Shown here: positions 1 through 64,000 of the stretch, piece after piece
How the letters are laid out: the number at the start of each line of letters is the position of its first letter
Numbering within the stretch: position 1 is the first letter of the stretch
Virus record (IMG/VR): IMGVR_UViG_3300025364_000003
Location: 1 to 64,000 of that record
Direction: 5' to 3' (one strand)
DNA length: 64,000 bases
The notes under the pieces: model-generated
Told to the model about the DNA's origin: nothing
Databases searched by the model: none
What the model saw: the letters and a program-made list of their open reading frames with translations, nothing else
Program-made: the position numbers and the translations under genes

Positions 1-84
1 ATTCACATTGGATGTTCCAAGAAGTTGTCCCTAATAAATTGAGGCAATGGTATATCCTCAGCATGTTGAGACTGACCGATAAGG

Positions 85-113
85 TTGAAACATAAACCAA
101 CAAGCCCTATACT
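85..113 (+). promoter_or_regulatory. sigma70-like promoter for polA (probably leaderless transcript)
   Basis: TTGAAA-N17-TATACT; GTG start follows the -10 box after a 6-nt gap. Confidence 0.6.
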
Positions 114-119
114 TGTCTA

Positions 120-1403
120 GTGGAGCTTTTATTACAGAGGCGTTTTCTCGGTGTCAACAATTTTGACCTTCTGGTAAAGAGCCCAGGAGAGTTTGAAAAG
201 CGTCGTTCTACATTTGTAGGAAAAACATCGCAGGAGCGAATTGTTATTCCTAGTAGCGACTATTGGGAAATTTGCCAGCTTTATCGACGACCTTACAGAC
301 GTTTTCCACCAGCTCCATTCAGAAGAGCTTATGAAAAGGTTCTAAACCCGGAGGATGAAAAGGGTTTCTACCTTCCAAAAAATTTTCCGTGGCGCATGGT
401 GATGCCACCAAACATCTATAAAAAGGAACTTCAAGCAGTCGTCCAAGAACTTTGGGACGACTATCAAAACTTAGATCTGAGTTATTACTTCGGTCCCTTT
501 AAAAGACATTCTGTCATTTTTAAGTCCCTGGGACGTACAGCAGTCGATGTAAAAAAATACGAAGAATTTGTTTCCGATGGGAATGAAAGTTCCAGCAAGG
601 TCGTTTTACAAAGCTTTGCGCCTGCCAAGCAGCACAAGGGTATTTACTTTGCTTCAAAAATCAACTATGATCGATTTTCATCGATAACAGGTCGTTTGAC
701 TGTTAAGAATGGTCCAGGCATATTACATCTCCGCAAGGACTACCGCCAAGTCCTTACATCTCAATGGGGTGATGAAGGTGGGATATATTATGTTGATTTT
801 AAATCATTAGAACCAAGAATATTGCTTGCACTCAAAGACGATAAGCTCAAAGCGCCCAAAGACCTTTACATGTTTGTGGCTGAAGAAATGGGTCTTGATG
901 AAGATGTCGATCGAAAATCGATTAAGACCGCTATCATTTCCATGATTTATGGTGCTAGTGATGATGAGTTAATCAAAAAGCTCAGAGATAAAATTGATTA
1001 CCCTGAACAATTCGTAAACTCCATTAAGGAGCATTTTGGTGTAGAAGAACTTCGCAAAAAGCTACAAGAAGAGTACAAAAAAAATAACGGCAAGTTCATC
1101 TACAATATGTACAGACGTCCAATATTTGCAGAATCAACACCACCATACGTGCTTGTGAATTACTTCATTCAATCGACAGCGGTTGACGTTGCTCTAAATG
1201 GCTTTTCGAACATAATAGAAAGACTGATGGCATCGGATGGCTTTTCTTATGTTAGGCCACTGTTTGTATTGCACGATGCTCTAATATTAGATGTTCACAA
1301 CAAGGCCAAACACCTGTTGCCAAAGATGGCCAAAGCTGGCTCGATCAATATTCCAAAATTTGAAGGAACGAGATTTTGGCTGGATATTGAGCAATTAAGC
1401 TGA
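120..1403 (+). CDS. polA: Family A DNA polymerase (polymerase domain, no recognisable exonuclease domains)
   Basis: TGRL; motif A YYVDFKSLEPRILL; motif B RKSIKTAIISMIYG; NYFIQSTAVD; motif C FVLHDALILDV. Confidence 0.85.
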   Translation: MELLLQRRFLGVNNFDLLVKSPGEFEKRRSTFVGKTSQERIVIPSSDYWEICQLYRRPYRRFPPAPFRRAYEKVLNPEDEKGFYLPKNFPWRMVMPPNIYKKELQAVVQELWDDYQNLDLSYYFGPFKRHSVIFKSLGRTAVDVKKYEEFVSDGNESSSKVVLQSFAPAKQHKGIYFASKINYDRFSSITGRLTVKNGPGILHLRKDYRQVLTSQWGDEGGIYYVDFKSLEPRILLALKDDKLKAPKDLYMFVAEEMGLDEDVDRKSIKTAIISMIYGASDDELIKKLRDKIDYPEQFVNSIKEHFGVEELRKKLQEEYKKNNGKFIYNMYRRPIFAESTPPYVLVNYFIQSTAVDVALNGFSNIIERLMASDGFSYVRPLFVLHDALILDVHNKAKHLLPKMAKAGSINIPKFEGTRFWLDIEQLS

Positions 1404-1476
1404 AGAAACTTTGTTCTTCTTTGGACAACCGAGTAATATCTCTACATGCTTTATTTGTCAGCTAAAGAGGTATGAA

Positions 1477-1749
1477 ATGAGTGAAGAAAACAAAAAAAAT
1501 CTAAGGCTTAGCGATGATGCGATTGCTCTTGTAAGAGAACTCGTACAGCTTTCAATTCTAACTGGCACGAACATTGTTGACCACATGCGTGCCATCCGCC
1601 TTGAACTTGTTGATGGCGCTGTGTATCCAACAGAGGAATATGTAAACGCTTACAATGCTCAGATTGAAGAGCTTACACGAAAAGCAGAAGAGGTACAACA
1701 GAAGATGCAAGAAAAGGTTGCAGATGACTCTGAGTCAAACGTCAACTGA
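1477..1749 (+). CDS. hypothetical protein
   Basis: ORF with GAGG SD before ATG 1477; helical/coiled-coil C-terminus. Confidence 0.7.
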   Translation: MSEENKKNLRLSDDAIALVRELVQLSILTGTNIVDHMRAIRLELVDGAVYPTEEYVNAYNAQIEELTRKAEEVQQKMQEKVADDSESNVN

Positions 1750-2133
1750 CGGCTGCAATTCCTTTAATTCGTTCCAGAAAACGTAACCAATGCCTCTTGT
1801 GGTGAATACTTCAATTGCGTTTTGTTTCGATCGTTCTTCTTTGATTCTGAAATCAGCAACTCTACCCGTGGCAAATACATTTTCGCCGACGGGTATTGTT
1901 TTTTTATAGGTTCCAAGCCTTCCGACTTCTCTTTTAAAGAAATGAAGGTGAACGTAGTCCATATGACTATAGGTTGAACAAACCTGAAACAGTCTGCCTC
2001 TAAGCTTTGCTGAGAACTTAATCGAATACATTGGCAGAACTTTCATATCTTTAATGTTTTGGAATTTGGATGGCAGCCGGTTTTGGCGCCATCTTTTTAT
2101 GGCATTCCATACATTAGGTTTGTCTTTGTCCAT
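1735..2133 (-). CDS. hypothetical protein
   Basis: ORF preceded by TTTACT-N17-CATCAT promoter-like element. Confidence 0.6.
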   Translation of the reverse strand: MDKDKPNVWNAIKRWRQNRLPSKFQNIKDMKVLPMYSIKFSAKLRGRLFQVCSTYSHMDYVHLHFFKREVGRLGTYKKTIPVGENVFATGRVADFRIKEERSKQNAIEVFTTRGIGYVFWNELKELQPSVDV

Positions 2134-2225
2134 AAGATGATGATGTCATCCACATTTTAGAAAGTAAACAGGTTGAATGCATCAGGCCAACATGTTAGAT
2201 TGGCTCCGATTGTTTTGGAGTTGGT

Positions 2226-2551
2226 ATGGAAGTTATTGTGTTTTTGGTAACATTTTGCATATTTGCGATTCCTGCATACTTTGTTTTGCGAATGGTTGCA
2301 GGTGAACTCTTGTTGCTCCTAAATGGGAGCTGGTTTCTTGGGAAAAGAAGGGTATTGCTGATTACATCCTTACTGTTAAAGATCCAAAGAAATCTGAAAC
2401 GCTTCAAGTGAGAGGGTGGTCAACTATATGGCACCATTACCCCGACGGAGGTCGAGTCGGCGTATTTGGTGAAGATAAACTTTGTGAATTCTTCGAGAAA
2501 GTTATCTGGGAAGAGTCGGATAACAATGGCAATCTCTCAAACCGAAGGTGA
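2226..2551 (+). pseudogene. frameshifted membrane-anchored hypothetical protein
   Basis: N-terminal TM helix in one frame; -1 frame from ~2308 is open (VAPKWELVSWEKKG...NRR*) to TGA 2549-2551, just before the next ATG; upstream TTGAAT-N17-TAGATT at 2173-2201. Confidence 0.55.
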
Positions 2552-2554
2552 TAT

Positions 2555-2929
2555 ATGTACACTGCAATAGTTCTCGACGAAGAAAGTAGAAAGCGGCTCA
2601 TAAATCGTTTTATTCATCTGGTCCCAGCAGGGTGGGACGTTATTGCTCATCACATGACCATCAACATGGGCCCGATTGGTAAGGGACCAGCAGACCCTAG
2701 TTTGCTCGGTACGCCGGCTGAATTAACCGTGGTGTCAGTTGCAGCCGATGATAAAGTTTTGGCCGTCGGGGTCACCTCTGACGTCCCCAGTAAGAATGAA
2801 AGACCCCACGTGACGGTTGCGGTAAATCGAGCTGGGGGTGGTAAGCCGTTTATGAGCAACAATTTAAAGGATTGGGAGCTGCTAACTGATCCATTTGATC
2901 TTTTTGGTACAGTCCAGGAGGTGGGATAG
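2555..2929 (+). CDS. 2H phosphoesterase (cyclic phosphodiesterase-like)
   Basis: two HxT motifs: HHMTI and PHVTVA. Confidence 0.75.
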   Translation: MYTAIVLDEESRKRLINRFIHLVPAGWDVIAHHMTINMGPIGKGPADPSLLGTPAELTVVSVAADDKVLAVGVTSDVPSKNERPHVTVAVNRAGGGKPFMSNNLKDWELLTDPFDLFGTVQEVG

Positions 2930-2942
2930 TCTATTTATCCAT

Positions 2943-3161
2943 GTGAACATAGAACAGAGGAAAGAAACCTTACCTGAAAAAATCTTTCTTCTTTTCTTTT
3001 CTATTGTATTCATATTTGCCGCTGGACTGCTTATCGTAGCAATATATTCGTTCATATTTTTCTTGTTGTTGTGCAAAACTCTCTATGAGCTTTTTTTGTT
3101 TGCAATTAGAACTGTGTTTAGCCGTGAATCACAAAAAGAAACAAATAAGATCAAATTTTAG
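2943..3161 (+). CDS. small membrane protein
   Basis: long hydrophobic stretch; preceded by CTATTTAT motif. Confidence 0.55.
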   Translation: MNIEQRKETLPEKIFLLFFSIVFIFAAGLLIVAIYSFIFFLLLCKTLYELFLFAIRTVFSRESQKETNKIKF

Positions 3162-3255
3162 ATCGGCTGTTTTAAATGTGAATGATATTTGATTTCAATG
3201 AGAAAGTTAGCCTAAGCTATTAGGCATTGGAGTACAAACTAGCTATCATTTTCTA

Positions 3256-3470
3256 ATGAAAGAAGAACAAATTATTAAATTATACTTAGACGGATGCTCT
3301 ATTTCTCATATAAAAAATGAGCTTTCTACCAATTTGATAACACTAAAGGATATTTAGAAGGAAATGTTTGGTGGGTACATAAAGATGTCAATAAGATGAA
3401 ATTTGATTTGCCTTTAGAGAGATTTTTAACTTTATGTGACAAGGTGGTGCAGTGTCAAAAAAATCTATAA
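3256..3470 (+). pseudogene. internally deleted HNH-type homing endonuclease remnant
   Basis: HTH-like start MKEEQIIKLYLDGCSISHI joined out of frame to DNTKGYLEGNVWWVHKDVNKMK, a typical phage HNH C-terminus. Confidence 0.6.
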
Positions 3471-3802
3471 GATACAATTTTCGGAAAGAGGTTTTTGTGC
3501 GTGATAATTTTTCTTGCAGAATTTGCGGCAAGCGAGATTTGGTTTTAAAACAAAACCCTCAAAAATATAATTTTGTTAGCGAAATATTAGATTGCCATCA
3601 CATAACAAATAGAAATGAAATAGAAAACGGTGGATACGTTAAAGAAAACGGTATTTCTCTCTGTAAAGATGTTTGTCACCTAAAAGCTGAAGAATATCTC
3701 CAAGGATCCACGCTTCACGAAGGTTTTTCTCCGGTAGAACTTTATTCTAAAATAGGCTCTAGTTATGAAAGAGCGGTTAAAGCAAGCCAAAGACTGGATT
3801 GA
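3452..3802 (+). CDS. HNH endonuclease
   Basis: RDNFSCRICG...CHHI...NGISLC..CH. Confidence 0.8.
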   Translation: MSKKSIRYNFRKEVFVRDNFSCRICGKRDLVLKQNPQKYNFVSEILDCHHITNRNEIENGGYVKENGISLCKDVCHLKAEEYLQGSTLHEGFSPVELYSKIGSSYERAVKASQRLD

Positions 3803-3833
3803 CAGGCTACTTAAGCCTTAGAGGGTTATTGTT

Positions 3834-4049
3834 ATGGAAATTGTACTCGCAGTATTTAGTTGGATTGTTACCATTTTGCTTCCACTTTTGATTCTTTCGG
3901 TTCCTGTTGATCTTATTGTTTCGAAAGTTAAAAAAGATTGGAAAGGTTCAAAAGCTCAAAAATGGTACCGAAGAGTTCAGCTCGTTTGTCTTGGGCTTTT
4001 TGTGCTAAGTTTATTGGTTGCCGTGGTGTTGATGACCGGAACATTTTAA
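3834..4049 (+). CDS. two-TM small membrane protein
   Basis: two hydrophobic helices. Confidence 0.65.
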   Translation: MEIVLAVFSWIVTILLPLLILSVPVDLIVSKVKKDWKGSKAQKWYRRVQLVCLGLFVLSLLVAVVLMTGTF

Positions 4050-4052
4050 AGG

Positions 4053-4081
4053 TTTACAACTTAGAAGCTATATGCTATAGT
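4053..4081 (+). promoter_or_regulatory. sigma70-like promoter for tRNA-Arg/tyrS
   Basis: TTTACA-N17-TATAGT with extended TG. Confidence 0.7.
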
Positions 4082-4105
4082 GAGCATAGTTTGTAAAGTG
4101 TGAAT

Positions 4106-4180
4106 GGACCCATGGTGAAAGGGACATCACAGGAGCCTCCTAAGCTCTTATTCCAGGTTCGAGTCCTGGTGGGTCTGCCA
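4106..4180 (+). tRNA. tRNA-Arg(CCT), CCA encoded
   Basis: cloverleaf: GGACCCA/TGGGTCT acceptor, GGAGC-CTCCTAA-GCTCT anticodon arm, CCAGG-TTCGAGT-CCTGG T arm, GCCA end. Confidence 0.92.
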
Positions 4181-4183
4181 AAT

Positions 4184-4256
4184 GTCCCCGAAGCTCAATT
4201 GGAAGAGCAGTCGGCTTCTACCCGACCGGGTGTAGGTTCGAATCCTACCGGGGATG
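4184..4256 (+). tRNA. tRNA-Arg(TCT)
   Basis: GTCCCCG/CGGGGAT acceptor, GCTC/GAGC D stem, GTCGG-CTTCTAC-CCGAC, GTAGG-TTCGAAT-CCTAC. Confidence 0.92.
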
Positions 4257-4290
4257 CTAACCTTTGTTTGGAGAATAAAGATGTTGAAGA

Positions 4291-5397
4291 ATGATCTACA
4301 GTGGAGGTGTCTTTACCTGTTTTCCTGAACGAACAGAATCTTTTGTAAAGGAATCAGTAAAGTCACTAAAAATAAAGTTTGGTATTGATCCAACAAGAAA
4401 TCGTCTTCATTTGGGACACTTTGTCCCTCTAAGAGTTTGTAGAAAACTCCAAGAACAAGGACATCATCTTGATCTCATTCTTGGAACTCTGACAGCCCAG
4501 CTTGGTGATCCGAGTGGACAGGACAAAACTCGTCCTATCCTTTCGGAAGAAGAGGTCGAGGAAAACGCAGAACAACTGCTTGCACAAGCAAGCAAAGTAT
4601 TGCTTCCTGGGTTCAAGGTTCATAAAAACCGTGACTTTGTCAACGGTATGTCTATTCCATTCTTTCTTGCTAATCTTGCTAGCAAGTTTACGGTTGCAAA
4701 TATGCTTGCACGTGATGGCTTTCGCAAGCGTCATGAAGCAGGCGCACCAATTTCATTACATGAGTTTTTGGTTCCCCTGCTGCAAGGTTGGGATTCTGTA
4801 GTGCTTGATTCTGACGTTGAAATTGGTGGAACAGACCAGTTGTTCAACTTTCAGGTGGCACGCAGTCTTCAGGAATCAGAAGGACAGTCACCCGAAGTTT
4901 GCATTATGACTCCCATCATTAGGGGCACCGATGGACGAAAGATGAGTAAAACCTTCAACAACACCATCTGGCTGGACGAGCCTCCAGAGGAGATGTTTGG
5001 AAAGGTGATGTCTATCCCGGATGATGTGACCGATGAGTGGATTTCACTATTGACTGATTTAATTGATCTTCCAGGTCATCCTATGGTAAAAAAGAAGAAG
5101 CTTGCTTGGGATATTGTAAATCAATTTCACGGTTCCGACAAGGCAGACGAAGCACAAGTTCATTTTGAATCACTTGTCCAACGCAAGGAAACACCAGATG
5201 AAATTCAAGTAATCGAGGCTGATCTTCTGCTGAAGATAGTGGCACTTGTCCGTGAAGTAAGCAACAACAGGGCTCGAAAGCTTGTTAGACAAGGTGGAGT
5301 CACCATCGCCGGCGAAAAGGTTTTAGACCCCCTGTTTTGGCCTGAGCCTGGAACAATCATCAAAATCGGAAAGCGAAATTTTGTAAAGGTAGCCTAG
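4291..5397 (+). CDS. tyrS: tyrosyl-tRNA synthetase
   Basis: KFGIDPT...LHLGH (HIGH), GDPSG, LLQGWD, GGTDQLFN, KMSK, C-terminal S4-like domain. Confidence 0.95.
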   Translation: MIYSGGVFTCFPERTESFVKESVKSLKIKFGIDPTRNRLHLGHFVPLRVCRKLQEQGHHLDLILGTLTAQLGDPSGQDKTRPILSEEEVEENAEQLLAQASKVLLPGFKVHKNRDFVNGMSIPFFLANLASKFTVANMLARDGFRKRHEAGAPISLHEFLVPLLQGWDSVVLDSDVEIGGTDQLFNFQVARSLQESEGQSPEVCIMTPIIRGTDGRKMSKTFNNTIWLDEPPEEMFGKVMSIPDDVTDEWISLLTDLIDLPGHPMVKKKKLAWDIVNQFHGSDKADEAQVHFESLVQRKETPDEIQVIEADLLLKIVALVREVSNNRARKLVRQGGVTIAGEKVLDPLFWPEPGTIIKIGKRNFVKVA

Positions 5398-5467
5398 GTC
5401 ATATTTATAGGTGATGGCTACCTTTAAAAGGTAGCCTAGGTCATATTTATAGGTGATGGCTACCTTT
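5385..5467. repeat. two exact 41-bp direct repeats, each with 10-bp inverted ends
   Basis: AAAGGTAGCCTAGGTCATATTTATAGGTGATGGCTACCTTT at 5385-5425 and 5427-5467. Confidence 0.95.
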
Positions 5468-6358
5468 CGTGGATTTATTGCGGCAAGTGGTTCTTGGGCC
5501 TTTTGGTCAACTGGCGATCCTGTGCCAGCAGGAATATCTTTTGTTACTCAGGTGGCTGGAGCTGCGGCTGGCACAACCATAAATTTTTCTAGCTCGCTTA
5601 CACCAGTTATTACAGACGGACTTTCTCATGCTTTTGATTTTACACAGGGCATAGCAAGGACAATTACAAACGTTACCGATTCTGTTTCCGGCTTCGTGAT
5701 AAATGGCGGTTCACAAGTGGCCGACGGCTGGGCACCGCTGCTAAGAGTTAGCACAGGAAGTATTGGAGGGGGTGGAGCACCATCGCTTTCACAATTTAGC
5801 TTTAAAGCTAACAACGGTAGGAAGTTTATTGCATCTGGTTCTAATTCTATTATTATCACCGGTAGTATGACCGTTGAATTTATCGCAAAGCATGATCTCA
5901 GTCTTGCCGCAACGTGGGATTTTTTGGTTGGCAATTACGATGATGCCTGTTTTAGAATTTGGAAGCAAGGAAGTGGTGCCCCTAACAGGATTAGGTTTGA
6001 TTTTGATGATGATGCAGGTACAAACCTTGCTACTAACAGTTCGTCATCTTTGCCTCTTGAACAATGGTTCCATGTGGTTTGCACCCGTGAGGTAACAGCC
6101 GCTTCTTCGGTTTTCATTACTCAGTCCATTTATATCAATGGTCAGTTTGACGCTGAAGGCAAGTACCAAATTGCCGGCGGGCCTTTCAGCGGCAGTCAAA
6201 CATTTTATGTTGGCGGCAACGGAACAATTAGTGACAATTGGGAAGGGGATTTGATTTTTGTTAGAATTTACACCGACAAGGTATTCACAGCTAGTGAAGT
6301 ACGTCAAACCTATTCTGCTTCCTTGGGTAAATGGCAAAATGAATGGTTTATCAATTAA
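5456..6358 (+). CDS. LamG/concanavalin A-like domain protein (probable virion protein)
   Basis: SMTVEF, EQWFHVVCT, SIYINGQFD, FYVGG, WEGDLIFVRIY..VFTASEV pattern of LamG domains. Confidence 0.75.
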   Translation: MATFRGFIAASGSWAFWSTGDPVPAGISFVTQVAGAAAGTTINFSSSLTPVITDGLSHAFDFTQGIARTITNVTDSVSGFVINGGSQVADGWAPLLRVSTGSIGGGGAPSLSQFSFKANNGRKFIASGSNSIIITGSMTVEFIAKHDLSLAATWDFLVGNYDDACFRIWKQGSGAPNRIRFDFDDDAGTNLATNSSSSLPLEQWFHVVCTREVTAASSVFITQSIYINGQFDAEGKYQIAGGPFSGSQTFYVGGNGTISDNWEGDLIFVRIYTDKVFTASEVRQTYSASLGKWQNEWFIN

Positions 6359-6515
6359 TGATTGATGACGCAAACTAATTAACAGTTGTGAATATTAAGG
6401 TTAAGCTGTTTAGCAAAGTTTTCTTGAGCAAGGCAGCTTTAACCAAATGGGGTTTAATTGCTTTGCTGCCTTGGCCTATACTGATGGTTGTGTTGACATA
6501 CATGGGTATCAGGAC

Positions 6516-6818
6516 ATGGAACAAAACAAAACAGAAATGAGTAAAAAACACAGACGAGCAGAGACCGGACCTATGGCTTTTGGTGATGATTGGCCAGGTG
6601 TATTCATTCGTGGCGACAACGCCGCATATTATGCAATGACCCTCAAGCAGTTCTTGGATGATCCTGATATGGTGAAAGACAATGTTATCATGTCATCAAT
6701 TCTGAATGGACTTGTTTCTACGTTGAACGGATGTATCGTTACGCCAGAAGGCGATCCGGTTGATTGTCAACGCATCAAGGATTTTAACGAGGTGGTAATC
6801 GACAAGCTTGAAGATTAG
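6516..6818 (+). CDS. hypothetical protein
   Basis: ORF with AGGA SD; contains FGDDWPGVFIRGDNA. Confidence 0.65.
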   Translation: MEQNKTEMSKKHRRAETGPMAFGDDWPGVFIRGDNAAYYAMTLKQFLDDPDMVKDNVIMSSILNGLVSTLNGCIVTPEGDPVDCQRIKDFNEVVIDKLED

Positions 6819-9151
6819 AAGTCCAACTTAAATTTGAACAAGAATTTGTCACCCGATCTCTTGAGAATAGGCTGCGCAAAATTTGTTCTTGCGATGACGT
6901 TCAGGTTGTCATCATGAATGTTGATACCAGTAATCCATACCGATTTCGGATCCGTTACGTTTGCCAACGACCCAGTTGTATTGAATGGCATATATGAAGG
7001 ATTTGAAGATGATGTTTCTTTCAATGCTTTTGCAAAAGCATTAATTGTTAGTACATGCACATTCTGTTCTCCTCTGAAGGAGACTTCATATTCACGCTCG
7101 CCCAAAAAGAACAATTGTGGATGCTTTACAAGCACAATGCCTTCATCGTAAAAGATGTTTCCAACAGAAGCCCAAGTTGCGTGTGAACCACTTACATCTG
7201 CCCTATAAAGGTTTCCACGTGAGTCATCTCTGAGAGTGATGCCAACTTTGCCACCAGAATAGGTAAGTGCAGTATCAACAAGTTTGAATGAACCTGGCTT
7301 GATTCGATTGCCGTAGTAAAGATTCGAAATATCGAAGAAAACAACCTGGTTAGATGATGGATCGCTTGTGCGGTGCAGAACAGCCAAACTATCGCCTGGA
7401 AGTGCGGTAATACTTCCGGATTCTGGCTGAGTGCCCAGAAGATCATCAAGTAATGAGCCTGAGGTCACTATTCCCCTGGTTTTCAGACTTTCGGTAATGA
7501 TGTTGTTTAGAGTAACAACACCTAATTCTCTTGCGCCCAGGTCATCAACGAAATTTGTTCCTGACAGTGGGGCAAGTAGATCAAAGTTAGGTAAGAATTT
7601 GCCATTGTCACAGGGCCACACTGTAAACAATCGCTGGCGAACAGAACCGGTTCCGTATAGAAACGCATTGGCGCTAAGTTCTGTCGTAGGAGGTGGCTCA
7701 AAGGTAGAACCAGTCAACTCCCAAAGTCTTGGGAAGTTACCGGTAGCAAAATCACGAACATAGTTTTCCAAATTGATATAGTGACCTCCAGCACCGAATG
7801 CCATTTCAGCCGCAAACGGTGTAAAAGTTTCACCATCACGAGTAAAGAAAGGTGTAACTAATATTCCACCAAACCCATTCAAAAATCTTCTGAATGGGCT
7901 TTCGTGAGTAAAAAATGGTGGAAGATAGAATTTCAGATTGCTCAGGGATCGTGGTCCAGAGCCGCTAAGTTCGCCTATTTCATCAAGAGTCAGGTACTTA
8001 TCATAGAATTTGATGTCATGAACCTCGGAATTTAATGGGTGGGTGAAATCAAAGTTTGTTGGACCAAATACACCAGGTGTCCCGTTTAATTCAATCAACC
8101 CCTCACGAGTTGCTGTATCGGATGCAAAGAAACGATCCATTGCGTCCAGACTGGTGTTGCTACCTTCATAATAGTTTCCAACCACCAGAACTGATGGGTC
8201 GCCAGGCCCTGGGTCTCTACGTCCAAGCAATAAAGATTCAGTAATTGTAAATGTCGTGCTAGTTTGGCCATCTACTATTATGGAACCAGAACCAAAGTTG
8301 TAGTTTTCTCCTCCCCATCTAAAGGTGATGTGATGCCACCTGTTTCTGTCAAGTGCATTGTCTGCTGTCCAGAACGTATACGGATCACTAGTAGTAAGCT
8401 GACTCGGGGGGATATTTGCCGACGAAGAAAGCGCAAGAGCTACTCTAAACCCAGACGGGAATCCATTTATGTCTTTTCTTGAACCAGTGTGAAGCGAAAT
8501 AGCATAGGCACCGCTGAGTTGCATCAAAGTCCCAGGCTTGTAATCAAGTTCGGGTGAATCTTGTACATATCTTGGCTTCATCCAGAAGTCGAAAGAAAAC
8601 GCCCCAGAAAGTTCGTAAGCCGACTGTGAAACGAAGCTTGTAATTGAAGCTGAGTTTGGGTAAAGAATGGCAGAGCCAGTAGGGTTTTGGCTGCTTGAAA
8701 AGAAATTCAAACAATGATAGTTTGCATAGTTGAACTGTGCTCTTGGATACACTGTTCTGTAGTACGGCATAAGCGTTTGCCTAACTACATTCTTTCTAAG
8801 AGTGTTAGAAGTAAATCTAAAACTTGGGGTAAATCGAATTACTTCTTGAGTTTGCCTTTTCCTTACAGAAGGTTGTTGATTATTTACTCCATTAATGTAA
8901 GCTTCTACGTTTGCTCTTATATTTGATTGGGTTGAATTTACCGCAATTGTTCTAAGCTCATCAAGATTTTCATCTCTGTAAAAAGATTCACTAAAAAGCG
9001 ACAGGGGCTGAACTTCTTTTTCAAAGTCAGAGCGTCTAGGGAAAACATTAACGACTCCTGTAAGCCCTGTAGAGCTTGATACAAAGGTTCTTTCTGGGTT
9101 GGTTACCAAAGTAAAAAACTCGAAGTTGTCTGGCGTGAGTCGTGTAATCAT
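6815..9151 (-). CDS. LamG-domain virion structural (baseplate/fibre-associated) protein
   Basis: FSFDFWMKP, RWHHITFRW, HDIKFYDKYL LamG pattern; C-terminal GINIHDDNLNVIARTNFAQPILK motif shared with 11474-12643. Confidence 0.65.
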   Translation of the reverse strand: MITRLTPDNFEFFTLVTNPERTFVSSSTGLTGVVNVFPRRSDFEKEVQPLSLFSESFYRDENLDELRTIAVNSTQSNIRANVEAYINGVNNQQPSVRKRQTQEVIRFTPSFRFTSNTLRKNVVRQTLMPYYRTVYPRAQFNYANYHCLNFFSSSQNPTGSAILYPNSASITSFVSQSAYELSGAFSFDFWMKPRYVQDSPELDYKPGTLMQLSGAYAISLHTGSRKDINGFPSGFRVALALSSSANIPPSQLTTSDPYTFWTADNALDRNRWHHITFRWGGENYNFGSGSIIVDGQTSTTFTITESLLLGRRDPGPGDPSVLVVGNYYEGSNTSLDAMDRFFASDTATREGLIELNGTPGVFGPTNFDFTHPLNSEVHDIKFYDKYLTLDEIGELSGSGPRSLSNLKFYLPPFFTHESPFRRFLNGFGGILVTPFFTRDGETFTPFAAEMAFGAGGHYINLENYVRDFATGNFPRLWELTGSTFEPPPTTELSANAFLYGTGSVRQRLFTVWPCDNGKFLPNFDLLAPLSGTNFVDDLGARELGVVTLNNIITESLKTRGIVTSGSLLDDLLGTQPESGSITALPGDSLAVLHRTSDPSSNQVVFFDISNLYYGNRIKPGSFKLVDTALTYSGGKVGITLRDDSRGNLYRADVSGSHATWASVGNIFYDEGIVLVKHPQLFFLGEREYEVSFRGEQNVHVLTINAFAKALKETSSSNPSYMPFNTTGSLANVTDPKSVWITGINIHDDNLNVIARTNFAQPILKRSGDKFLFKFKLDF

Positions 9152-9209
9152 TTACTTTCCTAATGTAAGTAGAACAATGCATAATTTATGCATTCGTCTC
9201 ACAGTGCGT

Positions 9210-9530
9210 TCAACGAGTCTTAACTTTTTTGTTATTTTTTATTAGCCAAAACTGTTCTTCCAAAGGTGGTAATTCGTCTTTGCGATGATGCATAACAATG
9301 CGCCCACCTGTGCTTTTATAGACACCTAGAACAATAATTTCGCCTGAGTGAATCAAATTATGGCATGAACCGCAAAGAATTGCCAAGTTACCATTGTTGT
9401 TATGACTTCTTGGATCATTCCGTGGAATAATATGATGTTCTTCAAGTGCACCGGGCTCTTTTAGACCGCAAATTTCGCACTTTTCTTTTTTAAGTTTGGG
9501 TTGACCTCTCACTCTTCTTATTGAAACCAT
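9210..9530 (-). CDS. HNH endonuclease
   Basis: CEICG..EEHHIIP...NLAILCGSCHNLIH. Confidence 0.85.
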   Translation of the reverse strand: MVSIRRVRGQPKLKKEKCEICGLKEPGALEEHHIIPRNDPRSHNNNGNLAILCGSCHNLIHSGEIIVLGVYKSTGGRIVMHHRKDELPPLEEQFWLIKNNKKVKTR

Positions 9531-9556
9531 AACATTAGATATGTTATGACATTTGA

Positions 9557-11410
9557 CTAATTAAGTTTAGTTTTCACATAAAGTCGCTGGCCTGCGTCGT
9601 AAATTTTAAACCAACCTAACTCATCTGCATGTTGTTGTTGAGTTAGGTTCCTGTTGTCCATATTTGCTTTGCACTTTAATCTGTTGTAAGTTTGATTAAA
9701 ATCCGTCCACTTCCAACCCAAGGTTTCTTTTTTGGCGACGAATTTCTTATCAAGTAAGTGCTTACCTGTGCCATAACGTAGGTCTACCCAATTGTGGATT
9801 TCCGTTATTTCTGGCTTTAGATAGTTTTTCTCTAAGTGAGACAACAATTTAGAAAATCCACCAACTACGTTGGTGTCCAAGATAGAGCAAAATCTTTCAA
9901 TTTTGCAAACATGTTTTCTTTGCTTATAAGACAACAAGCAGACAAGCTTGTTGTCATGATAAAGCCCCAAATGCTTTGCGTTTGTGTAACCCATCAAATG
10001 ATTTTCTTTAAGAAAATCTGTAGCTTCTGCCTGTTTAACAATTTGGACTTTACACTTTCGTGCAAAGACCTTGTTTTTGGTTTTTCCAAGAGAGTTGTTG
10101 ATAATAGATTTAATAATCAAAGGTTTATCTCTTAACTCATCTTCTCTAAATTGAAAAATCCTGAGATTGTGTTCTTCAAATTCTTTTCTTAGGTTAAAAT
10201 GATAACGTTTATTCTTTTGTTGATCAGAATGCCAATACAAACCATCTACATTAAGAAAAATTTGGGATGATAACTTAAAATCTGGTCGATAATATTTACC
10301 GATTTGCTTTGGTTTTTCATTGAAATGAGCTGTCTTAAATAATTTCTCACATGCAATTTCAAGCATTGTTTGTTGCTCCTTCCAAGAATGTACTATATCA
10401 AACAAGTCTGCTTCTTGAAAATAAGTCTGATCTTTGTATGATTGACAGTATCTTTGCAAAGTAAGTTTTGATGGCTTTGGCTCCGTCTGTCTTCCCAACC
10501 ACGAAACAACAGACTCGTTTGTTTCTTTAACCCGATATTTAATCAAATTTTCTGATGGGTTTACTGAACCATATCTACTCACAAGTGTTTTTTTAATTTT
10601 CGTCTTTACAACTTTTGCTTCCAAAGGAGACTTGGCGCCATAACGTTTGTTGCATGTCTTTTTTCGTTTTTCTTTAATAGCCTTAGCTTTCTGAGGATCC
10701 GCAAAATTAGCCAAATGTGATTTACTTATTTTGTCTCTAATCTCCTGTAGGTTTGAAGGATGGTTAACGCCGTATTTTTTTTGAAATGAGTGCTGAATTT
10801 TTTCCCGTACGACTTCTGAGGCTCCGATGCATTCAACCCCATATTTTTGATTTACTGTTTTTTTCAATCTGGCTTGAATTTCGGGAGACTTCATGACATT
10901 GTTTACACCATATTTTTCAATATTAGTTTTTTTAATTTTTTCCTGAACATCTTTTGATTGTGCTGGAACAGGCGCACCATATCGTTTTAAATTTGTCTTT
11001 ACGACTTTCTCCCTAACTTCTTCGGCTTTCGAGGCATTGTCAACGCCGTATTTTTTAATACAACCTTCCCTTCTCTTCTTTATAATTTCTTCTGCCTTTT
11101 CTGGATCCGCAAAATTTTCCAAATGAGATTTGCTTATTTTGTCTTTAACTTCTTTGAGTTGTGATTGGTGTTTGACACCATATCTTTTTAGAAGAGTTTC
11201 TTCTCTTTTTTTTGCGACTCTTTTTGGATGAACTATCTCTTCTTTCCAAACCCTATACGGAATAGACCAAAAATATTCACCTTGGACTTTATCAAAAAAC
11301 TTGGATTTCTTCTTCCAACCTTGAAAGTCATCTTCACAAATTTCTATGTCCGTTCGACCTTGATCAATAAATCGTTTTTTAATATCTTCGAATGTTAGTC
11401 TTTTAATCAT
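9557..11410 (-). CDS. free-standing Hef-like homing endonuclease with KYGV-type repeats
   Basis: many (K/R)YG(V/A) repeats; PDF...LNVDGLYWHS Vsr/PD-(D/E)xK-like domain; ARKCKV..FLKENHLMG C-terminal domain. Confidence 0.7.
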   Translation of the reverse strand: MIKRLTFEDIKKRFIDQGRTDIEICEDDFQGWKKKSKFFDKVQGEYFWSIPYRVWKEEIVHPKRVAKKREETLLKRYGVKHQSQLKEVKDKISKSHLENFADPEKAEEIIKKRREGCIKKYGVDNASKAEEVREKVVKTNLKRYGAPVPAQSKDVQEKIKKTNIEKYGVNNVMKSPEIQARLKKTVNQKYGVECIGASEVVREKIQHSFQKKYGVNHPSNLQEIRDKISKSHLANFADPQKAKAIKEKRKKTCNKRYGAKSPLEAKVVKTKIKKTLVSRYGSVNPSENLIKYRVKETNESVVSWLGRQTEPKPSKLTLQRYCQSYKDQTYFQEADLFDIVHSWKEQQTMLEIACEKLFKTAHFNEKPKQIGKYYRPDFKLSSQIFLNVDGLYWHSDQQKNKRYHFNLRKEFEEHNLRIFQFREDELRDKPLIIKSIINNSLGKTKNKVFARKCKVQIVKQAEATDFLKENHLMGYTNAKHLGLYHDNKLVCLLSYKQRKHVCKIERFCSILDTNVVGGFSKLLSHLEKNYLKPEITEIHNWVDLRYGTGKHLLDKKFVAKKETLGWKWTDFNQTYNRLKCKANMDNRNLTQQQHADELGWFKIYDAGQRLYVKTKLN

Positions 11411-11473
11411 AAAACCTCGCCAGATACTAAATAGTATAGCAAGGTTCTATAGGGCTGTATAGTTTAGTTACCG

Positions 11474-12643
11474 CTAATAATCTAATCTTACTTTAAAAGT
11501 AATATCACGTTCGTCGTCCTTTAAAACAGGACGACTAAGTTTAGCAACAGCTAATAAATTATCAAAAGCATCATATAAACCAACGCTCGTAACAAACGTA
11601 AAACTTCTCTGAGTTTCTTCTTGGCCTTCGTCGATGACCACAATTCGACCATCTGAATCAAGATATGTTGGGTTTGAAGAGTAATTGAATTCATCAGCTG
11701 CTAGTCTTGCAAACAGTAGTGAACTATTAATGTTGGTAATATTTTGGAACGTGATTGCAGTTTGGTCTGCGGTTCCCGAAAGGAAGCGGGTGCTCGCCAT
11801 GTGGTCAATAAAATCATCAATGGAAGCTGACATCATGAAGAAATCAAGAGTGGCGCTTACATTGGTTAAACCAGTCGTAGTAACCGCATCAATAGAGCCA
11901 GTAATTTTTACCGACTGATCGAAACTTCTTGACAAATCAAGAACCAAAACACCCTTGTCTATAAACAGCAATCCAAGAGGATTGTTTGTGTTGGCTGAAT
12001 CAACTATAGTTGAAACTTGTCCACCAAAAGTAAATTGTTTATTTACAGTTGAATTAATATCAGTAAGAATCTTAGTAGTTGAATCTGGTGCCTTATTAAT
12101 ATTTGGACCAGTGGCCCCCTCTACGGCTGAAGCTGTTGGAAAATATTTGATAGCGAATGTCTCTCTTTTAATTTGGTCACGAGAAAACAGTCGTTTAAAA
12201 CAAATAAACATTGCTTCGTTGATGTTGAATGCGTTGGAACCGGACTGTGTTGTGAAGATAGCATTAGCATCACCTAAAAGGCTCTGGGCCATAAGCCGAT
12301 AGATATCAATTTTTTCCCTCATCATAACAGTTTCTGTTGGGAAAAGATACTTGCCATTGGCGTCAATAGTAAAACCTGCCTTGCTAACAACCTCCGAACC
12401 CGTAGAAAGGCCAAAAGTCATATCGAAAACAGGGTTAGCAGTCTGCAAGGTGAAGTCCTGGTCATATACCGTTTGGAATAAAGAACTAGTAACACCTGGT
12501 CCAACTCCACCAGTTACGAATACTTGATAAGGACGTCTGGTTGAAGGCGAGGAAATGTCAGTGTTGATGATATCCACCAACTGATTAAGGAAAGACCTAG
12601 AGGTCTTGATATCTTCTGCTGCGAATTCTTTAAAGGTTGCCAT
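11474..12643 (-). CDS. putative baseplate/tail structural protein
   Basis: C-terminal VGLYDAFDNLLAVAKLSRPVLK resembling tail-fibre/baseplate attachment motifs; structural operon context. Confidence 0.6.
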   Translation of the reverse strand: MATFKEFAAEDIKTSRSFLNQLVDIINTDISSPSTRRPYQVFVTGGVGPGVTSSLFQTVYDQDFTLQTANPVFDMTFGLSTGSEVVSKAGFTIDANGKYLFPTETVMMREKIDIYRLMAQSLLGDANAIFTTQSGSNAFNINEAMFICFKRLFSRDQIKRETFAIKYFPTASAVEGATGPNINKAPDSTTKILTDINSTVNKQFTFGGQVSTIVDSANTNNPLGLLFIDKGVLVLDLSRSFDQSVKITGSIDAVTTTGLTNVSATLDFFMMSASIDDFIDHMASTRFLSGTADQTAITFQNITNINSSLLFARLAADEFNYSSNPTYLDSDGRIVVIDEGQEETQRSFTFVTSVGLYDAFDNLLAVAKLSRPVLKDDERDITFKVRLDY

Positions 12644-12660
12644 GATTCTTTATTCCTAAA

Positions 12661-13374
12661 TTATGTGTTCTTGTTGATCTGTACTTCAAACTCAAGAACG
12701 GCGCCAGATTGAACGCCTGAGATTTTCACAAACGTGCTAATAAGGCTCTTGTTGAATGTTGCACCGAAGATTTGGAATTGTGATTCGGTGATAGCCTTTG
12801 TTGCGATGGTAAAAGTGAGGCGTGAACCACCAACAGAAGTTTCGCCAGCATCTCTGGTGAGGATGTATGTTGCACGTTGCTGACCATCAATATCGTCAGG
12901 AGACGAACCGACAATCTGAATGAACTGGTTGTTCATCTCAACGATGAATGCTTGGTCTCTAAGTTCAACATCAATAGAAGTTTCATCCTGAATAGTTTGA
13001 GAAATGGTGAGAGTTCTTTGTTTCTGGGTAGTGTTACCAATTGATATAATGTTGTTAACAGCGTCAACCCCTTCACCACTAAAGCCAAGAGTGGGCAGCC
13101 TGATGAGACTAGGGTTTGAAACAGAAACAAGGCGATACTTTTGAGCGAGGCTTTGGTTTGTAAGTGCTTCGAATACTGGAGTATTCTTTTCGATCTTTTC
13201 TTTGCCAACGGTTCGTCCAAACTTCTGAATGATAGTATAATCGATTTCATCGTCGCCTGGTGCAAACTTAACGATAGAAAAGCTGCCATCGTTTCTAGAA
13301 AGGAATTCTCTTCCCTTGTCTGTCAAAACGGCGTCCAAAATAATATTGTTTGTGTCTCCTTGCAGGAATCCCAT
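12661..13374 (-). CDS. putative baseplate/tail structural protein
   Basis: ILDAVLTDKGREFL...KFAPGDDEIDY N-terminus typical of large-phage tail-region proteins; operon context. Confidence 0.55.
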   Translation of the reverse strand: MGFLQGDTNNIILDAVLTDKGREFLSRNDGSFSIVKFAPGDDEIDYTIIQKFGRTVGKEKIEKNTPVFEALTNQSLAQKYRLVSVSNPSLIRLPTLGFSGEGVDAVNNIISIGNTTQKQRTLTISQTIQDETSIDVELRDQAFIVEMNNQFIQIVGSSPDDIDGQQRATYILTRDAGETSVGGSRLTFTIATKAITESQFQIFGATFNKSLISTFVKISGVQSGAVLEFEVQINKNT

Positions 13375-13389
13375 TTGTAAACCTTCTTA

Positions 13390-15210
13390 CTACTCGTTAT
13401 TCTTTTGTGAAGTAGTCCTTTTGTCTTGCAGTCTTACCTTAACTACTTGTTGGTCTTGGATATCGATATTAATGAGCTGTAATCGATACTCTGAACCATT
13501 GTCCGTTTTAAGTAGGCGTAAATCATTATTTTGTGAATCGGTAACTTTTAAGAATTCAGGATTGAATACCACCTTTACCTTTTTATGCCCTGATGTCTTT
13601 ATTGTATCTACAAAAGTATCCTCTTCGAGGAATGCATTTGGATAAGGTTTCGGAGCACCTGGAAGGGATATCAATCTTTTTTCTAGTTTATTGGTAAACC
13701 TATTGAATGATACTTGAAATTGCGTTGTGTAGTTGGAGGAAAATCCGTGCGCATCTAAGCAGGCCACAGTATAAATGAAACTAGTATCCTTGGTGAATTC
13801 TTTATCAATAAAGTAATTTCTGGGTGAACTCAGATTTTCAACAAGTTCAGGGTCAGGTGTTTCATTAAATGGAGTCTTGATTGTGCTATTATCAAAACTA
13901 AACATTTTGATTAATTGAAAAGGCTCGTCGATTGATGAACGCCTAAAAACTTGGAAGTGTTTAATATCTCGCTGAGTGTTAACAGGAAAATTCCACATCA
14001 GCCTAGCAGCTTGACTGATGACGCACCAATCAACGTTGAAGTCTGCTGGTGGTGGTGGTGGAATAAATTCTTCTGTTAGAACTGTGATTTGCTTTGTTGG
14101 TTTGGATGAAACCAAAAAACTCAATGCTACGACCGAGTTTGTTTCCGAGTCTTCTACTTGAAGTTCAACATAGGCAATTGACCTAATTGAATAAACATAC
14201 CTGGTTCCATACCGTACTTGTAAGTCAACAGCAGAGTCAGCCCTTGGATTTTCAATAACAACAGGATCCATCGGAAGAAGATTTCCTTCTTCATTAAGTT
14301 CCCATTTGTCAATTATGTACCCAATCACTTGAACTGTAGAATCGAAAGCATTAGGATCTACTTTTCTAAAATTGATGAATTCAAGAACTTCAAAATCGTA
14401 ATCCCTGCCATCAATAAGAGAAGAATTTTTGGCGTCAACAGCCTCTTCCTGTATTTGCCTGGCCTTTTCAAGCATTCTAGAAGATTCATCATTGTAAATG
14501 TTAAGACTGTTTTCAGATGTAGTCCTAAGCATTTTTTGAATAACTTTATTATTAATTTGAGTTCGGACTCGAATATTTGAAATTTCATCTAAAACAGATT
14601 CAACAAGCATCTGCTGGCCGTCTCTGTCAAGAAAACGGTATCCTTCTCTGGTGAAATTAAGAAAGACCTCTGTGAGGAATCTGGGATCGATGGAACTTCC
14701 AGTTTTTGTTCGACCAAATTTATTTGTTAAAAATTTGATGACATCAAGCGGAGATTCATCCTCCTCGGGCTCTTGCCCTTCACGTATTTCTTCCAAGATA
14801 CGTTTAATAAAGAAATTAAGTTTCTTTTCAGAATCGCTATTTTGGAAGTACATGTTTGTAAAATCGTCGGTTGTAAATGTTTGTTCGTTATGAATTTTGT
14901 CTATATTGTCACCAATGCTTATTGCATTGATTTCTGGATTGCTAACAAATTCTGATCGACCTTCATCTATAGTTGGTTTCCAACCAAATCTCACAAATCT
15001 TGGTACAAAGCGTTGAAAATTAATAGAGTCGATAAAGAAATTGTCAAATGAATCGGCAGGTCTTCTTTGAATAAATCTTGGCGAATCCAGTCCTGAATCA
15101 TTTTCTCTTTCGTCTGGCACAAAGAAGTTGTAATCGAAATTAGCAGTAAACTCAGTTACTTCTGGTACGTCTACGTTTGCAAATCGTTTTGATGGCAAGG
15201 ATTCAGCCAT
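13390..15210 (-). CDS. FN3-like domain virion protein
   Basis: PPPPADF..LMWNFP..FQVFRR..FIDKE..YTVACLD fibronectin-III-like pattern. Confidence 0.55.
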   Translation of the reverse strand: MAESLPSKRFANVDVPEVTEFTANFDYNFFVPDERENDSGLDSPRFIQRRPADSFDNFFIDSINFQRFVPRFVRFGWKPTIDEGRSEFVSNPEINAISIGDNIDKIHNEQTFTTDDFTNMYFQNSDSEKKLNFFIKRILEEIREGQEPEEDESPLDVIKFLTNKFGRTKTGSSIDPRFLTEVFLNFTREGYRFLDRDGQQMLVESVLDEISNIRVRTQINNKVIQKMLRTTSENSLNIYNDESSRMLEKARQIQEEAVDAKNSSLIDGRDYDFEVLEFINFRKVDPNAFDSTVQVIGYIIDKWELNEEGNLLPMDPVVIENPRADSAVDLQVRYGTRYVYSIRSIAYVELQVEDSETNSVVALSFLVSSKPTKQITVLTEEFIPPPPPADFNVDWCVISQAARLMWNFPVNTQRDIKHFQVFRRSSIDEPFQLIKMFSFDNSTIKTPFNETPDPELVENLSSPRNYFIDKEFTKDTSFIYTVACLDAHGFSSNYTTQFQVSFNRFTNKLEKRLISLPGAPKPYPNAFLEEDTFVDTIKTSGHKKVKVVFNPEFLKVTDSQNNDLRLLKTDNGSEYRLQLINIDIQDQQVVKVRLQDKRTTSQKNNE

Positions 15211-15219
15211 TGGTGGTCC

Positions 15220-18200
15220 TCATACTACGTTTTCTATGGTTACGAAATAATCTTCAAATACAAGTTCATTACTGAGTTTTGGTCTAAAGAAAACTCGGTC
15301 GCCTATTCTAACAAGCCTTTCTTGCACAAATGACTGTTCAAGTGCGAGTTTCCCACTTTCGGTTTCCCTCGTTAGTTCTTCATCGATTTCAAATTCCTCG
15401 GTATTCAGAGCAATGTGGAAAACTCTGTCAAAAAGTTTTGGACTGGTTACTTGATTACGCAAGCGTTCTGGTTCGAAAATAATATCACCAAATATAAACA
15501 GTCTAAGAATATCCTTGGCTTCTTCATCGACTTCTGGGTCCACCAAAAGTTCCAAAATCGGTCTTTCAGGAACGTCTATATCCAAAACATCTCTAATGTA
15601 AGTAAAGACAATGTTGGTAAATTCTTCATCCAGAGCTGTGCCTGGATTAATTTCTCTTTTGACGAAAGTGCTTTCTTCAACTCTCATTCCAGTTAACAAT
15701 CTGAGATATAGTTCAATTAAATTGCTGGACGTAATGTTTCTTATTAGATTTCTTTTCTGTTCATTTGTTAAAAAGTCATATTTGTCATTGTTTATAATGT
15801 CTTGATAGGAAACTTTTTTAGGACTATTGATGTTTTCGTAATCTTTAGCGGAAATTCTATTGACAATTCTGTCATAGGATTCATTGTCTCTTGGTTGCGT
15901 GGCATCAATTCGGTCTTCATCTTGAAAGAGACTTAAATCAAACAAGAAAGACTGTGGCTTAAAGATTATATCATCGAAACGTTGGTCTCGTTTAAAAACA
16001 TTGACAGATACGACATCTATTTGTTTGGTTTTGAATGTGTCTGCGTTAATTGCACTTTGCTGAATGCGATCCGAAAGTTGTCTTGAAAACCCGGCAGGAA
16101 CACCTACAGATACAAGCTTAATTCTTTTGTCGGCCTGATTTTGCAATAGGAAATCATTTTGCGACAAATAAGAATACAAAACAGTTCTGGTTTGTGGTTG
16201 AATGATTTCTGTATCCAAGAAATAGGTGAAATTTGCTCGACCAACTCGACCAAAATTCCTTGTTCTGTTCACAAAACTTTCAATTGCAAACGCAGCTGCA
16301 CGAACTTGGGCTGGGTTGCGAACAATTTCAAGATCATCTAATGTATTCTCTCTCAAGAACGCTTGTAGTGTATTTTGGTTGTAAACGTTAAGCAATCTAG
16401 TTTTTGCGTTTCTAACTCGTCGGTCAACAACTTGAAGAATATTCAGAATGTTATTAATGATCGCATCTTCGGTTGAAATTTTGCTTCTAATTGCAAACAA
16501 TGCGTTTCTTAGGTTCACTGAAGTTTTGCTGAAAAATAGAGGTGTGAAACGAGTTAAGCCTATCCGACGAATAGATTGATTGCCCAAGAATGCGGAACCT
16601 AAATTGTTTTGTATGAGCGTTCTTTCATTAGAATTTCTTACTCGACTTAGAAAACCACCAGCAAAAGATGTTGGGTTGGAAGATCTTGTGGACGCACCAG
16701 AACGTCTAACTGTAATACGAGTAGGACGAAGCAGGTTATTAACGGCAGAAGTTGATTGACGAATGGCGGTTGTAGCAGTGGCTTGTCTGCCGTAGACTAT
16801 ATTAGGAACCGTTCTTGCCAATCTTGTTGCGTAATCTGCTGGCACAATAACCGGTACAGATTTTTCTCCTATCATATCATCAATTACACTTTCTACAAAG
16901 TCATTTTTTTCACCATCAATTGTAATAAGAGTATTGAAGATAGAGGGAGAACGATCAAAGCTGGCAAAGCTATACTTTGCAACATAACTTGACAATATTT
17001 CAAAAACAATCAAAAGTTGAGTTGAGGTACTGATAAAATTGTATCTAGTTCTTCCTGTCTGATCGGGCAGCAGGTAATTGGTTTCACCATTATAGGCCGC
17101 AGCTTGTGCAAAATCATTTGCAATATTTACGTATTCTTTGATGAAATTTGAAATAGAGGAGCTTCTTGGATCTATATTTGATAGCAATACACGTCTAATA
17201 ACAAACCTTTCGATATTAATTGTTGTTTGGTTGTTTCTTAATGCAGAAACGCTTAAACGTGAAAAGGCCGATACAGAAGCAGTACGTTGACTAGTTCTTG
17301 TTCGCAATCTGGTAAACTGTGGATTTGCTCTAAGGGTTAGACCTAAAGAAAATCGGGGCGTTGGTGTTGTCAGTGCAAGTACACGATTTTCTATGTCGGC
17401 AGCTAGGCGCTCAATGAAAGGTCTTAAGGTTTGCAACCCCCCAAACAAGCTGGGTGTTGAACCTGGTGAAACTCGCACTTCTGACAAGTTGTTTATTGTT
17501 CTAAGTTCAGACGCAAGTTGTCGAAATATTGGCTTTAAGTCTGAAGAACTGTTTGTAGCTAAGCCGACCAACAAGCAAAATTGAAACAGTTTGCTTTTTA
17601 GTTCGTTGTCATTGTTTGCAAGTTTAAAAATGGCAGCTACAATAGCCTGGTCTCTATTAAGAGAGAAAATGTTGGTTGTGTTTTCGATTGAGTTTCTGAA
17701 CGATGCTAGAAATCTGTCATTCATTGTTGAAGGAGAGATTGCCGACTCACGTCCAAGGCTAAACAAGTTGTAAATAACTCCATTGGCGGTTGAAAATTTC
17801 CTAGCAAATTGGTTTGCATATTCTTCAAATGGAGTGGTGTTAAAGTCGTTGTTGGTAATGTTTAGTAGGCTATCTACGAAATATGAACTACCAGGGACGT
17901 ATGTTTTCTTATAATCATCAGTATCAACGTATTTCCTCTCAAATGGAAGAACTGATGTGTTTTCATCTATACCCAAAGTTGTAAGCGAAAGTAATGATTC
18001 TGGACCAAGTGGCGATTCAAAAATATTATCTCCAACAACTCCAATAATGTTGTCAAAAGGAGAACCCGTATCTCCACTTGCAAAAATTTCGCTAAGTTGC
18101 TTTTGATTACTTGGAACACCAAGTCCTCTAGAAACACGATATTCTTTGCTTAAGACCGTAATGAGAAGTTTAATTCTATCGTCAGAATTACTCGGCAAAG

Positions 18201-19395
18201 AATTCAAAAACGTATTAAAGAATGCACGTTCACTTGCATTCACAGCCGCATCACTTGATCTGATTTGGTCAATAGTAAATGTAAAACCATCATTCAACGT
18301 ATAGGTTCTATCGAGCAAGACAGGACTGTCATCCGTGTCTCGATCAGTGTCAATTAAACCAAGTAGGTTGGTAGAATAGTTTTCAGCAATTTCTTTGAAA
18401 TCAGCAAGGAGCTGTTGGATGATTTTAGTATCAGAAAAGATTTTAAATTGTTCTGATGTGTATTGCATTCTGCGCTGGAAAAAATCCTCTAATGTAAGAA
18501 ACTGTCGATCAAAACTAGCCTTGGGAATGTTCTTTAGGTCCAACAACGTTTTGAATACTTCAGCAGCCCCAATGAATTGTCGATAATAATTGACTGTTCT
18601 GCCGGTTCTTTGCAATTCGCTAAGAATTTTTTGCTCAAATTTATCAATTTGAAAGTTCAATTCTCTCTGTGAGCGACCCTGCCGACCTCTGCGTTGAGTA
18701 TTTGTTCTCCGGCTTTCAGCCATGTTGGTTAGTAGGTCATTTATGGTTTCTCGTCTGAGCAATAAGGTGTTGTACTGAACGTCAATTAAACGACCGGTCG
18801 CATTAAAATCCTGAAAAAACCGACGGTTTTGTACATTTTTACCCCAAATGGGAAGGAAGTCTGTTATTTGAAGAACTTCAGGTACAAAAGAAGAAATGCC
18901 ATCCGCTTCAACCGGAACAAAACTGTCGTTTTGAATTTTAGTTTCTGAAACATCGAGCGTGTCTTCAGAATACCTTTGTGACGGCGGGCGAATAATAAGC
19001 GGAACTTGGAATCGAATTCTGGGAGTCGGGATTTGCACTCTGAGCGGCACACGAATTCTTGTAATGGTAGTGGTGAGCGGCACCCTTACTCGTGTGGCAG
19101 CAACTTTAAGAACTGGTTTTGCCGCCCTAACAGCCAGTGCTGAATTGCTTCTGACGGCCGTTATAGCTTGAATTGTTCCTCTTCTTTTAGCTCTTCTTGT
19201 TGTTCCGCCAGTACGTATGACCACCCGACCAGAGGCACTGCGTCCCACCCTTCTTCGATTGTTTGAAGAAGGGTTTACAGTTACGACTGTACGCCTTTGA
19301 GTGGAAGTAACCGGAACCGCTTGAACGCTCAAGCCTCCAAGTCTTTTACAACTGCTGTTGGCACTTCTTCTTAATCTGCGTACTCTTGTTGCCAT
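15220..19395 (-). CDS. large (1391 aa) putative virion protein with Arg-rich N-terminus
   Basis: intact long ORF coupled to neighbours; basic low-complexity N-terminal ~140 aa. Confidence 0.6.
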   Translation of the reverse strand: MATRVRRLRRSANSSCKRLGGLSVQAVPVTSTQRRTVVTVNPSSNNRRRVGRSASGRVVIRTGGTTRRAKRRGTIQAITAVRSNSALAVRAAKPVLKVAATRVRVPLTTTITRIRVPLRVQIPTPRIRFQVPLIIRPPSQRYSEDTLDVSETKIQNDSFVPVEADGISSFVPEVLQITDFLPIWGKNVQNRRFFQDFNATGRLIDVQYNTLLLRRETINDLLTNMAESRRTNTQRRGRQGRSQRELNFQIDKFEQKILSELQRTGRTVNYYRQFIGAAEVFKTLLDLKNIPKASFDRQFLTLEDFFQRRMQYTSEQFKIFSDTKIIQQLLADFKEIAENYSTNLLGLIDTDRDTDDSPVLLDRTYTLNDGFTFTIDQIRSSDAAVNASERAFFNTFLNSLPSNSDDRIKLLITVLSKEYRVSRGLGVPSNQKQLSEIFASGDTGSPFDNIIGVVGDNIFESPLGPESLLSLTTLGIDENTSVLPFERKYVDTDDYKKTYVPGSSYFVDSLLNITNNDFNTTPFEEYANQFARKFSTANGVIYNLFSLGRESAISPSTMNDRFLASFRNSIENTTNIFSLNRDQAIVAAIFKLANNDNELKSKLFQFCLLVGLATNSSSDLKPIFRQLASELRTINNLSEVRVSPGSTPSLFGGLQTLRPFIERLAADIENRVLALTTPTPRFSLGLTLRANPQFTRLRTRTSQRTASVSAFSRLSVSALRNNQTTINIERFVIRRVLLSNIDPRSSSISNFIKEYVNIANDFAQAAAYNGETNYLLPDQTGRTRYNFISTSTQLLIVFEILSSYVAKYSFASFDRSPSIFNTLITIDGEKNDFVESVIDDMIGEKSVPVIVPADYATRLARTVPNIVYGRQATATTAIRQSTSAVNNLLRPTRITVRRSGASTRSSNPTSFAGGFLSRVRNSNERTLIQNNLGSAFLGNQSIRRIGLTRFTPLFFSKTSVNLRNALFAIRSKISTEDAIINNILNILQVVDRRVRNAKTRLLNVYNQNTLQAFLRENTLDDLEIVRNPAQVRAAAFAIESFVNRTRNFGRVGRANFTYFLDTEIIQPQTRTVLYSYLSQNDFLLQNQADKRIKLVSVGVPAGFSRQLSDRIQQSAINADTFKTKQIDVVSVNVFKRDQRFDDIIFKPQSFLFDLSLFQDEDRIDATQPRDNESYDRIVNRISAKDYENINSPKKVSYQDIINNDKYDFLTNEQKRNLIRNITSSNLIELYLRLLTGMRVEESTFVKREINPGTALDEEFTNIVFTYIRDVLDIDVPERPILELLVDPEVDEEAKDILRLFIFGDIIFEPERLRNQVTSPKLFDRVFHIALNTEEFEIDEELTRETESGKLALEQSFVQERLVRIGDRVFFRPKLSNELVFEDYFVTIENVV

Positions 19396-19396
19396 A

Positions 19397-21865
19397 TTAA
19401 ATCAATACCGAGTTTGTTTTAAGTTCAGGTCCACGGCTATAGTCAAAAAATACCGGAACAATAAAATAAGTCAGTTCGCCACTTTCTTTATTTGTTAGAT
19501 TGTCTATAAACTGAAAGTAATTTGAGCTGGTAATATTGTGTGATTTACCAACGATGGTTCTCATCCCCAAAATCTCTAGGATAACTATAAAGTGGTCAAT
19601 TTTATTGACATCACCTTGCACTTTCCACTGAACTAAAACTTTATTTTCCCCAAATCGAACAGCTTTGCCAGAAAGCAAGGAAGGTTGTATGTCTGCCAAA
19701 GACACTGTTAGAGACCGATTGTCAACGACTCGACCAAATGTAAATGTGCTTTTAGCATGATTTCTAACCAAAGTTCTGCTGGTAACCACGTTACCCCTGA
19801 GAAGGGTAATCGGGTGTCGCCAACGGCTAGGTGAAAAGCTGTAGCTTACATTTGTTCGTGGGTTGACGAGCTTATTTAGTGTAGGAAATAGGGTCTCTGT
19901 GTCTCTCGCATGTGCGGTAATGTTATATTTGTAGTCAAGTCCACCTTGTAAGGGTTTTACAGATCTTACTCTTCCAAATCGTTTGTCTGAGAAATTTGGA
20001 CTTGAAATAATCCCAAAGTCTTCCAGCTCTCCGGTGGTAAGATTTCTTCTAGTGACTCTCACCCCAAACAAATTTTGCAATTGTTCCCTGTTGGCGAGAA
20101 GTTGTTCTTGGAATTCGGTTGTAATACCTTGTTCTTCTAAAAATGACTTTATTAAATCGCCCTGAGTTTGAATGATGTTTTTTTCAATTGAAAAACTTAC
20201 ATCAATTTCATCTCCTGATTGTTCAACATTCGGCTCTCCAATTTCTAGTTCGAGAATGTTTGCTGAAACTGGCAAGAACTCAACAATGACATTATTTGCT
20301 GCAATTTCTTCTGTCCCACTGTCAAAAATGAATAAAGCCTTGTATTCATAGATCCTTCCTTCTTTTACCTGGTTGTCTTCAATAACAATTGGAGCGTTGG
20401 AATCAACTTCAATTAGTATAGTTTCGCTTCCTTGGCCACTTGGTTGAACAATAGAAAAATTTTGTTGGTTAATAGACAAATCTTTTCTTAATAAACGCAT
20501 GGCAATAGGGCCGGGCGCAATATCTCTAATCGTTATTACAACACTTCTGCCTTGTACTTCATGATCTAAACTTGCAAAATACGGCTGTCTTTTAAATTTA
20601 CCCCTGCTAAAAGGTGGTGACTTTTGTTCAATTACCGTAGAAGAAAATTCGGCTCCAAGAATTTCATCTCCGTTCACTGGAACCGCTCTGTAAATGATTG
20701 GGTTTGTGGAAGCGTACAAATCATCTATTTTCTTGAAGTCTTCTCCAAAATCTGCTTCTACCTCACCAACAAAGTCATATTGCGCATCAATTGCTGGATT
20801 GCCCTTGTTTAATTCTCGTCGAAATATTCTTATTTTTGTTGCATTTCGGTCTTTTTGCTTGACGCTAAGTGTCGTTCTTCCCAGAGCCCCCACAGAAAAG
20901 GCGACAATCTCTGGAGGTTCAGTAGGAATTTGTAACTTTGCAATATTTTCACTATGGGGAATTGAACGAGTTAGAGTTTGAACATCAAGCTCTCGATTGT
21001 TTCTCAACTCAAATGTAAGGAAAAATTCTTCTGATAAAAGACTTCCAACTGGGAGCCTGAGCGTTTCTTCGATTTCAATCCATGTTGATTCTTCTCGTAG
21101 AGGAACATTGAAATACGCAGAATTTCGAAGTTGAAATTGATTGGCGTAATTTTTTTGATTCAACAGTGTTGATACCAAGGGCGTTCCAAGTCTAATATTT
21201 GTTTGAGCCGCTGGTGACTTCAGCGACACTGTTCCGTTGATAGCTCTTGTGGCGGACGCAATAGAATTTGTTTTCGCACCAACAAATGAAGCTGGATCTC
21301 TTTTGCGATCTAATGCAAGACGACTTGAACGAAGTCTCACACTTCTTTTGGCGTCAGCCAAAGTATCGGACTGTACTATACTTGGAATCCTGGTAGTATT
21401 CCTATCCAGAATCGGCAATGCTAAATTCTGCTGTCTGATCGTGTTGACCAAAGCCGGCCTGACACGTTGAACTCTTGTTATTGTTGGGGGCGAGGTAAAT
21501 GTAGCTCTCGCCAAAGAAATTGTTTGATTGTTTGGGATTTTTCGAGTAATGTCACTAATGATTGTAACAATTCTATCGGCTGCTTCTTGACGTAAAATAT
21601 CTTTTGTAAGCGCCCTTCTCATACGAAGTCGTTTGTTGATCAAAACAGGATTGAAATTTGTAAAAGTTCTAACCTGCCTTCGCACTTGAGGTTTTTCAGT
21701 TGCGGAAATAACGGTCATGAAGGCTCGAGACCTTACTGCCTTAACAGGATCAACCCTGTACCTAATTTTGTAGATGAAATAACCGTCTTGAGTGATGGAT
21801 TCAAGTCTTGCAAAATCGTCAGGCACCTCAATAATATTTGCATCTCTTTTGAGTAAAGCTCGCAT
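19397..21865 (-). CDS. FN3-like domain virion protein, first gene of structural operon
   Basis: repeated D..V..G..YEY and LVQW..HF beta-sandwich patterns; Arg-rich N-terminal third; CTACTTAT motif upstream. Confidence 0.55.
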   Translation of the reverse strand: MRALLKRDANIIEVPDDFARLESITQDGYFIYKIRYRVDPVKAVRSRAFMTVISATEKPQVRRQVRTFTNFNPVLINKRLRMRRALTKDILRQEAADRIVTIISDITRKIPNNQTISLARATFTSPPTITRVQRVRPALVNTIRQQNLALPILDRNTTRIPSIVQSDTLADAKRSVRLRSSRLALDRKRDPASFVGAKTNSIASATRAINGTVSLKSPAAQTNIRLGTPLVSTLLNQKNYANQFQLRNSAYFNVPLREESTWIEIEETLRLPVGSLLSEEFFLTFELRNNRELDVQTLTRSIPHSENIAKLQIPTEPPEIVAFSVGALGRTTLSVKQKDRNATKIRIFRRELNKGNPAIDAQYDFVGEVEADFGEDFKKIDDLYASTNPIIYRAVPVNGDEILGAEFSSTVIEQKSPPFSRGKFKRQPYFASLDHEVQGRSVVITIRDIAPGPIAMRLLRKDLSINQQNFSIVQPSGQGSETILIEVDSNAPIVIEDNQVKEGRIYEYKALFIFDSGTEEIAANNVIVEFLPVSANILELEIGEPNVEQSGDEIDVSFSIEKNIIQTQGDLIKSFLEEQGITTEFQEQLLANREQLQNLFGVRVTRRNLTTGELEDFGIISSPNFSDKRFGRVRSVKPLQGGLDYKYNITAHARDTETLFPTLNKLVNPRTNVSYSFSPSRWRHPITLLRGNVVTSRTLVRNHAKSTFTFGRVVDNRSLTVSLADIQPSLLSGKAVRFGENKVLVQWKVQGDVNKIDHFIVILEILGMRTIVGKSHNITSSNYFQFIDNLTNKESGELTYFIVPVFFDYSRGPELKTNSVLI

Positions 21866-22071
21866 TTATTCGAAGACTCCGTTTGTTCTGATAAGTAGAG
21901 GTTGTGCCAAGTTTCAAGTATAACGCAACCTATGTATGAAGAATGGATAAATAATCTAGCACGCCAAAATGAATAAAAACATTATTGATAAACTTGTTTG
22001 TTTTCCCGTCGGAATAGGGTTTATGACGCAAATCAACCTATGTAGTCTGTCTCAGACGAAGGAGTTGCCAC

Positions 22072-22503
22072 GTGAAAGATATCGAAGAGCACCTACACCA
22101 ATATTTGTTACAGGCTGGACAAACAGTTTATTTGCAAAACACTAAAATACATGGGCGCCGAAATAAAAAAGTAAGTGTTGTTTCTTATTCCCAAGAAGGC
22201 GTTGTTGATTTCTTTATAAAATGTCATGCGAAGCTCGTTACCAATGATGATTTTAGTCATTTGGTTGAAAAATATGGCGTTGATGGCAAGCTGGGAAATG
22301 AAATTATGATAACCAATGGTCAAATGGCTATTGTGCTTGCTTCTTTCCACTGGGGCCATACTGAAAAAGAGATCAAAGCTCTCCTGGAGAAGAACGTCAT
22401 TAAAAAGCCCGAAGAAGCAACACCATCAGTAACTTGTTTCTTGCTTGTTGATGATCAATTTGTAATCGCTAGTCATGATAAGTGTAATCCTGTAGACTTA
22501 TGA
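22072..22503 (+). CDS. hypothetical protein
   Basis: ORF with AAGGAG SD. Confidence 0.65.
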   Translation: MKDIEEHLHQYLLQAGQTVYLQNTKIHGRRNKKVSVVSYSQEGVVDFFIKCHAKLVTNDDFSHLVEKYGVDGKLGNEIMITNGQMAIVLASFHWGHTEKEIKALLEKNVIKKPEEATPSVTCFLLVDDQFVIASHDKCNPVDL

Positions 22504-23405
22504 GTTCAAAGTTTTTTACACAAGGGCAAGCCATTACCTTTATCGAAAAAGTTTTCGACAAGGGGCGGTTGTCTAATGGTGGAAAAAACATCTCAGTTGT
22601 TTGCCCTATGTGCAAATCTGTTAAGAATGACAGATATGAAAAACAAAAACTGGTGATAAGAACTGACAACTTTAATACTAAAAATAATAAAATTTATATT
22701 GGTCGAGCTGTATGCCTTCGACGAAGATATTTGAGGCATTTGTCTAATTTATTCGCTAAAAAATATCGTAATAAATATCTTGAAAGAGAATATTGGAAAT
22801 ACGGAGAGGATGTTTTTGAATTTGCTTTACTAAAACATGTGCCCAAAGATAAATTGGTTATTGTCGAACAACAGTATCTTAATAAATTGAAACCATTGAA
22901 TGGCAAAAAGACGTACAATCTAACATTGCATGCAGAAGGACCGGGCAATTGTTTAACAGAGTATAGTAAAATGAAAATAAGTCAAACCTTGACTGGGAGG
23001 AGACATTCTAAAAACCGCATAGAGAAGATTAAGAAATCTTGTGCCTGGCGGAAAAAACAAATAAAATTAATGTCACCCAATGGGAAGCTGGTAAAAATAA
23101 ATGGCATCGTCGATTTTTGCAAAGAATATAATCTTGCCAGAAGCGGCATTGCTAAAGTAATCAACGGCAAGAGATTACATTATAAACGTTGGTGTTTGTC
23201 AAAAAATTATGATATCGTCCTAAAAAACCAAGGTAACGTTGGTAAAAATAAACTAAAAAGAGTGTTACTCTCTCCTCAGGGTGTTTCTTATGAAGAAATA
23301 CGAAATATTAGAGACTTTTCAAAGCAAAAAAAATTATCATACTCAAGATTTTGTATGTTGTTACGTGAAGAAATAACCGAATATAAAGGCTGGAGATATA
23401 GATGA
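22500..23405 (+). CDS. chimeric ORF: primase N-terminal fragment fused to GIY-YIG homing endonuclease
   Basis: first ~58 aa align by eye to the N-terminus of 23402-24418; then NNKIYIG..LRRRY..H..EQQYL..YN and repeated SPNG/SPQG..KGW DNA-binding repeats. Confidence 0.75.
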   Translation: MSSKFFTQGQAITFIEKVFDKGRLSNGGKNISVVCPMCKSVKNDRYEKQKLVIRTDNFNTKNNKIYIGRAVCLRRRYLRHLSNLFAKKYRNKYLEREYWKYGEDVFEFALLKHVPKDKLVIVEQQYLNKLKPLNGKKTYNLTLHAEGPGNCLTEYSKMKISQTLTGRRHSKNRIEKIKKSCAWRKKQIKLMSPNGKLVKINGIVDFCKEYNLARSGIAKVINGKRLHYKRWCLSKNYDIVLKNQGNVGKNKLKRVLLSPQGVSYEEIRNIRDFSKQKKLSYSRFCMLLREEITEYKGWRYR

Positions 23406-24418
23406 GTCATTATACTGAAGGACAATTTATATCTTTTATTCAAAGGTCTTTTGGGGATGGTAAATTAGATGGTCGTAAAAACAATATACAGTTAGTTTGT
23501 CCTTTCTGTAGAAATGCAAAAGGTGGTAGTTATTCAAAAAGAAAATTAGCTATAAAAACTACCAAGCCACATTTTGTTCATTGCTGGGTCTGTGGATACA
23601 AAAATAGGAACATCTACAAATTGTTAGCAAGGTGGGCTCCTGAACATTTGTCAGAATATAAAGATTCGTTCCTCGATGCTGAGGAGCTGAAAGCGAGCGA
23701 AGCTGAGGTCACACAAACATATAAGCCAATAGTCCTTCCAAAAGGGTTTACCTTGTTGGCCGACGCTTCAGCTCGTTTGACTTCTTTCGATACCTATCAG
23801 AGAAGATATTTTGAAAAGGCTATTGAATATCTCAACAGTCGTGGAATTAAAACTCAGGCCGAACTTTGGTATTGGAAAATTGGCATAACAACATTTTATA
23901 AAGAAGGCTGCAAGGATAGAATTATTATTCCATCTTTTGATTGTGATGGTACACTATCTTATTGGACGGGCAGAAGCTGGCGCCGAAACCCTAACAAGAA
24001 ATACAATAACCCATACTGCAACCGAAAAAACGTCATATTCAATGAACTGAATATTGATTGGAAAGAAGCACTCACAATTGTCGAAGGACCATTTGATCTT
24101 TTGAAGTGTAATGCAAATGCAACTTGCGTTTTAGGATCAGAACTAACGCTCGAATATGAACTTCTTCAAAAGATTATCAAAAATCGTACGCCGGTTATTT
24201 TAGCTTTTGATCCCGACAAAGAAGGTCAGAGTAAACAACTTGAATTAGCCAATCGATTTCTAGAATTTGATATACCAGTGAAAATTGTTGAACATAGGGA
24301 TAAAACCAAAGATGTCGGTGATCTATCGAAATCAGAGTTTATCGATCTATTAAATTCTGCTAAGACATATTCGACAAACTATCATCTTAGACTGAAAATT
24401 GCATCGATAATGCAATGA
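23402..24418 (+). CDS. DnaG-like DNA primase
   Basis: CPFC...HCWVCG zinc finger, YLNSRGI, RIIIP, TOPRIM IVEGPFD, AFDPD, KDVGD. Confidence 0.9.
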   Translation: MSHYTEGQFISFIQRSFGDGKLDGRKNNIQLVCPFCRNAKGGSYSKRKLAIKTTKPHFVHCWVCGYKNRNIYKLLARWAPEHLSEYKDSFLDAEELKASEAEVTQTYKPIVLPKGFTLLADASARLTSFDTYQRRYFEKAIEYLNSRGIKTQAELWYWKIGITTFYKEGCKDRIIIPSFDCDGTLSYWTGRSWRRNPNKKYNNPYCNRKNVIFNELNIDWKEALTIVEGPFDLLKCNANATCVLGSELTLEYELLQKIIKNRTPVILAFDPDKEGQSKQLELANRFLEFDIPVKIVEHRDKTKDVGDLSKSEFIDLLNSAKTYSTNYHLRLKIASIMQ

Positions 24419-24450
24419 CGTTTATTTGAGAAAGATTTACGGAACATATT

Positions 24451-27400
24451 ATGCGCATAATTCATATCTCGGACATACATTGGCGAGGTATTCAAAGGCA
24501 TAGGGAATATAATAAAGCTTTTGAAGAACTTTACAGGCAATTGAGAGAACTCAATGTTGATCTAATCGTTAACACTGGAGATACTTTTCATACCAAAACT
24601 CAGGGCATCACTCCTGAAATTATTGAACGACTTGCTTGGATGTTTCGCTCTCTTGCGGACATTGCTCCGACATATACCCTTCTTGGCAACCATGATGGCA
24701 ACCTTACTAATTTGCATCGTAAGGACATTATTACCCCGATTCATGAATCGATTGATCATCCCAAAGCACATCTGCTTCGTAAGTCGGGCGTTTACAAAGT
24801 CGATGATCTTAAAGATCAAGATGTTTATATCGGAGCTTTTTCACCCTTTGACCAAAAAGGTTGGCCAAGTGTAAAGCCAGTAGAGGGAGCAATCAACATA
24901 GCTCTTTATCACGGTTCTGTTGCGGGCTCGGTAATGGACAATAATTGGACATTGCCTTGGGAAAACTGCGAAGCTGAGGTTTCGGACTTTACTAAGTTTG
25001 ATTTTGCGCTTCTGGGCGACATTCACAAACAGCAGTATTTGGCAAAACGCAAAGATAAGAATGGTGTTGAAAAGCCATGGATGGGCTATCCTGGCTCTCT
25101 TATCCAACAAAACTTTGGTGAAACTGAGACTAAAGGTTATCTTGTTTGGGACATCCGCACACGAGACGATTGGGATGTTTCTTTTAAGAAATTGGAGAAT
25201 TATAGCCCGTTTGTTACCATACATTGGGAAGGAACCGTAGACGAAACAATCAAGAAGGTTGTTGAAAGCAGGGGTGAAAAAGCTTTTTTGCCAGGCGCTC
25301 GTTTTAGAGTTTCTTCTTCATTTGCTATCCCTTCTATCGAAGCTAGAAAGTTAGTACATGATCTAAGAGAAGTTAGAAAAGCAAGCGAAGTAACTTTCAA
25401 ATATGACATCATTTCAAAGATGGATCATGTTGAATCCAACTCGCTGAAGATCTCCAAAAAGGGATTGAGGCAAGACCCAGATGCAGTAGTTCGTCTTTAT
25501 CTTGACTATATCAGAGCACATGCTCAAAACTATCATTTTGATATTGACCAACTAGATGAGGCTGAAAATTTGATTAGAGGCTACATGTCCAAGCTAATGG
25601 TCAGAGAGGCTGACAGTCTTACGAAGAATTGCAATTGGTCAATCAAGTCACTTGAGTTTGATAATATTTTCAGGTATGGGGAAGGAAATAGGATTAACTT
25701 CAACGATCTTGAAGGCGTGGTTGGAGTATTCGGTCCTAATCGAATCGGAAAAGCACTAGACATTAATACGCCCATACCAACAATAAATGGATGGAAAACA
25801 ATTGAGTCGATCACTACGAACGATTTTGTGTTTGATTCTAATGGTAGGCCATGTCGTGTTACTGCAAAAAGTCCAATTTATACAGAGCATAAATGCTATG
25901 AACTTGTATTTTCAGATGGAACTAAGGTGGTGGCTGATGCAGATCATCAATGGATCGTTAATGATCACAAGGCAATGGCCAAACAGAGAAAACTTACAAA
26001 ATCACATAAAAAAGTTGTTACCACCAAACAAATGTTTGAGTCTCAAACCTTTTCTGTGGGTAAAAACAAAGTAAACCATTGGTCAATTACAAATTGTTCA
26101 CCAGTACAATACCCAAAACGATTTTTACCCCTTGATCCATACGTGTTAGGTTGCTGGCTTGGTGATGGCCATTCGCACAGTTCAGAAATTACTTGTTTCG
26201 ATGAAGAAATTCTTGAAAACATAAAAAAATCTGGTGAAACGATCCTTGAGAAGAAACGACCAGGTTCATTTACGGTAAAGTTGTTGTCACCCCGCCTCCG
26301 TAGTCTAGGTGTGCTTGGAAACAAGCATATTCCCAGTATGTATATGATTGCTTCTGTACCTGAAAGAATTTCCTTATTGCAAGGTCTTATGGACACAGAT
26401 GGCAGTTGTTCCAAGTCAGGGTTGGTGGAATTTTGCCAATGTGACGAAAAACTTGCTCATCAGGTAAAAGAACTAGCATGCAGTCTAGGATTTAAAACAA
26501 CCATCAGAGTTGAAGACGCTAAGCTTTATGGCAAAACAATCAGCAAAAGATATAGAGTTTCCTTTACGCCACATAAAAATGATATTTGTCCTTTCAGACT
26601 TTCAAGAAAAGCAAACAGAATTAGGGCAGTAAAAAATGCTTTTGCAGACAGAACAAAGCGACGTTATGTTGTTGACATTAAACCGGTTCCTTCGATTCCA
26701 GTCCAATGTTTGGTGGTAGATAGCCCAGACCACTCTTTTTTGTTTGGTCGAAATTATGTTCCAACTCACAATTCTTCGATAGTGGGCGCCATTATGTACG
26801 CACTTTACAATACGACTGATCGTGGCCCAATGAAAACTGCCCACATAATCAACAAAAACAAAAACTACTGCAAAGCAAAGGTACGAATTAGTGTTGGTGG
26901 CACTGATTATATAATTGAACGTCAAAGTCAAAGAGTCATTCCCAAGAGGAATAAGAGAAAATATGACCCTGACAAAACAACCACTACTTTGAATTTCTGT
27001 CGGATTGAATGGGATGAAGAGCATGGTGTTGAGAAGAAAATTTCTGAGAACTCTATCAGTAGAGACGATACCGACAAGCAAATCAGAAACCTTATTGGCA
27101 CATCGAATGATTTTTTGCTGACGGCTCTTTCTTCGCAAGGCTCAGTTGACAAGTTTATCAAAGAGGGGCCGACAGACAGAAAAAAGATTCTAGCAAGATT
27201 CCTCGAACTTGACATTTTTGAAAAACTTTATTCGCTTTGCAAAGATGATTACAATAGCCTAAATTCAAAGGGCAGTTATCTATCGCCTGAATCTATCGTG
27301 AATCAAATCAAAAAGGCTCGTAAAAGAGCTAGCGACCTTGAGAAGAGTATTGAGGTTCTCACAGAGAGAATTTTCAAGCATCGAGAACAAAAGGATGAGA

Positions 27401-28716
27401 TCAAGCTTTGGCTAATGCATCATGAGAAGAGTGCAGCCGAAGTTGATTTGGCACAAATAGATGCACTTGAAAAGAAAATCAAGGAACTTGAAGATAAGTA
27501 CATGGCCAAGTCAACTGAACTGGAAAAAACGAGAAAAACAGTTCGAGACACAGGCAAAGCTTTGAAAACAACAACTTCTGCCAAGCGTAAGTACAACATT
27601 GATGTTCTGAACGCTGAACTCGAAAGCTTTGAAGCTTTAAAAGCAACCATGCATGAGTTAAAGCATGAGTTGAATTCGCAGAAAGCAATTTTGGAAAACC
27701 AGAAAAAGAATGTAAAAAAATTAAACGTTGTACCTTGTGGCGATCAATTTCCAGATTGTCATTATATTCGTGATGGTCACCGAGATAAGAAAAAGGTTGC
27801 CAAACAAGCAGAAACCGTAAACAAGCTTTCAGAACAGTATTCTAATGCTGAAGCTACCTTTGAGGAGTACATCGCCAAAAGGATCAAGGAAAGCATTGAG
27901 GAGTACAGAAAGCTCGATCGGGAGGAATTTGAACTTTCTTCTAAGTTAGAGTCTGCCCGAAATAACCGAAATCACATACGCTCTCAAATTACCAGTATCA
28001 AAGCTGAAATCAAGAAAACCAAGAAAGAGCTTGTCAGGCTCCAAAAGACGGTTGATATTCTTGAAGGTAAAGAATTTGAACGAAAGAAAGAATCGCTCGA
28101 CAGAATAAGAGATACTATTCATTCCTTAGAGTCTAAGAAAACCGACATTATTAGAGAGCTTGGCGGCCAACAAGAATCATTGAAGCGGCTTCTTTTAGAA
28201 GAAGAGGAAACCAAATCTCTTATCAAAAAGCTTAAGATTTACGATTCTATTGTAGCGGCTTTTTCGAAGACAGGAATTCCTGCAATGGTTTTGAAGTCGC
28301 AACTTCCCGCTATCAATCAAGAGTTGAATAAAATTCTTGAAGGAATTGTTGAATTCAAAATATCACTGGAAACTGATGTTAAATCAAATGTAATGGACGT
28401 CTATATTGAAGACGGACATAGTTCAAGAATTATTGAATTGGCTTCTGGAATGGAAAAAACTTTGGCAAGCCTTGCACTGAGAGTTGCCCTGAGTAATCTT
28501 TCCTCACTTCCAAAATCCGACATCCTCATCATTGATGAAGGTTTTGGCGCTTTAGACGAAGAAAATATTCAAAGTTCCATGGAAATGCTTACGTTTCTTA
28601 GGGGATACTTTAAAACAATTTTGGTGATTTCTCATGTTACCCAAATTAAAGAAGTGGCTGATAGAATAATTGAAGTTAAGAATGATGGTACCGAATCTAA
28701 AGTTACAACATTCTAA
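24451..28716 (+). CDS. fused Mre11/SbcD nuclease - Rad50/SbcC ATPase, intein-containing
   Basis: SDIH, GDTFH, GNHD, LGDIH, YPGS metallophosphoesterase motifs; Walker A GPNRIGK/SS split by intein; coiled coil; LASGMEK signature, IIDEGFGALD, VISH. Confidence 0.92.
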   Translation: MRIIHISDIHWRGIQRHREYNKAFEELYRQLRELNVDLIVNTGDTFHTKTQGITPEIIERLAWMFRSLADIAPTYTLLGNHDGNLTNLHRKDIITPIHESIDHPKAHLLRKSGVYKVDDLKDQDVYIGAFSPFDQKGWPSVKPVEGAINIALYHGSVAGSVMDNNWTLPWENCEAEVSDFTKFDFALLGDIHKQQYLAKRKDKNGVEKPWMGYPGSLIQQNFGETETKGYLVWDIRTRDDWDVSFKKLENYSPFVTIHWEGTVDETIKKVVESRGEKAFLPGARFRVSSSFAIPSIEARKLVHDLREVRKASEVTFKYDIISKMDHVESNSLKISKKGLRQDPDAVVRLYLDYIRAHAQNYHFDIDQLDEAENLIRGYMSKLMVREADSLTKNCNWSIKSLEFDNIFRYGEGNRINFNDLEGVVGVFGPNRIGKALDINTPIPTINGWKTIESITTNDFVFDSNGRPCRVTAKSPIYTEHKCYELVFSDGTKVVADADHQWIVNDHKAMAKQRKLTKSHKKVVTTKQMFESQTFSVGKNKVNHWSITNCSPVQYPKRFLPLDPYVLGCWLGDGHSHSSEITCFDEEILENIKKSGETILEKKRPGSFTVKLLSPRLRSLGVLGNKHIPSMYMIASVPERISLLQGLMDTDGSCSKSGLVEFCQCDEKLAHQVKELACSLGFKTTIRVEDAKLYGKTISKRYRVSFTPHKNDICPFRLSRKANRIRAVKNAFADRTKRRYVVDIKPVPSIPVQCLVVDSPDHSFLFGRNYVPTHNSSIVGAIMYALYNTTDRGPMKTAHIINKNKNYCKAKVRISVGGTDYIIERQSQRVIPKRNKRKYDPDKTTTTLNFCRIEWDEEHGVEKKISENSISRDDTDKQIRNLIGTSNDFLLTALSSQGSVDKFIKEGPTDRKKILARFLELDIFEKLYSLCKDDYNSLNSKGSYLSPESIVNQIKKARKRASDLEKSIEVLTERIFKHREQKDEIKLWLMHHEKSAAEVDLAQIDALEKKIKELEDKYMAKSTELEKTRKTVRDTGKALKTTTSAKRKYNIDVLNAELESFEALKATMHELKHELNSQKAILENQKKNVKKLNVVPCGDQFPDCHYIRDGHRDKKKVAKQAETVNKLSEQYSNAEATFEEYIAKRIKESIEEYRKLDREEFELSSKLESARNNRNHIRSQITSIKAEIKKTKKELVRLQKTVDILEGKEFERKKESLDRIRDTIHSLESKKTDIIRELGGQQESLKRLLLEEEETKSLIKKLKIYDSIVAAFSKTGIPAMVLKSQLPAINQELNKILEGIVEFKISLETDVKSNVMDVYIEDGHSSRIIELASGMEKTLASLALRVALSNLSSLPKSDILIIDEGFGALDEENIQSSMEMLTFLRGYFKTILVISHVTQIKEVADRIIEVKNDGTESKVTTF
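25753..26772 (+). mobile_element. class 3 intein with LAGLIDADG homing endonuclease (340 aa)
   Basis: begins Ala (ALDINTPIPT), block B ADADHQW, LGCWLGDG and LQGLMDTDG, block F VQCLVV, ends PTHN followed by Ser. Confidence 0.9.
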
Positions 28717-28729
28717 GAAGGGAAATAAA

Positions 28730-29290
28730 ATGACAAAAGAAAAAGCCGTGGTAATTTTAAGTGAGTGGAAATGGACCAGGTTGGTCCTGTATGTTGCGAG
28801 CATTTCAAATGATATTTTTGGATGGCTTGCAGTTTTGGGCGCTTACCTTCTCTGGGGAGAAAAGGGGACTTTAAAGTGGGAAGCTGGAGTTCTTCGAGCA
28901 AAACTTAAAAAAGACAGTTGGCTTGACAAGCGCTCGTGGTGGGGTGGTCTTACCATAACTGCTCATGCCATGCTATACAGGCAAATTGATCTGTGGCCAG
29001 AAGAAAGAGAAGTTCCTCACCCAACACAAATACATGAACATGTACACACAGAACAGGCCGAAGGTGCAAATCTGCTTTCGCTTGTTCAAGCACTCATTCT
29101 TTTACCAATTACATTAGTTTTAATGGGTGGCTGGTCTGTGCTCTTTTGTGTGCTATGGTGGATTTTGATGGGTCACCTAGGAAAAGGTTTGGCCAATAAG
29201 CTAACTGCGATTTGTCGAGGCGAAGATCATTATTGGGGTTCTACACACGAGGAAGCTGCAAGGGCCTTGGCTAAAAACCCTAGAGTTTAA
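28730..29290 (+). CDS. membrane protein with HExxH motif (possible zincin-like peptidase)
   Basis: IHEHVHTEQ, downstream HEEAA, several TM segments. Confidence 0.5.
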   Translation: MTKEKAVVILSEWKWTRLVLYVASISNDIFGWLAVLGAYLLWGEKGTLKWEAGVLRAKLKKDSWLDKRSWWGGLTITAHAMLYRQIDLWPEEREVPHPTQIHEHVHTEQAEGANLLSLVQALILLPITLVLMGGWSVLFCVLWWILMGHLGKGLANKLTAICRGEDHYWGSTHEEAARALAKNPRV

Positions 29291-29379
29291 ACTCCGACAC
29301 GGTTACGATAACCTAAAAAAGGTTCGAGATTTGGTTTGATGAGCCTTTATAACTTGTCTTTTACAAACAGAATGAGCGT

Positions 29380-29847
29380 ATGTCAGAAGAACACGAATCA
29401 TCCGAAAATTTTTTTACTCCCATCGAGGCTGGCAAAACTTTTCATCTGCCAGAGCCAGTTGAAGAAGGTCGGCAGTCGTTCTACGATCATTATCGTTTAA
29501 AGTGCGATCATATTGATATCCAACCCAAAAGCATTGTCCTTCCTAAATTTATCTTCAATCCAGGAGTGGGGTACAAGGAAAAGGGTCTTTTGTTGTTAGG
29601 GTTTGCAAGTGATCACAAAAATGATCTGTTCGTGAAGGTTCTTACGGCTGCTGAAAAAGGATTTAAGAAGTTTGAAATCGCTTTCTTGGATGACGATGAA
29701 AAGGAAGTTTTATCCACTTGGCGATTCGTCGGTGCCAGAATTCAAGCTGTTGATTTTGGATTTGTTGCTAAGGAGCGACCTTCTCCCGCTGAATTGGCAA
29801 TTGAAATTGATTATCAGCATCTCGCCATTGGAGATATGATCATTTGA
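29380..29847 (+). CDS. tail tube (gp19/Hcp-like) fold protein
   Basis: C-terminal EIAFLDDDEKEVLSTWRFVGARIQAVDFG...ELAIEIDYQ resembles gp19-family tube proteins. Confidence 0.45.
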   Translation: MSEEHESSENFFTPIEAGKTFHLPEPVEEGRQSFYDHYRLKCDHIDIQPKSIVLPKFIFNPGVGYKEKGLLLLGFASDHKNDLFVKVLTAAEKGFKKFEIAFLDDDEKEVLSTWRFVGARIQAVDFGFVAKERPSPAELAIEIDYQHLAIGDMII

Positions 29848-29916
29848 CAAACTAGCAATTAGGATCATTAATGTCTGTCAACCGTAAGTCCATGGTCGTT
29901 TGGCTATTTAGTATAT

Positions 29917-30234
29917 GTGGATATTCGGCCCGGCCAACTGGTACTTGCGAAATCAGATTTTGAGGCTAGTGAAATTTCTATTGATTGGCATGTCGAACAA
30001 TCTCTTCCTAGGGATCAACGAAAAACTTTAAGACATGTTCGAATAAAGAAAAATGAAATACTGTTTATAACGAACAGTCCAACAGAAGACACTTTTTTTC
30101 TACAATATGGGCATGGTACACAAATAAAAAGACACATGGTTACATTCCTTCGAGGTAAGTCATTGTGTTTTATGGTGACCGTGGTTGGACTAGAAGAGTA
30201 TATTGAACCAGTTGACTATTCAGAGCATGTCTAA
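29917..30234 (+). CDS. small beta-barrel paralog family A member
   Basis: IRPGQLV ... ILFI ... FLRGKSL pattern. Confidence 0.6.
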   Translation: MDIRPGQLVLAKSDFEASEISIDWHVEQSLPRDQRKTLRHVRIKKNEILFITNSPTEDTFFLQYGHGTQIKRHMVTFLRGKSLCFMVTVVGLEEYIEPVDYSEHV

Positions 30235-30523
30235 AATCTTACAATCGTGGGATACCATACCCGATGGTTCGCTAGTCAAATTTAAAGTACGTTCGACACA
30301 GATACAGAATTTTTCTGAAACGTATCTTTGGGATTCCCCAAAAGAGCCATACGAACAAACTAAAATCAACAAAGAAAGAATTTATTTGGTGGTTTCCTCC
30401 GCTCCAGAATATTATGAATGCCGACTCACCGGTCGAATTATATTCACTTTGCTCGACGCCGACAAAGTCAGATATTTTTTCTGCGCTACCAACCCCTTGA
30501 ATATTTTTAATATCTTATTATAG
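30227..30523 (+). CDS. paralog family A member
   Basis: IPDGSLVKF ... IYLVV ... LLDADKV. Confidence 0.6.
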   Translation: MSKILQSWDTIPDGSLVKFKVRSTQIQNFSETYLWDSPKEPYEQTKINKERIYLVVSSAPEYYECRLTGRIIFTLLDADKVRYFFCATNPLNIFNILL

Positions 30524-30538
30524 AGCAGCCTCAATTGG

Positions 30539-30567
30539 TTTACAAGCATTAGCTTGGATGATATTCT
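30539..30567 (+). promoter_or_regulatory. sigma70-like promoter
   Basis: TTTACA-N17-TATTCT, extended TG. Confidence 0.65.
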
Positions 30568-30620
30568 TCCTAAGTGGCTCAAGCCACAAAACTAACCCTA
30601 AACATTTACATGGTGATATA

Positions 30621-30971
30621 ATGAGCAAGGATTCTGTTAAAAACAGCGATAGTCAATCCAAAGATAGTGATAAGACAACAAGGCGCCGTCGTCGGGCAGA
30701 ACGCAATAAAATGCGTACCATTAAGCACATTCACAAACTCCTGGATTCCTTCCAGGAAGGTGTGCTTAGTGGGTTTTCAAATGATAGCTGGGTTGAACTT
30801 GCTGGTACCTACCGTCAGCTTTCTCCCTTTTTGGCAACAAACGAGTATGAAGCTCTCGGCTATGTTTGGCGCACGGCTTGGACGCAGAATCCTGATCAAG
30901 ATTCCGTGGAACAGCTAATTGGTGCAATTAAAGACCGGGTGGAGGGAAAGACCCAGCCTACCATTGGATAG
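30621..30971 (+). CDS. hypothetical protein (monocistronic)
   Basis: own promoter upstream and terminator downstream. Confidence 0.7.
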   Translation: MSKDSVKNSDSQSKDSDKTTRRRRRAERNKMRTIKHIHKLLDSFQEGVLSGFSNDSWVELAGTYRQLSPFLATNEYEALGYVWRTAWTQNPDQDSVEQLIGAIKDRVEGKTQPTIG

Positions 30972-31026
30972 GTGCTATTACCTATTCTTTATCCTGATAG
31001 CCAAGCCTTAGTTTGCCTATAAAGAC

Positions 31027-31060
31027 AAAAAACCCCCTCCGGTTTCCGGGGGGGGTTTTT
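31027..31060. terminator. intrinsic terminator (possibly bidirectional)
   Basis: A6-CCCCCTCCGG-TTT-CCGGGGGGGG-T5. Confidence 0.85.
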
Positions 31061-31133
31061 ATTTATTGTGGTTGAATCTGGCTTGACTATTTGTTATATT
31101 CTTCATGTGGGATACAAAAGAAAACATAGACGT

Positions 31134-31459
31134 ATGCCGACGCCGAAACATGACCAAAGAGTAGGAAAGGTGTATATTCTGCGGACAGGGCAGACTTTGG
31201 ACATCAAGACCGATGATGGAATTAGAACAAACCAAAGTTTTGAAGATGATACCAAATTCTTGTTTTTGGGCGTTGGTAAATCGCTCGGAAGACCCTTCAA
31301 GGGAAGATATTTCGGGAAAGGTGCTTCCCAAAAGGTGCTTCCCAAAAGGTTCATCGGTTTCTAGCAGGGGAAAAAATTATCAAAGTGGTAATGTTTTCTT
31401 GTGAGTTTGGGCACAAGTTTAGGCTTTTATATCAACCAAACATGGAAGCAAAATGTTAA
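31134..31459 (+). pseudogene. paralog family A member frameshifted by a 14-bp tandem duplication
   Basis: AAAGGTGCTTCCCA x2 at 31317-31344; removing one copy gives ...VHRFLAGEKIIKV...KC* overlapping the next ATG. Confidence 0.75.
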
Positions 31460-31878
31460 AGTATCTAAAGTCCGCAGAAAAGCTTGCACTTGAACACGAG
31501 TATGATGAATTGTTGGGGTATTACCTCTGTGCCCTTATCGTAAAGGGTGGCAACATCTTGAGTGTTGGCTTCAACAAGAAGTCTACCAATGGATTTGTTG
31601 AGCATTTTGCAGACCTCGTTCGAGGTGAGCGTGACTACTGCCTCTCCACCCATGCTGAGATGGATGCTGTTTTGAGGGCACGAGGCAAGCTTGATCTTCG
31701 GGGAACCAAGATTTATGTGGTTCGTATTAAGCCCTCTGGTGGGCTTGGCATGGCAAAGCCGTGTGAAATTTGCGAACATGTACTTTTCAACTATGGCATC
31801 CGTCGTGCTTATTATTCGATCAATGACAACGAGTACGGTGTTATGAAGGTTGTCAATCCTGCAAAGAGGTATCAGTGA
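31453..31878 (+). CDS. cytidine/dCMP deaminase-superfamily zinc protein
   Basis: THAEMDA ... AKPCEIC. Confidence 0.85.
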   Translation: MLKYLKSAEKLALEHEYDELLGYYLCALIVKGGNILSVGFNKKSTNGFVEHFADLVRGERDYCLSTHAEMDAVLRARGKLDLRGTKIYVVRIKPSGGLGMAKPCEICEHVLFNYGIRRAYYSINDNEYGVMKVVNPAKRYQ

Positions 31879-32264
31879 CATTGTCCCTAGACATAGGAAG
31901 CGTTGCATATCTAGACGAGAATGGATGCTTTCATAAAGCAATAACAGTAGTTTTCAACAATCCAATTATTTTGGCTGGCAAGGGAAGTTTGTGGACAGTT
32001 GTTGATGACGATCCGCTTGAACGGATATTGAGGTTTGTTTCAAACCCAAAAAGCTACTATGTTAGTAACTTTCGTTCTTATGAACAAGAAGGCAATAGCG
32101 CACACTATGCTCGTTATGGTGATACGCTACTATTTCTTGGTGATGTTTTCGAAACTGAAAAAGATAGATTTCTGAAAATGCTGCTTACTCTCAATGAAGA
32201 AAAAACAAGTTATGTACTATGGGGTAATGAAATAGAGTGCTGCAAGTATTTGATGCCCCTGTAA
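31875..32264 (+). CDS. paralog family A member (divergent)
   Basis: LDIGSVAY ... LLFLG ... MLL. Confidence 0.5.
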   Translation: MTLSLDIGSVAYLDENGCFHKAITVVFNNPIILAGKGSLWTVVDDDPLERILRFVSNPKSYYVSNFRSYEQEGNSAHYARYGDTLLFLGDVFETEKDRFLKMLLTLNEEKTSYVLWGNEIECCKYLMPL

Positions 32265-32321
32265 GAATATGCCAAAGCGGATCGAAATCGAAATAAATAA
32301 CCCTCCGACCTGGGAAAGAAA

Positions 32322-32468
32322 ATGCTTGTTCGTATACTTGACTTTCTATCTAATGTTGCCGAAGTTGCCTTTTGGGTGGGAATTGTTCTTATTGTACTTT
32401 CAATCGTCAGCTTTTGCCTAATTGCGTTAGGAGCTTTTGCTCTAATTGCTTTGCTTGCAACTTTCTAA
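32322..32468 (+). CDS. 48-aa membrane peptide
   Basis: MLVRILDFLSNVAEVAFWVGIV...ATF*, almost wholly hydrophobic; below ORF-track cutoff. Confidence 0.5.
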   Translation: MLVRILDFLSNVAEVAFWVGIVLIVLSIVSFCLIALGAFALIALLATF

Positions 32469-32497
32469 AATTAAAATGAAAAACAAATAGAGCAATA

Positions 32498-32773
32498 ATG
32501 ATTAGAGTTGGTGATTTAGTAAAACTAAAAAAGAACAGTCGCAATTTTATTTCAATTCGATTAGTTCACAAAGACAAGTATTCTTATGAAGAAAAAGCCT
32601 ATTTTGTTTCTGAGCCACCTCTTTTGGTTTTGGACATATTCCAGTTGAAACCAGCTCCGCATTTGCATTATGATAGACCTTATAGAGTGAAGGTTCTACA
32701 CGAGGGTAAGATTTGGCTCCTTCGATTCGGCAAGGCTGATTCATTCACTCGTTTCTTTAGAAAGGTAACATAA
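32498..32773 (+). CDS. paralog family A member
   Basis: IRVGDLVKL ... LLVLD ... VLHEGKIW. Confidence 0.65.
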   Translation: MIRVGDLVKLKKNSRNFISIRLVHKDKYSYEEKAYFVSEPPLLVLDIFQLKPAPHLHYDRPYRVKVLHEGKIWLLRFGKADSFTRFFRKVT

Positions 32774-32856
32774 AATGGGTAAAAAGGCTCCGCTACAGAT
32801 GCGCTGGTCAAAGCAAGAGGAGGAATCCGAGCAAGGTAACAATAATTTATAAGCGG

Positions 32857-32885
32857 TTCAGAGAGTCTCTGGTCAATGCTATACT
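32857..32885 (+). promoter_or_regulatory. sigma70-like promoter for the non-coding locus
   Basis: TTCAGA-N17-TATACT with extended TG. Confidence 0.6.
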
Positions 32886-33198
32886 GAACATGTCCTCGAA
32901 ACGAGGTTGAGATTGAAACGCTTGAATCAGCGACACTCTATTAGAGTGTAATGCTAACTGTTATCCTCAAAATAATAATGAAGGAAGGCGATCGCAATGA
33001 AGTAGTTATTTTCCGACTTGGAGTGATTTAATTTTGGAATAGCATTGAATATTTTAGACACTAAACGAGTAAGAAAATGGCAAGAGATTCGCCTTAAGAT
33101 GTTCTTTTTGTTTTATAAAAAACCGGAGCAGTCCTACTGTGGGGTTTCTACTGTGAAGGTTCTATTGATGCTTATGAAGCCCCACTAAAATAAAATCG

Positions 33199-33271
33199 AA
33201 GCCAGTAGTTTACAACAGGAAAAATACCTCATTTTTATGAGGAGACTCCGGTTCAAATCCGGGCTGGTTTC
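33199..33271 (+). tRNA. aberrant tRNA-like element (Lys/TTT-like, 6-nt anticodon loop)
   Basis: AAGCCAG/CTGGTTT acceptor, GTTT/AAAT D stem, CCTCA-TTTTTA-TGAGG, TCCGG-TTCAAAT-CCGGG. Confidence 0.6.
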
Positions 33272-33274
33272 CTA

Positions 33275-33350
33275 AGATAGCATCATTGGTTATATCATGG
33301 TTTCTTCTAAAAACTCATGATTAACGGTTCAAATCCGTTAGTGCTATCTA
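33275..33350 (+). tRNA. aberrant tRNA-like element (Arg/TCT-like, collapsed D loop)
   Basis: AGATAGCA/TGCTATCT ends, GGTTT-CTTCTAA-AAACT anticodon arm, AACGG-TTCAAAT-CCGTT T arm; D arm only TGGT-TAT-ATCA. Confidence 0.55.
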
Positions 33351-33761
33351 AATTTACCCCTGGAAACAGGGCAAGAGCGATCTCAAGTAAGTGTCTGAAC
33401 CTATTCTTGAGACATTTCTGTAAGGCGACACCAGGCAGAACGCTCAAAATCTCCGTGTGAAGGTGGTTGTTGGTGGGCTCAAATTGATGCAGAGGGCGAA
33501 AGAATGCAAGCATTCTTGGGTGTTGCATCAAAAATTTTGCAGGCAAAACTCTACAAACGCTGGTGCGATGGGAGAAAAGCGAGCACCTGCCTGTAATCGA
33601 GAGGTCAAATGGTAAAGCGAAACGATAATTTTTCTTTGGAACCGCAAGAAGCAACGCTTTTGTATGCTGCAAGCGAATGCTATAAAAAGGTGACTTCTCG
33701 TCATCTTGCGAAACATTCTGGCGCCGGGAGTCGTCCCAGGGACGACACTTACGATTCAAAC

Positions 33762-33974
33762 ATGAGTCTGTGCGAAGAACTTGGGCGTTTTGCCGGGCTT
33801 ACTTTCCGAGCAGCTGAAAAGTTTTATCCTTGGCCCGGAGCTTCAATTACAGAAGAACTCAGAGAAGAAGAATCTAATAATTGGTCTCAAAAAATTATCA
33901 TCACATTCCTAAAAATCCTCGTTTCACTTTTATTGCTAGGCGTTGCAGGATTAGCTTTTTTGTTGTTGGCCTAG
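33762..33974 (+). CDS. small membrane protein
   Basis: C-terminal TM helix; ATG 33762 preferred because 33609-33750 is structured. Confidence 0.5.
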   Translation: MSLCEELGRFAGLTFRAAEKFYPWPGASITEELREEESNNWSQKIIITFLKILVSLLLLGVAGLAFLLLA

Positions 33975-33987
33975 TTTAAGTCAGTAA

Positions 33988-34350
33988 ATGAAATTAATTC
34001 CTGGAAAGCTATACAAGCCCAAAGAAGGCTTAATTGGGCCTAAAAGCTCCAAATATCCCTCTAACAGGGAGGCAATTATCTTATTTACACAGGCGAGCCA
34101 AAATCCAGAAAGACCACTGCATCATTACTATCTTTATGCGACCACAGAAAAACCGCCCATTTTGTTTGTTGAAATGGACGAGCTTACTGAGTTGCGTTTA
34201 GAATATTTGGGTTCAAGATATTATCATAATTTTCCCAGGGCTAAGCCGGACATGCACATTAAAATAAATGCTGGAAAGTTTCTTCACGAGGATCGATTTG
34301 TTTGGGTACTTGAAGACGTGCTTCCAGTATTGGAGATTGTAAACAAATGA
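33988..34350 (+). CDS. paralog family A member
   Basis: LIPGKLYK ... ILFVE ... FLHEDRFVWV. Confidence 0.65.
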   Translation: MKLIPGKLYKPKEGLIGPKSSKYPSNREAIILFTQASQNPERPLHHYYLYATTEKPPILFVEMDELTELRLEYLGSRYYHNFPRAKPDMHIKINAGKFLHEDRFVWVLEDVLPVLEIVNK

Positions 34351-34808
34351 CTCTGCGTGGAAAAGCCTGTGACAATCCCGATTGCTCGGTTTCCTATGGA
34401 ATCTGTGGACGACTTACTTTTGGTTGTGGCAAGTTGGATTCTCATGGCTATTGGGAAAAACCTTGTTATACTTGTGCTCGCAATCACGAGCTTTGTCAAT
34501 ACAAAGATACTGGTGTTCATTTTGAATCTGCATGGCCGCCAATGACAGGAAAAGATTTTTTTCAGCTTTGCAGGAATGCGACTACGTTTTCCACGTTTAT
34601 TGCAAACGTTGGAAATAGCATTGTTGAATATAATCAAGATTATTTTTGGGCTTGTGCCGGATATGCTGTTTTAGCAAAAAAAGGACAAGTCATCTTTGCG
34701 AAAATTCAGGGCAATCTCGTCATGAGAAGTTTTGTAGAAAAAGTGATTAAAATTATGGATGAACACAATTGGCACATTGCAAACTGGCCTGGGGAAGTGT
34801 ATGAGTAA
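34347..34808 (+). CDS. Cys-rich hypothetical protein
   Basis: CDNPDC..GICG..PCYTC. Confidence 0.6.
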   Translation: MTLRGKACDNPDCSVSYGICGRLTFGCGKLDSHGYWEKPCYTCARNHELCQYKDTGVHFESAWPPMTGKDFFQLCRNATTFSTFIANVGNSIVEYNQDYFWACAGYAVLAKKGQVIFAKIQGNLVMRSFVEKVIKIMDEHNWHIANWPGEVYE

Positions 34809-35280
34809 CAAACAAAAAAGCAGGCGCCGAACCAGTGCAGTTTCGGGTTTTGTCAATTTCCCAGTAAATGATCCTGACTTGCCCTCGGATGGTCAAGGTG
34901 GAATGTTTGTTAGGTTGGTTGTTTATGATGCCAAAGCCGACAAAAACTACTATGACAAGTGGGGTTGCTGCTGTGGTGGTACTCAAAGTTTTATCTATGA
35001 TGAGTGTTACATTGGCGATGACCACTCTGATGAAAATTGCAATGATCAGACCGAAGAAGATTTTCATTTCCCCTGGTTGCACCTGGTCGAAGAACATCCC
35101 GCCAAGCATAGAAGTAGAGAGTATCTTTGCATTATGACCATTGGCTCAACTGGCTGGTCTAATACAGAGTGGACTTGCACTTACGACAGTTTAACCGAAA
35201 AGGGAAAAAGCCTTTATAAGTTAATCCAAGAGCTGTATCCTGGATGCAAGATTTTCCTACAAACATGGCTTGATACATAG
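34801..35280 (+). CDS. hypothetical protein
   Basis: ORF coupled to upstream gene. Confidence 0.6.
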   Translation: MSNKQKSRRRTSAVSGFVNFPVNDPDLPSDGQGGMFVRLVVYDAKADKNYYDKWGCCCGGTQSFIYDECYIGDDHSDENCNDQTEEDFHFPWLHLVEEHPAKHRSREYLCIMTIGSTGWSNTEWTCTYDSLTEKGKSLYKLIQELYPGCKIFLQTWLDT

Positions 35281-35352
35281 CGAAAACAGCGAGACTCCTG
35301 ATTTGTTGTAAATTACAACATGATATACTATTGAGCGCCTGGGGAAACTGCC

Positions 35353-35583
35353 TTGTCAAAAACTCGCAAAATAAATATAGAATTCGTTAAATCCCTTTTG
35401 AAAAAGGGGTTTAATGGCGATGCTCATGTGCTCGGAAATTATTGGTGCCAGTTTCTGGACGATTTCGAGCGTGAAAACGATGTAAAGATTACAGATGTCA
35501 ACTTTTCCGGAGAGGTGCTTTCAATTACTGTTGACGATGAAAAACATGTTAACTTCAGGATCAAGGTTGAAAAAATAAGGTAG
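35353..35583 (+). CDS. hypothetical protein
   Basis: ORF. Confidence 0.55.
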   Translation: MSKTRKINIEFVKSLLKKGFNGDAHVLGNYWCQFLDDFERENDVKITDVNFSGEVLSITVDDEKHVNFRIKVEKIR

Positions 35584-35669
35584 GCCACCAGTCAAAATTG
35601 AATCAAAAATATTTTAAGACAAATCACTACAAAAAAATTTACTTTGATAGTGTGAATCATACATAGTCC

Positions 35670-36194
35670 TTGGAGGCTGTGGTCATGCTTGAACTTTTAT
35701 TGGGGTTTGTTCTTTTTTTACTGGGCTGTCTTTATGGTAATTTTGTTGAATGGTTTGTGCACAGATACATTCTTCATGCACTTGCCAAACGCATGAAAAA
35801 TTTTCGCCCTCTCTCTTTTCATTTGCAAGAACATCATGTTGCAACATTGAAAAATGATTATAGAGATCCGTCGTATACAAACGACCCCATGTGGACAGTA
35901 AATCCAAAAACTCTTGAATTTTTTGGAATATTGGGAATGGCATTGCCACATGTCGTTCTTTTTTGGGTCTCAATTCCTTTTGCAATAGGCACGCTTTTTT
36001 GGATCGCATTTCATTATTTTGCTCACGTTATTTCTCATGTCAGGCCAGATATTGGGAAAAAATATTTTCGAGTTCATTATGACCACCACATGGGTGGCGA
36101 CATGGAAAAGAACTTCACTGTAACTGTACCTGTCATGGATTACCTTTTTGGCACTCGAAAAAAGTTCAGTGGCTCCAAATCCACAAATAAATAA
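35670..36194 (+). CDS. fatty acid hydroxylase / sterol desaturase family membrane di-iron protein
   Basis: EWFVHRYILH, HLQEHH, HVISH, HYDHH histidine boxes, NF..T.PVMDYLFGT; TM helices. Confidence 0.8.
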   Translation: MEAVVMLELLLGFVLFLLGCLYGNFVEWFVHRYILHALAKRMKNFRPLSFHLQEHHVATLKNDYRDPSYTNDPMWTVNPKTLEFFGILGMALPHVVLFWVSIPFAIGTLFWIAFHYFAHVISHVRPDIGKKYFRVHYDHHMGGDMEKNFTVTVPVMDYLFGTRKKFSGSKSTNK

Positions 36195-36305
36195 GTGAAA
36201 CCAAGCAAAGCAGAAATGTGGTTTAAATCTTCTTTTGAGTCATGACATCAATAAGTTGTTCTCTGTTTGGAACGCTAGAGGTATAGCGCTCAAAGAGAAA
36301 AATAG

Positions 36306-36959
36306 GTGCAAATGTCCATGCAAATGAAAGCTGAAGAAACTGATATATTTCTTCATTTCCCCAATTTTCTGTCTACTAAAACAGCGGATGGGTTATTTAA
36401 GACGATTCGCAGTCAAACTGACTGGAATTGGGTAAAGTATCAAAAGCCTTGGGGAGAAATTAAAACTCCTCGGCTAAGCGCTGCATATGGCTTTCATGAC
36501 TGGAACAATCCAGAACCAGTATCGGGTTGCGAACCCCGGCCTTGGCCTAAGCATTTGCTTGAGCTGAAAAATGAAATCCAATTGGTGTTCAATGCAGACT
36601 TTAACTTTGCGCTTTGCTTTCTTTATCGAAGTGGAAAGGATTCAATCTCATATCATTCTGACAATGAAAAGTTTTTGGGACCCGAACCAATAATCGCTTC
36701 TTTGTCTTTAGGTTCTTCCCGGAAGTTTGTCCTTAGGAATAAAAATGATAAAAAACGCAAACACGTGTTTGAAACCGGCCATGGCTCTTTGCTGATAATG
36801 AAAGGTCGTTGTCAGCATGAATGGGAGCACAGCGTAACCAAAACACAAAAAACCGTAGGGGAGCGCATCAATGTGACCATGCGCAGAGGTTACGGCATTG
36901 AAGCATCCAAAAATTATTACAAATATAATGTTGGTGTAGGAAATAATATTACACTGTAA
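36306..36959 (+). CDS. AlkB-family 2OG-Fe(II) dioxygenase (ALKBH2/3-like)
   Basis: TPRL, YRSGKDSISYHSDNE (HxD), IASLSLG, WEHSV, RINVTMR. Confidence 0.9.
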   Translation: MQMSMQMKAEETDIFLHFPNFLSTKTADGLFKTIRSQTDWNWVKYQKPWGEIKTPRLSAAYGFHDWNNPEPVSGCEPRPWPKHLLELKNEIQLVFNADFNFALCFLYRSGKDSISYHSDNEKFLGPEPIIASLSLGSSRKFVLRNKNDKKRKHVFETGHGSLLIMKGRCQHEWEHSVTKTQKTVGERINVTMRRGYGIEASKNYYKYNVGVGNNITL

Positions 36960-36960
36960 A

Positions 36961-37371
36961 ATGCATTACGAGGATAATATAGTTGGCAAGCTTTTTGTGC
37001 CTAGCGACCCTTGGAAAAAGATGTCTTCAAGGTATTCGGGATCTCTTTTTAATAAAGCAATTGATTCCTACATGCCTGTACTTCTTAGGGCCCACGAGGG
37101 CAATCCTGCGTTATATGGGCCAAACGATGATGTTTGGGTTGATATGGTTATGAGACGGTTCCGTTTTGATTCTCCTGCATTGTGCGTCGCAAAAAGAGAA
37201 ATGTTTTTCGATGGTCGTGACAGGAGATTTTATCTTGAACCGAGAGGACAAGCCTATTCAAAATTTATCGTTTATGAGTTTTTCCTAAATGGAAAATATT
37301 TTTGCGTTAAGAACTCACATATGCAGATGGTAAAAATGGTCAAAAACTTGGTGAATTGTGAAGCTACTTGA
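36961..37371 (+). CDS. paralog family A member (divergent)
   Basis: IVGKLFVP ... YEFFLNGKYF. Confidence 0.5.
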   Translation: MHYEDNIVGKLFVPSDPWKKMSSRYSGSLFNKAIDSYMPVLLRAHEGNPALYGPNDDVWVDMVMRRFRFDSPALCVAKREMFFDGRDRRFYLEPRGQAYSKFIVYEFFLNGKYFCVKNSHMQMVKMVKNLVNCEAT

Positions 37372-37431
37372 TTTACAAGAGAAATGTTGGATTGGCATTG
37401 GTACGCTTGACTGTGATGTTTAGGTGAAAAT

Positions 37432-38313
37432 ATGTCTCATTTTAGTGTAATTGTTATCGGTCCCGATCCTGAGGAACAGCTCGAACCTTATAACGAACAT
37501 ACAAGGGTCGAGCCTTACTTTAGACCCTCCAATGATTGGTCAATCAACTTTGCCAAAGAAAAGCTGCAATTAATTGGCAATAGGGATCCTACTCCTGAGG
37601 AAATAGCTGAATTCCTCTCTGAAAAATGGGACGACGAGCATCTCGTAGAGAATGGCGTGGTTGGCCAAATGTCGACCTATAATCCACTTTCCAAGTGGGA
37701 TTGGTATGTTCTTGGCGGACGCTGGACCGGTTATTTTCCACTAAAGCCTGGGACTTCTGGAAAGGCTGGTTCGCCCGGACTCATGACAAATCCTGCGCCA
37801 AGTGGATATGCCGATGCTGCCTTATTAAGGGATATTGACGTTGAGCGTGCTCGAAGTGAAGCAGTTGCCGAGGCCAGGGAGCAATTTGCAAAATGGCGCA
37901 CCTGTTTTGAACAGTTTAGCAAGCGGCCCGAATCCTGGGAACAAATTCGTGACCGCATTTGCGGTGTTGGGGATAACTTTGATCCGAAGCAGGTGGACGT
38001 AGCCCGTGAGAAGTACCATGATCAACCAGTGATCAAAAAGTGGGAACAGGTTTCTGGAGGTCATTTCTGGGGCTGCCCAGTAGACGACTATGGGTTTTAC
38101 GAAGAAGTATACGTTGACAAGTGCCGAAATGGTGCTCTTGTTCCTCTTGCCATTGTTCGCAATGGTGAATGGTTTGAACGTGGCAAAATGGGCTGGTGGG
38201 GTGTCATGCGTGGTGAAAATCTTTCGTACGAAGATTGGTGCGTCAAGTTTCAGGAAATGCTTGATGAACTTCCGGACGACACCCTGCTTTCCATGTATGA
38301 TTGTCATATTTGA
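37432..38313 (+). CDS. hypothetical phage protein
   Basis: MSHFSVIVIG...NPLSKWDWYVLGGRW...DCHI; AGGTG SD. Confidence 0.7.
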   Translation: MSHFSVIVIGPDPEEQLEPYNEHTRVEPYFRPSNDWSINFAKEKLQLIGNRDPTPEEIAEFLSEKWDDEHLVENGVVGQMSTYNPLSKWDWYVLGGRWTGYFPLKPGTSGKAGSPGLMTNPAPSGYADAALLRDIDVERARSEAVAEAREQFAKWRTCFEQFSKRPESWEQIRDRICGVGDNFDPKQVDVAREKYHDQPVIKKWEQVSGGHFWGCPVDDYGFYEEVYVDKCRNGALVPLAIVRNGEWFERGKMGWWGVMRGENLSYEDWCVKFQEMLDELPDDTLLSMYDCHI

Positions 38314-38342
38314 TTGCGCTTATTCGCAAGCAAGAAAAGAAA

Positions 38343-38684
38343 ATGCTTGGACCTTATAGAAACAAGGAAAAAATGCCAATGAAACCTGAACTCTTTTTCG
38401 AAGAAAAGATCATTCAAGCTCGTATGCGAGTCCCTGGACCTATTCGTCGAATAGCTGGAATTGTGCTATTTGTTCCTGTCGTGGCTATTTCTTTTTTGTT
38501 GGCAGTTTTGATCGCACCTTTTTGTTGGATTGCAACAGGTTCTTTAAAGGTTTTTTGGGATTATGGCAATGAGCGATATTTGTACCAAGAGTCATTGTGT
38601 CGCAATCCTTTTTTGCGAGGAACAACGTCTCTTTTTTTTGACAATAGAGAAGTCTATGAAAAGATAAGGCAGCTCAATGTTTGA
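38343..38684 (+). CDS. membrane hypothetical protein
   Basis: central TM helix; start uncertain. Confidence 0.55.
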   Translation: MLGPYRNKEKMPMKPELFFEEKIIQARMRVPGPIRRIAGIVLFVPVVAISFLLAVLIAPFCWIATGSLKVFWDYGNERYLYQESLCRNPFLRGTTSLFFDNREVYEKIRQLNV

Positions 38685-38859
38685 ATGTAACACATGTGGA
38701 CAAGATGACGACAATTGCGTTTGTGATGAAATAGCAGAAGGCTACGAATGTGGCAAATGTGGATATGAGCCAACATATCGTGAGCTTCACCAAGGTTCTT
38801 GTGTGCAGTGTCGGGAAATAAAAAAAGAAAAAGAATTTAAATCAAATAATGAGTTTTAA
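38677..38859 (+). CDS. small zinc-finger protein
   Basis: multiple CxxC pairs. Confidence 0.6.
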   Translation: MFECNTCGQDDDNCVCDEIAEGYECGKCGYEPTYRELHQGSCVQCREIKKEKEFKSNNEF

Positions 38860-39340
38860 TTTTTCACACAAGACTGAGGATAGCGAAGAGTTGAGAGCTT
38901 TAGCTCTTCGATTTTCTTCATTTGAAGACAAGTGGCAACTTGCCAAAACTGAAAAATTTATGCAACTGTCTTCTTCACTAAAAGCTATTCAAGATCATGT
39001 TGATGAAATGCTCAAAATAATGCAAAGCGGAAAACCTTTTTCTTCGCTGGAAGTGGAAGACAAGAAGTTTGGCATCAGCAGCTATGAACCACCAGTTGAA
39101 GCAGCTAGGATAATGCTGAACGAATATTCAATGGAGTCGATTTTTAGAGAGGTGCTCAGGGCAGCTTTTAGGGCTGCTGATTGGGGCCGTAAGAACAGTT
39201 TTAGAAAAATGCCGCATGCCGAGGCATTGGCATGGATAACATATTTCTCAAAATATGACGAAACCAAAGATGCTTATGTCATGAATGACAATTGGATTTC
39301 TTATTACAAAACCCACTTTCCTGTATCAAAACACAATTAA
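38849..39340 (+). CDS. hypothetical protein
   Basis: ORF coupled to upstream gene. Confidence 0.6.
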   Translation: MSFNFSHKTEDSEELRALALRFSSFEDKWQLAKTEKFMQLSSSLKAIQDHVDEMLKIMQSGKPFSSLEVEDKKFGISSYEPPVEAARIMLNEYSMESIFREVLRAAFRAADWGRKNSFRKMPHAEALAWITYFSKYDETKDAYVMNDNWISYYKTHFPVSKHN

Positions 39341-39376
39341 GTTTATCAGTTATTTCAAATCCGGTAGAGTCACTTC

Positions 39377-40357
39377 ATGTCAAATGTCACCAAATGGCCG
39401 ACGCTGGGCTATGCCTGCATCAATTTGACGCTTTCAAACGTCAAGCCCAAGAAAAATGCAAACATGACCAACAGGTCTATGATTCGTAAAACCTTTGATG
39501 CCAAAGGAATCAAATACGCTTCAGAACTTGCTCTAAAAAATGTCAAGGATCTTGAAAAAATCATTCGCTGGAATGAAAAGCACGGGTTCAAATATTTCCG
39601 TGTATCATCCGACATTTTTCCTTGGGCATCCGAATATCAACTCACCGATCTCCCAGACTTTGAAGAAATCTCCAAAAGTTTAAAACGTTCTGGTGATTTT
39701 GTTACTCAGCATGGCCAGCGTCTAACATCACACCCTGGTCCTTTCAATAAACTTTGCGCAAACAAAGAGCAAGTGGTTTTGAATACGATCCGGGATCTGG
39801 AGATCCACGGTGAACTGTTTGACCTCATGGGCCTGTCTAGAAGCGTCTACAACTGCATCAACATTCATGTTGGTGCTGCATATGGTGATAAACCTAAGGC
39901 CCTTGCAGCTTTTTGTAAAAACTTTGAGAGGCTATCTGAGTCGGTTAAGACACGCTTGACCGTAGAGAATGATGATAGACCAAGTCTATATTCTACCAAG
40001 GATCTATACGAGGGTGTTTACAAGTCTATCGGCGTTCCTATCGTATTTGACTATCATCATCACAAGTTTTGTGATGGTGGACAAACCGAGTCTGAGGCTC
40101 TGGCTCTAGCTGCGTCTACATGGGGAAAGATTAGGCCAGAAACGCATTACTCAGAAACCAAGCGTAATGCAGATGGTTCCGATTACTATAAGCCTCAAGC
40201 ACACTCAGACTATGTCTTCAATTACATTGACCCGCACGGTCATGATATTGATGTGATGATTGAAGCTAAAGCCAAAGAGCTTGCAGTCATCCGCTATGTT
40301 AACGATTGGCACAGAGAGGTGGTTTTCAGTGAAAGTATTGTTTTACCCAAGCTCTAA
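39377..40357 (+). CDS. uvsE: UV damage endonuclease (UVDE)
   Basis: LGYACIN, FRVSSDIFPWAS, RLTSHPGPF, NIHVG, RLTVENDD, FDYHHH, AHSDY, DVMIEAKAKE. Confidence 0.93.
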   Translation: MSNVTKWPTLGYACINLTLSNVKPKKNANMTNRSMIRKTFDAKGIKYASELALKNVKDLEKIIRWNEKHGFKYFRVSSDIFPWASEYQLTDLPDFEEISKSLKRSGDFVTQHGQRLTSHPGPFNKLCANKEQVVLNTIRDLEIHGELFDLMGLSRSVYNCINIHVGAAYGDKPKALAAFCKNFERLSESVKTRLTVENDDRPSLYSTKDLYEGVYKSIGVPIVFDYHHHKFCDGGQTESEALALAASTWGKIRPETHYSETKRNADGSDYYKPQAHSDYVFNYIDPHGHDIDVMIEAKAKELAVIRYVNDWHREVVFSESIVLPKL

Positions 40358-40727
40358 GATTTATAAGCGTCCTGAAGTTTTAAAGCGACTAAAGTTTCTA
40401 ACTAACGGAGGCTGGGGTAGGCATGCAGTTGGTTCAGGACTGCTTGACTCAATTCGCCATGAGAAAACCGGGTGGATGCTTCTTGCTTGGGAGCAAGGGC
40501 AAATTATTGGATGGGCTTTCATTAATCGACGACGATTTGACAGCAAGCTACAAATTGGTGTTTATGTGGCCAGGTCTTGGCGAAGAAAGGGCGTCGGCTC
40601 TAAGCTTTTAGAGAAAGCAAGGCAGTTTGCCAAAGAAGAAGGAAGAGAACTCGTGTGCCAACCTTGGAACAACGCAGGATATTCTTTCTACGAAAAGCAC
40701 AGCGTCTCATACACTTGGGAATTCTAA
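40329..40727 (+). CDS. GNAT acetyltransferase
   Basis: VYVARSWRRKGVGSKLL acetyl-CoA motif; NAGYSFYEK. Confidence 0.8.
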   Translation: MKVLFYPSSKIYKRPEVLKRLKFLTNGGWGRHAVGSGLLDSIRHEKTGWMLLAWEQGQIIGWAFINRRRFDSKLQIGVYVARSWRRKGVGSKLLEKARQFAKEEGRELVCQPWNNAGYSFYEKHSVSYTWEF

Positions 40728-41202
40728 ACTAACTAAACTGATGGTGGTTTTCACAAAATGCGGGCATGACTAAATCATGCCCGCATTTCTTATTAAGTTC
40801 TTGGTGTGCGCCTACACGCTCAAAATGAACATGGATCATAATTAATATTTTACAATGGAAACAAATGACTGAAACAGATGAATCTAAGATAACAATTAAA
40901 TTTGTCACTACTGGGTCCACCTTTAACAAGTTTATGTGGGTGGACAAAAGACAAAAAAATGGTCAGTGGGCACCAGCGTTTCCGCCTCCTTCTGTTGAAA
41001 AGGAAGAACAGTATATAAAAAAAATGATCCAAAGAGACAGGGAAAGTGATTGTTGATTTGGTTACACTGTTGACACAGTACACTGACGGTGTACGTTGTG
41101 TATCTCAAAAGAATAATCGATATTCGGTTGAGATGTTTCTTAGAATACCATATGCTAATGGTGTACTCCACGATTGAGTGGCGTGACACCACAAACAACT
41201 AC

Positions 41203-41457
41203 ATGAAAATAGAGATAAGTTATCAATCAAAGACAAGAGATATAGACGCAGAAGCATTCGTGGCTCTCATAGCCCATGCTATTGATGGCGCCTCCCTAAA
41301 ATTGAAAGAAAAGAAAGATAATAAAAATCATCTAACAGAATTAGTTTTCATCATTCCCAATATAGTAAAAAGTAATTCTACTGTTAGAATTTTTTGTCAA
41401 ATAATATACGAAGCGCTTGAAGATTTTGGTTATCAGCCAATTATTGGAATTGCATAG
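41203..41457 (+). CDS. hypothetical protein
   Basis: ORF. Confidence 0.55.
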   Translation: MKIEISYQSKTRDIDAEAFVALIAHAIDGASLKLKEKKDNKNHLTELVFIIPNIVKSNSTVRIFCQIIYEALEDFGYQPIIGIA

Positions 41458-41462
41458 AAACT

Positions 41463-41999
41463 ATGGAAAATTTACCAAAAAAAACTCAAGAAGAGTATTA
41501 CATCGACCTGTCTATCGATGAAGATACAGAAGACAAAACTTTAGTTGAAGAAACACCAATTGAACTTTGTAATATAAAATCTACCAAAGCAGAAAGAAAT
41601 TTGCAAAAGAAGTTAGGTTCATCAACAGCTTATCTTTCGGTGCCCCCGCAAACAACCAATTCCAGTGGATTCAGACTAAAAACCATTTCAAAAGAAAGAA
41701 AAGTTACCCCAAATTTTCTTCGGAGTCCTAAACAGTTTTCTGTAACAGTAAAGTATCACTATCCGCTAATATATTTTCCGGCAGCGTTGGAAAACGAACT
41801 AAAGGAACTGCAAAGTTTTTTCAAAATTCCAAATCGAGGTTCGGGTTCGATGGTGCATCGTGGTAAGATGGTATCTACGATCGGTTATCGAGTTAATTTT
41901 GATTTGGAGACGACTCGTTGTTTTTCTAGAACCGTAGTTGAAATTCTTGATCGTTATGGAGTAGAAATATTAGCTAACGAAATTGTTCGTATTGGGTGA
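41463..41999 (+). CDS. hypothetical protein
   Basis: ORF. Confidence 0.6.
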   Translation: MENLPKKTQEEYYIDLSIDEDTEDKTLVEETPIELCNIKSTKAERNLQKKLGSSTAYLSVPPQTTNSSGFRLKTISKERKVTPNFLRSPKQFSVTVKYHYPLIYFPAALENELKELQSFFKIPNRGSGSMVHRGKMVSTIGYRVNFDLETTRCFSRTVVEILDRYGVEILANEIVRIG

Positions 42000-42000
42000 C

Positions 42001-42231
42001 ATGATTAAAAAGAAAAAGCCAAAAGGTCGATCATTAGCAGAAAGACTTTCTAAAAAGAAGCATGATAAAGCTATCAGGCTCGGAAAGTTTCTTTACGAGT
42101 GTGTCGGCGGTGCTCATCAGCCTGAAGGTTGTGGAAACAAATGGTCTTCCAATCCTCTAAAAGGACACCCAGAAAAATGTCCACGTTGTGGAAACAAATA
42201 CTATAAATGGTTGAATTACCCAAATGTTTAA
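42001..42231 (+). CDS. small basic zinc-ribbon protein
   Basis: YEC...CGNKW...CPRCGNKY. Confidence 0.6.
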   Translation: MIKKKKPKGRSLAERLSKKKHDKAIRLGKFLYECVGGAHQPEGCGNKWSSNPLKGHPEKCPRCGNKYYKWLNYPNV

Positions 42232-42511
42232 ACCTGGACAGCTCATTGGGCCAATGAACCAACATCATTTCCGGTTTGATTGTTATCGTTTAGAAGAGCT
42301 TGATAAGGTGTCCAATATTTGGACATCGGGAGCACCTCATGTGCTGCTTGGTGACAGCAATGTAGTTATGTTTGTGAAATTGATCACAAGAGAATTCCCT
42401 AACGTATATAAATTGCACAAGATGGTTATATTTCACAGTGAAAGACTTTGGACTTCTTCGGATTGGCTTCAAACAGAAGAAATTAAAGGTGGTTGGAAGC
42501 TAAAACCGTAG
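42224..42511 (+). CDS. paralog family A member
   Basis: FKPGQLI ... VMFVK ... FHSERLW. Confidence 0.6.
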   Translation: MFKPGQLIGPMNQHHFRFDCYRLEELDKVSNIWTSGAPHVLLGDSNVVMFVKLITREFPNVYKLHKMVIFHSERLWTSSDWLQTEEIKGGWKLKP

Positions 42512-42516
42512 AACGG

Positions 42517-42545
42517 TTTACAACTCTAGCTGTTTGAACTATAGT
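42517..42545 (+). promoter_or_regulatory. sigma70-like promoter for tRNA-Ala
   Basis: TTTACA-N17-TATAGT. Confidence 0.7.
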
Positions 42546-42557
42546 TAAGAACATCTT

Positions 42558-42629
42558 GGGGACTTGGTGCTAACGGGAACACGCCGGCTTTGCACGCCGG
42601 AGTTAAGGGTTCGATTCCCTTAGTCTCCA
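42558..42629 (+). tRNA. tRNA-Ala(TGC)
   Basis: GGGGACT/AGTCTCC acceptor with G3:U70, CCGGC-TTTGCAC-GCCGG, AAGGG-TTCGATT-CCCTT, A73. Confidence 0.93.
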
Positions 42630-42654
42630 TAACCTTCTTCTTCGAAACAAAAAC

Positions 42655-43110
42655 GTGATTGAAGATTTGTCTCGCAAAAATGCGGTTATAGCCTTATCAG
42701 GAGCCTTTGACCCCCTGCATATAGGGCACATTAGAATGTGTCAAGGTGCAAGGCACTTTGGTAAAGTTGTAATCATTCTTAATTCAGATCGATGGGTTTT
42801 TGAACGCAAAGGCTATGTTTTAATGCCTTTTGAGCAGCGAAGAGAACTGCTGCTCGCTCTGAGAGATGTTGACGAAGTAGTTGGCGTCGATGATTCGGAT
42901 GGGACTGTTGTCGAAGCTTTAAAACGCATAATGCCAACCGTTTTTGGAAATGGCGGAATTAGAACAAAGGGTAATACGCCCGAGCGACAGTTTTGTTTGG
43001 AGCACGGCATTAAGCTAGTATATGGCATCGGCGGTGGCGAGCGAGAACATATTTCGCTCAACATCGAAGAGAAGATCAGGAATGTCAGCAAACAAGAATG
43101 TCTAAGCTAG
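42655..43110 (+). CDS. cytidylyltransferase-like (HIGH) nucleotidyltransferase, TagD/RfaE-like
   Basis: SGAFDPLHIGH, VIILNSD, MPFEQR, VDEV. Confidence 0.85.
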   Translation: MIEDLSRKNAVIALSGAFDPLHIGHIRMCQGARHFGKVVIILNSDRWVFERKGYVLMPFEQRRELLLALRDVDEVVGVDDSDGTVVEALKRIMPTVFGNGGIRTKGNTPERQFCLEHGIKLVYGIGGGEREHISLNIEEKIRNVSKQECLS

Positions 43111-43373
43111 AAAAGCTCATGCGACCCATCTTTCCAGCTTGCACTTGGGAGCCAGAGTTTGATCTGGGCTACATAAGTTTTTTTGGCAGAGAACTTTCAA
43201 AGAAACTTTATTCGCATGCTGTAGAAGTTCAAGTAGAAGGTCTTGGTAGGCTAATAATTGATGTTGGCATCAATGAAGAAATTTTAGGCATTGAGTCATT
43301 GAATGCAACAAAACATTTTCCCAAATGGGTAATTGCCCAGGCTCAAATCTTGGGTAAGTATCCAAATAAATGA
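43098..43373 (+). CDS. DUF2283-like protein
   Basis: DLGYISF...IIDVGINEEILGIESLNA. Confidence 0.55.
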   Translation: MSKLEKLMRPIFPACTWEPEFDLGYISFFGRELSKKLYSHAVEVQVEGLGRLIIDVGINEEILGIESLNATKHFPKWVIAQAQILGKYPNK

Positions 43374-43379
43374 AAAGGG

Positions 43380-43408
43380 TTGAAATCCCAGAAAGGTTGT
43401 GGTATAAA
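43380..43408 (+). promoter_or_regulatory. sigma70-like promoter for infA (leaderless)
   Basis: TTGAAA-N17-TATAAA, extended TG; ATG after a 6-nt gap. Confidence 0.65.
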
Positions 43409-43414
43409 ACAAAC

Positions 43415-43660
43415 ATGAGCAGTGATCACGTTGAAATGGAAGGTACTATCATTGATAGCACCAAGGGCATTTTTCGGGTAGAGCTTGAGCAGTTGCAGCC
43501 GAACGGCGAACCAACCGTTATCCTCTGCACAATTGCAGGAAAACTTCGAAAAAATAAAATCAATTTGCTGGTAGGAGACAATGTCAAGATCAAGATCAGC
43601 CCATATGACCTCTCCCGAGGAATCATCTTCTACCGAAACAAGAAACAGCGACAGCGTTGA
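43415..43660 (+). CDS. infA: translation initiation factor IF-1
   Basis: VEMEGTI...FRVEL...ILCTIAGKLRKNKINLLVGDNVKIKISPYDLSRGIIFYR. Confidence 0.92.
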   Translation: MSSDHVEMEGTIIDSTKGIFRVELEQLQPNGEPTVILCTIAGKLRKNKINLLVGDNVKIKISPYDLSRGIIFYRNKKQRQR

Positions 43661-44075
43661 AGTTAATACCAATCCTCTTGCAGTTTGCCTCCAATTTGGA
43701 ACAAAGATAGACTTTGCTGTAGGTCAAGTCTATTATGACTTCTCTGGCGAAGAGACGAAGTATTGGCTTGAGGTTGAAAAACCTGGCGATGACATTTCCA
43801 ACGTTATACCAGGCGGCGGGGTGCTCGTCAAGCCCAGGGTATCCAATAGGTTTGGTACCCCACTCTTGTTTCTAGGATGGAAGAACGGAAAACATTTTAT
43901 TACCGAGACCTCGCAACGCCCGGTGAACTATCTTTATTTTTTGTCTGAAGACAAAATCGTAGGCGTTGTTGCTAAGCTGTTACCAATGATGTTTATCACA
44001 CATGTTCAGCTTTGGCCTCACGATGAAACGTTAGTGCATAAAAATGTCTACTATTATAACAAAAAAAATCCGTAG
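43581..44075 (+). CDS. paralog family A member (start uncertain)
   Basis: FAVGQVYY ... LLFLG ... FLSEDKIV. Confidence 0.55.
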   Translation: MSRSRSAHMTSPEESSSTETRNSDSVEVNTNPLAVCLQFGTKIDFAVGQVYYDFSGEETKYWLEVEKPGDDISNVIPGGGVLVKPRVSNRFGTPLLFLGWKNGKHFITETSQRPVNYLYFLSEDKIVGVVAKLLPMMFITHVQLWPHDETLVHKNVYYYNKKNP

Positions 44076-44297
44076 GAAGGTTGGAGCACTCTATAAACTT
44101 GCCAATCCCGATGGCGCCCCCTACCTTTTCGTTTTTCCAAAAGCGCAAATGGAACGTATGGAAAGTTGCAAAAAGCCAATGAGGGCGATCTTGTGCTTTA
44201 CCTTGGAAAACATTCCAAATTTAAGATCAGAGCCATTTGGAATGATTACGTGTGCGCCATAGACGAATTTTTTGTGTCAGAATCAAAGGTAATTTAA
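44044..44297 (+). pseudogene. paralog family A member with 1-nt frameshift
   Basis: RKVGALYKL..YLFVF then -1 frame near T5 run 44132-44136 reads SKSANGTYGKLQKANEGDLVLYLG...KVI* overlapping the next ATG (TAATG). Confidence 0.6.
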
Positions 44298-44890
44298 TGA
44301 CTACGCCTCCCGATCTAAGTGACTTCACTAAGGAAGAAATTCGTGAAACTCTTGATGAGGTTCGTCATCCTTTTGATGTGGCGATTTACTCGTCTGAGAA
44401 TTATTTTAATATGGCATCCATTGTCCGCACCTGTCACGCAAATTTATGTGCCAAAATTTGGCAGGTGGATTTTACCAAAATGTATAAAAGAGCTACAATG
44501 GGCACTCATAAATGGGAAAATTTGTCTAAAGTTACCCTGAATGAATTTCTTGAACAAAACACCGATCGAAACATTGTGGTTTTTGAGCGAAATGACCAAC
44601 TTGATACAGAGGATATTAGATATTTTCAATATCCCGAAAATCCGATTTTATTTTTTGGTTCTGAGAAATTTGGTGTTCCTGACGAAGTGTTAAATACAGC
44701 GTCAAACATTGTTTCAATTCCCATGTTTGGAATTCACAACGATCTAAACATTAGCGTCGCTGCCGGAATTGTGATGTATGATTTCATTCTTAAGATGAGT
44801 CGTGAGAATATATTTAACTTTGATGCAACAAAAGAAAAGATGGACCAAGAAAGAAGAGCAGTTAGTCTTAAAACTGTACGGGAAGGTTAG
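44297..44890 (+). CDS. SpoU/TrmH-family RNA 2'-O-methyltransferase
   Basis: NMASIVRT, ILFFGSEKFGV, VSIPMFG..DLNISVAAGIVMY SPOUT motifs. Confidence 0.88.
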   Translation: MTTPPDLSDFTKEEIRETLDEVRHPFDVAIYSSENYFNMASIVRTCHANLCAKIWQVDFTKMYKRATMGTHKWENLSKVTLNEFLEQNTDRNIVVFERNDQLDTEDIRYFQYPENPILFFGSEKFGVPDEVLNTASNIVSIPMFGIHNDLNISVAAGIVMYDFILKMSRENIFNFDATKEKMDQERRAVSLKTVREG

Positions 44891-45584
44891 TAACAAATTT
44901 TTAGCAGAAAAATTACCTAATAGGTCAATTTATGCTATAAAACACAAAGCTAAAAATTTGAGTGTGAGCCAAAAGGCAAAAATAAATTTTTGCAATGAAG
45001 ACTTTTTCAACAGAGACACTTTATGTTCATGTTATTGGGCCGGGTTTATTGCAGCGGATGGAACAATAGTAAAAACCAAATATCAAACAAGCTTAATTCT
45101 TTGGCTTGCAGCAAAAGATAAAATTCATTTAGAGAAATTTAAATCTTCTTTAAATTTCTCTGGAGAGGTGTTGGAATACAATTACAACAACAAACCAAGT
45201 GCCAGAGTGATTATCAACTCTGCAAAAATCGCAACAGTGTTGAAAAATAGATACAATATTATTCCAAACAAATCATTGGTTTTAAAACCTCCCAAAAGAT
45301 TGCGTGCTAAAAAGTCACTGGCTTGGATTAAAGGCTATATAGATGGTGATGGTTCAATTATCAAATATAAAGGTAAATACAAAATAAATGTTATTGAAAC
45401 AGAGCAAATCTTAGACTGGATCCAGTCTTGTCTTTCCAGCCAAATTAAGGTCAATATAAATAATAAAATTGCGCCAAGAGGGAATGTTTTTTTGTGGCAA
45501 GTTGCTGGTTTGAAAGCTTCAAAAATCTATGAACTCCTCAAAAGTCTTGACACGCCCCAAATAAAACGTAAGTGGTGTTTATAA
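44802..45584 (+). CDS. free-standing LAGLIDADG homing endonuclease with Myb-like N-terminus
   Basis: WTKKEE; YWAGFIAADG and WIKGYIDGDG. Confidence 0.85.
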   Translation: MRIYLTLMQQKKRWTKKEEQLVLKLYGKVSNKFLAEKLPNRSIYAIKHKAKNLSVSQKAKINFCNEDFFNRDTLCSCYWAGFIAADGTIVKTKYQTSLILWLAAKDKIHLEKFKSSLNFSGEVLEYNYNNKPSARVIINSAKIATVLKNRYNIIPNKSLVLKPPKRLRAKKSLAWIKGYIDGDGSIIKYKGKYKINVIETEQILDWIQSCLSSQIKVNINNKIAPRGNVFLWQVAGLKASKIYELLKSLDTPQIKRKWCL

Positions 45585-45609
45585 TCAATTAATTTTAAAA
45601 GGTAAGGCA

Positions 45610-45966
45610 ATGAACAAACCTGCTAATAAACTTGAACCTGGAGACCTTTTTTTATTCCATGGAGTAGGAATGGTTTTTGGCACATTCCATTTTCGGGTGA
45701 TCGATTGGGAATACAAAGAAGGCCATAAAGCTGCCTTTAGAGCAAAGCTTGAAGAAATTGTCAAGTCTGGTTCTGGAGATTATGATCGTTTAGGTGGTGT
45801 TGGGCTTGTTGAAACTTTCCGTGTAACCAAAGGTTCTTTTGGGCGGCCGCAATTTAATGTTATTGAACAGGGAAATTGTGGTAGAGGATACTGCAAAGAG
45901 TGTGCCGAACCTCTTGAGTGGGCTGCTTTGGCTCTGCGCTGTCCTCAATGCTGGAAAGTTTATTAA
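45610..45966 (+). CDS. zinc-ribbon hypothetical protein
   Basis: CKEC...CPQC. Confidence 0.6.
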   Translation: MNKPANKLEPGDLFLFHGVGMVFGTFHFRVIDWEYKEGHKAAFRAKLEEIVKSGSGDYDRLGGVGLVETFRVTKGSFGRPQFNVIEQGNCGRGYCKECAEPLEWAALALRCPQCWKVY

Positions 45967-46154
45967 TGAAACAATGGCAATATAAAGAAGTAACAGTTCA
46001 TAGACCAACATTGCCACATGATTTAACAGTTGAGAAACAGTTAAATAAATTTGGTAATGAAGGCTGGGAATTAGCAGCTGCCAGTTATGAGCAGCATGTT
46101 ATAAAAGCTATCTTCAAAAAAGAGGTTTTTAATGGAGAAGGTCCATACAGATAA
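45966..46154 (+). CDS. DUF4177-like small protein
   Basis: WQYK...LNKFGNEGWEL...IFKK. Confidence 0.65.
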   Translation: MKQWQYKEVTVHRPTLPHDLTVEKQLNKFGNEGWELAAASYEQHVIKAIFKKEVFNGEGPYR

Positions 46155-46452
46155 ATACGAATTTGTCAAACAAGAAGATGGCTACTTTTCTTCTGGGCAT
46201 ATTTACGCACCAGGCTGGCTAAGCGCCCGATTGTCGGCCGTCGGCCATGAAGGCAAGCTTGGGTTTGGGAGAGATGCGAATACAAGAATAATGTTTGTAG
46301 GGTATGTGCGGTTTTATCTTTCTGATGGCACCTTAGACAAGTTTGTCCAGCCATTGTTTTTAACTGAACGTGGACTATATACTTGGGGTTCTGACGTTAT
46401 TCAGATCAATGAGAGATTTGTAGATATTTGGTCAGGAAAAGGCAATGGATAG
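46132..46452 (+). CDS. hypothetical protein
   Basis: coupled ORF. Confidence 0.55.
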   Translation: MEKVHTDKYEFVKQEDGYFSSGHIYAPGWLSARLSAVGHEGKLGFGRDANTRIMFVGYVRFYLSDGTLDKFVQPLFLTERGLYTWGSDVIQINERFVDIWSGKGNG

Positions 46453-46711
46453 AGTTTTTAGAATTAGGCAGTGGAAATCTGGCGGCAGCATAATGCCTAA
46501 CCACTTTCGTGAATTTAAAAGCGGAAATCGCCTTCTTTATGATGAAGAAAGGCTTTATAACAACAAGATTAAGCTGCTAAAAAGACGAGCAGACATGCTC
46601 AACTCGGAATACATGCGTTTTGCCATTACGGGCGAGGAATTCCTTGACGGGCAATGGGTTGTACTGAGTCACTATCCAGAAGAATTCGACTATAAACAAC
46701 ACATTGATTAA
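46445..46711 (+). CDS. hypothetical protein
   Basis: coupled ORF. Confidence 0.55.
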   Translation: MDRVFRIRQWKSGGSIMPNHFREFKSGNRLLYDEERLYNNKIKLLKRRADMLNSEYMRFAITGEEFLDGQWVVLSHYPEEFDYKQHID

Positions 46712-47102
46712 TGCAATGAAAATGACGCACAAAATTAAAATTGACAACCAAGCTCTGTGGCAAAAACCAGGTTGCCATCGTTCTATTTCTTTTTCTATTG
46801 CATATGTTCGTGTTTGTGAGTGGGTTCGGGAGCCTCATAACTACTCACGGCCCAAGCCAGACACTTTAGAAAAGGCCAAGGACCACGCCAAAAGATTAAA
46901 TGACGCATACATCCTCGCAAAGATTCAAGAGTGTTACAAATACTATAAAAAGGTTGAAATAACTCCCACACCTAAGCTGCCAGAGGCTACAAATGTAGCC
47001 AATAGGGTTTCCAGGGAAGTGACTCGAAAAATTCGCCAGGCAACTCAACCTTATTCTGCGCCGACTTTGACTGAACAAACAGATAAAGAACTTGATGGTT
47101 AA
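46704..47102 (+). CDS. hypothetical protein
   Basis: coupled ORF. Confidence 0.55.
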   Translation: MINAMKMTHKIKIDNQALWQKPGCHRSISFSIAYVRVCEWVREPHNYSRPKPDTLEKAKDHAKRLNDAYILAKIQECYKYYKKVEITPTPKLPEATNVANRVSREVTRKIRQATQPYSAPTLTEQTDKELDG

Positions 47103-47193
47103 TAACCAATATGTGAAAGATGCTTATAAAGTAAATGTTGAATCTTAAAATAGATTCGAAGACTTGTTCATCTATTTATGATAGTGAGGTAAC

Positions 47194-47394
47194 ATGGCAC
47201 ACTTGAATGACCCAAGGTTTTGGGAATGGCTTAAGGAAAAAGGGCGAGAGCAAACCAAAAATCAAGAGTTTGAACCAATACCTCTTTACATCTCTATCGA
47301 CCAACCACAAAAGAAAAATGAAATCGAAAAAGAAGATTCAGCTGAAGGCGAAATTGATTATAGCATTGAAGATAATATAGTTTATCAGCTATGA
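47194..47394 (+). CDS. small acidic hypothetical protein
   Basis: GAGGT SD; CTATTTAT motif upstream. Confidence 0.6.
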   Translation: MAHLNDPRFWEWLKEKGREQTKNQEFEPIPLYISIDQPQKKNEIEKEDSAEGEIDYSIEDNIVYQL

Positions 47395-47406
47395 TGGAGT
47401 TACAAA

Positions 47407-47757
47407 TTGTATACTGAGCAACAAATGGTTGAAATGACAATGGAGATTGATGCAATTGTCGATTTGATGAATGCAACCGAACGGATTCTCAATGAAGAAA
47501 AATCAGGTGGAAACACCATGCCGCTCGGCAACATAGTGCATGTCGATTTCTTCATTCTACCTGAATTTAAAAGGCTTGCAAAAGCCAAGCTAAAACTTCC
47601 ACAAATTTTAGCAGTTTATCATGATTGGGCTGAAAGAACCTATATGCTTGCGGTTAAAAACCGAGGCAGGCTTCAGCGAGGCAAGCTTCGAAAATATATT
47701 GAAAGTAGCTTAGCTCAAGTTCAAACACTGCAAAAGTTACTTCCCAATGCTATGTAA
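47407..47757 (+). CDS. hypothetical protein
   Basis: GGAG SD. Confidence 0.6.
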   Translation: MYTEQQMVEMTMEIDAIVDLMNATERILNEEKSGGNTMPLGNIVHVDFFILPEFKRLAKAKLKLPQILAVYHDWAERTYMLAVKNRGRLQRGKLRKYIESSLAQVQTLQKLLPNAM

Positions 47758-47758
47758 T

Positions 47759-47788
47759 AAAAAAGCTCCCGAGTGGGAGCTTTGTTTT
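47759..47788. terminator. bidirectional intrinsic terminator
   Basis: AAAGCTCCC-GAGT-GGGAGCTTT between convergent gene blocks. Confidence 0.85.
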
Positions 47789-48379
47789 TACCAGGAAATT
47801 TTTTTCTTTTGCCGATGAAACTCCTCAAGCAAGAGGAGTCCAAAAGTATCACTGGAATTGCAAATCACATGTGAAAGTCTGGACCTTGCAAAATTTGCAT
47901 AACTGTCGTTAGGGCCAACTTCAACCCATTTTTTTGAACGAGCATCCCACTCATCTTCGCTGATTTGTTCTGGACCGTCGGTATTATTCCAATACCCATA
48001 TTCTTCAATCCAGTCAATCTGGTCTATCAGCTCTGACAACGAGTCAGAAATGGATGATCGACCCCAGGGGATTATGTAAACATATCCATCATCATGGAAC
48101 CAAACATTTAATCCGCATTCCACAAGATCCATTTGAAACTCCTTGCAGAAGTCTTTTAGAAACTTTGAGGTAATAAACATGCGAATCCGACCTAAGGTCT
48201 GTATCTGGAACTGTTAAACCCTTTGTTCTCTTTTCGATTAATTCGGCTACTTCTGATGAATTCATAGTCTCTTCATAAATCTCATAAGTTTGCTCAAGAA
48301 GAAAGCGATGCATGAGCTTGAGAGACTCTGAGAATCTTAGTTGGGGCACTCGGGCAGCTACATAAATTTTGGTGCTCAT
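47788..48379 (-). pseudogene. probable single gene split by a 1-nt frameshift
   Basis: ORFs 48092-48379 and 47788-48180 join if one base is removed in palindrome GACCTAAGGTC (48189-48199). Confidence 0.5.
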
Positions 48380-48759
48380 ATGTCCTCTTCATCTGCGAAA
48401 CGCTCGGAATAAACTGCATCCGGGCCTTCGTTTTTGACTCGTCGAGCCAGGCTGGGGTCTAGTTTTTGCAAAACGTCATAAAGGGCCGTACGATTGTGCT
48501 TATCATTAGCATTATAAAGGTATAGTGTTCGCACAATTTCGCCCTTTACGGCTTCAAGATCTGGATTTGCTGCAATAGCATCTTCTTCAAGGCGCTGTCG
48601 AATCTTATCTTCAACACCAAGATAGAAAGCATCAAGATGACCTTTGTTTTTTATGAGTTTTTCTACATTTGCAGCCAATCCTTCAGGGCTGTGTTGCCAG
48701 GATTTTCGAATTTTTTCGAGTTCCTCATTGGTCACAATAAAATCAAGCGTAATTTTCAT
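48376..48759 (-). CDS. hypothetical protein
   Basis: coupled ORF. Confidence 0.65.
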   Translation of the reverse strand: MKITLDFIVTNEELEKIRKSWQHSPEGLAANVEKLIKNKGHLDAFYLGVEDKIRQRLEEDAIAANPDLEAVKGEIVRTLYLYNANDKHNRTALYDVLQKLDPSLARRVKNEGPDAVYSERFADEEDI

Positions 48760-49066
48760 CTTTCACCATTTCAAGTTCTTGAGCAAACACCCAAAAGGAA
48801 CGAACATGACCTTCGATAACAACAATTAGCTTTACTAGGAAAAACTTGCTGCCATCAAATGAAAACTCAAGCGTGTCAACAACTTGACCAAGTAAATTCT
48901 TGGGGATGATATTACACAGATAAAGCATTTCTGGGTTTGAAACCCATTGCTTCTTACTTGTGTTTCCGCACCAACACTGAATTGTCGTCGGTTCATGCGT
49001 AGTTTGCATTGGTTTGGTAAGAACCAAACTGCCTGCTGACAATTGCTCTAAAATGTTATCAGGCAT
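48743..49066 (-). CDS. paralog family A member
   Basis: LSAGSLVL ... LLGQVV ... VIEGHVRSFW. Confidence 0.55.
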   Translation of the reverse strand: MPDNILEQLSAGSLVLTKPMQTTHEPTTIQCWCGNTSKKQWVSNPEMLYLCNIIPKNLLGQVVDTLEFSFDGSKFFLVKLIVVIEGHVRSFWVFAQELEMVKDENYA

Positions 49067-49369
49067 CTTCTTCGAGAATGGGTACAAGATTGTGGTAATG
49101 CGTCCAGCAAATGCGTGGGTCCACATCTTTTGAAATGATAATTTGAGCAGCCATTACTTGGCCTTTTATTTTAAGCACTTGACCAGTGGTCATTACATTA
49201 GGAGGTGCTGAATCAGTTGTGAACCTGGCAGCGTAATAGCACTGCTCTGGCTTCTCAAAAAGCGTGTATGGACCATCTATTTTATGGATGCCGACGTAGT
49301 TGCTATTTTATGGATGCCGACGTAGTTGGAATCGTATTCTACAACTTCATAAGATGTTGCTTTAGACAT
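49059..49369 (-). pseudogene. hypothetical gene frameshifted by a 26-bp tandem duplication
   Basis: CTATTTTATGGATGCCGACGTAGTTG x2 at 49277-49328; removing one copy restores MSKATSYE...LEEDA* overlapping the next start. Confidence 0.75.
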
Positions 49370-49462
49370 CTCTATCTCCGGGTGGCTTGAAGCCTTTGAC
49401 CACCATCCAAAATATAAACGAAACACAAACTACTGACAATATTGGAATTACAAGTTCCATGA

Positions 49463-49678
49463 TCAGTAAGGTGCGTAAATAACAAAACCATTACTGGTTT
49501 TGTCCCATTGAATGTTTTTTTGTCGAAAAGAAATAGACTTCATGGAATTAACATGAACTGCTGGGCATTTCATTCCCTTTTCAAAGCGATTGGAATAATT
49601 GTAATCGATTTGGTAACCCTTGCTCTGCGCTTCGGCTACAAATTCTTCTTGTTCTTTGCTTAGTTCGTAATGGGGCAT
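49463..49678 (-). CDS. hypothetical protein, paralog of 50676-50900
   Basis: shared Y.L...Q..FV.EA......DY.YS.R...G..CPAV...VIYA pattern. Confidence 0.7.
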   Translation of the reverse strand: MPHYELSKEQEEFVAEAQSKGYQIDYNYSNRFEKGMKCPAVHVNSMKSISFRQKNIQWDKTSNGFVIYAPY

Positions 49679-49704
49679 ACTTCACCTTCCTATCGAACAA
49701 GCTA

Positions 49705-49977
49705 CTACAAATCGGAAGCAGATTGAACCGCAAGGGCTTTGAGAGCCTTTTTGTACTTATTGCTTCGCATGCAACTTTTACATGTTACCTTTACAGGATC
49801 CTCTGTCCCATAATAAAATGGAGCAACACCTGGCAAGTATTCGGGTGGCTCACATTTCTCTTCAAAGATGTGGTAATCGCAAGCTGCAACATATTGGTCA
49901 GGTCCGCCCGCATATTCTCGCTTGAGTTTTTCAAACGTGAAAAAATGAATAATCACTATTTTCTCCAACCAACCCAT
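49705..49977 (-). CDS. hypothetical protein
   Basis: ORF; VTCKSC. Confidence 0.55.
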   Translation of the reverse strand: MGWLEKIVIIHFFTFEKLKREYAGGPDQYVAACDYHIFEEKCEPPEYLPGVAPFYYGTEDPVKVTCKSCMRSNKYKKALKALAVQSASDL

Positions 49978-50459
49978 GTCTTAGGTGCTTTTTCTTCTTT
50001 TTCGGGTCTTTTAGTGAAGCAATCAAAACAAGGATTGCTCGGCCTATGCCCTTCTTCAAGGCAAATATTTTTCCAAGCTTCCGATTTGTTATAGTAATCA
50101 AGACGCTTGTGACGCTCACAATAATGAATTACGGCATGATACCTATCTACAAAATCAGGCCGAAAAGGAATTGGCGCATAAATGCCTTGAGCAACATCAT
50201 ACCAAATATTTTCATGCTCGTCATTCCAACTCCAAGATGGAGTCATCGAATCATCTGGAAAACTCGACCAATTGCAATAGTAATGGACACCGTCTTCGCC
50301 AAGAGCTTTCCAGCCCTCATAAGTCTTGTCGGGCTCCCAAACGGCTGGAACTTGTCGAGTTTCAACAATTTCAATCAATACAAACTCATCCTCTTCCTCT
50401 GATTGATAAGGAAAGGGCACCTTGTGCAGGATGATCAACCGGCCGATTTGGCTAGACAT
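49956..50459 (-). CDS. hypothetical protein
   Basis: GGAG SD before ATG 50459. Confidence 0.6.
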   Translation of the reverse strand: MSSQIGRLIILHKVPFPYQSEEEDEFVLIEIVETRQVPAVWEPDKTYEGWKALGEDGVHYYCNWSSFPDDSMTPSWSWNDEHENIWYDVAQGIYAPIPFRPDFVDRYHAVIHYCERHKRLDYYNKSEAWKNICLEEGHRPSNPCFDCFTKRPEKEEKAPKTWVGWRK

Positions 50460-50679
50460 TCTTGTTATCTCCATTTTCCATAATTTTTTTAATTGTTTCT
50501 TCTTGGCGAACACGGTTATTTTTTTCAAGTGTGAGCATTTCACGGATAACACCGTTTTCAACGCTTCCGAACAACATGGCAATCGGAATTGCTGCAATGT
50601 ATGCCCAAGCACCACCAGAAGAAATCATAGCAATAGCGAGTATACAAAGAAAAGTGCGCCAAAGAAAAAACATTGTCAA
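50452..50679 (-). CDS. small membrane protein
   Basis: two TM segments. Confidence 0.55.
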   Translation of the reverse strand: MTMFFLWRTFLCILAIAMISSGGAWAYIAAIPIAMLFGSVENGVIREMLTLEKNNRVRQEETIKKIMENGDNKNV

Positions 50680-50900
50680 ATCCTTGCGTAAACAACCATA
50701 CCAAGACCCAAACTGTCCCTGGCCACTGCTGCCGTGAACTTATACCGAAGAAGATCCTCAGCTTCGAGGCGAACAGCAGGGCAGTATGCACCATACATGC
50801 CACGGCCACTATAAGTGTAGTCAACCTCAAGCTCCTGTTCCTCGGCCTCCCGAACAAAGAGCATTTGATTTGCAGTAAGCGTATATCGTTCGTCAGTCAT
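50676..50900 (-). CDS. hypothetical protein, paralog of 49463-49678
   Basis: YSGRGMYGAYCPAV motif. Confidence 0.7.
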   Translation of the reverse strand: MTDERYTLTANQMLFVREAEEQELEVDYTYSGRGMYGAYCPAVRLEAEDLLRYKFTAAVARDSLGLGMVVYARI

Positions 50901-51114
50901 CTCTATTTACCTTCCTTAAAGCAGCGACTGCCCAATCAGCAAGTGTTGCTGCGTCTTCTGCGGCTCCAAGCGCAGAATCAGTTTCGCCACCAACCCATTC
51001 TTGCCAACCGTAACCTTTTGTTTCAGCACGGTCCTTAGCGTCAGCAACAAATTTTGCTGCGAACACAGCAGCCCAAACTTGTTCATCGGTTGGTTTAATT
51101 TTCGGTTCGCTCAT
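50893..51114 (-). CDS. hypothetical protein
   Basis: coupled ORF. Confidence 0.6.
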   Translation of the reverse strand: MSEPKIKPTDEQVWAAVFAAKFVADAKDRAETKGYGWQEWVGGETDSALGAAEDAATLADWAVAALRKVNRDD

Positions 51115-51266
51115 TTCATTTTCTCAAAAGCTTTGACAGCCAGAAAAGACCCCCAAGGAACAAGGCTGCACCAATAACAACCTTGGATCTTTTTGGGAAG
51201 CGCCTATTTGGACGGAAATCTATTCCTCCGTGAGGGTGGATAATATCTCTGGCCGCAAGCTTCATT

Positions 51267-51788
51267 TCATGTTCCGCAAGTTCTGGTGTTGTGCCCAAGG
51301 CCACCACATTTGCCGCATTTATATTGCTTTCGTCGAGAACCTTTGGAAATCTTTCGTTTGACCGTTTCCTTCTCATGGGGGCTGGATATCCCTCCAAGAG
51401 TTTTTGATTTTTTTCGCCCACAAGTGCGAGCATTGTGTCCAGCACAACCGCAATTGCTACAGGTCCGAGTACCTCTCCTGGAGGATTTTACAGTCCTTGT
51501 AGCGCTATTGTTGGCCGAAGACGTCAAGGGCCCGATACGGGCCAAATCCTTTTCTTCGAAGATTCCCTTGGTTTTAGCCTCGTCAAGCATTTCTTTTGGA
51601 CATGGGCCCTCGTCACACATGAAAGCCGACCATTCCCTGCTTGGTCGGCTACTTTCTTCAATTTTGGCCTGACAGGCATCATGACACTTCTTATCACACC
51701 AGAAAAAATACTTGTTTTCTGTGAACTTAGAACGCTTGCTTCCAAGCAAATTTTTATTGCAAAAGAAGCAATGAAAAATATCGATCAT
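51267..51788 (-). CDS. zinc-knuckle (CCHC) protein
   Basis: CSNCGCAGHNARTC and CGKCGGLGHNTRTC plus N-terminal CxxC/CxxxC. Confidence 0.75.
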   Translation of the reverse strand: MIDIFHCFFCNKNLLGSKRSKFTENKYFFWCDKKCHDACQAKIEESSRPSREWSAFMCDEGPCPKEMLDEAKTKGIFEEKDLARIGPLTSSANNSATRTVKSSRRGTRTCSNCGCAGHNARTCGRKKSKTLGGISSPHEKETVKRKISKGSRRKQYKCGKCGGLGHNTRTCGT

Positions 51789-51964
51789 GCCTCCTCCAAA
51801 ATCTTCAACATTTTGAGCGAATGCTCCAATTCGCTAACAATGTTAGCTCGACAATTCTCGCTGTGGATGTCATCCTCTTGAAAACTCATATCATTGGCGC
51901 ATTCAAGAGCCAGCGTCAACGCCTGGCGAACATCTTCGAGAATTTTGGTTTCTCCCTTGGTCAT
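51785..51964 (-). CDS. 59-aa hypothetical protein (leaderless)
   Basis: MTKGETKILEDVRQAL...EEA*; stop overlaps next ATG; below ORF-track cutoff. Confidence 0.6.
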   Translation of the reverse strand: MTKGETKILEDVRQALTLALECANDMSFQEDDIHSENCRANIVSELEHSLKMLKILEEA

Positions 51965-51970
51965 GAACCA

Positions 51971-52054
51971 AATCTATCACAGGAATATGGTGTTTTCAAC
52001 CCATTTTAAAAAAGTCTGTTCGGAGTTTAAACCGAGGTCGAAATACGATATATT
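51971..52054. promoter_or_regulatory. divergent sigma70-like promoter pair
   Basis: minus: TTGAAA-N17-TAGATT (51971-51999); plus: TTTAAA-N17-TATATT (52026-52054). Confidence 0.6.
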
Positions 52055-52080
52055 CTGTATGTAGGGAAAGGAAGCATACA

Positions 52081-52683
52081 GTGACCATTGCACCGCCAAA
52101 GGCGATGAATGCCCGAGGATCCAAGTCCAAAGGTCGTTCTCGAAATACAAAGCGACCGAAAAAGGTTCCTCGCCAGACTTCTGGCCTTCGTGGTCAGATT
52201 AATACTTGGATGGCTGAAGCATTTGAAGCCATGGGCGCACCCGAGTTAATTGATCAGGTTCCGTGGAATTTGAACAAGCGGATGACTTCCGCAAGAGGTC
52301 GTGCAGGATGCACTTGGAAGGACGGCAAGGCTTGCGAGCTTTTCATGGAATTTTCGTTGAGCCTGTTCAAGCTTTCGGACGAAGATGGTCGGCGTCAGTG
52401 TGTATTTCACGAGTGCGCACATATTGTCGACTATCACAAGGGAACTTATGTTAAAGGTCAGCCGCACGGGATTTCTTGGAAATCCTACATGGCAAGTGTT
52501 GGCGTCGAGGCCAAGCGTTGTCATAACGTTCAGCCTGTGAAGCAACGCAGAACGAAAAAATGGAAAGCATCTTGTGCTTGTAAGGTGTGGGAAATCTCCT
52601 CTCAACGCCGACGAAAGATGAAGTTGGGCGAAGCTTCTTACAAATGTAAGAAGTGTGGTGAAAAACTAGCCCTGGAAAGGTAA
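52081..52683 (+). CDS. SprT-like zinc metalloprotease
   Basis: RMTSARGRA, FHECAH (HExxH), HGISWK, C-terminal zinc ribbon. Confidence 0.85.
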   Translation: MTIAPPKAMNARGSKSKGRSRNTKRPKKVPRQTSGLRGQINTWMAEAFEAMGAPELIDQVPWNLNKRMTSARGRAGCTWKDGKACELFMEFSLSLFKLSDEDGRRQCVFHECAHIVDYHKGTYVKGQPHGISWKSYMASVGVEAKRCHNVQPVKQRRTKKWKASCACKVWEISSQRRRKMKLGEASYKCKKCGEKLALER

Positions 52684-52691
52684 AATGCGTC

Positions 52692-53129
52692 ATGCCTGCC
52701 GAGAAAAATGATGAGCTTATTTTCAAGCATCCGGTTCTTGCTGATCTCCGAGACATCTCGGAGATTGATCGAGTCAAAATTAAGCATGCTGACTTCAACA
52801 CGGGCTGCATTATCGTTACGATTGACGGCGAAGATATTTCGTTTGAGGGGGTAATGCGCTCATTGAGGTTTGTTGATCTTCTGGAAAAGATGGAAGTTCA
52901 GGCTGTGGATTTTGAGACGGGTGAAATTACTGTCCGTTGGCATCCCAAGGGCGCACCTAAGGTGTACGCCCACCTCAATATTAGCCAGGCCGAGATTGAT
53001 TCCATCAAGGCTGGAAACAAGATTTATGCAATCAAGTTAGCTAGGGCCCGAACTGGTTTGGGGCTAGCGGATGCTAAGAAGCTCATCGAGGATGCCGCTG
53101 ATGAACTTAGGCGACGAGGACTGTTGTAA
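52692..53129 (+). CDS. protein with C-terminal ribosomal protein bL12 CTD-like domain
   Basis: GNKIYAIKLARARTGLGLADAKKLIE. Confidence 0.7.
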   Translation: MPAEKNDELIFKHPVLADLRDISEIDRVKIKHADFNTGCIIVTIDGEDISFEGVMRSLRFVDLLEKMEVQAVDFETGEITVRWHPKGAPKVYAHLNISQAEIDSIKAGNKIYAIKLARARTGLGLADAKKLIEDAADELRRRGLL

Positions 53130-53188
53130 TAGCTTCAAAAAGGCTATGCAGCCTTGTAGGCTTGACTTCCTATAACGTAGGAGATAAA

Positions 53189-53614
53189 ATGCGCAAGGCT
53201 GCATGTATATTACTAATTCGACCAGATGGCCGAATTTTAGGCGCCTCTCGGCGGAATAGCCTGATTGACTTCAATCTTGTTGGGGGTAAGGTCGATTCTG
53301 GCGAATCTGTCAGGGAAGCTGCTGTCAGAGAGTTTGCCGAAGAAACGGGGACTTATCTATCTACAAATAATCTAATAGAGGTTTTCACTCATCCGTGTTA
53401 TGGTGAAGCTGACTACGAAACTACTACATTTTTAGTTTATCAACAGCTCGATTTGGCAGCCCAGCAAATTCCTGAAAATCCCAATTGCCCTGAGGATGGC
53501 ATACTAATCAAGTGGATCACTTGGAACGACCTACTGGGACCCAATTCTTCATTTAGAGAATATAATCAGTTGCTTTATAATAAGATTTCTCATTTATTAG
53601 AGGATAAACCATGA
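53189..53614 (+). CDS. NUDIX hydrolase
   Basis: GGKVDSGESVREAAVREFAEETG Nudix box. Confidence 0.9.
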   Translation: MRKAACILLIRPDGRILGASRRNSLIDFNLVGGKVDSGESVREAAVREFAEETGTYLSTNNLIEVFTHPCYGEADYETTTFLVYQQLDLAAQQIPENPNCPEDGILIKWITWNDLLGPNSSFREYNQLLYNKISHLLEDKP

Positions 53615-54231
53615 AACAGTATCCTTCAATTCCAACCAAACCCAAAGGCAATTGTACTGCCTTTTGGGTTTTTGATAAATTGGATGGTTCCAATATTAGA
53701 GTTGAGTGGACTTCCAAGCGTGGTTTTAATAAGTTTGGAACTCGCAAGCGACTACTTGGTTCAGATCAGGGAATCCTTACACGAGCTGAGGTGCTCGCAA
53801 ACACTCAGGAAAAGACCTTCAGGAGCATTTTTACTCAAAACAAGATTGATAAAGCAATTTGTTTTTTTGAGTTTTGGGGACCTAATTCTTTTGCTGGTTC
53901 ACACAAGGAAAACGACGATCATAAGCTTACACTGATTGATGTTGACGTTTATAAGCAAGGCATGATTCCTCCAAATAGGTTTTTAGAGCTGTTCGATCCG
54001 ACTCCAGTCAACACACCAAATTTCATCCATTATGGGCTTGTTGATGAAGAATTTAAGAATCAAGTTCGCAAAGGTGAGGTTAACGGTGTAACCTTTGAAG
54101 GTGTCGTTTGCAAAGCTTATAACAAGCGTAAACGCAACACCGAAATGTTTAAAATCAAATCCGAAGCATGGATCGCAGCTGTTAAAGCCAAGTATGGGCA
54201 CAATCCAAATCTCTTGGAACAAATTCTATAA
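53611..54231 (+). CDS. minimal ATP-dependent RNA-ligase-like nucleotidyltransferase
   Basis: motif I KLDGSN, III FFEFWG, IIIa LIDV, IV EGVV, V KIK. Confidence 0.75.
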   Translation: MKQYPSIPTKPKGNCTAFWVFDKLDGSNIRVEWTSKRGFNKFGTRKRLLGSDQGILTRAEVLANTQEKTFRSIFTQNKIDKAICFFEFWGPNSFAGSHKENDDHKLTLIDVDVYKQGMIPPNRFLELFDPTPVNTPNFIHYGLVDEEFKNQVRKGEVNGVTFEGVVCKAYNKRKRNTEMFKIKSEAWIAAVKAKYGHNPNLLEQIL

Positions 54232-54254
54232 CAATCCCAGAAGAAACCCCTAAT

Positions 54255-55385
54255 ATGAAAGATTTTTATCAAATTTTAGGCGTCTCAAAAGATGCCTCGG
54301 AAAAGGAAATAAAAAAAGCTTACCGAGCCAAAGCTATGGAATTTCATCCGGATCGCAATCCAAATGATCCAGAAGCCGAAGAAAGATTTAAAGAAGTTCA
54401 AACGGCTTACGAGACTCTCAAAGATCCACAAAAGCGTCAAGTTTACGATATGGGTGGTTCACACCCTAGAGCCGGGTGGAATGTTGGCGGATTTGACCCT
54501 TTCAATCCTTTTGATTTTGGAATGGGAGACAATGAAATCAATGATGTGATTAATGATTTCTTTAGACGGGGAGGTGCTCAAGCGCATAGAAAAGCTAGAC
54601 GAACCATGCCTGGCAAAGATATTGGTTTAACTGTTTCACTCACGCTCGAAGAAGTCCTCACGGGTTGTTCCAAAAATATAACTATCACCCGCAAGGAACG
54701 TTGCGGCACTTGTGATGGCTCGGGTGCCAAAAATGAACCTGGGGGGATGGCGAAGTGCATGCAATGTCATGGTTCGGGTCAAGTTGGTCGTAGAAATGGA
54801 TTTATGCACGTCATTACCACCTGCCCTCACTGTTCTGGCCTTGGCGAATATATCGCCAAACCTTGTAATTCCTGTTTGGGAAATAAGACATTTGACAAAA
54901 ACGAACAGATCAACATAAAGATCCCCAAGGGGGTTCGTTCAGGCAACACGCTTCGTATTTCAAACAAGGGACATGATTCCACTGATAAAGACGAAAAACC
55001 TGGCCACCTTTATGTAGAAATTTCGGTTCTTGAACATCCTGTGTTCAAACATGATAATGATGAATTATATCTCGAACTAAAGATTCCTTACACCGTTGCA
55101 GTTCTTGGCGGTGAGATCAATGTTCCAGTTCTTGGTAAAAAGCCCGGAGAACGGTCAACCATCAAGGTTAACCTACCAAATGGCATTTCACAAAAAAAGG
55201 TTTTGGAAATAGAGGAAAGAGGGCTTCCGAACATCAGATCGGGCAAACGTGGCTTGCAGATTGTCAATCTAACGGTTCACATTCCATCCGCTGATGAACT
55301 CAATGATCGTCAAAAGGAGCTTTTGCAAGAATTGCATGAAAGCGTAGATAGCTCATGGTTAGAAGATTGGTTAGAAAATGAGTGA
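54255..55385 (+). CDS. dnaJ: molecular chaperone DnaJ (full length)
   Basis: J domain with HPD, G/F region, four CxxCxGx(G/K) repeats, C-terminal domain. Confidence 0.95.
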   Translation: MKDFYQILGVSKDASEKEIKKAYRAKAMEFHPDRNPNDPEAEERFKEVQTAYETLKDPQKRQVYDMGGSHPRAGWNVGGFDPFNPFDFGMGDNEINDVINDFFRRGGAQAHRKARRTMPGKDIGLTVSLTLEEVLTGCSKNITITRKERCGTCDGSGAKNEPGGMAKCMQCHGSGQVGRRNGFMHVITTCPHCSGLGEYIAKPCNSCLGNKTFDKNEQINIKIPKGVRSGNTLRISNKGHDSTDKDEKPGHLYVEISVLEHPVFKHDNDELYLELKIPYTVAVLGGEINVPVLGKKPGERSTIKVNLPNGISQKKVLEIEERGLPNIRSGKRGLQIVNLTVHIPSADELNDRQKELLQELHESVDSSWLEDWLENE

Positions 55386-55579
55386 AAAATTCAATCTAGA
55401 TATTACTATACCTTTAGGCTCCATGGGCCTCGACTCACGCATGGGACGACGTTTGGTATTATCACCACTACCATCTTCTACACGAAGAGACTCTTTATGA
55501 GATTACATTTAAAACCATCGGAACCGATTTCCATCCTGATGACTTTCTAAAAGTGCTCAAACGAGCTAAAGATAATTGA
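55378..55579 (+). pseudogene. degraded paralog family A remnant
   Basis: C-terminal HYHLLHEETLYEITF...KDN* in a frame interrupted upstream by stops. Confidence 0.45.
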
Positions 55580-55582
55580 GCG

Positions 55583-56074
55583 ATGAATCTATCAGAAAAA
55601 TTCAAACCTGGCGTCTTGATTAAGCCCAAAGAAGACAGACTTCATAATACGCTAGAGACTCAGCAAGCAGTATTTGAAACTGGAAGGGTGTTATACAAAA
55701 CACATGAAACAGCCTTGGGCAAAATTTGGGTTGCCGATGGTTATCGATACACATTGGAGGATGAGCACAAGGGAAGCGATTGGAAAAACTTTTTACACCG
55801 AGTTGAACCCAATGATGTTTATATGATTTTAAAAGCTCCTGCGTTTTGTATGATACCAAAATATTTCAGACGCACATATGCCGAACTTGAAAAGAAACAT
55901 CCTATTTGTTTTCTTAATATGATGGTTTCTTACGGTCAAAACAATTGGGAAATACCCATTGTTGTGTCAGAGGCATCTTCACTGTCACGTAAATTGATGT
56001 ATGAAAAAGAACTTGGTGTACTGTTTTCCGATCCAGATATTTGGTATTCACAGATTTTCGAACCAGTTGGGTGA
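55583..56074 (+). CDS. paralog family A member
   Basis: FKPGVLIK ... VYMILK. Confidence 0.55.
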   Translation: MNLSEKFKPGVLIKPKEDRLHNTLETQQAVFETGRVLYKTHETALGKIWVADGYRYTLEDEHKGSDWKNFLHRVEPNDVYMILKAPAFCMIPKYFRRTYAELEKKHPICFLNMMVSYGQNNWEIPIVVSEASSLSRKLMYEKELGVLFSDPDIWYSQIFEPVG

Positions 56075-56077
56075 TCT

Positions 56078-56527
56078 ATGGCAAAACATACACATATCAA
56101 ATTGTTTAAGCCCGGAACGTTGATAATACCAGAAATCGGCTTCTGGCTCAACATCAATTCAGCAGCCTGGAAAATCCGAGTAGAAAACCCATCGGCAAAA
56201 CTGCGTCCCCTTATCCGAGATGCAGACAAAATGCTGCTTGGGGCACTGCTTGATGAGGCTCATGTTGGACTTGTACTTCTTGATGAAATTGAGGAGTTTC
56301 CATATCAACAAGTATTACCACCAATCTTTTGGTGGGAACACTTGTTGATTCTGATTCGAGGTCTATACTCTGAGCAAGTTGTAAGAGTACGAAAGACAAC
56401 ATTGCTATTTGGCCAAAGGAAAGCAGTTGTGGAAGTAAACGAATCTTTACTGGAAAGCACTTTGTCGATTTCCAATCAAGCCTGGAAAGTAGTTTCCAAC
56501 CCAAAATCGGAGGACTCAAATGAGTGA
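56078..56527 (+). CDS. paralog family A member
   Basis: FKPGTLII ... LVLLD ... LLFGQRK. Confidence 0.55.
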   Translation: MAKHTHIKLFKPGTLIIPEIGFWLNINSAAWKIRVENPSAKLRPLIRDADKMLLGALLDEAHVGLVLLDEIEEFPYQQVLPPIFWWEHLLILIRGLYSEQVVRVRKTTLLFGQRKAVVEVNESLLESTLSISNQAWKVVSNPKSEDSNE

Positions 56528-56888
56528 CAAATTTGACAAATACATGAAGACATATAGCGCTAAGATGCTGCTTGAAAAGCACTCCCTTGAAGAAACCAAT
56601 ACCTGGGAAGTCCGGGGAGAAGATCCGAATTGTGATTTCGGTGGACCTCATCACCAGCCGCTCCTTGGCATTTTTGAGGGCGTGCTTTACGATGTCATCG
56701 AGCACGCAGTAGAACTTCCAGGATTTTGGCAATGGGGTGCTGGTGGTGACATCAAAGCTCGCAGAGTTACAAAAGTTGTCAAAATCAACCCTCAAACAAG
56801 AGCAAAACGTCAGGAAATCCGCAATAGAATCCAAGCGCTGGAATCTGAGCTTGCCTCCCTTAAAAAGCAACTTGACGATTTGACATGA
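56520..56888 (+). CDS. hypothetical protein with C-terminal coiled coil
   Basis: GGAGG SD; WEVRGEDPNCDFGG. Confidence 0.7.
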   Translation: MSDKFDKYMKTYSAKMLLEKHSLEETNTWEVRGEDPNCDFGGPHHQPLLGIFEGVLYDVIEHAVELPGFWQWGAGGDIKARRVTKVVKINPQTRAKRQEIRNRIQALESELASLKKQLDDLT

Positions 56889-57385
56889 ATAACGAACTCA
56901 AATGTCGCTTCCCGCCTCATTGGGAAGGAATGGATCGGGCAAGGGAAAAAACAGAGTTAGTTAGAAAAGAAAACAGCATTTTCATGGATAGCCTAGAGCC
57001 CGGAATGTTGTTTCGTCCTGTGACGAAAAATGGAATGTTGTTTAATAGTGAACAACTTTTGAAATTGTTTGACGACAACAACCGTGATTTTAGTGACATA
57101 ACCCTTTTTGAACTTGAAAAGTTGTTGCTTAAAACCAAGGATTCACTCGTTCTAATCAACGAGTATAAGAATTTTAATGAGGCCAAAGACTGGTTCTTCT
57201 TGTTAAGCACATCTTTTCAAACAGTGTGGACGGCTGGTGTCTATCTCGAACAATATTTTCCAAATCCTGACAGCACCGAGGGTTATAGATTCATCGAATC
57301 TCTTTGGGGGGAAACACGAGTCTTTGTGTGTTATCCTACCAATAGGCACAAGTTAATAAAAAATGAAATCGAATTCAAGACATAA
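56885..57385 (+). CDS. paralog family A member
   Basis: LEPGMLFR ... FFLLS ... LWGETRVFV. Confidence 0.55.
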   Translation: MNNELKCRFPPHWEGMDRAREKTELVRKENSIFMDSLEPGMLFRPVTKNGMLFNSEQLLKLFDDNNRDFSDITLFELEKLLLKTKDSLVLINEYKNFNEAKDWFFLLSTSFQTVWTAGVYLEQYFPNPDSTEGYRFIESLWGETRVFVCYPTNRHKLIKNEIEFKT

Positions 57386-57755
57386 GCTAGAAAAGGGTTG
57401 CCTGATAAAACTGTCAGGTTCATATCTCCGATTTGATCGGAAGAAAAAAAAGCTTTTGTTTCCAGGAGTTATAAAAGACTTTTTCATCAAACGTGTAGCC
57501 AATGATAACGAATTTCATTCGCATGATGATCATAAAGAGGAATCGTTAGTTGGCTATTGGTTTGTATGTGAAAATGAGAATGCTCCTTTCTTGTATTTGG
57601 ACTATTGGAGCATCCCTCTAGGTAAAAAGACTCATGGAGCAGACCCCATTATAGAGCACCACTTTAGAGTATTATTTGAAGAAAAAATGCTTGATCTCAT
57701 TTTTGTAACAGAAATGGGCTTTTCGGCACCAGAGTTATTCGAGGTAATTCAATGA
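57363..57755 (+). CDS. paralog family A member
   Basis: LEKGCLIKL ... FLYLD ... VLFEEKM. Confidence 0.6.
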   Translation: MKSNSRHKLEKGCLIKLSGSYLRFDRKKKKLLFPGVIKDFFIKRVANDNEFHSHDDHKEESLVGYWFVCENENAPFLYLDYWSIPLGKKTHGADPIIEHHFRVLFEEKMLDLIFVTEMGFSAPELFEVIQ

Positions 57756-58087
57756 AAATAAGAGATGTCGATTCCAGGTTTGTTGAAGTCCCAATGGAAA
57801 TACTGACATCTTATTCTGAAGTCAATTCGGAAATATTTAGGGATTGGCTTCAACTGCGAGATTGTAAAGCAGGTAGTTTGTTTTCATCAAAAGATGAGTT
57901 GCGCTTTAATCAACGCCATATTGGTAAAGGTGACATAGTCATGATTATAAGCGCTACGTTTACGGTGGTGAAAGCACAAAAAGTTTGGGCCGAATTTATC
58001 TTCCTGCATGAAGATCATGTTCATACCATAGAGATTCCGGTAACAAACTGGCAAGCTTGGTTCACTCCTCTTAAAAATGAAGCCTGA
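57752..58087 (+). CDS. paralog family A member
   Basis: CKAGSLF ... IVMII ... FLHEDHV. Confidence 0.6.
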   Translation: MKIRDVDSRFVEVPMEILTSYSEVNSEIFRDWLQLRDCKAGSLFSSKDELRFNQRHIGKGDIVMIISATFTVVKAQKVWAEFIFLHEDHVHTIEIPVTNWQAWFTPLKNEA

Positions 58088-58307
58088 AGTAAAAATAGGC
58101 AAGATTTACGAACTAAGAATTCCTCCTCACGAATCACATGAAGGCAAATATGTGATCGTAACGGAAATTATTCCTTGTTCAGTGACATTCGACAAGCGGC
58201 CAACTTATAATTTTCATTTGCTTTAGGGCGAAAAAATTATTGTCAAACACACGACTGAAGATTTTTTCTTTGCATGGTTTAAAGAAGCGAGTAATAGTAA
58301 TGATTAA
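58077..58307 (+). pseudogene. paralog family A member with in-frame TAG
   Basis: MKPEVKIGKIYEL...FHLL*GEKIIV...ND*; TAG at 58224-58226. Confidence 0.65.
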
Positions 58308-58581
58308 AGTTGGACAACTTTGGCAGGCTCTCGAAAATATCGAAGTCAATGACTACACCTACTACTTTACAACAGTCGATTTCAAACCCGCTGTTGTTCT
58401 CAGACATGAAATTGTTATGATAACAAAGGTCATCGAAGTAATGAAGAGCGACCCCACTTCATTTTATTGGATTGAGTTCCTTTCAAGAGATAAAAGGTGC
58501 TTTGTTCACAATGTCACATATATGTGGATGCAAAAACATTTCTTGCAAATGCAACCAGAGGTTTATCAGGAAACTTTATAA
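58300..58581 (+). CDS. paralog family A member
   Basis: IKVGQLW ... IVMIT ... FLSRDKR. Confidence 0.6.
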   Translation: MIKVGQLWQALENIEVNDYTYYFTTVDFKPAVVLRHEIVMITKVIEVMKSDPTSFYWIEFLSRDKRCFVHNVTYMWMQKHFLQMQPEVYQETL

Positions 58582-58618
58582 GTTTTATTCGTTTTCTCAT
58601 ATGTGCTATGGTTTGAGC

Positions 58619-58942
58619 ATGGGCATTTCATCCGAAAATTGGTTCCCTCCTTCGTATTCATCTGAGCTGGTAACTAAGCTAAAAGCTAAAAATCAAGATT
58701 CTTGTTTTGCTCCACCATGGAAGAAAACACACTGTTATCATCGAGCTGTTCCTGGTTTTAGTCCAGAATTACAATGCAAGAGAAATCCAGTTTGGTGGCA
58801 CCCAGATTGCGTGGATGCCTATTGTGATTTTCATGTGACCACAAGAATGAAAAAGTACATGCGGGCAAAGTGGGCTCGTAGCTTATATCAAATGACAATA
58901 GATGAAATCTGTTTAGCCTATCCTCATATCACGCTTTTCTAA
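58619..58942 (+). CDS. Trp/Cys-rich paralog family B member
   Basis: WFPPSYSSEL ... C ... WWHP ... YCDFH ... W. Confidence 0.65.
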   Translation: MGISSENWFPPSYSSELVTKLKAKNQDSCFAPPWKKTHCYHRAVPGFSPELQCKRNPVWWHPDCVDAYCDFHVTTRMKKYMRAKWARSLYQMTIDEICLAYPHITLF

Positions 58943-59298
58943 TGAATAAAAAATACAAATCATCTGTAAACTTTTCCCCGCCCAATTTTTGGACCCCTCC
59001 CAGGTATACAAGAGAGTATGCACAACATATTGCTGAAAGAATTAGCTATTACCACGACGTGGTACTGCATTCCAAAATAGAGTTTCCGTTGTACAGGGGT
59101 ACAAAACTAACATGCAGCAACGGTTATTGTAAATCAAATTCGGATGACATTTGGTGGACCCCGATAAAAAGCGAAAGCTCATACTGTTCAGCATGTGCAA
59201 CACCAAATTATAAATCTAGCGTATATCGCCAATGGCTAATAACCAGCTATTTCTACTTTCTGGACAATAAAGGCTTATTAGAGAAGTTTGTCAAATAA
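58942..59298 (+). CDS. paralog family B member
   Basis: WTPPRYTRE ... WWTP ... YCSAC ... W. Confidence 0.65.
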   Translation: MNKKYKSSVNFSPPNFWTPPRYTREYAQHIAERISYYHDVVLHSKIEFPLYRGTKLTCSNGYCKSNSDDIWWTPIKSESSYCSACATPNYKSSVYRQWLITSYFYFLDNKGLLEKFVK

Positions 59299-59318
59299 AC
59301 ACTAAGGAGATAAACGAG

Positions 59319-59713
59319 ATGACGCAAACAAGCCAAGTGACCAAATTGGTTCCAGAAAATTGGTCACCTCCCAAGTGGTCCAAGGAATTAATGAAAGAGT
59401 TTCATGATTTAATGTTGCCACATATGAAATATGATAACCACAGACACAAAATTCAATTCTTAAATCAAAAGCCTCTTTGCGTCGTCAAAAAAGCAAAAAC
59501 CTCGCCACTGGTATCATTTGAGTACAATTACATTCCTTGTAACAAGGACCTTGTAACAAGGATGGAGTTTGGTGGGCTCCTGTTGTTACAGATACTTATT
59601 GCGAAGAGTGTATTGATTATTTTCTCAAAGATATTTTTTACACCATTTGGCAGCAAATAAAAGTGGAGCTTACCTATTGTCGTCTTAACAAATTTTGGCG
59701 GCTCCATGAGTAA
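59319..59713 (+). pseudogene. paralog family B member frameshifted by a 14-bp tandem duplication
   Basis: CCTTGTAACAAGGA x2 at 59535-59562; removing one copy restores CNKDGVWWAPVVTDTYCEEC...LHE*. Confidence 0.8.
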
Positions 59714-59984
59714 GCAAGATTTAGCAACCAAACGAATGGATATATACAAAGCCAAGCCTGGTATGTTGGTTGTAAACCAAACATGGCTTTCGTGTCTTGA
59801 TCATAACAATTTGAAAATTCAGCTCACCCCCTACAAACTTATGCTTCTGGTCAGTGTTGAGGTTTTCATATATAAAAATCGCTGTTACGTTCGAAGCGAC
59901 ATTCTGTTAGAAGAAAAAGTTTATCGGCTTCTCGAACTAAGCAAAGAAAAATGGAATGAAAGTTTTAGAATAGTCTTACCATGA
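59706..59984 (+). CDS. paralog family A member
   Basis: AKPGMLVV ... LMLLV ... LLEEKVY. Confidence 0.6.
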   Translation: MSKQDLATKRMDIYKAKPGMLVVNQTWLSCLDHNNLKIQLTPYKLMLLVSVEVFIYKNRCYVRSDILLEEKVYRLLELSKEKWNESFRIVLP

Positions 59985-60184
59985 ACAAAGAAATGACTAT
60001 GGATTTTAAAATCAAATGCAATGCCGATGGATGCAATCATAGTGCAGACTTCTTCCAAATAAAAAAAACTTGTACTAGCTTTTATTGCTCTGAGCACGCC
60101 CCTTCAAAACTAAGACGACAATACCAACGAAAAAAGAGATATAATTTGATTCTAAGCAGAATTAATGAAGGTACAATAAAATAA
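59981..60184 (+). CDS. small Cys/His protein (family B-like)
   Basis: CNADGC ... FYCSEH. Confidence 0.5.
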   Translation: MNKEMTMDFKIKCNADGCNHSADFFQIKKTCTSFYCSEHAPSKLRRQYQRKKRYNLILSRINEGTIK

Positions 60185-60225
60185 ATGATATTAGCACCAA
60201 TATGCTTGATTGAAAAAAGATAATC

Positions 60226-60534
60226 ATGGATATTCTCTCAGAACCAGATTGGAGACCACCAAAAATAAGCAGTGAACTGCTTATCAAAATAAAGCCGTTC
60301 ATCCATGATTATGAATATTTCATGGCTACCGAACATAAATGCCAACACTTTGTCTCTACCGTAGATGAAAAATATGAATGTCACAATGAAATAACTTGGT
60401 GGTGCCCACAGTCAGGCGATTGCTTTTGCGAAGAACATGTCACCTCAGGATTAACCAATTTTCTAAAACAACAATGGCGATGGATTCGATATCAATACTT
60501 TATCAAAGAAATCTTTCCTAAACTTAAGAAATAA
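60226..60534 (+). CDS. paralog family B member
   Basis: WRPPKISSEL ... WWCP ... FCEEH ... W. Confidence 0.7.
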   Translation: MDILSEPDWRPPKISSELLIKIKPFIHDYEYFMATEHKCQHFVSTVDEKYECHNEITWWCPQSGDCFCEEHVTSGLTNFLKQQWRWIRYQYFIKEIFPKLKK

Positions 60535-60565
60535 CCATTTCTTATAAGTTTTTGGCGCCCCCCAT

Positions 60566-60889
60566 ATGACATATCATCCCAATATCCTCCAGAAAAATAA
60601 ACACAACATATGGACCCCTCCCAAGTGGTCCAATGAACTAATACTCTGGTGTGAACAATACTCCTCCATCTCAGATTACCTAAAGTTCTCCCCACCCCAC
60701 TGCTCAGCTTGTAACTCATACCCCATATGGTGGTTCCCACAGACTTATATCGCCTACTGCCAAAAACACGCAGACAAAGGTTGGGTCTCCCTATGTTCCA
60801 AAGTCTGGTTCCAAACCCTCTATGAATTCAACCTCTTCCTACTAACAAAAGAAGGGAAAATACCACATGACCCATATGCCAAACTGTAA
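60566..60889 (+). CDS. paralog family B member
   Basis: WTPPKWSNEL ... WWFP ... YCQKH ... W. Confidence 0.7.
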   Translation: MTYHPNILQKNKHNIWTPPKWSNELILWCEQYSSISDYLKFSPPHCSACNSYPIWWFPQTYIAYCQKHADKGWVSLCSKVWFQTLYEFNLFLLTKEGKIPHDPYAKL

Positions 60890-60900
60890 ACTGCACACAA

Positions 60901-61167
60901 ATGAAAATTGCACTTATAAGTTTCATCAAATACAACATACTAAACCCTAACAATAGACCACTAGTAGAACTACCCTCCTGTATCAATAAACTTAGCCTCA
61001 CTAAACATATAGGTCACATTTGGTGGCAACCCTTCTCAGATATCGCTGTATGACAAAATCATCTCGATAACGTCCATAAATCCTGGTTCTATACCAAATG
61101 GTTACTACTCAAATATCATAGAACTCTAACACATATTCAAGAAATATTCCACTCCTACTACCAATAA
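60901..61167 (+). pseudogene. paralog family B member with in-frame TGA at the conserved Cys
   Basis: IWWQPFSDIAV*QNH versus IWWFPQTYIAYCQKH in the neighbour; TGA 61051-61053. Confidence 0.65.
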
Positions 61168-61375
61168 CTTCTCTAACAAAAGACACATAATTTTTTTCAT
61201 AACAATTTCTATATTCCGTCAGATGAGGTTTTTTAAAGAATGTTTACTTTTGGCCTGTTATGTGCGATTATGAGGCAAGAGAGGGTACTGAGGGGGTTTT
61301 GAGAGAGCTTTAGGGGTGCTTTAGGGGTAATACCCCTTCACGGAACGATTCTCATGGGAAAACGAAAACGTTGAT
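61168..61375. other. non-coding strand-skew switch point; candidate replication origin or genome terminus
   Basis: C-rich/G-poor to the left, G-rich/C-poor to the right; GCTTTAGGGGT x2 and palindrome AGGGGTA-A-TACCCCT. Confidence 0.45.
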
Positions 61376-62020
61376 ATGGATACAAAAACGCACATTTTGA
61401 CTCGATCTCTCCCTAAGGGGGAAACAACTTTGGGGGAGTCATCTTCTGGGGGATTTGCATCAACTAGTAGTTCTGGTTCTACTGTGGTATTGAAGGATTA
61501 TCGTCCTAGGTGGTCCAATCATCTTTTTGGTCCGGGTACATTGGTAGAGACGAGGCACAGTTATGGTGGTAAGGGATTGGTTAGGAGGGTGAGTCAGTAT
61601 CCTGGGTTAATGAAGAGGGGGTATGGGACTGAACATGCTATTGAGTTTAGTTGGTATGTGAGGATGGACTCATCTGTTCTACCTGAGGGAGAAGAGATGT
61701 TGTTGGGCAGGATAAGGGAAATTGCGTATCAGGATGGTGGTCGGGAGCCATTGAGGTTTCCTGATTCTCCTTATAGTGCGAAGTTGGTACCGGTTGGTGC
61801 CCTGGGTATGGTGGTGACTTATGTTAGGGTGGGGAGAACATTTACATTTCTTGAAGAAGAATTTCTTCCTTCGTTGGATGACCCAAATTTCTATATTGTT
61901 TACTTTCAGGAATACCTTGACATTGTTAAAGCAGGACTTTATTTGGTTCCTGTAAAAGAAACAAAAAAAGCGAAAGAAAGAACTTCTTATGAAGAAGGTT
62001 TAGAGATTAGTGTTTGGTAA
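61376..62020 (+). CDS. hypothetical protein (family A-like C-terminal part)
   Basis: FGPGTLVE ... LGMVV ... YIVYF. Confidence 0.55.
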   Translation: MDTKTHILTRSLPKGETTLGESSSGGFASTSSSGSTVVLKDYRPRWSNHLFGPGTLVETRHSYGGKGLVRRVSQYPGLMKRGYGTEHAIEFSWYVRMDSSVLPEGEEMLLGRIREIAYQDGGREPLRFPDSPYSAKLVPVGALGMVVTYVRVGRTFTFLEEEFLPSLDDPNFYIVYFQEYLDIVKAGLYLVPVKETKKAKERTSYEEGLEISVW

Positions 62021-62041
62021 ACAAAAGAAAGAATATTAAAG

Positions 62042-62100
62042 AAAAAAGCATGACAACCAATTAAGGTGTCATGCAATTAAGGTGTCATGCTTTTCTTTTG
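62042..62100. terminator. bidirectional terminator containing a 16-bp tandem duplication
   Basis: AAAAAAGCATGACA...TGTCATGCTTTT; CAATTAAGGTGTCATG x2 at 62058-62089; convergent genes. Confidence 0.75.
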
Positions 62101-62112
62101 TGTCAAGTCACT

Positions 62113-62475
62113 TTAGTTATTTTTCATACGAAACTTTTTTATGTATCGAAGATCTTTTTTTTCGATCCAAATTTTTGCTTCTTGATTGAAGAAAGAAAAG
62201 TAAGTGTAAGGAGAGAACATTCCATCTGTTCTCTGAACAATTGTTTCGCCAATGTAAACAAAGGGAGGAGAGCCTACCCATCTCCAGGCCCAGGCCCCTG
62301 TAATCTTACGGTCATCTTCAGAAGAGTAAGCAACAGGTTCCGTGTTCTTTCTTCTGGTATAGAGCTTACCTACCTGTAGTAGGATAGGCTTACCAGGATA
62401 AGTGTGAAAATATGAAGGAGCCTGACCTTGTGAGAATTCCCCAGGGTTGTAGATGTAACGATCAGGCTCCCTCAT
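62113..62475 (-). CDS. paralog family A member
   Basis: LQVGKLYT ... FVYIG ... FFNQEAKIWI. Confidence 0.55.
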   Translation of the reverse strand: MREPDRYIYNPGEFSQGQAPSYFHTYPGKPILLQVGKLYTRRKNTEPVAYSSEDDRKITGAWAWRWVGSPPFVYIGETIVQRTDGMFSPYTYFSFFNQEAKIWIEKKDLRYIKKFRMKNN

Positions 62476-62543
62476 TTTTCTTTTTTCTCCGTAGCGCTTG
62501 ACCTGCTTTAGTTTATTAACGTCGTTTTCTAAAATAGAACAGT

Positions 62544-63995
62544 CTAATACCTTTTGAAAGCTTTGTCTCGCTTCATCTGAACTGCGAGGTCGCCCTTACG
62601 GACGGCATCCATGGTACCATGCTCGGTGATGACCCAGATCACACGGGTTCCGATGATCTGACCCATGGTCGGAGCATAGCCATCGGTGAGCATAACGATG
62701 CCGGCCCACTTGCCTCGGTTCTCGGGGAGGTTCATGAAATTCCGAACGCAGTCAAAATCGGTACCACCGCAGCGGGTACGATGGGCAGGAGGGAAGGGAC
62801 GCCCCTTCTTCCAGACCGTGTGACTCCTCTCGTCCACCTGAGTATCGAAGTGATAGACATCGAGGTCGGTTTCACCAGCGAAGGACTCAAGCTCAGAGAA
62901 CAACATTGCGATATCGTCATCGCTCATGGAACCCGACTGGTCGATGAAGCAAGCAAAGTTGGCCTTGTACTTGCGCTTGTAGCCTGGGAACATGTAAGGC
63001 GCCTTCTTGTTGATGCGCTTGATGGTGCTGTTACGCTCCATGGAACGACAACGACCGATGAACTGACGAAGGATGGAACGCCAGTCGATTTCCCTGGAAA
63101 GAATCTTACGAATGATTTCCGCAATTTCCAACGGAACCGAGCCCCAATCGTTGGTACGATCGGCACGCTTCACAGCCTTTTCGAGAACGTCACGGACCTT
63201 GTCACGAATCTGCTCCTTGACTTCCTCAGGGAGTTCGCCCCATTTTCCGTGGTCATCGATCGATGACATGCCCTTACCGACAGCGACGGTAACGGAATTT
63301 CCGTTCCCATTCTTCTTCTGCTCTTCTTCGATTTCTCGGAGCTTCTCGAAATAGAAGTCTGAGGACTCCATCTTTGGAGCGTTGGCGATAAACTCTGCGT
63401 AGGGACCATCAATTTCCTTGCCGGTAGCAGGATCAATGGGGTTCTTGCCGGGGATCAAGCAAGCGTCTGGGAGATTCTTTTCTCCAATGATGGAGTTGAT
63501 TGCAAGGTCGGTTGCCCAATTCCAAAGGACCTGATAATCCTTATCACCGGGAGCACGCTCGAAAATGTGCTGGAAAATCAGGTGGTACATCTCGTGCTTG
63601 ATGACGCCCTGTCGCTGACTCGGGGAGAGCGACTTGAAGAAATTCGGGTTGAAGCCCATGACCACCTCATGACGACGCCCGTTAGGACGAACGCCCACGT
63701 AAGCGGTAGGCATGTCATAGTCCGAGATCTTGGTAACTTCTGCGGACACCGTTCCGATGAACGGATCATTCATGTAGACCTTAAGGAAGTCGTGGTCGAA
63801 CTCACGGGCGCCTACGGTGCGCTCTTCCTCAGCCTTCTTAGCGATCTCACCAATTGCGGCATCGGCAGCAGCCTCGGCTTCCTGCCGAGACATGCCTTGT
63901 TCCTTCATGCGACGTTCGATGATCTGCTCACGGACCTGAGCCTTGATATCGTTCAGTTTTTCTGGAGAGACACCTGCGGTCTTCTTCTCCGACAT
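62544..63995 (-). CDS. metallopeptidase-like + vWA domain protein (DUF2201 type)
   Basis: KHEMYHLIFQH, WNWATDLAIN, MIDAS DQSGS, GGTDF, LTDG. Confidence 0.85.
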   Translation of the reverse strand: MSEKKTAGVSPEKLNDIKAQVREQIIERRMKEQGMSRQEAEAAADAAIGEIAKKAEEERTVGAREFDHDFLKVYMNDPFIGTVSAEVTKISDYDMPTAYVGVRPNGRRHEVVMGFNPNFFKSLSPSQRQGVIKHEMYHLIFQHIFERAPGDKDYQVLWNWATDLAINSIIGEKNLPDACLIPGKNPIDPATGKEIDGPYAEFIANAPKMESSDFYFEKLREIEEEQKKNGNGNSVTVAVGKGMSSIDDHGKWGELPEEVKEQIRDKVRDVLEKAVKRADRTNDWGSVPLEIAEIIRKILSREIDWRSILRQFIGRCRSMERNSTIKRINKKAPYMFPGYKRKYKANFACFIDQSGSMSDDDIAMLFSELESFAGETDLDVYHFDTQVDERSHTVWKKGRPFPPAHRTRCGGTDFDCVRNFMNLPENRGKWAGIVMLTDGYAPTMGQIIGTRVIWVITEHGTMDAVRKGDLAVQMKRDKAFKRY

Positions 63996-64000
63996 TTCCT

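What the first reader, a model, noticed from the sequence alone, without database searches (positions are those of the whole stretch)
22500..23600. Homing endonuclease that hijacked the primase 5' end and supplies a replacement 5' end
Seen: ORF 22500 starts MSSKFFTQGQAITFIEKVFDKGRLSNGGKNISVVCPMC...KQKLVIRTDNF, homologous to the primase start MSHYTEGQFISFIQRSFGDGKLDGRKNNIQLVCPFC...KRKLAIKTTKPHF, breaks between the two halves of the zinc finger and continues in frame into a GIY-YIG domain that lacks its own GIY strand. The first ~60 codons of the intact primase look AT-rich like the endonuclease. Inference: a non-splicing element inserted inside an essential gene, is expressed from the old primase start, and rebuilds the gene with a diverged (cleavage-resistant) 5' end.
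Basis: partly seen in the sequence, partly recalled or inferred. Interest (0 to 1): 0.65.

Follow-up and report, generated by a model that had tools for sequence, protein, structure and literature searches.

The report
Endonuclease cassette that replaces primase start
A selfish nuclease gene sits inside the primase gene of a giant phage and, instead of splicing out, carries a foreign copy of the gene's first 62 codons so the primase stays whole; in this phage a small deletion has since fused the nuclease to the leftover old start and removed one of its catalytic strands.

Summary
ORF 22500-23405 consists of 58 codons of a primase 5' end, then an I-TevI-like GIY-YIG endonuclease that lacks its first 25 codons. 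A complete DnaG-type primase follows at 23402-24418 with an ATGA overlap.

Relatives settle the origin:
- Cassette-free alleles carry one primase whose 5' end matches the window's leftover fragment (88%), not the working 5' end (43%).
- Trees reject an in-place duplication (AU p = 8e-6).
- The working 5' end has GC3 0.175, against 0.324 for the rest of the gene.
- Two other phage lineages carry the undeleted cassette at the same point (after ...HCW). It reads: resident fragment, stop, an endonuclease with its own start and GIY strand, then a full primase with a foreign 5' end. Each has a matching empty allele.

The window's in-frame fusion is therefore a secondary 95-nt deletion. It removed the GIY strand and its tyrosine, so this copy is probably no longer an active nuclease.

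No intron was found. No RNA data exist, and cleavage is untested.

The same layout recurs at three other genes: an SbcD-like gene in two relatives, the portal gene elsewhere in this genome, and a helicase gene in an unrelated viral contig. It mirrors the fungal mitochondrial 'mobile ORF' elements, which replace gene 3' ends. I found no phage description.

The parts
22072..22503 (+). Upstream gene (143 aa, no family match). Its stop overlaps the start of the fused ORF (ATGA at 22500-22503). Homologues precede the primase in every relative examined.
22500..22673 (+). Resident ('type I') primase 5' remnant, codons 1-58. It keeps the first zinc knuckle (CPMC) and lacks the second (HCWVC).
   Evidence: 88% identical to the 5' end of the empty allele P0005 and sister to it in the N-part tree. 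GC3 0.397.
22672..22675 (+). Deletion scar between 22673 and 22674. 95 nt present in L008 (positions 507-601) are missing here: the last five fragment codons (WVHCW), the short junction with its stop codon, and endonuclease codons 1-25, which include the GIY strand.
   Evidence: DNA alignment of the window with L008; codon view
22674..22922 (+). Truncated GIY-YIG catalytic domain (residues 59-141). The YIG Tyr66, Arg76, His80, Glu123 and Asn140 equivalents are present. The GIY tyrosine (I-TevI Y6, P0122 Y22) is absent.
22923..23405 (+). Endonuclease C-terminal region, presumed DNA-binding (weak NUMOD-like match). It ends in a TGA that overlaps the primase ATG. Its last 43 codons are under purifying selection against L007 (dN 0.019, dS 0.78).
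23392..23395 (+). GGAG, 6 nt upstream of the primase ATG and inside the endonuclease's last codons. A possible ribosome-binding site for the rebuilt primase.
   Evidence: sequence printed; inference
23402..23587 (+). Foreign ('type II') primase 5' end, codons 1-62 up to ...HCW. It travels with the endonuclease.
   Evidence: 43% identical to P0005 but 94%, 84% and 73% to the 5' ends of P0003, L008 and P0006. Forms a separate clade. GC3 0.175. Nucleotide identity to the empty allele L010 is 45-67% here and 72-83% from codon 62 on.
23588..24418 (+). Resident body of the DnaG-type primase (codons 63-338 and stop), with the Toprim domain.

Best explanation
The region holds a free-standing, I-TevI-like GIY-YIG homing-endonuclease cassette lodged inside the 5' part of the phage's DnaG-type primase gene.

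Structure. The cassette is the endonuclease gene plus a foreign copy of primase codons 1-62, including the start codon. It sits after the ...HCW codon, inside the second zinc knuckle. The resident 5' end is left upstream as a dead remnant. The primase is translated intact from the imported start, which overlaps the endonuclease stop. No RNA or protein splicing is needed.

Spread (inferred). In a mixed infection the endonuclease would cut cassette-free 'type I' primase alleles near this site. Repair from a cassette-bearing genome would copy the cassette in, using the resident 5' end as left homology and codons 63 onward as right homology. The imported 5' end differs most, including one extra codon, in the 10-27 nt just upstream of the insertion point. 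That difference would make it immune to cutting.

State in this phage. A 95-nt deletion has fused the remnant in frame to endonuclease codon 26. The enzyme's own start and its GIY strand, with the first catalytic tyrosine, are gone. This copy is therefore most likely past its active homing phase: either nuclease-dead, or retained for its DNA-binding part.

Shown: the architecture, the foreign origin of the working 5' end, presence/absence polymorphism in three lineages, and the deletion.
Inferred: cleavage, immunity, the homing route, translational coupling, and loss of activity.
For: Architecture and homology.

Intact cassettes at the same codon, each with its own empty allele:
- L008 has a fragment ending ...HCW, a stop, a 268-aa endonuclease with its own GIY, then the primase. 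Its empty allele is P0004: the fragment is 97% identical to P0004's 5' end, the primase body is 97% identical, and the working 5' end only 51%.
- L009's fragment is 59/59 identical to P0044, and the rest of its primase is nearly identical to P0044.
- For the window, L010/P0005 is the syntenic empty allele.

Phylogeny:
- In the tree of the primase body the type II sequences are not a clade (AU p = 2.7e-7), and L008 is sister to the type I allele P0004.
- In the 5'-end tree the fragments sit with their own lineage and the type II ends form a separate clade.
- A sister relation between fragment and working 5' end is rejected (p = 8e-6 for the window, 1.7e-7 for L008).

Composition and breakpoint:
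- GC3 of the imported end is 0.175 in the window and 0.206 in L008, like the endonuclease and unlike the gene body.
- The nucleotide-identity breakpoint lies at about codon 62.

Deletion.

Catalytic domain: E = 1.3e-11 to I-TevI for P0122.

No intron.

Same layout at other genes.

Target conservation: 102 of 120 primase homologues keep the canonical spacing at the site and 18 carry lengthened variants.
Against: - No enzyme activity, cleavage site or homing event has been observed.
- No RNA data exist for this phage.
- Synonymous sites between lineages are saturated, so insertions cannot be dated. Gain and precise loss cannot be told apart; in L008 the cassette is flanked by an 11/12-nt repeat that could allow precise loss.
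- Type II-like 5' ends also occur in phages with no endonuclease. The imported end could therefore be an ordinary allele of a donor lineage rather than something evolved for resistance.
- The endonuclease ORF in the window is still open over 243 codons, and its C-terminus is under purifying selection against L007. That fits a protein still in use and weakens 'simple decay'.
- The structure model is only moderate (pLDDT 69.5), so it cannot settle whether the truncated domain folds.
Confidence: 0.8

Rival explanations
1. The fused protein is still an active homing endonuclease. The primase-derived strand (KLVIRT...) stands in for the missing GIY strand, and the enzyme is deliberately driven from the primase's own start.
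For: - The fusion is in frame, and the ORF is intact over 301 codons.
- The YIG, Arg, His, Glu and Asn equivalents are all kept.
- The C-terminus is under purifying selection.
- In-frame fusion of an endonuclease to the target's first codons recurs at L002 and at L096 (G000 112164), and apparently at the end of L008, where the fused ORF is cut by the contig end and its nuclease identity is untested.
Against: - The residue in the place of the GIY tyrosine is not a tyrosine. From my own knowledge, that tyrosine is catalytically important in characterised GIY-YIG enzymes.
- The model leaves residues 49-60 below pLDDT 50 and forms no first strand.
- The intact relatives show that the fusion is a deletion derivative.
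- The L096 fusion keeps its own GIY strand, so it is not a precedent for doing without one.
Confidence: 0.12
2. The fusion is a domesticated, nuclease-dead DNA-binding protein. It could shield the homing-site region from related endonucleases of co-infecting phages, or repress the operon as I-TevI represses its own promoter. On this view it is kept by selection, not decaying.
For: - The ORF is open, with dN 0.019 against dS 0.78 over the last 43 codons compared with L007.
- The identical protein occurs on 13 contigs.
- The same sequence is found in four runs.
Against: - The selection signal may date from before the deletion, or come from the L007 lineage. Whether L007 carries the fusion is unknown, because its contig starts inside the endonuclease.
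- Part of the constraint may come from the overlapping primase ribosome-binding site.
- No functional evidence exists.
Confidence: 0.2
3. A local tandem duplication of the primase 5' end within this phage lineage was followed by insertion of an endonuclease between the copies and by divergence in place. No foreign 5' end is involved.
For: The two 5' ends are homologous and adjacent.
Against: - AU tests reject fragment and working 5' end as sisters (p = 8e-6 and 1.7e-7).
- The fragment is 88-97% identical to empty alleles of its own lineage, while the working end is 43-51% identical.
- The working end has a very different GC3.
- Near-identical type II ends sit in lineages whose gene bodies are not each other's closest relatives.
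Confidence: 0.03
4. It is an intron or an intein. The 22500 piece would be an upstream exon or extein, joined to the primase by RNA or protein splicing.
For: Endonuclease genes in phage replication genes are often carried in introns or inteins. An intein lies in the next gene.
Against: - No Rfam family, and so no group I or II intron, matches 21900-24700 even at E up to 1.
- The downstream gene has its own start and a complete zinc ribbon, so splicing would duplicate residues 1-58.
- There is a stop codon before the primase, and no Hint domain in P0001.
- Intact cassettes have a stop right after the fragment.
Confidence: 0.02

Closest known systems
I-TevI (GIY-YIG endonuclease of the phage T4 td intron)
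   Same: The catalytic domain of the intact relative P0122 aligns with I-TevI residues 2-78 at E = 1.3e-11, including the SGIYQI...NNK.Y.G motif. Both have a two-part layout of an N-terminal nuclease and a C-terminal DNA-binding region. The window copy keeps the equivalents of Y17, R27, H31, E75 and N90.
   Different: It is not inside an intron. The window copy lacks residues equivalent to I-TevI 1-9, including Y6.
Free-standing Seg endonucleases of T-even phages (SegF, SegG): intronless homing, marker exclusion and co-conversion (review PMC2988022)
   Same: Both are free-standing GIY-YIG genes next to essential genes. Both spread by a double-strand break with co-conversion of flanking sequence that is itself resistant to cutting.
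   Different: Seg genes lie between genes. Here the element lies inside the coding sequence, leaves a remnant of the resident 5' end, and carries its own replacement start. The review lists intragenic insertions only as gene splitting.
Mobile ORF elements (mORFs) of fungal mitochondria: Allomyces atp6; Glomus atp6, atp9, cox2, nad3 (PMC3630166)
   Same: The logic is the same. An endonuclease ORF travels with a foreign copy of a gene end. The native end is left as a duplicate that groups with close relatives, while the inserted end groups elsewhere. The ORF is often in phase with the host gene.
   Different: - Those elements replace the 3' end; this one replaces the 5' end, including the start codon.
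- They occur in organelles rather than phages.
- Most carry LAGLIDADG enzymes.
- Here the endonuclease stop overlaps the restored gene's start.
N-terminal duplication by intron mobility in Tremella fuciformis mitochondria (as summarised in PMC8393795)
   Same: Partial replacement of a gene's 5' part by foreign sequence, leaving an N-terminal duplicate.
   Different: As summarised there, it is driven by a mobile intron. No intron is present here. I did not read the primary paper.
mobE in nrdA of Aeromonas phage Aeh1; mobA in the T4 topoisomerase gene (PMC2988022)
   Same: A free-standing endonuclease gene inserted inside an essential phage gene without splicing.
   Different: Those insertions split the gene into two polypeptides that reassemble. 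Here the gene is kept whole by a duplicated, foreign 5' end.

Membership tests
GIY-YIG homing endonuclease (I-TevI-like) | Pfam PF01541 match above the gathering score | tested here: met
   28 bits against a cut-off of 22.6, residues 59-135. phrog_314 homing endonuclease at E = 2.4e-21.
GIY-YIG homing endonuclease (I-TevI-like) | First strand with the GIY motif and its tyrosine | tested here: not met
   The Pfam match starts at profile position 9. Alignment with P0122, P0123, 22 further relatives and I-TevI shows the strand is absent and replaced by primase-derived ...RTDNF. It is present in the cassette copies of L008 and L009.
GIY-YIG homing endonuclease (I-TevI-like) | YIG tyrosine and the conserved Arg, His, Glu and Asn of the active site | tested here: met
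   Y66, R76, H80, E123 and N140, by alignment
GIY-YIG homing endonuclease (I-TevI-like) | Separate C-terminal DNA-binding module | tested here: inconclusive
   The NUMOD-like PF22083 match scores 16.8 bits, below its cut-off of 27. PHROG endonuclease families cover residues 176-299. The model shows folded elements at residues 154-221.
GIY-YIG homing endonuclease (I-TevI-like) | Presence/absence polymorphism at one site among close relatives | tested here: met
   Three lineage pairs: window with P0005/L010, L008 with P0004, and L009 with P0044
GIY-YIG homing endonuclease (I-TevI-like) | Site-specific cleavage of the cassette-free allele, and homing | not testable with these tools
   Needs the enzyme and substrates
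Group I/II intron carrying an endonuclease gene | Ribozyme structure flanking the ORF | tested here: not met
   An Rfam scan of 21900-24700 at E up to 1 gave only one chance-level lncRNA match
Group I/II intron carrying an endonuclease gene | The host gene is complete only after splicing | tested here: not met
   The downstream ORF is a full-length primase with its own start and both zinc knuckles, colinear with uninterrupted homologues
Intein | In-frame Hint domain with no stop before the C-extein | tested here: not met
   No Hint or intein family in P0001. A TGA at 23403-23405 ends the ORF.
Gene-end replacement element (fungal mitochondrial mORF type) | Endonuclease ORF linked to a foreign copy of a gene end, with the native end kept as a duplicate | tested here: met
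Gene-end replacement element (fungal mitochondrial mORF type) | Replaces the 3' (carboxy-terminal) end of an organelle gene | tested here: not met
   Here the 5' end of a phage gene is replaced, so this is a mirror-image analogue and not a member
DnaG-type primase (ORF 23402-24418) | N-terminal zinc ribbon and a Toprim domain | tested here: met
   CxxC at residues 33-36 and 61-64. Toprim_4 at 27.6 bits against 25. phrog_47 DNA primase at E = 5.7e-39.

The most novel reading that the evidence does not exclude
Endonuclease-plus-replacement-5'-end cassettes may be a distinct and so far undescribed way for homing endonucleases to live inside essential phage genes, alongside introns, inteins and gene splitting. 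On this reading they home as a unit between diverged giant phages. Their tight link to the resident start would be a selected way of being expressed rather than an accident. In all seven cassettes seen here the nuclease, or the ORF taken for it, is either fused in frame to the target's first codons or starts 1-2 nt after the remnant's stop. Under this reading the window's fused protein may also be a retained, nuclease-dead DNA-binding factor.
Probability: 0.35. Interest if true: 0.75.

Novelty: new variant of a known kind. Interest (0 to 1): 0.62.

Why it matters
It shows how a selfish nuclease gene can occupy the inside of an essential replication gene with no splicing machinery at all. It brings the piece of the gene that it displaces, start codon included.

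Consequences if true:
- It explains mosaic 5' ends in this primase family. The first 62 codons have a different history from the rest.
- It explains a length-variable hot spot just upstream of the insertion point.
- It warns annotators that short 'hypothetical' ORFs upstream of endonuclease genes can be displaced gene starts.
- The pairs of filled and empty alleles define a likely homing site to within a few codons. That makes cleavage and immunity directly testable.

The same layout at the SbcD-like, portal and helicase genes suggests the mechanism is general in these phages.

Tried and rejected
- DNA search of 21900-24500 against GenBank phages found no match. The protein search gave only distant primases at 23-27% identity.
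- IMG/VR and JGI metagenome scans with the endonuclease alignment found no closer relative of this enzyme than the window's own contig. The informative relatives came from the protein-cluster search and contig look-ups instead.
- DNA for the P0004 contig could not be fetched, so the L008 empty-site junction is defined at protein level only.
- Of 80 I-TevI-like loci with a downstream ORF, scanned for a duplicated 5' end, only L024/L025 showed it besides the window. The layout is therefore uncommon among such endonucleases in general.
- dN/dS: synonymous sites between lineages are saturated. Insertions could not be dated, and gain could not be told from loss.
- The AlphaFold2 model of P0001 tested whether the primase strand completes the nuclease sheet. 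The junction (residues 49-60) is below pLDDT 50, which gives no support either way. The input alignment could also have biased it.
- The promoter and terminator scan was at chance level.
- Sequencing runs: only DNA contigs from hypersaline-lake metagenomes, identical to the window, with no variants and no RNA. The stretch laid was 2,701 letters.
- I looked for I-TevI's CNNNG cleavage motif upstream of the insertion site by eye. It was not conserved between type I alleles, so I dropped it.
- Literature searches found no description of this layout in phages. Subscription journals are not covered.
- No alternative genetic code was used.
Full report
**What is in the window**

On the + strand three ORFs are chained by overlapping stop and start codons.
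- A 143-aa gene of unknown function lies at 22072-22503.
- ORF A lies at 22500-23405 (301 aa, P0001).
- ORF B lies at 23402-24418 (338 aa, P0002).

ORF B is a DnaG-type primase. It has a zinc ribbon, Toprim domains above Pfam thresholds, and a phrog_47 DNA primase match at E = 5.7e-39.

ORF A is a chimera.
- Residues 1-58 resemble the start of ORF B. BLASTP gives E = 1e-12, and a search of the window's own genome gives E = 1.1e-10.
- The first zinc knuckle (CPMC, residues 35-38) is kept. The primase-like part stops at ...RTDNF, before the second knuckle.
- Residues 59-135 match the GIY-YIG domain from profile position 9 of 78.
- The remainder matches phage homing-endonuclease families.

The window belongs to a giant phage. 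Identical contigs of about 461 kb exist. The source is a hypersaline-lake metagenome.

**Which 5' end is the resident one**

A protein search found 515 primase relatives. Their N-termini fall into a majority 'type I' form and a minority 'type II' form.
- Type I reads ...SNGGKNISVVCP.C...KLVIRTDNF..HCWVC.
- Type II has a different sequence and one extra codon just before HCW.

ORF A's fragment is type I. ORF B's working start is type II.

Splitting each protein at HCW gives the following identities.

| Comparison | Identity |
|---|---|
| Window primase body vs P0005 (type I, no endonuclease) | 81% |
| Window fragment vs P0005 5' end | 88% |
| Window working 5' end vs P0005 5' end | 43% |
| Window working 5' end vs 5' ends of P0003 / L008 / P0006 | 94% / 84% / 73% |

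Trees agree with these figures.
- In the tree of the primase body, the type II sequences are interleaved with type I sequences, and holding them together is rejected (AU p = 2.7e-7).
- In the 5'-end tree, the fragment is sister to P0005 (97/86) inside a starred clade of its own lineage, and the type II ends form a separate clade.
- Making the fragment and the working 5' end sisters is rejected, at p = 8e-6 for the window and 1.7e-7 for L008.

Nucleotide identity between the window and the syntenic empty allele L010 is 45-67% over codons 1-60. It jumps to 72-83% from codon 62 on. The fragment is therefore the resident 5' end, and the working 5' end is imported.

**The undeleted cassette in relatives**

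Two other lineages carry the element in a fuller form.

L008 reads as follows.
- A type I fragment of 63 codons ends exactly at ...HCW.
- Six unrelated codons and a stop follow.
- Two nucleotides later a conserved Met opens a 268-aa endonuclease (P0122). It has its own SGIYQI...NNKIYIG motif, is 71% identical to the window's endonuclease part, and matches the I-TevI catalytic domain at E = 1.3e-11.
- A type II primase then starts in an ATGA overlap.

The empty allele of L008 exists as P0004. The fragment is 97% identical to P0004's 5' end, the primase body is 97% identical, and the working 5' end only 51%.

L009 comes from a more distant phage with a different upstream gene, and it has the same layout.
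- Its fragment is 59/59 identical to the start of P0044.
- The rest of its primase is nearly identical to P0044, while its working 5' end is very different.

L007 (primase 85% identical to the window's) has the endonuclease C-terminus directly upstream with the same ATGA overlap. Its contig begins there, so the rest cannot be seen.

Three lineages thus each show a filled and an empty allele with the insertion at the same codon.

**The window's fusion is a secondary deletion**

Aligning the window with L008 shows that 95 nt (L008 507-601) are missing between window positions 22673 and 22674. The missing piece comprises:
- the last five fragment codons;
- the junction with its stop codon;
- endonuclease codons 1-25.

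The two reading frames differ by two nucleotides, so a 95-nt loss joins them in frame.

The loss includes the first strand of the GIY-YIG fold and its tyrosine (P0122 Y22, I-TevI Y6). The equivalents of Y17, R27, H31, E75 and N90 remain, as Y66, R76, H80, E123 and N140. From my own knowledge, the first tyrosine is important for catalysis in characterised GIY-YIG nucleases, so I infer that this copy is crippled.

An AlphaFold2 model was built with an alignment of relatives (mean pLDDT 69.5). It gives a confident core for residues 61-140 but leaves the junction (residues 49-60) below pLDDT 50, with no first strand formed. This gives no support for the primase strand standing in for the missing one, but the model is too weak to exclude it.

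Against simple decay:
- The ORF is still open over 243 endonuclease codons.
- Its last 43 codons differ from L007 by 12 synonymous and 2 non-synonymous changes (dN 0.019, dS 0.78).

Either the deletion is recent, or the protein is still used, for example for DNA binding.

**How it most likely works**

Shown:
- The cassette is the endonuclease gene plus primase codons 1-62.
- It lies after ...HCW, within the second zinc knuckle.
- The primase is complete from the imported start.
- The imported end has the endonuclease's low GC3, 0.175 in the window and 0.206 in L008, unlike the remnant and the gene body.

Inferred by analogy with intronless homing of T-even Seg endonucleases and with I-TevI (review PMC2988022):
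- The enzyme cuts type I alleles near the site during mixed infection.
- Repair copies the cassette, using the resident 5' end and codons 63 onward as homology.
- The imported end is immune to cutting.

Type I and type II differ most, including the extra codon, in the 10-27 nt upstream of the insertion point. That is where an I-TevI-like enzyme would be expected to cut.

Across 120 homologues, 102 keep the canonical spacing there, mostly as RTDNF. Eighteen carry lengthened variants, which looks like target-site escape. L002 is a hybrid: it is type I up to ...KLVIKT and then type II-like, as a short co-conversion tract would give.

Type II-like ends also occur in phages without any endonuclease. 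These are either donor lineages or lineages that lost the gene.

In L008 the cassette is flanked by an 11/12-nt repeat covering the VHCW codons, which would allow precise loss. Synonymous sites are saturated between lineages. I therefore cannot date the insertions or separate gain from loss. Still, the endonucleases of the window and L008 are far more diverged than L008 is from its empty allele P0004, which argues for separate acquisitions.

**Expression**

No RNA runs hold this sequence, and consensus promoter scans are at chance. What the sequence shows is tight coupling.
- The remnant starts in an ATGA overlap with the upstream gene.
- In L008, L009 and L024 the remnant's stop lies 1-2 nt before the endonuclease ATG.
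- In the window the two are fused.
- The restored gene's start always lies inside or against the end of the endonuclease gene. In the window a GGAG lies 6 nt upstream of that start.

**Rivals**

- In-place duplication is rejected by the AU tests and by composition.
- An intron or intein is very unlikely. No Rfam family matches at E up to 1. P0001 has no Hint domain. A stop codon precedes the primase, and the downstream gene is complete.
- Assembly error is excluded by identical contigs in four runs and by the same protein on 13 contigs.
- Two readings remain open. The fused protein may be a still-active enzyme (about 0.12). It may instead be a retained nuclease-dead DNA-binding protein (about 0.2).

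**Generality**

The same layout appears at other genes.
- In L002 an HNH/NUMOD3 endonuclease ORF begins with the first 13 codons of the SbcD-like gene (35/40 nt identical) and ends in an ATGA overlap with the complete gene.
- At the end of L008 the first 10 SbcD codons run in frame into a zinc-finger ORF that I take, untested, for another endonuclease start; the contig ends there.
- Elsewhere in this phage's genome (G000 112164-112985, outside the window) a GIY-YIG/NUMOD3 endonuclease with an intact GIY strand begins with the same 11 amino acids as the downstream T4-like portal gene. All 12 nucleotide differences between the two copies are synonymous.
- In an unrelated IMG/VR contig (L024) a 44-aa fragment of a DEAD/ResIII helicase, broken inside the Walker A motif, precedes a GIY-YIG endonuclease and the full helicase.

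Among 80 other I-TevI-like loci with a downstream ORF, no further case was found.

**Comparison with what is known**

The enzyme belongs to the I-TevI/Seg kind of GIY-YIG homing endonuclease. The window copy fails one defining feature, the GIY strand.

The element's logic is that of the fungal mitochondrial 'mobile ORF' elements. These carry a foreign carboxy-terminal gene end and leave the native end as a duplicate (Allomyces atp6; Glomus atp6, atp9, cox2, nad3; PMC3630166). An N-terminal duplication linked to intron mobility is reported for Tremella mitochondria (summarised in PMC8393795).

For phages, the T4-family review lists intragenic free-standing endonucleases only as gene-splitting insertions (PMC2988022). 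My searches found no description of a 5'-end replacement cassette. The library lacks most subscription journals, so absence is not proof.

**Verdict**

I rate this a new variant of a known kind, with interest 0.62. It is a clean, well-supported natural example with testable homing-site predictions, but the principle is known from organelles.

Noticed in passing
window 25753-26772 (within ORF 24451-28716, +): A 340-aa intein with a LAGLIDADG/Hom_end domain interrupts the P-loop (GPNRIGK|S) of the fused SbcD-SbcC-like protein. It starts with Ala and ends in HN followed by Ser. It is absent from the homologues in L010 and L002.
   Followed up: partly
L002 5098-5787 (relative IMGVR_UViG_3300035698_024300); the same in L003: An HNH/NUMOD3 endonuclease ORF begins with the first 13 codons of the SbcD-like gene (35/40 nt identical; the motif-I Asp is changed to Gly). 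It ends in an ATGA overlap with the complete gene. The window has no insertion at this site (its start is at 24451).
   Followed up: partly
L008 2417-2557: The first 10 codons of the SbcD-like gene (MRIAHISDIH) continue in frame into a Cys-x2-Cys zinc-finger ORF that I take for another endonuclease start (not tested against any family). The contig ends there.
   Followed up: no
L096 665-1486 = G000:C1:112164-112985 (same phage genome, outside the window): A GIY-YIG/NUMOD3 endonuclease with an intact GIY strand starts with MARNESFFQRL, identical to the first 11 residues of the downstream T4-like portal gene. All 12 nucleotide differences between the two copies are synonymous. The portal gene itself carries an HNH intein.
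   Followed up: partly
L024 2329-4391 (IMGVR_UViG_3300025372_000010; also L025, L106): Same cassette layout in an unrelated viral contig. A 44-aa fragment of a DEAD/ResIII helicase, broken within Walker A, ends in a stop. One nucleotide later a 268-aa GIY-YIG endonuclease starts, followed by the full helicase with a 14-nt overlap.
   Followed up: partly
L097 829-1029 = G000:C1:132328-132528 (outside the window): A 66-aa ORF resembles the first ~50 residues of the 903-aa fibre-like gene that starts 8 nt later (44% identity, E = 6e-10). No endonuclease lies between them. It may be a relic of a lost cassette, or a small paralogue.
   Followed up: no
window 24451-28716 compared with L094 3555-6032 and L092: SbcD-like and SbcC-like parts are one fused ORF in the window and in L010 (1081 aa without the intein). 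In more distant relatives they are two genes of about 228-232 aa and 883-897 aa. One of those relatives has a free-standing NUMOD3 endonuclease gene directly upstream of sbcD.
   Followed up: no
G000:C1 around 125080-125391 and 193156-193671 (outside the window): Two further GIY-YIG endonuclease-like genes lie in the 206-kb record (tblastn E = 1e-12 to 3e-20). The genome therefore carries at least four such genes and at least two inteins.
   Followed up: no

What the first reader, a model, noticed from the sequence alone, without database searches (positions are those of the whole stretch)
29917..62475. Massive expansion (~20 copies) of a divergent small beta-barrel family
Seen: about 20 ORFs of 75-215 aa share h-x-(P/V)-G-x-L-h at the start, a variable insert, a hydrophobic strand (LLFLG/IVMII) and a C-terminal (F/V/L)L-x-(E/G)-x-K-h hairpin: 29917, 30227, 31134, 31875, 32498, 33988, 36961, 42224, 43581, 44044, 48743, 55583, 56078, 56885, 57363, 57752, 58077, 58300, 59706, 61376, 62113. 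They are interspersed between recognisable genes and at least four are broken. Inference: an SH3/KOW/Tudor-like scaffold with hypervariable loops under birth-and-death evolution, as expected for a repertoire of host-binding or anti-defence proteins. Similarity is by eye and weak.
Basis: partly seen in the sequence, partly recalled or inferred. Interest (0 to 1): 0.65.

Follow-up and report, generated by a model that had tools for sequence, protein, structure and literature searches.

The report
Expanded SH3-like small-protein family in phage
A roughly 205-kb phage from hypersaline lakes carries dozens of fast-diverging copies of one small, previously unnamed protein family with a predicted SH3-like barrel fold, which probably act as a varied set of binding modules, though their function is untested.

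Summary
The window is the first 64 kb of a 206.5-kb phage contig from hypersaline-lake metagenomes. Members show no pairwise similarity, but four independent tests link them. (1) The N-terminal motif is about 30-fold enriched over shuffles. (2) With that motif cut off, leave-one-out profiles still recover the C-terminal parts. (4) AlphaFold2 and ESMFold models match SH3-like barrels, with the same best PDB match (3g1j) for both AlphaFold2 models.

Of the 21 listed places:
- 12 are supported.
- 3 are broken copies (two frameshifts, one in-frame TAG), and the broken forms recur in other assemblies.
- 3 are marginal.
- 3 rest on the motif only.

The genome holds about 35-40 copies. Orthologues diverge faster than their neighbours, and one syntenic slot holds 3-4 copies here against about 28 in the relative, so birth-and-death evolution is supported. 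No Pfam, PHROG or PDB sequence match exists. A host-binding or anti-defence role is inference only.

The parts
29917..30234 (+). family member, 105 aa, supported
   Evidence: L027-only HMM 9.8 bits, above every decoy, aligned over HMM positions 2-89. hhalign P 0.0055.
30203..30523 (+). marginal member (ATG at 30227)
   Evidence: Rank 32 of 1,195, where about 5 false hits are expected. hhalign P 0.026. Its block 1 reads DG, not PG/VG.
31068..31456 (+). broken copy: blocks 1-2 in the ORF 31068-31364, block 3 in another frame (31280-31456)
   Evidence: Three-frame reading. The L027 HMM finds the shifted piece at 7.8 bits, above the decoy maximum of 6.4. The 76-aa product from 31134 is on 7 contigs of other assemblies.
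31875..32264 (+). family member, 129 aa, supported
   Evidence: Leave-one-out rank 5 of 1,247 and 8 of 320. Non-window HMM p = 4e-4.
32498..32773 (+). family member, 91 aa, the best-supported copy; folded
   Evidence: 40 bits to the L027-only HMM. Orthologues in L012 and L027. AF2 pLDDT 85 with SH3-like matches. ESMFold pTM 0.77.
33988..34350 (+). family member, 120 aa, supported
   Evidence: Leave-one-out rank 3 of 1,247 and 1 of 320. Together with its L012 orthologue, hhalign P 5.8e-5 over the full length. Its Atlas structure neighbours are the same viral clusters as for 32498.
   Evidence: hhalign P 0.24, like the controls. Leave-one-out ranks 156 of 1,247 and 118 of 320. It is a positional counterpart of family member L012:13710, which also follows the 2OG-Fe(II) oxygenase gene.
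42224..42511 (+). family member, 95 aa, supported
   Evidence: Two tandem homologues in L012 (E 3e-14 and 2e-5). The three together against the L027 profile give hhalign P 4.7e-5 over 87 columns.
43581..44075 (+). family member, 164 aa with an N-terminal extension, supported
   Evidence: L027 HMM 8.8 bits. Non-window HMM 12.6 bits, p = 1.4e-4. hhalign P 0.0017.
44044..44294 (+). broken copy: block 1 in the ORF 44044-44262, blocks 2-3 in another frame (44097-44294)
   Evidence: Three-frame reading. The L027 HMM finds the shifted piece at 6.4 bits, equal to the decoy maximum. The same 72-aa product is in another JGI assembly.
   Evidence: L027 HMM 6.4 bits, rank 19, with 0.8 false hits expected; blocks 2-3 align.
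48743..49126 (-). family member, 127 aa, supported at moderate level
   Evidence: Rank 27. hhalign P 0.0034 over the full length.
55583..56074 (+). family member, 163 aa with an insert of about 80 aa, supported at moderate level; folded
56078..56527 (+). marginal member
   Evidence: Clear block 1. hhalign P 0.025. Worst leave-one-out rank, 583 of 1,247.
   Evidence: hhalign P 0.29. Leave-one-out ranks 189 of 1,247 and 99 of 320.
57363..57755 (+). family member, 130 aa, supported
   Evidence: L027 HMM 6.9 bits. Non-window HMM 10.0 bits, p = 1.4e-4. Leave-one-out rank 8 of 1,247.
57752..58087 (+). family member, 111 aa, supported
   Evidence: L027 HMM 12.5 bits, above every decoy (maximum 9.5).
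58077..58304 (+). broken copy: a 49-aa ORF ends at an in-frame TAG (58224-58226) inside block 3; the same frame continues with block 3-4-like residues
   Evidence: The identical 49-aa product is in two other JGI assemblies that are 99.97-100% identical in DNA. TAG ends 62 other ORFs, so there is no sign of recoding.
58300..58581 (+). marginal member, 93 aa
   Evidence: Leave-one-out rank 5 of 320 with block 1 removed. But hhalign P 0.14, and it is not recovered.
59706..59984 (+). family member, 92 aa, supported
   Evidence: L027 HMM 6.6 bits. Non-window HMM 8.3 bits, p = 1.4e-4.
   Evidence: Leave-one-out ranks 73 of 1,247 and 34 of 320. hhalign P 0.24.
62113..62475 (-). family member, 120 aa, supported
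   Evidence: L027 HMM 8.7 bits aligned over positions 2-79. Leave-one-out rank 1 of 320. hhalign P 0.0016.

Best explanation
The ORFs belong to a lineage-specific multigene family of stand-alone small proteins, mostly 80-165 aa.

Shown here:
- Their core is predicted to be an SH3-like five-stranded barrel.
- Four conserved blocks form the core: strand a (x-P/V-G-x-L-h), strand b (P-P-h-L-Y-L-G-like), the c-d hairpin with a tight turn (h-F-L-H-E-G-K-h-h) and the last strand (F-x-x-V).
- The segments that vary in length and sequence lie between blocks 1-2 and 2-3. These are the positions of the RT and n-Src loops, which flank the ligand site of canonical SH3 domains.
- The family grew by tandem duplication in a small clade of roughly 205-kb hypersaline-lake phages. 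It diverges faster than its neighbours, and it gains and loses copies, including pseudogenes.
- The genome holds about 35-40 copies. About 15-18 of them, counting 3 broken ones, lie in the stated span.

Inferred, about 0.35 on its own: the copies are binding modules with different specificities. They would be made alongside the auxiliary genes that surround them (nucleotide metabolism, repair, chaperone) and would each bind a different host or phage macromolecule during takeover or counter-defence.
For: Family reality:
- Motif enrichment.
- Leave-one-out recovery with and without block 1.
- Candidate-candidate Smith-Waterman scores exceed candidate-background scores, p = 5e-10.
- hhalign of the 42224 and 33988 orthologue groups against that profile gives P about 5e-5 over the full length.

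Fold:
- AF2 of 32498, pLDDT 85, with DSSP order strand, long hairpin, strand, loop, hairpin, short helix, strand.
- The second model has the same best match.
- ESM Atlas neighbours carry SH3_3 or SH3_13.
- Two members converge on the same unnamed viral Atlas clusters.

Turnover:
- Pseudogenes.
- Orthologue identities of 30-40% against a median near 60%.
- Only 3 of 7 copies in the interval shared with L012 have a detectable counterpart.
- The syntenic slot between the 41983 and 46704 orthologues is 4.5 kb with 3-4 copies here and 14.5 kb with about 28 copies in L027.

Diverse surfaces: pI runs from 4.2 to 10.1.

Context: co-directional with dCMP deaminase, 2OG-Fe(II) oxygenase, UvdE, GNAT, cytidylyltransferase, SpoU, NUDIX, RNA ligase and DnaJ.
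Against: - No pairwise similarity among window members. Scores to independent profiles are low, mostly 4-12 bits.
- One unrelated control (SpoU) reached hhalign P 0.0025, so single members at P 0.002-0.005 are not individually proven.
- A half-against-half profile comparison aligned only single blocks, at P 0.006 and 0.011.
- The second AF2 model is poor. Both AF2 runs shared a family alignment, so their agreement is not fully independent.
- Nothing here bears directly on function: no RNA data, no fusion to a known domain, and the host is unknown.
Confidence: 0.72

Rival explanations
1. The family is real and SH3-like, but the copies are nucleic-acid-binding proteins of the KOW, Sm/Hfq, Sul7d/Cren7 or chromo-like kind. 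They would act as phage transcription or translation regulators or as DNA-coating proteins. This is what was proposed for the zinc-ribbon expansion of about 35 copies in Bacillus phage G.
For: - Structural neighbours include NusG/KOW, EF-P, CarD, Hfq, and the helicase and relaxase SH3 domains that contact nucleic acid.
- Several copies are strongly basic: pI is about 10 for 32498, 62113 and the copy at 66278.
- The surrounding genes deal with DNA and RNA.
- There is a precedent in phage G (PMC7824862).
Against: - 60% of copies are acidic, and pI runs from 4.2 to 10.1, which does not fit one shared nucleic-acid-binding surface.
- No conserved basic or aromatic surface residues appear outside the core blocks.
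- No sequence match to KOW, S1 or Sm families.
Confidence: 0.2
2. There is no single family. Several unrelated small beta-rich phage proteins share short generic strand motifs by convergence, and only a core of a few ORFs (32498, 33988, 42224 and their orthologues) is truly related.
For: - No pairwise hits among window members.
- Low bit scores; three listed ORFs do no better than controls, and one control gave a false positive.
Against: - The N-terminal motif predicts the C-terminal blocks once it is removed.
- An outside profile enriches the listed ORFs, 12 of 20 in the top 34 of 1,195.
- Alignments span all four blocks in the right order.
- The copies cluster in tandem arrays.
- In L027 the copies are similar enough for jackhmmer to join 16 of them, including the orthologue of window ORF 32498.
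Confidence: 0.08

Closest known systems
SH3-like small beta-barrel fold (SH3, SH3b, KOW, Tudor/CarD, NdhS/PsaE, FeoA)
   Same: The predicted topology is strand a, long RT-like hairpin, strand b, n-Src-like loop, c-d hairpin with a tight distal turn, short helix, strand e. The top 50 structural matches are nearly all of this class, and Atlas neighbours carry SH3_3 or SH3_13.
   Different: No sequence match to any Pfam SH3, KOW or Tudor family, to PHROGs or to PDB sequences. The conserved blocks (PG-x-L, PP-h-LYLG, FLHEGK) are not the canonical SH3 peptide-binding residues. The proteins stand alone rather than being domains of larger proteins.
Vibrio cholerae integron cassette protein VCH_CASS4 (PDB 3g1j)
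   Different: Only 12-13% identity, with no sequence-level link. The function of 3g1j is itself unknown. It is single-copy, not part of an expanded family.
Lineage-specific expansions of small domains in jumbo phages, for example the zinc ribbon of about 35 copies in Bacillus phage G (Iyer et al. 2021, PMC7824862)
   Same: Tens of copies of one small domain in a single phage genome of 200 kb or more. The copy number is similar (about 35-40), and function is proposed from the fold only.
   Different: A different fold (SH3-like barrel, not zinc ribbon), a different phage lineage and a different habitat (hypersaline lake). Here turnover is shown directly, by pseudogenes and by a syntenic slot holding 3-4 against about 28 copies.

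Membership tests
SH3-like small beta-barrel fold class | Five-strand barrel in the order a, RT loop, b, n-Src loop, c, distal turn, d, 3-10 or short helix, e | tested here: met
   DSSP of the pLDDT-85 model of 32498: E7-10, hairpin E18-25/E28-35, E42-49, E62-68, E71-77, H80-86, E87-89. This is a prediction, not an experiment.
SH3-like small beta-barrel fold class | Structural superposition on solved SH3-like domains | tested here: met
Pfam SH3 / KOW / Tudor sequence families | Match to a family HMM at or near its gathering score | tested here: not met
   No such hit for 20 window ORFs at E <= 1. For 18 A5 members there was a single sub-threshold SH3_CYT4 hit, E 0.017.
Canonical peptide-binding SH3 | Conserved aromatic and proline-binding residues (ALYDY motif, WW dipeptide, SNY) | tested here: not met
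   The conserved columns are G, L, P, Y/F, L, G, F, L and K of the core blocks only. No ALYDY- or WW-type columns are present.
Tudor / chromo-like readers | Aromatic cage of 3-4 conserved aromatic residues | tested here: inconclusive
   Trp and Tyr are frequent but not in conserved columns outside the core. No structure-based mapping was done.
Lineage-specific multigene family of a jumbo phage | Many paralogues in one genome, recoverable by a profile, arranged in tandem arrays, with copy number differing between relatives | tested here: met
   Arrays lie at 55.6-58.6 kb and 97.7-108.6 kb in this genome, and at L027:5737-15827.
Known anti-defence or host-takeover proteins | Homology to a characterised inhibitor, or a demonstrated effect on a defence system or host target | not testable with these tools
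   No PHROG or Pfam annotation at all. The host is unknown, and there are no expression or interaction data.

The most novel reading that the evidence does not exclude
The family is a phage-encoded repertoire of binders on one SH3-like scaffold. Its RT- and n-Src-like loops are diversified under an arms race, so that different copies neutralise different host defence or housekeeping proteins. The copy set turns over between closely related phages, as a viral counterpart of a diversified recognition-module family.
Probability: 0.22. Interest if true: 0.75.

Novelty: new member of a known kind. Interest (0 to 1): 0.5.

Why it matters
Most genes of huge phages are orphans, and here about one gene in eight of a 206-kb genome collapses into a single family. 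The family has a recognisable scaffold, a clear pattern of conserved core and variable loops, and direct evidence of rapid gain and loss. That gives a tractable entry point: a set of small, easily expressed proteins on one fold.

These proteins can be used to ask what large phages do with their 'dark' early and auxiliary genes. They can also be used to ask whether SH3-like barrels serve as diversifiable binders in viruses. The sequence family is absent from Pfam and PHROGs, so a new family model could annotate these genes in related metagenomic phages.

Tried and rejected
- All-against-all phmmer and jackhmmer from single members within the genome found no links.
- Free iteration of a family HMM within the genome over-fitted and drifted: training members scored high by construction and spurious ORFs entered. 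It was discarded in favour of leave-one-out and outside-trained profiles.
- A broader 'non-window' HMM came out diluted (255 positions) and was less sensitive than the L027-only model. It was used only as secondary support.
- Half-against-half hhalign gave only single-block alignments.
- The profile found nothing in four more distant huge-phage contigs or in six loci around DnaJ homologues, where decoys scored as well as real ORFs. The 461-kb IMG/VR record holding identical DNA could not be searched, and L012's record could not be reached.
- Database-wide searches found few relatives. The first found 2 proteins for 33988, one of them the query itself. The second found 7 representatives for the 32498 group. 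The third, with the L027 profile, found 6 proteins, 5 of them from the L027 contig.
- Megablast against known phages found nothing. tblastn with the SbcC-like protein found only 21-29% identical relatives.
- The sigma-70 promoter scan was at chance level, 47 sites against 42 +/- 8.
- No fusions to known domains were found in the longer members.
- TAG recoding was considered for the in-frame stop at 58224 and rejected. All three stops are used as ORF ends, with TAG ending 62, so no other genetic code was applied.
- Read laying was not used, because only DNA contig runs hold the stretch and no RNA run does.


Full report
**What the window is.** The window is bases 1-64000 of a single 206,528-bp contig. 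It is a phage, on three lines of evidence:
- PHROG hits to DNA polymerase, homing and other endonucleases, and alkylated-DNA repair.
- An SbcC-like 1,421-aa protein whose only relatives are 21-29% identical proteins of huge uncultured phages, Salicola phage SCTP-2 and Microcystis phage Mel-JY01.
- No near match among known phages.

Identical DNA occurs in an IMG/VR contig of 460,987 bp and in five hypersaline-lake metagenome runs; no RNA run holds it. All three stop codons end ORFs (TAA 139, TGA 104, TAG 62), so the standard code was used throughout.

The stated span is mostly one co-directional block of small genes. Interspersed among them are dCMP deaminase, a fatty-acid-hydroxylase-like protein, a 2OG-Fe(II) oxygenase, UvdE, a GNAT, a cytidylyltransferase, SpoU, an SprT-like protein, NUDIX, an RNA ligase and a full DnaJ.

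- The N-terminal pattern occurs in 11 of 61 small ORFs of the span, against 0.33 +/- 0.58 in shuffles. It occurs in 6 of 149 elsewhere, against 1.1.
- Candidate-candidate Smith-Waterman scores exceed candidate-background scores (Mann-Whitney p = 5e-10; the pairs are not independent).
- Leave-one-out profiles put 19 of 20 candidates in the top 15% and 7 in the top 1% of 1,247 real and decoy sequences.
The leave-one-out test repeated on the remainder put 13 of 41 in the top 5% (KS p = 5e-7). The ORFs I regard as chance regex hits (a cytidylyltransferase, a membrane protein and others) ranked like background.

So the N-terminal motif predicts the C-terminal blocks.

**Independent confirmation from another phage.** A two-sequence profile of 32498 and its orthologue, searched against 1.84 billion representatives, found only seven proteins. 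One of them, P0008, lies on a 205,193-bp contig from another sample. The 20 kb around it (L027) is an uninterrupted run of small genes, and about 28 of them show the same four blocks much more plainly. Inside L027, jackhmmer from one seed joins 16 proteins, including P0008.

I built an HMM from those 16 proteins only and searched it against all 1,195 six-frame ORFs of this genome plus five-fold decoys. It ranks 32498 first at 40 bits. The alignments run through all blocks in order.

hhalign against the same outside profile gave the following:

| Query | P |
|---|---|
| 42224 with its two L012 homologues | 4.7e-5 |
| 33988 with its orthologue | 5.8e-5 |
| 62113, 43581, 48743, 55583, 29917 | 0.0016-0.0055 |
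| 56078, 30203 | about 0.025 |
| 36961, 56885, 61376, 58300 | 0.14-0.29 |

The last group is indistinguishable from seven of the eight controls. One control (SpoU) reached 0.0025, so single sequences at the 0.002-0.005 level are supported by the sum of the tests, not by this one alone.

**Broken copies.** There are three.
- The ORF at 58077 ends after 49 aa at a TAG that falls inside block 3, and the same frame continues with block 3-4-like residues.
- The copy at 31068/31134 has blocks 1-2 in one frame and block 3 in another. The outside HMM finds that shifted piece at 31280-31456 at 7.8 bits, above the decoy maximum of 6.4.
- The copy at 44044 has blocks 1 and 2-3 in different frames. The outside HMM finds that shifted piece at 44097-44294 at 6.4 bits, equal to the decoy maximum.

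The truncated products recur in other JGI assemblies: 2 contigs for the 58077 product, 7 for the 31134 product and 1 for the 44044 product. The breaks are therefore features of the population and not assembly slips.

**Extent.** The family is not confined to 29.9-62.5 kb. Further copies lie at these positions of the same contig:
- 66278
- 97739 and 98147 (these two are related at E = 1e-21)
- 101951 through 108170, about 11 consecutive genes
- 163712(-), 172414(-) and 174855

46132 inside the span is a possible extra member. The total is about 35-40 copies in 206 kb, roughly one predicted gene in eight.

**Fold.** AlphaFold2 on 32498 with the family alignment gave pLDDT 85.2 and pTM 0.75. The order of elements is strand, long hairpin, strand, loop, strand-turn-strand, short helix, strand. 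That is the SH3 order: a, RT loop, b, n-Src loop, c, distal turn, d, helix, e.
- Foldseek found nothing at E < 1e-3 in the PDB or BFVD.
- The ESM Atlas search by shape gave SH3_3- and SH3_13-bearing clusters.
- 3g1j is described in the literature as an SH3-like protein with an unusual extended hairpin.

There is also evidence independent of my alignment. The Atlas holds ESMFold models of 32498 (pTM 0.77) and 33988 (pTM 0.57), whose neighbours carry SH3_3 or are RecD2 helicases. The two proteins also converge on the same two unnamed viral clusters, of 96 aa with 180 members and 94 aa with 66 members.

**Anatomy and evolution.** The consensus of the outside array is, in short, K-G-D-L-V at the start, then D-P-P-I-L-Y-L-G, then H-R-F-L-H-E-G-K-V-Y, and finally D-V-F-E-V. 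The conserved residues are glycines, prolines and hydrophobics of strands and turns. The segments between blocks 1-2 and 2-3 vary from a few residues to about 80, and these are the RT- and n-Src-like positions. pI runs from 4.2 to 10.1.

A related 134-kb contig (L012) is syntenic with 31.4-45.6 kb of the window.
- Family orthologues there are 30-40% identical, while neighbouring genes are 33-83% identical, with a median near 60%.
- Only 3 of 7 copies on each side have a detectable counterpart.

Between the orthologues of 41983 and 46704, the window has 4.5 kb with 3-4 copies and L027 has 14.5 kb with about 28. Together with the pseudogenes, this is direct support for tandem duplication, rapid divergence and loss.

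**Function.** Nothing here tests function. There is no RNA evidence, no fusion to a known domain, and the promoter scan is at chance level. My best reading is a set of small binding modules with differing specificities, used during host takeover or counter-defence. It rests on the scaffold, the placement of variability in the loops that form the SH3 ligand site, the varied charge, the turnover and the auxiliary-gene context. I put it at about 0.35.

The main rival, at about 0.2, is nucleic-acid binding of the KOW, Sm or Sul7d kind. This is what was proposed for the zinc-ribbon expansion of about 35 copies in phage G (PMC7824862).

**Novelty.** The fold class and the phenomenon (a lineage-specific expansion of a small domain in a jumbo phage) are both known. 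The sequence family is not in Pfam, PHROGs or the PDB, and it appears restricted to a small clade of roughly 205-kb phages. I rate it a new member of a known kind.

**Limits.** Only two structures could be folded. The larger IMG/VR record with identical DNA could not be searched, so the true genome size and copy number may be larger. The contig has no terminal overlap.

Noticed in passing
window 58472-58942, 58942-59298, 60226-60534, 60566-60889: A second, unrelated paralogous family of Cys/His/Trp-rich small proteins sits inside the same stretch. Pairwise phmmer E ranges from 1e-12 to 5e-4. There is no Pfam match.
   Followed up: partly
window 35670-36194 and G000 106506-107045: Two fatty-acid-hydroxylase-like paralogues (E = 1e-32), one in each of the two main clusters of the SH3-like family. 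This hints at a segmental duplication that carried family copies along.
   Followed up: no
IMG/VR contig IMGVR_UViG_3300005974_000004 (L001, L011) versus G000: Identical DNA lies at about 341.8 kb of a 460,987-bp IMG/VR contig, while the genome held here is 206,528 bp with no terminal overlap. By that offset the held contig would run past the end of the IMG/VR contig, so the two assemblies disagree on genome size or layout. A related contig is 205,193 bp.
   Followed up: partly
window 33199-33272, within the gene-poor gap 32773-33609: ARAGORN calls a tRNA-like element with an abnormal two-base anticodon, and Rfam does not confirm it. Ordinary tRNA genes lie at 4106 (Arg-CCT), 4184 (Arg-TCT) and 42557 (Ala-TGC).
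   Followed up: partly
window 52692-53129: A 145-aa protein with a ribosomal L7/L12 C-terminal-domain match (E = 1.6e-6), next to SprT-like, NUDIX, RNA ligase and a full three-domain DnaJ (54255-55385). This is an unusual set of translation and chaperone auxiliary genes for a phage.
   Followed up: no
window 47762-47783: A perfect 9-bp-stem hairpin flanked by T runs on both strands lies at the point where the + block (ending at 47757) meets the - block (starting at 47788). It looks like a bidirectional terminator.
   Followed up: no
window 58182-58211: The best sigma-70-like match of the 44-63 kb scan (11 of 12 positions) lies inside the pseudogenised copy 58077, just upstream of the next family gene at 58300. 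It may be chance, because the overall promoter count is at shuffle level.
   Followed up: no
window 51267-51788 (-) and G000 94036-94752: Another paralogue pair (E = 1e-16) of unknown function links the window to the region just upstream of the second family cluster.
   Followed up: no
window 31465-31941 (-) and 56211-56870 (-): Long antisense ORFs overlie real + strand genes (dCMP deaminase; 56078 and 56520). A naive longest-ORF caller picks them, and the antisense ORF of the deaminase even 'matches' the antisense ORF in the relative L012.
   Followed up: yes

What the first reader, a model, noticed from the sequence alone, without database searches (positions are those of the whole stretch)
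31314..62090. Hairpin-associated tandem duplications and point lesions that break only accessory genes
Seen: exact two-copy duplications of 14 bp (31317, at GGGAA-N6-TTCCC), 26 bp (49277), 14 bp (59535, palindrome TCCTTGT-A-ACAAGGA), 16 bp (62058, terminator) and 41 bp (5385, hairpin); three frameshift otherwise well-coupled ORFs. Further 1-nt shifts (~2308, ~44134, ~48194 in palindrome GACCTAAGGTC) and nonsense codons (58224, 61051). More than 20 kb of structural and replication ORFs are intact. Inference: real mutations filtered by selection rather than random sequencing error; duplications can revert by precise deletion, so they may be ON/OFF switches generated at hairpins, possibly through Mre11-Rad50 cutting and fill-in.
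Basis: partly seen in the sequence, partly recalled or inferred. Interest (0 to 1): 0.6.

Follow-up and report, generated by a model that had tools for sequence, protein, structure and literature searches.

The report
Real small duplications and pseudogenes, megaphage
The short tandem duplications, frameshifts and stop codons are genuine and fixed in a ~461-kb uncultivated phage from a salt-lake microbial mat: they are decaying accessory genes, not sequencing errors and not demonstrable on/off switches, and only a few intergenic repeats change copy number between samples.

Summary
The window is the first 64 kb of a 206.5-kb IMG/VR record. It is a fragment of a ~461-kb megaphage from the Hot Lake (Washington) hypersaline mat.

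**Observation.** All five listed duplications are exact and at the stated coordinates. Up to 13 contigs per site, from at least five assembly pipelines, carry the same two-copy alleles, the same TAG at 58224 and TGA at 61051, and the same sequence at the proposed 1-nt shifts at 44134 and 48194. Assembler or sequencing error is therefore excluded.

**Gene breakage.**
- The 14-bp duplication at 59535 splits one member of a small Cys-rich paralog array.
- The TGA at 61051 sits on that family's conserved Cys column.
- Coding statistics support the breaks at 49277, 2308, 44134 and 58224.
- 31317 is weaker and 48194 is inconclusive.
- The broken ORFs at 31317, 44134, 48194 and 49277 lie in segments absent from a related phage. 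Core structural genes are full length.

**Switching.** No gene-breaking duplication varies between assemblies. The sites that do vary are:
- an 11-bp repeat at 61307 (x2 or x3);
- the 42-bp insertion at 5385 (x1 or x2);
- a 17-bp repeat at 98129 in the record, outside the window (x2 or x3);
- a 12-bp in-frame indel at 2257.

**Hairpins.** Four of 11 duplications overlap a strong hairpin. Two copy a whole hairpin end to end without microhomology.

**Verdict.** This is ordinary pseudogene decay plus variable-number repeats. The Mre11-Rad50 idea is untested.

The parts
5385..5467 (+). 41-bp hairpin unit (10-bp stem, 21-nt loop) present twice with one filler A between the copies. It spans the TyrRS stop codon and the start codon of the next gene, and both genes stay intact. 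Polymorphic: one copy in ENA ERZ27249355.
31317..31344 (+). 14-bp exact tandem duplication flanked by a 6-nt direct repeat (AAAGGT), the slippage type. It shifts ORF 31068-31364 out of the frame that ends at 31459. Identical in 12 contigs.
31068..31459 (+). ORFan split by the 31317 duplication (frame 0, then frame 2). It has no homolog in the related phage L004 and no family hit. The break is likely but only weakly supported.
49277..49328 (-). 26-bp exact tandem duplication with no microhomology and no notable hairpin. It breaks a minus-strand ORFan of about 100 aa (about 49390 to 49059). Identical in 7 contigs.
58640..61131 (+). Array of seven small Cys-rich paralogous ORFs (N-terminal W.PP.WS.EL, C-terminal WW.P...YC..H). 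Two members are broken.
   Evidence: (A1)
59535..59562 (+). 14-bp exact tandem duplication equal to the 15-nt perfect palindrome minus its first base, with no microhomology. It splits paralog 59319-59713: the N-terminal half is in frame 0 and the conserved C-terminal half in frame 2. Two copies in all 10 contigs and in the metagenome scan.
61051..61053 (+). TGA at the conserved Cys column of paralog 60901-61131. Identical in all spanning contigs.
58224..58226 (+). In-frame TAG in ORF 58077-58307. Coding signal continues for 26 codons after it, and the read-through frame would overlap the next start at 58300.
61307..61328 (+). 11-bp unit x2 here and x3 in other samples. It abuts a 7-bp-stem hairpin and ends 47 nt upstream of the start of ORFan 61376-62020. 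This is the one clearly variable repeat inside the finding's span.
62058..62089 (+). 16-bp exact duplication of the loop and 3' arm of the terminator hairpin after gene 61376-62020. Intergenic. Identical in 13 contigs.
2226..2551 (+). Small membrane-protein ORF whose coding signal moves from frame 0 to frame 2 near 2308. It also carries a 12-bp in-frame deletion at 2257 that is specific to this record.
44044..44297 (+). Small ORF whose coding signal moves from frame 1 to frame 0 near 44134. It lies in a 630-bp segment absent from relative L004. Identical in 6 contigs.
48189..48199 (-). Palindrome GACCTAAGGTC in the 41-nt overlap of ORFs 48092-48379 and 47788-48132. The proposed 1-nt shift could not be confirmed.
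24451..28716 (+). Mre11/SbcD-like phosphoesterase fused to SbcC/Rad50, interrupted by an intein-like insert.

Best explanation
The window belongs to a ~461-kb uncultivated megaphage from the Hot Lake hypersaline mat.

Between its conserved genes lie flexible islands of ORFans and paralog arrays. These accumulate ordinary spontaneous mutations: short exact tandem duplications, 1-nt indels and nonsense substitutions.

Where such a mutation hits a dispensable gene it is tolerated and becomes fixed, leaving a pseudogene. In indispensable genes only in-frame duplications survive. Elsewhere duplications survive in intergenic DNA.

The duplications arise by replication or repair errors:
- Some arise by classical slippage between short direct repeats (31317, and 70658 in the record).
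- Some arise at hairpins, where the copied unit is the hairpin itself (5385, 59535).

Once a unit is duplicated it behaves as a variable-number repeat that gains and loses copies. This is seen only at the intergenic sites 61307, 5385 and 98129.

Shown: the lesions are real, they are fixed, they sit in accessory DNA, paralogs prove two of the breaks, and three repeats vary in copy number.

Inferred: neutrality, and the molecular mechanism of duplication.
For: - **Identity of the genome.** The record is 206,528 bp with CheckV completeness 45%. Near-identical contigs of 460,987 to 461,086 bp exist in other assemblies. The samples are Hot Lake mat sections (PMC5812542).
- **Agreement between assemblies.** Sequence is identical at all lesions except the variable repeats.
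- **Proof of breakage.** Paralog alignment A1 and tblastn.
- **Frame-specific coding scores**.
- **Accessory location.** Synteny with relative L004 puts the broken ORFs at 31, 44, 48 and 49 kb in segments that relative lacks.
- **Core genes** are full length against relatives.
- **In-frame versus out-of-frame pattern**.
- **Microhomology per duplication**: 6 nt at 31317, 7 nt at 70658, 0-2 nt elsewhere.
- **Hairpin statistics**.
Against: - No read-level data were available, so low-frequency reversion is not excluded.
- Loss of function is inferred from reading frames only. Truncated products could still work.
- Most duplications have 0-1 nt of microhomology, which simple slippage explains poorly.
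- The density of duplications is about 7-fold above the control, and 6 of 11 fall within 31-65 kb. That is higher than I would expect from neutral decay alone.
- The control loci are mainly structural modules, so the comparison is imperfect.
Confidence: 0.74

Rival explanations
1. Reversible ON/OFF switches. The gene-breaking duplications are gained and lost at high rate, so accessory genes phase-vary within the phage population.
For: - Exact tandem duplications can in principle collapse precisely. Reversible microhomology-mediated tandem duplications are documented in yeast and E. coli (PMC8639346).
- Three other repeats in this genome do vary in copy number between samples.
Against: - The three gene-breaking duplications are two-copy in every contig that spans them: 12, 7 and 10 contigs.
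- This includes the somewhat diverged ERZ27249355 strain, which differs at 5385, 61307 and 98129.
- No one-copy contig for 59535 turned up in the JGI metagenome contig scan.
- The nonsense codons and 1-nt shifts in neighbouring genes are not reversible by this route. They point to decay.
Confidence: 0.1
2. Structure-specific cutting and fill-in. A nuclease makes staggered nicks at the base of a hairpin or cruciform; it could be the phage Mre11-Rad50-like protein or a junction resolvase. The 5' overhangs are filled in and the ends are ligated, which duplicates the hairpin without needing microhomology.
For: - Two duplications (5385, 59535) equal a whole hairpin to within 1 nt at both ends. Null probability is 0.0007 to 0.0011 per event, so P is about 3e-5 to 7e-5 for 2 of 11.
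- Most duplications have 0-1 nt of microhomology.
- The 5385 junction carries one extra A that extends the stem.
- The nuclease is encoded and intact.
Against: - Seven of 11 duplications have no notable hairpin.
- The stems are short (7-12 bp). SbcCD action in vivo is established for much longer palindromes (own knowledge).
- Hairpins are enriched in intergenic DNA, where insertions are tolerated. Against an intergenic null the overlap test is only P = 0.076.
- There is no experimental link to any nuclease.
Confidence: 0.12
3. Assembly or sequencing artefact. Contigs break at inverted repeats and are rejoined with a duplicated overlap, or indel errors create false frameshifts.
For: Some duplications sit at hairpins, where de Bruijn graphs tangle. 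Logan contigs do end inside the 41-bp repeat at 5385.
Against: - The same alleles come from at least five pipelines and many libraries.
- Units of 11-26 bp are shorter than the k-mers used, so they are read through directly.
- Copy-number differences are consistent within allele classes (7 versus 6 fetched contigs at 61307).
Confidence: 0.02
4. Programmed recoding. The frameshifts and stops are decoded by ribosomal frameshifting, readthrough or an alternative genetic code.
For: - A tRNA-like gene with a 6-nt anticodon loop lies at 33199-33271.
- Some huge phages recode stop codons (own knowledge).
Against: - None of the 8 tRNAs is a suppressor.
- Long genes are open under code 11.
- Insertions of 14 and 26 bp cannot be bypassed by known frameshift signals.
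- There are only two in-frame stops, of different kinds (TAG and TGA).
Confidence: 0.02

Closest known systems
Microhomology-mediated tandem duplications (MTDs) (PMC8639346; PMC13167724; found)
   Same: Short exact tandem duplications that can expand into repeats. Selection depletes them from coding sequence, and they are in principle reversible. 31317 (6-nt flank) and 70658 (7-nt flank) fit this structure.
   Different: Most duplications here have 0-1 nt of microhomology. The gene-breaking ones are fixed at consensus level rather than visibly subclonal.
Simple-sequence contingency loci / variable-number repeats in bacterial promoters and ORFs (own knowledge)
   Same: The 11-bp repeat at 61307 varies (x2 or x3) between mm-scale sections of one mat and lies just upstream of a gene. 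5385 and 98129 also vary.
   Different: There are only 1-3 copies rather than long tracts. No effect on expression has been shown. The variable sites are intergenic and do not toggle a reading frame.
Quasipalindrome / hairpin-templated mutagenesis and SbcCD processing of palindromes (own knowledge)
   Same: - The lesions coincide with hairpins.
- A filler base makes the 5385 stem longer.
- In one assembly the loop of the 61307 hairpin reads as its own reverse complement.
   Different: The classical events are templated substitutions, small frameshifts, deletions or inverted duplications. They are not direct duplications of the whole hairpin.
Pseudogenes in multigene families of large DNA viruses and phages (own knowledge)
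   Same: Tandem paralog arrays in which some members carry frameshifts or stops.
   Different: This is an uncultivated megaphage, and the family has no match in Pfam or PHROGs.

Membership tests
Microhomology-mediated tandem duplication | Exact head-to-tail duplication of a short segment | tested here: met
Microhomology-mediated tandem duplication | The ancestral segment is bounded by a direct repeat of about 4 nt or more | tested here: not met
   Extra match beyond one unit: 6 nt at 31317 and 7 nt at 70658, but 0 nt at 49277, 59535, 61307 and 204845 and 1 nt at 62058 and 64195. It is met for 2 events and not for the majority.
Microhomology-mediated tandem duplication | Subclonal and frequently reverting | tested here: inconclusive
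   Consensus contigs show no one-copy allele at 31317, 49277 or 59535. No reads were available.
Phase-variable contingency locus | Repeat copy number varies within one population | tested here: met
   61307 is x2 in 6 fetched contigs plus this record and x3 in 7 (8 counting L066). 5385 is x1 in one contig and x2 in 6 fetched contigs. 98129 is x2 in one contig and x3 in 5 loci, one of them this record. It is not met for the three gene-breaking duplications.
Phase-variable contingency locus | The copy change switches a gene's reading frame or its promoter | not testable with these tools
   The variable repeats are intergenic. No sigma-70-like promoter spans 61307. No expression data are available.
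Pseudogene | Reading frame disrupted relative to intact homologs | tested here: met
   59535 and 61051 against five paralogs. The others rest on coding statistics only.
Pseudogene | The lesion is fixed rather than a sequencing error | tested here: met
Pseudogene | No functional product | not testable with these tools
   No transcript or protein data are available.
Mre11-Rad50/SbcCD-dependent hairpin processing | The genome encodes the nuclease | tested here: met
   ORF 24451-28716 carries Metallophos and SbcC domains.
Mre11-Rad50/SbcCD-dependent hairpin processing | Event boundaries coincide with hairpin structure | tested here: inconclusive
   Two of 11 duplications equal a whole hairpin (P about 3e-5 to 7e-5). 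Four of 11 overlap a stem of 7 bp or more (P = 0.017, or 0.076 against an intergenic null). Seven of 11 have none.
Mre11-Rad50/SbcCD-dependent hairpin processing | The events depend on the nuclease | not testable with these tools
   This needs genetics in a cultivated system.
Stop-codon recoding / programmed frameshift | A suppressor tRNA, or genome-wide in-frame stops of one kind | tested here: not met
   There are 8 tRNAs and none is a suppressor. Long ORFs are open under code 11.

The most novel reading that the evidence does not exclude
A subset of the duplications records a distinct break-and-fill-in pathway: a structure-specific nuclease nicks both strands at the base of a hairpin, and fill-in plus ligation duplicates the whole hairpin without microhomology. 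The resulting intergenic repeats (61307, 5385, 98129) would then serve as contingency loci that tune expression of accessory genes in a megaphage population.
Probability: 0.1. Interest if true: 0.65.

Novelty: new member of a known kind. Interest (0 to 1): 0.33.

Why it matters
- **Annotation.** A very large phage genome can carry a cluster of fixed pseudogenes and young tandem duplications in its flexible islands. Automatic gene calls there are fragments, so huge-phage 'ORFans' need care.
- **Selection on phage genome content.** The pattern suggests selection is relaxed on this accessory DNA.
- **Strain markers.** The copy-number-variable repeats are ready-made markers for tracking strains of this phage within the mat.
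- **Mutational signature.** Whole-hairpin duplications without microhomology are a small but concrete signature. It could be looked for across genomes.
- **Limit.** None of this changes current understanding unless the switching or nuclease hypotheses are shown experimentally.

Tried and rejected
- **Reads.** Independent assemblies fetched with the look-up of encoding contigs served instead.
- **INPHARED phages.** No DNA or protein match.
- **The 461-kb record.** It is not held for whole-record search.
- **Exact-protein look-up of ORF 48743-49123.** Not on record; a neighbouring gene was used instead.
- **Pfam and PHROGs on all broken fragments and both paralog families.** Nothing above threshold.
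- **Self-tblastn for paralogs of the fragments at 31, 44, 48, 49 and 2.3 kb.** None found.
- **The search for homologous proteins on the 48-kb ORF.** Only itself, so the shift at 48194 stays open.
- **ESM Atlas on gene 61376-62020.** No usable lead.
- **Visual similarity among ORFs 57752, 58077 and 58300.** BLAST did not confirm it, so I do not claim a second paralog family.
- **Genome-wide scan for in-frame stops by coding score.** Too noisy to use, so I give no genome-wide census of point lesions.
- **Shared motif in the repeat units.** They are not a regulatory motif reused elsewhere in the genome.
- **First hairpin-boundary test.** It was done on the duplicated sequence and was redone on single-copy reconstructions.

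Full report
**What the window is**

The window is bases 1-64000 of a 206,528-bp IMG/VR virus record with CheckV completeness 45%. The record is JGI 3300025364, Ga0208354_1000002.

Near-identical contigs of 460,987 to 461,086 bp exist in four other assemblies. The full genome is therefore about 461 kb.

One of the sample numbers appears in the data statement of a paper on the Hot Lake (Washington) hypersaline phototrophic mat. That mat was cut into five 1-mm sections, and each section was assembled with IDBA-UD (PMC5812542).

INPHARED holds nothing similar.

The window encodes:
- a capsid and structural block at 6.8-21.9 kb, with many IMG/VR relatives;
- a Mre11-like/Rad50 fusion with an intein-like insert;
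- a tyrosyl-tRNA synthetase and several tRNAs;
- dCMP deaminase, a SpoU methylase, DnaJ, an RNA ligase and homing endonucleases.

**Checking the observation**

All four simple duplications are exact at the stated coordinates. The 5385 case is a 41-bp hairpin present twice with one extra A between the copies.

The whole record holds 11 such events with a unit of 11 bp or more:

| Position | Unit (bp) | Copies in this record | Location |
|---|---|---|---|
| 5385 | 41 + 1 | 2 | window |
| 31317 | 14 | 2 | window |
| 49277 | 26 | 2 | window |
| 59535 | 14 | 2 | window |
| 61307 | 11 | 2 | window |
| 62058 | 16 | 2 | window |
| 64195 | 15 | 2 | record only |
| 70658 | 12 | 2 | record only |
| 98129 | 17 | 3 | record only |
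| 123772 | 21 | 3 | record only |
| 204845 | 21 | 2 | record only |

Chance predicts about 0.05 events. Related phage loci totalling 1.02 Mb hold 7. Those loci are mainly structural modules, so they are an imperfect control.

**Real or artefact**

I therefore fetched independent assemblies by exact-protein look-up and one metagenome pattern scan. They come from IDBA-UD, older and newer JGI pipelines, MEGAHIT (ENA) and Logan.

I aligned them to the record and tabulated alleles.

Invariant sites:

| Site | Copies | Fetched loci with this allele |
|---|---|---|
| 31317 | 2 | 12 |
| 49277 | 2 | 7 |
| 59535 | 2 | 10 |
| 62058 | 2 | 13 |
| 64195 | 2 | 11 |
| 123772 | 3 | 5 |

Some of the invariant-site counts include loci cut from this record itself (L001 and L078 at 31317, L103 at 123772). 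The TAG at 58224 and the TGA at 61051 are identical in every contig that spans them. So is the sequence at the proposed shifts at 44134 and 48194. Sequencing or assembly error is excluded.

**Do the lesions break genes**

The region 58.6-61.1 kb is an array of small Cys-rich paralogs.
- In alignment A1 the frame-0 piece before the 59535 duplication aligns to the family's N-terminal half. The frame-2 piece after it aligns to the conserved C-terminal half.
- tblastn with an intact paralog hits the two pieces in different frames.
- The TGA at 61051 falls exactly on the conserved Cys column.

For the other sites I used a codon log-odds score trained on this genome's long ORFs.
- 49277: coding signal moves from frame 1 to frame 2.
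- 2308: it moves from frame 0 to frame 2.
- 44134: it moves from frame 1 to frame 0.
- 58224: it continues in frame for 26 codons after the TAG, at a level off-frames never reach.
- 31317: the signal after the break is weak.
- 48194: the two frames cannot be told apart, and the ORF has no relatives. That item stays open.

With one copy, each of the three split ORFs would end in a 7-8-nt overlap with the next start.

**Accessory or core**

Compared with a related phage (L004, 82% identical deaminase), four of the broken ORFs lie in segments that relative lacks:
- upstream of 31450;
- 43660-44285;
- 46684-53192.

For the 58.6-61.1 kb paralog array and the ORF at 2.3 kb, no such comparison was possible. 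Their accessory status rests on being ORFans.

None of the broken ORFs has a Pfam or PHROG match.

The six structural proteins and the Rad50-like protein align end to end with relatives.

Duplications inside otherwise intact genes are 12 and 21 bp, so in frame. The out-of-frame ones are in ORFans, intergenic DNA or gene junctions.

**Switching**

Copy number does vary, but elsewhere. The loci counted below are the fetched loci tabulated.

| Site | Allele A | Allele B | Notes |
|---|---|---|---|
| 61307 (11 bp) | x2 in 6 fetched contigs plus this record | x3 in 7 (8 counting L066) | x3 in mat section 1; x2 in sections 3 and 5 |
| 5385 (42-bp insertion) | x2 in 6 fetched contigs plus this record (L083 also two-copy) | absent in one ENA assembly | |
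| 98129 (17 bp) | x3 in 5 fetched loci, one of them this record | x2 in the same ENA sample | |
| 2257 (12 bp, in frame) | missing only in this record | present in all others | |

Apart from a poly-C length change outside the window, these are the only indel differences seen. Single-base differences between fetched contigs are rare, at most a few per locus.

All are intergenic or in frame. The gene-breaking duplications predate the split between these strains and show no reversion at consensus level. I therefore read them as pseudogene lesions and not as switches. Rare revertants remain untested.

**Hairpins and mechanism**

Strong hairpins overlap 4 of the 11 duplications: 5385, 59535, 61307 and 62058.
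- P = 0.017 against random positions.
- P = 0.076 against intergenic positions.

Two duplications (5385, 59535) copy a hairpin end to end to within 1 nt. Random segments do this 0.07-0.11% of the time, so P is about 3e-5 to 7e-5.

Only 31317 and 70658 have flanking direct repeats of 6-7 nt, as slippage requires. The rest have 0-2 nt.

The extra A at the 5385 junction lengthens the stem. In one assembly the loop of the 61307 hairpin reads as its own reverse complement.

These details suggest that hairpin formation took part in some events. Seven events have no hairpin.

I commit to mixed replication and repair errors. Slippage is shown by structure for two events. Hairpin involvement is likely for four. 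The enzyme is unknown.

**Comparison with known systems and verdict**

- Microhomology-mediated tandem duplications are the closest described class (PMC8639346, PMC13167724). Their defining microhomology is missing in most events here.
- Contingency-locus behaviour fits only the intergenic repeats, and any effect on expression is untested.
- Recoding is not supported: there is no suppressor tRNA and long ORFs are open under code 11.

The finding is a correct and careful observation of an ordinary process in a novel megaphage. The whole-hairpin duplication signature is a minor point of real interest.

Noticed in passing
window 24451-28716 (+): A 1421-aa protein joins an N-terminal Mre11/SbcD-like metallophosphoesterase to SbcC/Rad50. 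It is interrupted by an insert of about 340 aa with LAGLIDADG/intein-type hits. Relatives have 1078-1080 aa without the insert.
   Followed up: partly
window 33199-33271 (+): A tRNA-like gene (RF00005, 42 bits) whose anticodon loop has only 6 nt (UUUUUA), so ARAGORN cannot name it. It is either a damaged accessory tRNA or an unusual decoder. It lies in an 835-bp gene-free gap that carries several strain SNPs.
   Followed up: partly
window 61323-61337, locus L066: In assembly 3300025348 the loop of the hairpin next to the 11-bp repeat reads ATT instead of AAT, which is the reverse complement of the loop. This could be a hairpin 'flip' or a plain substitution.
   Followed up: no
G000 123772-123836 (outside the window; locus L103): A 21-bp unit is present three times. 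It contains the stop codon of a Cpn60-like chaperonin gene and the ATG of the next gene, so it is a duplicated gene junction like 5385. It is constant in 5 contigs.
   Followed up: partly
G000 97447-97472 (outside the window; locus L109): An intergenic G8-T-C5-T-C11 tract whose poly-C run is one base shorter in the ENA ERZ27249355 strain. It lies downstream of a sigma-70-like factor gene.
   Followed up: no
window 4106-5397, 42557-43660, 52692-55385: A large set of translation- and proteostasis-related cargo: tyrosyl-tRNA synthetase, tRNA-Arg x2, tRNA-Ala, an eIF-1A/S1-like protein, an L7/L12-like protein and DnaJ. SpoU methylase, NUDIX, RNA ligase and SprT-like genes are also present.
   Followed up: no
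window 9210-11410 (-) and about 44960-45584 (+): Homing-endonuclease genes: HNH, a 617-aa DUF7487/HNH-type protein directly beside the major capsid gene, and a LAGLIDADG gene beside the SpoU methylase. The last is absent from relative L004.
   Followed up: no
window 120-1403 (+): A 427-aa ORF matches only the C-terminal polymerase part of family-A DNA polymerases. The polymerase may be split into separate genes in this phage.
   Followed up: no
window 2257: This record alone lacks 12 bp (4 codons, in frame) of a small membrane-protein ORF that all other assemblies have. The deletion lies between short direct repeats.
   Followed up: yes
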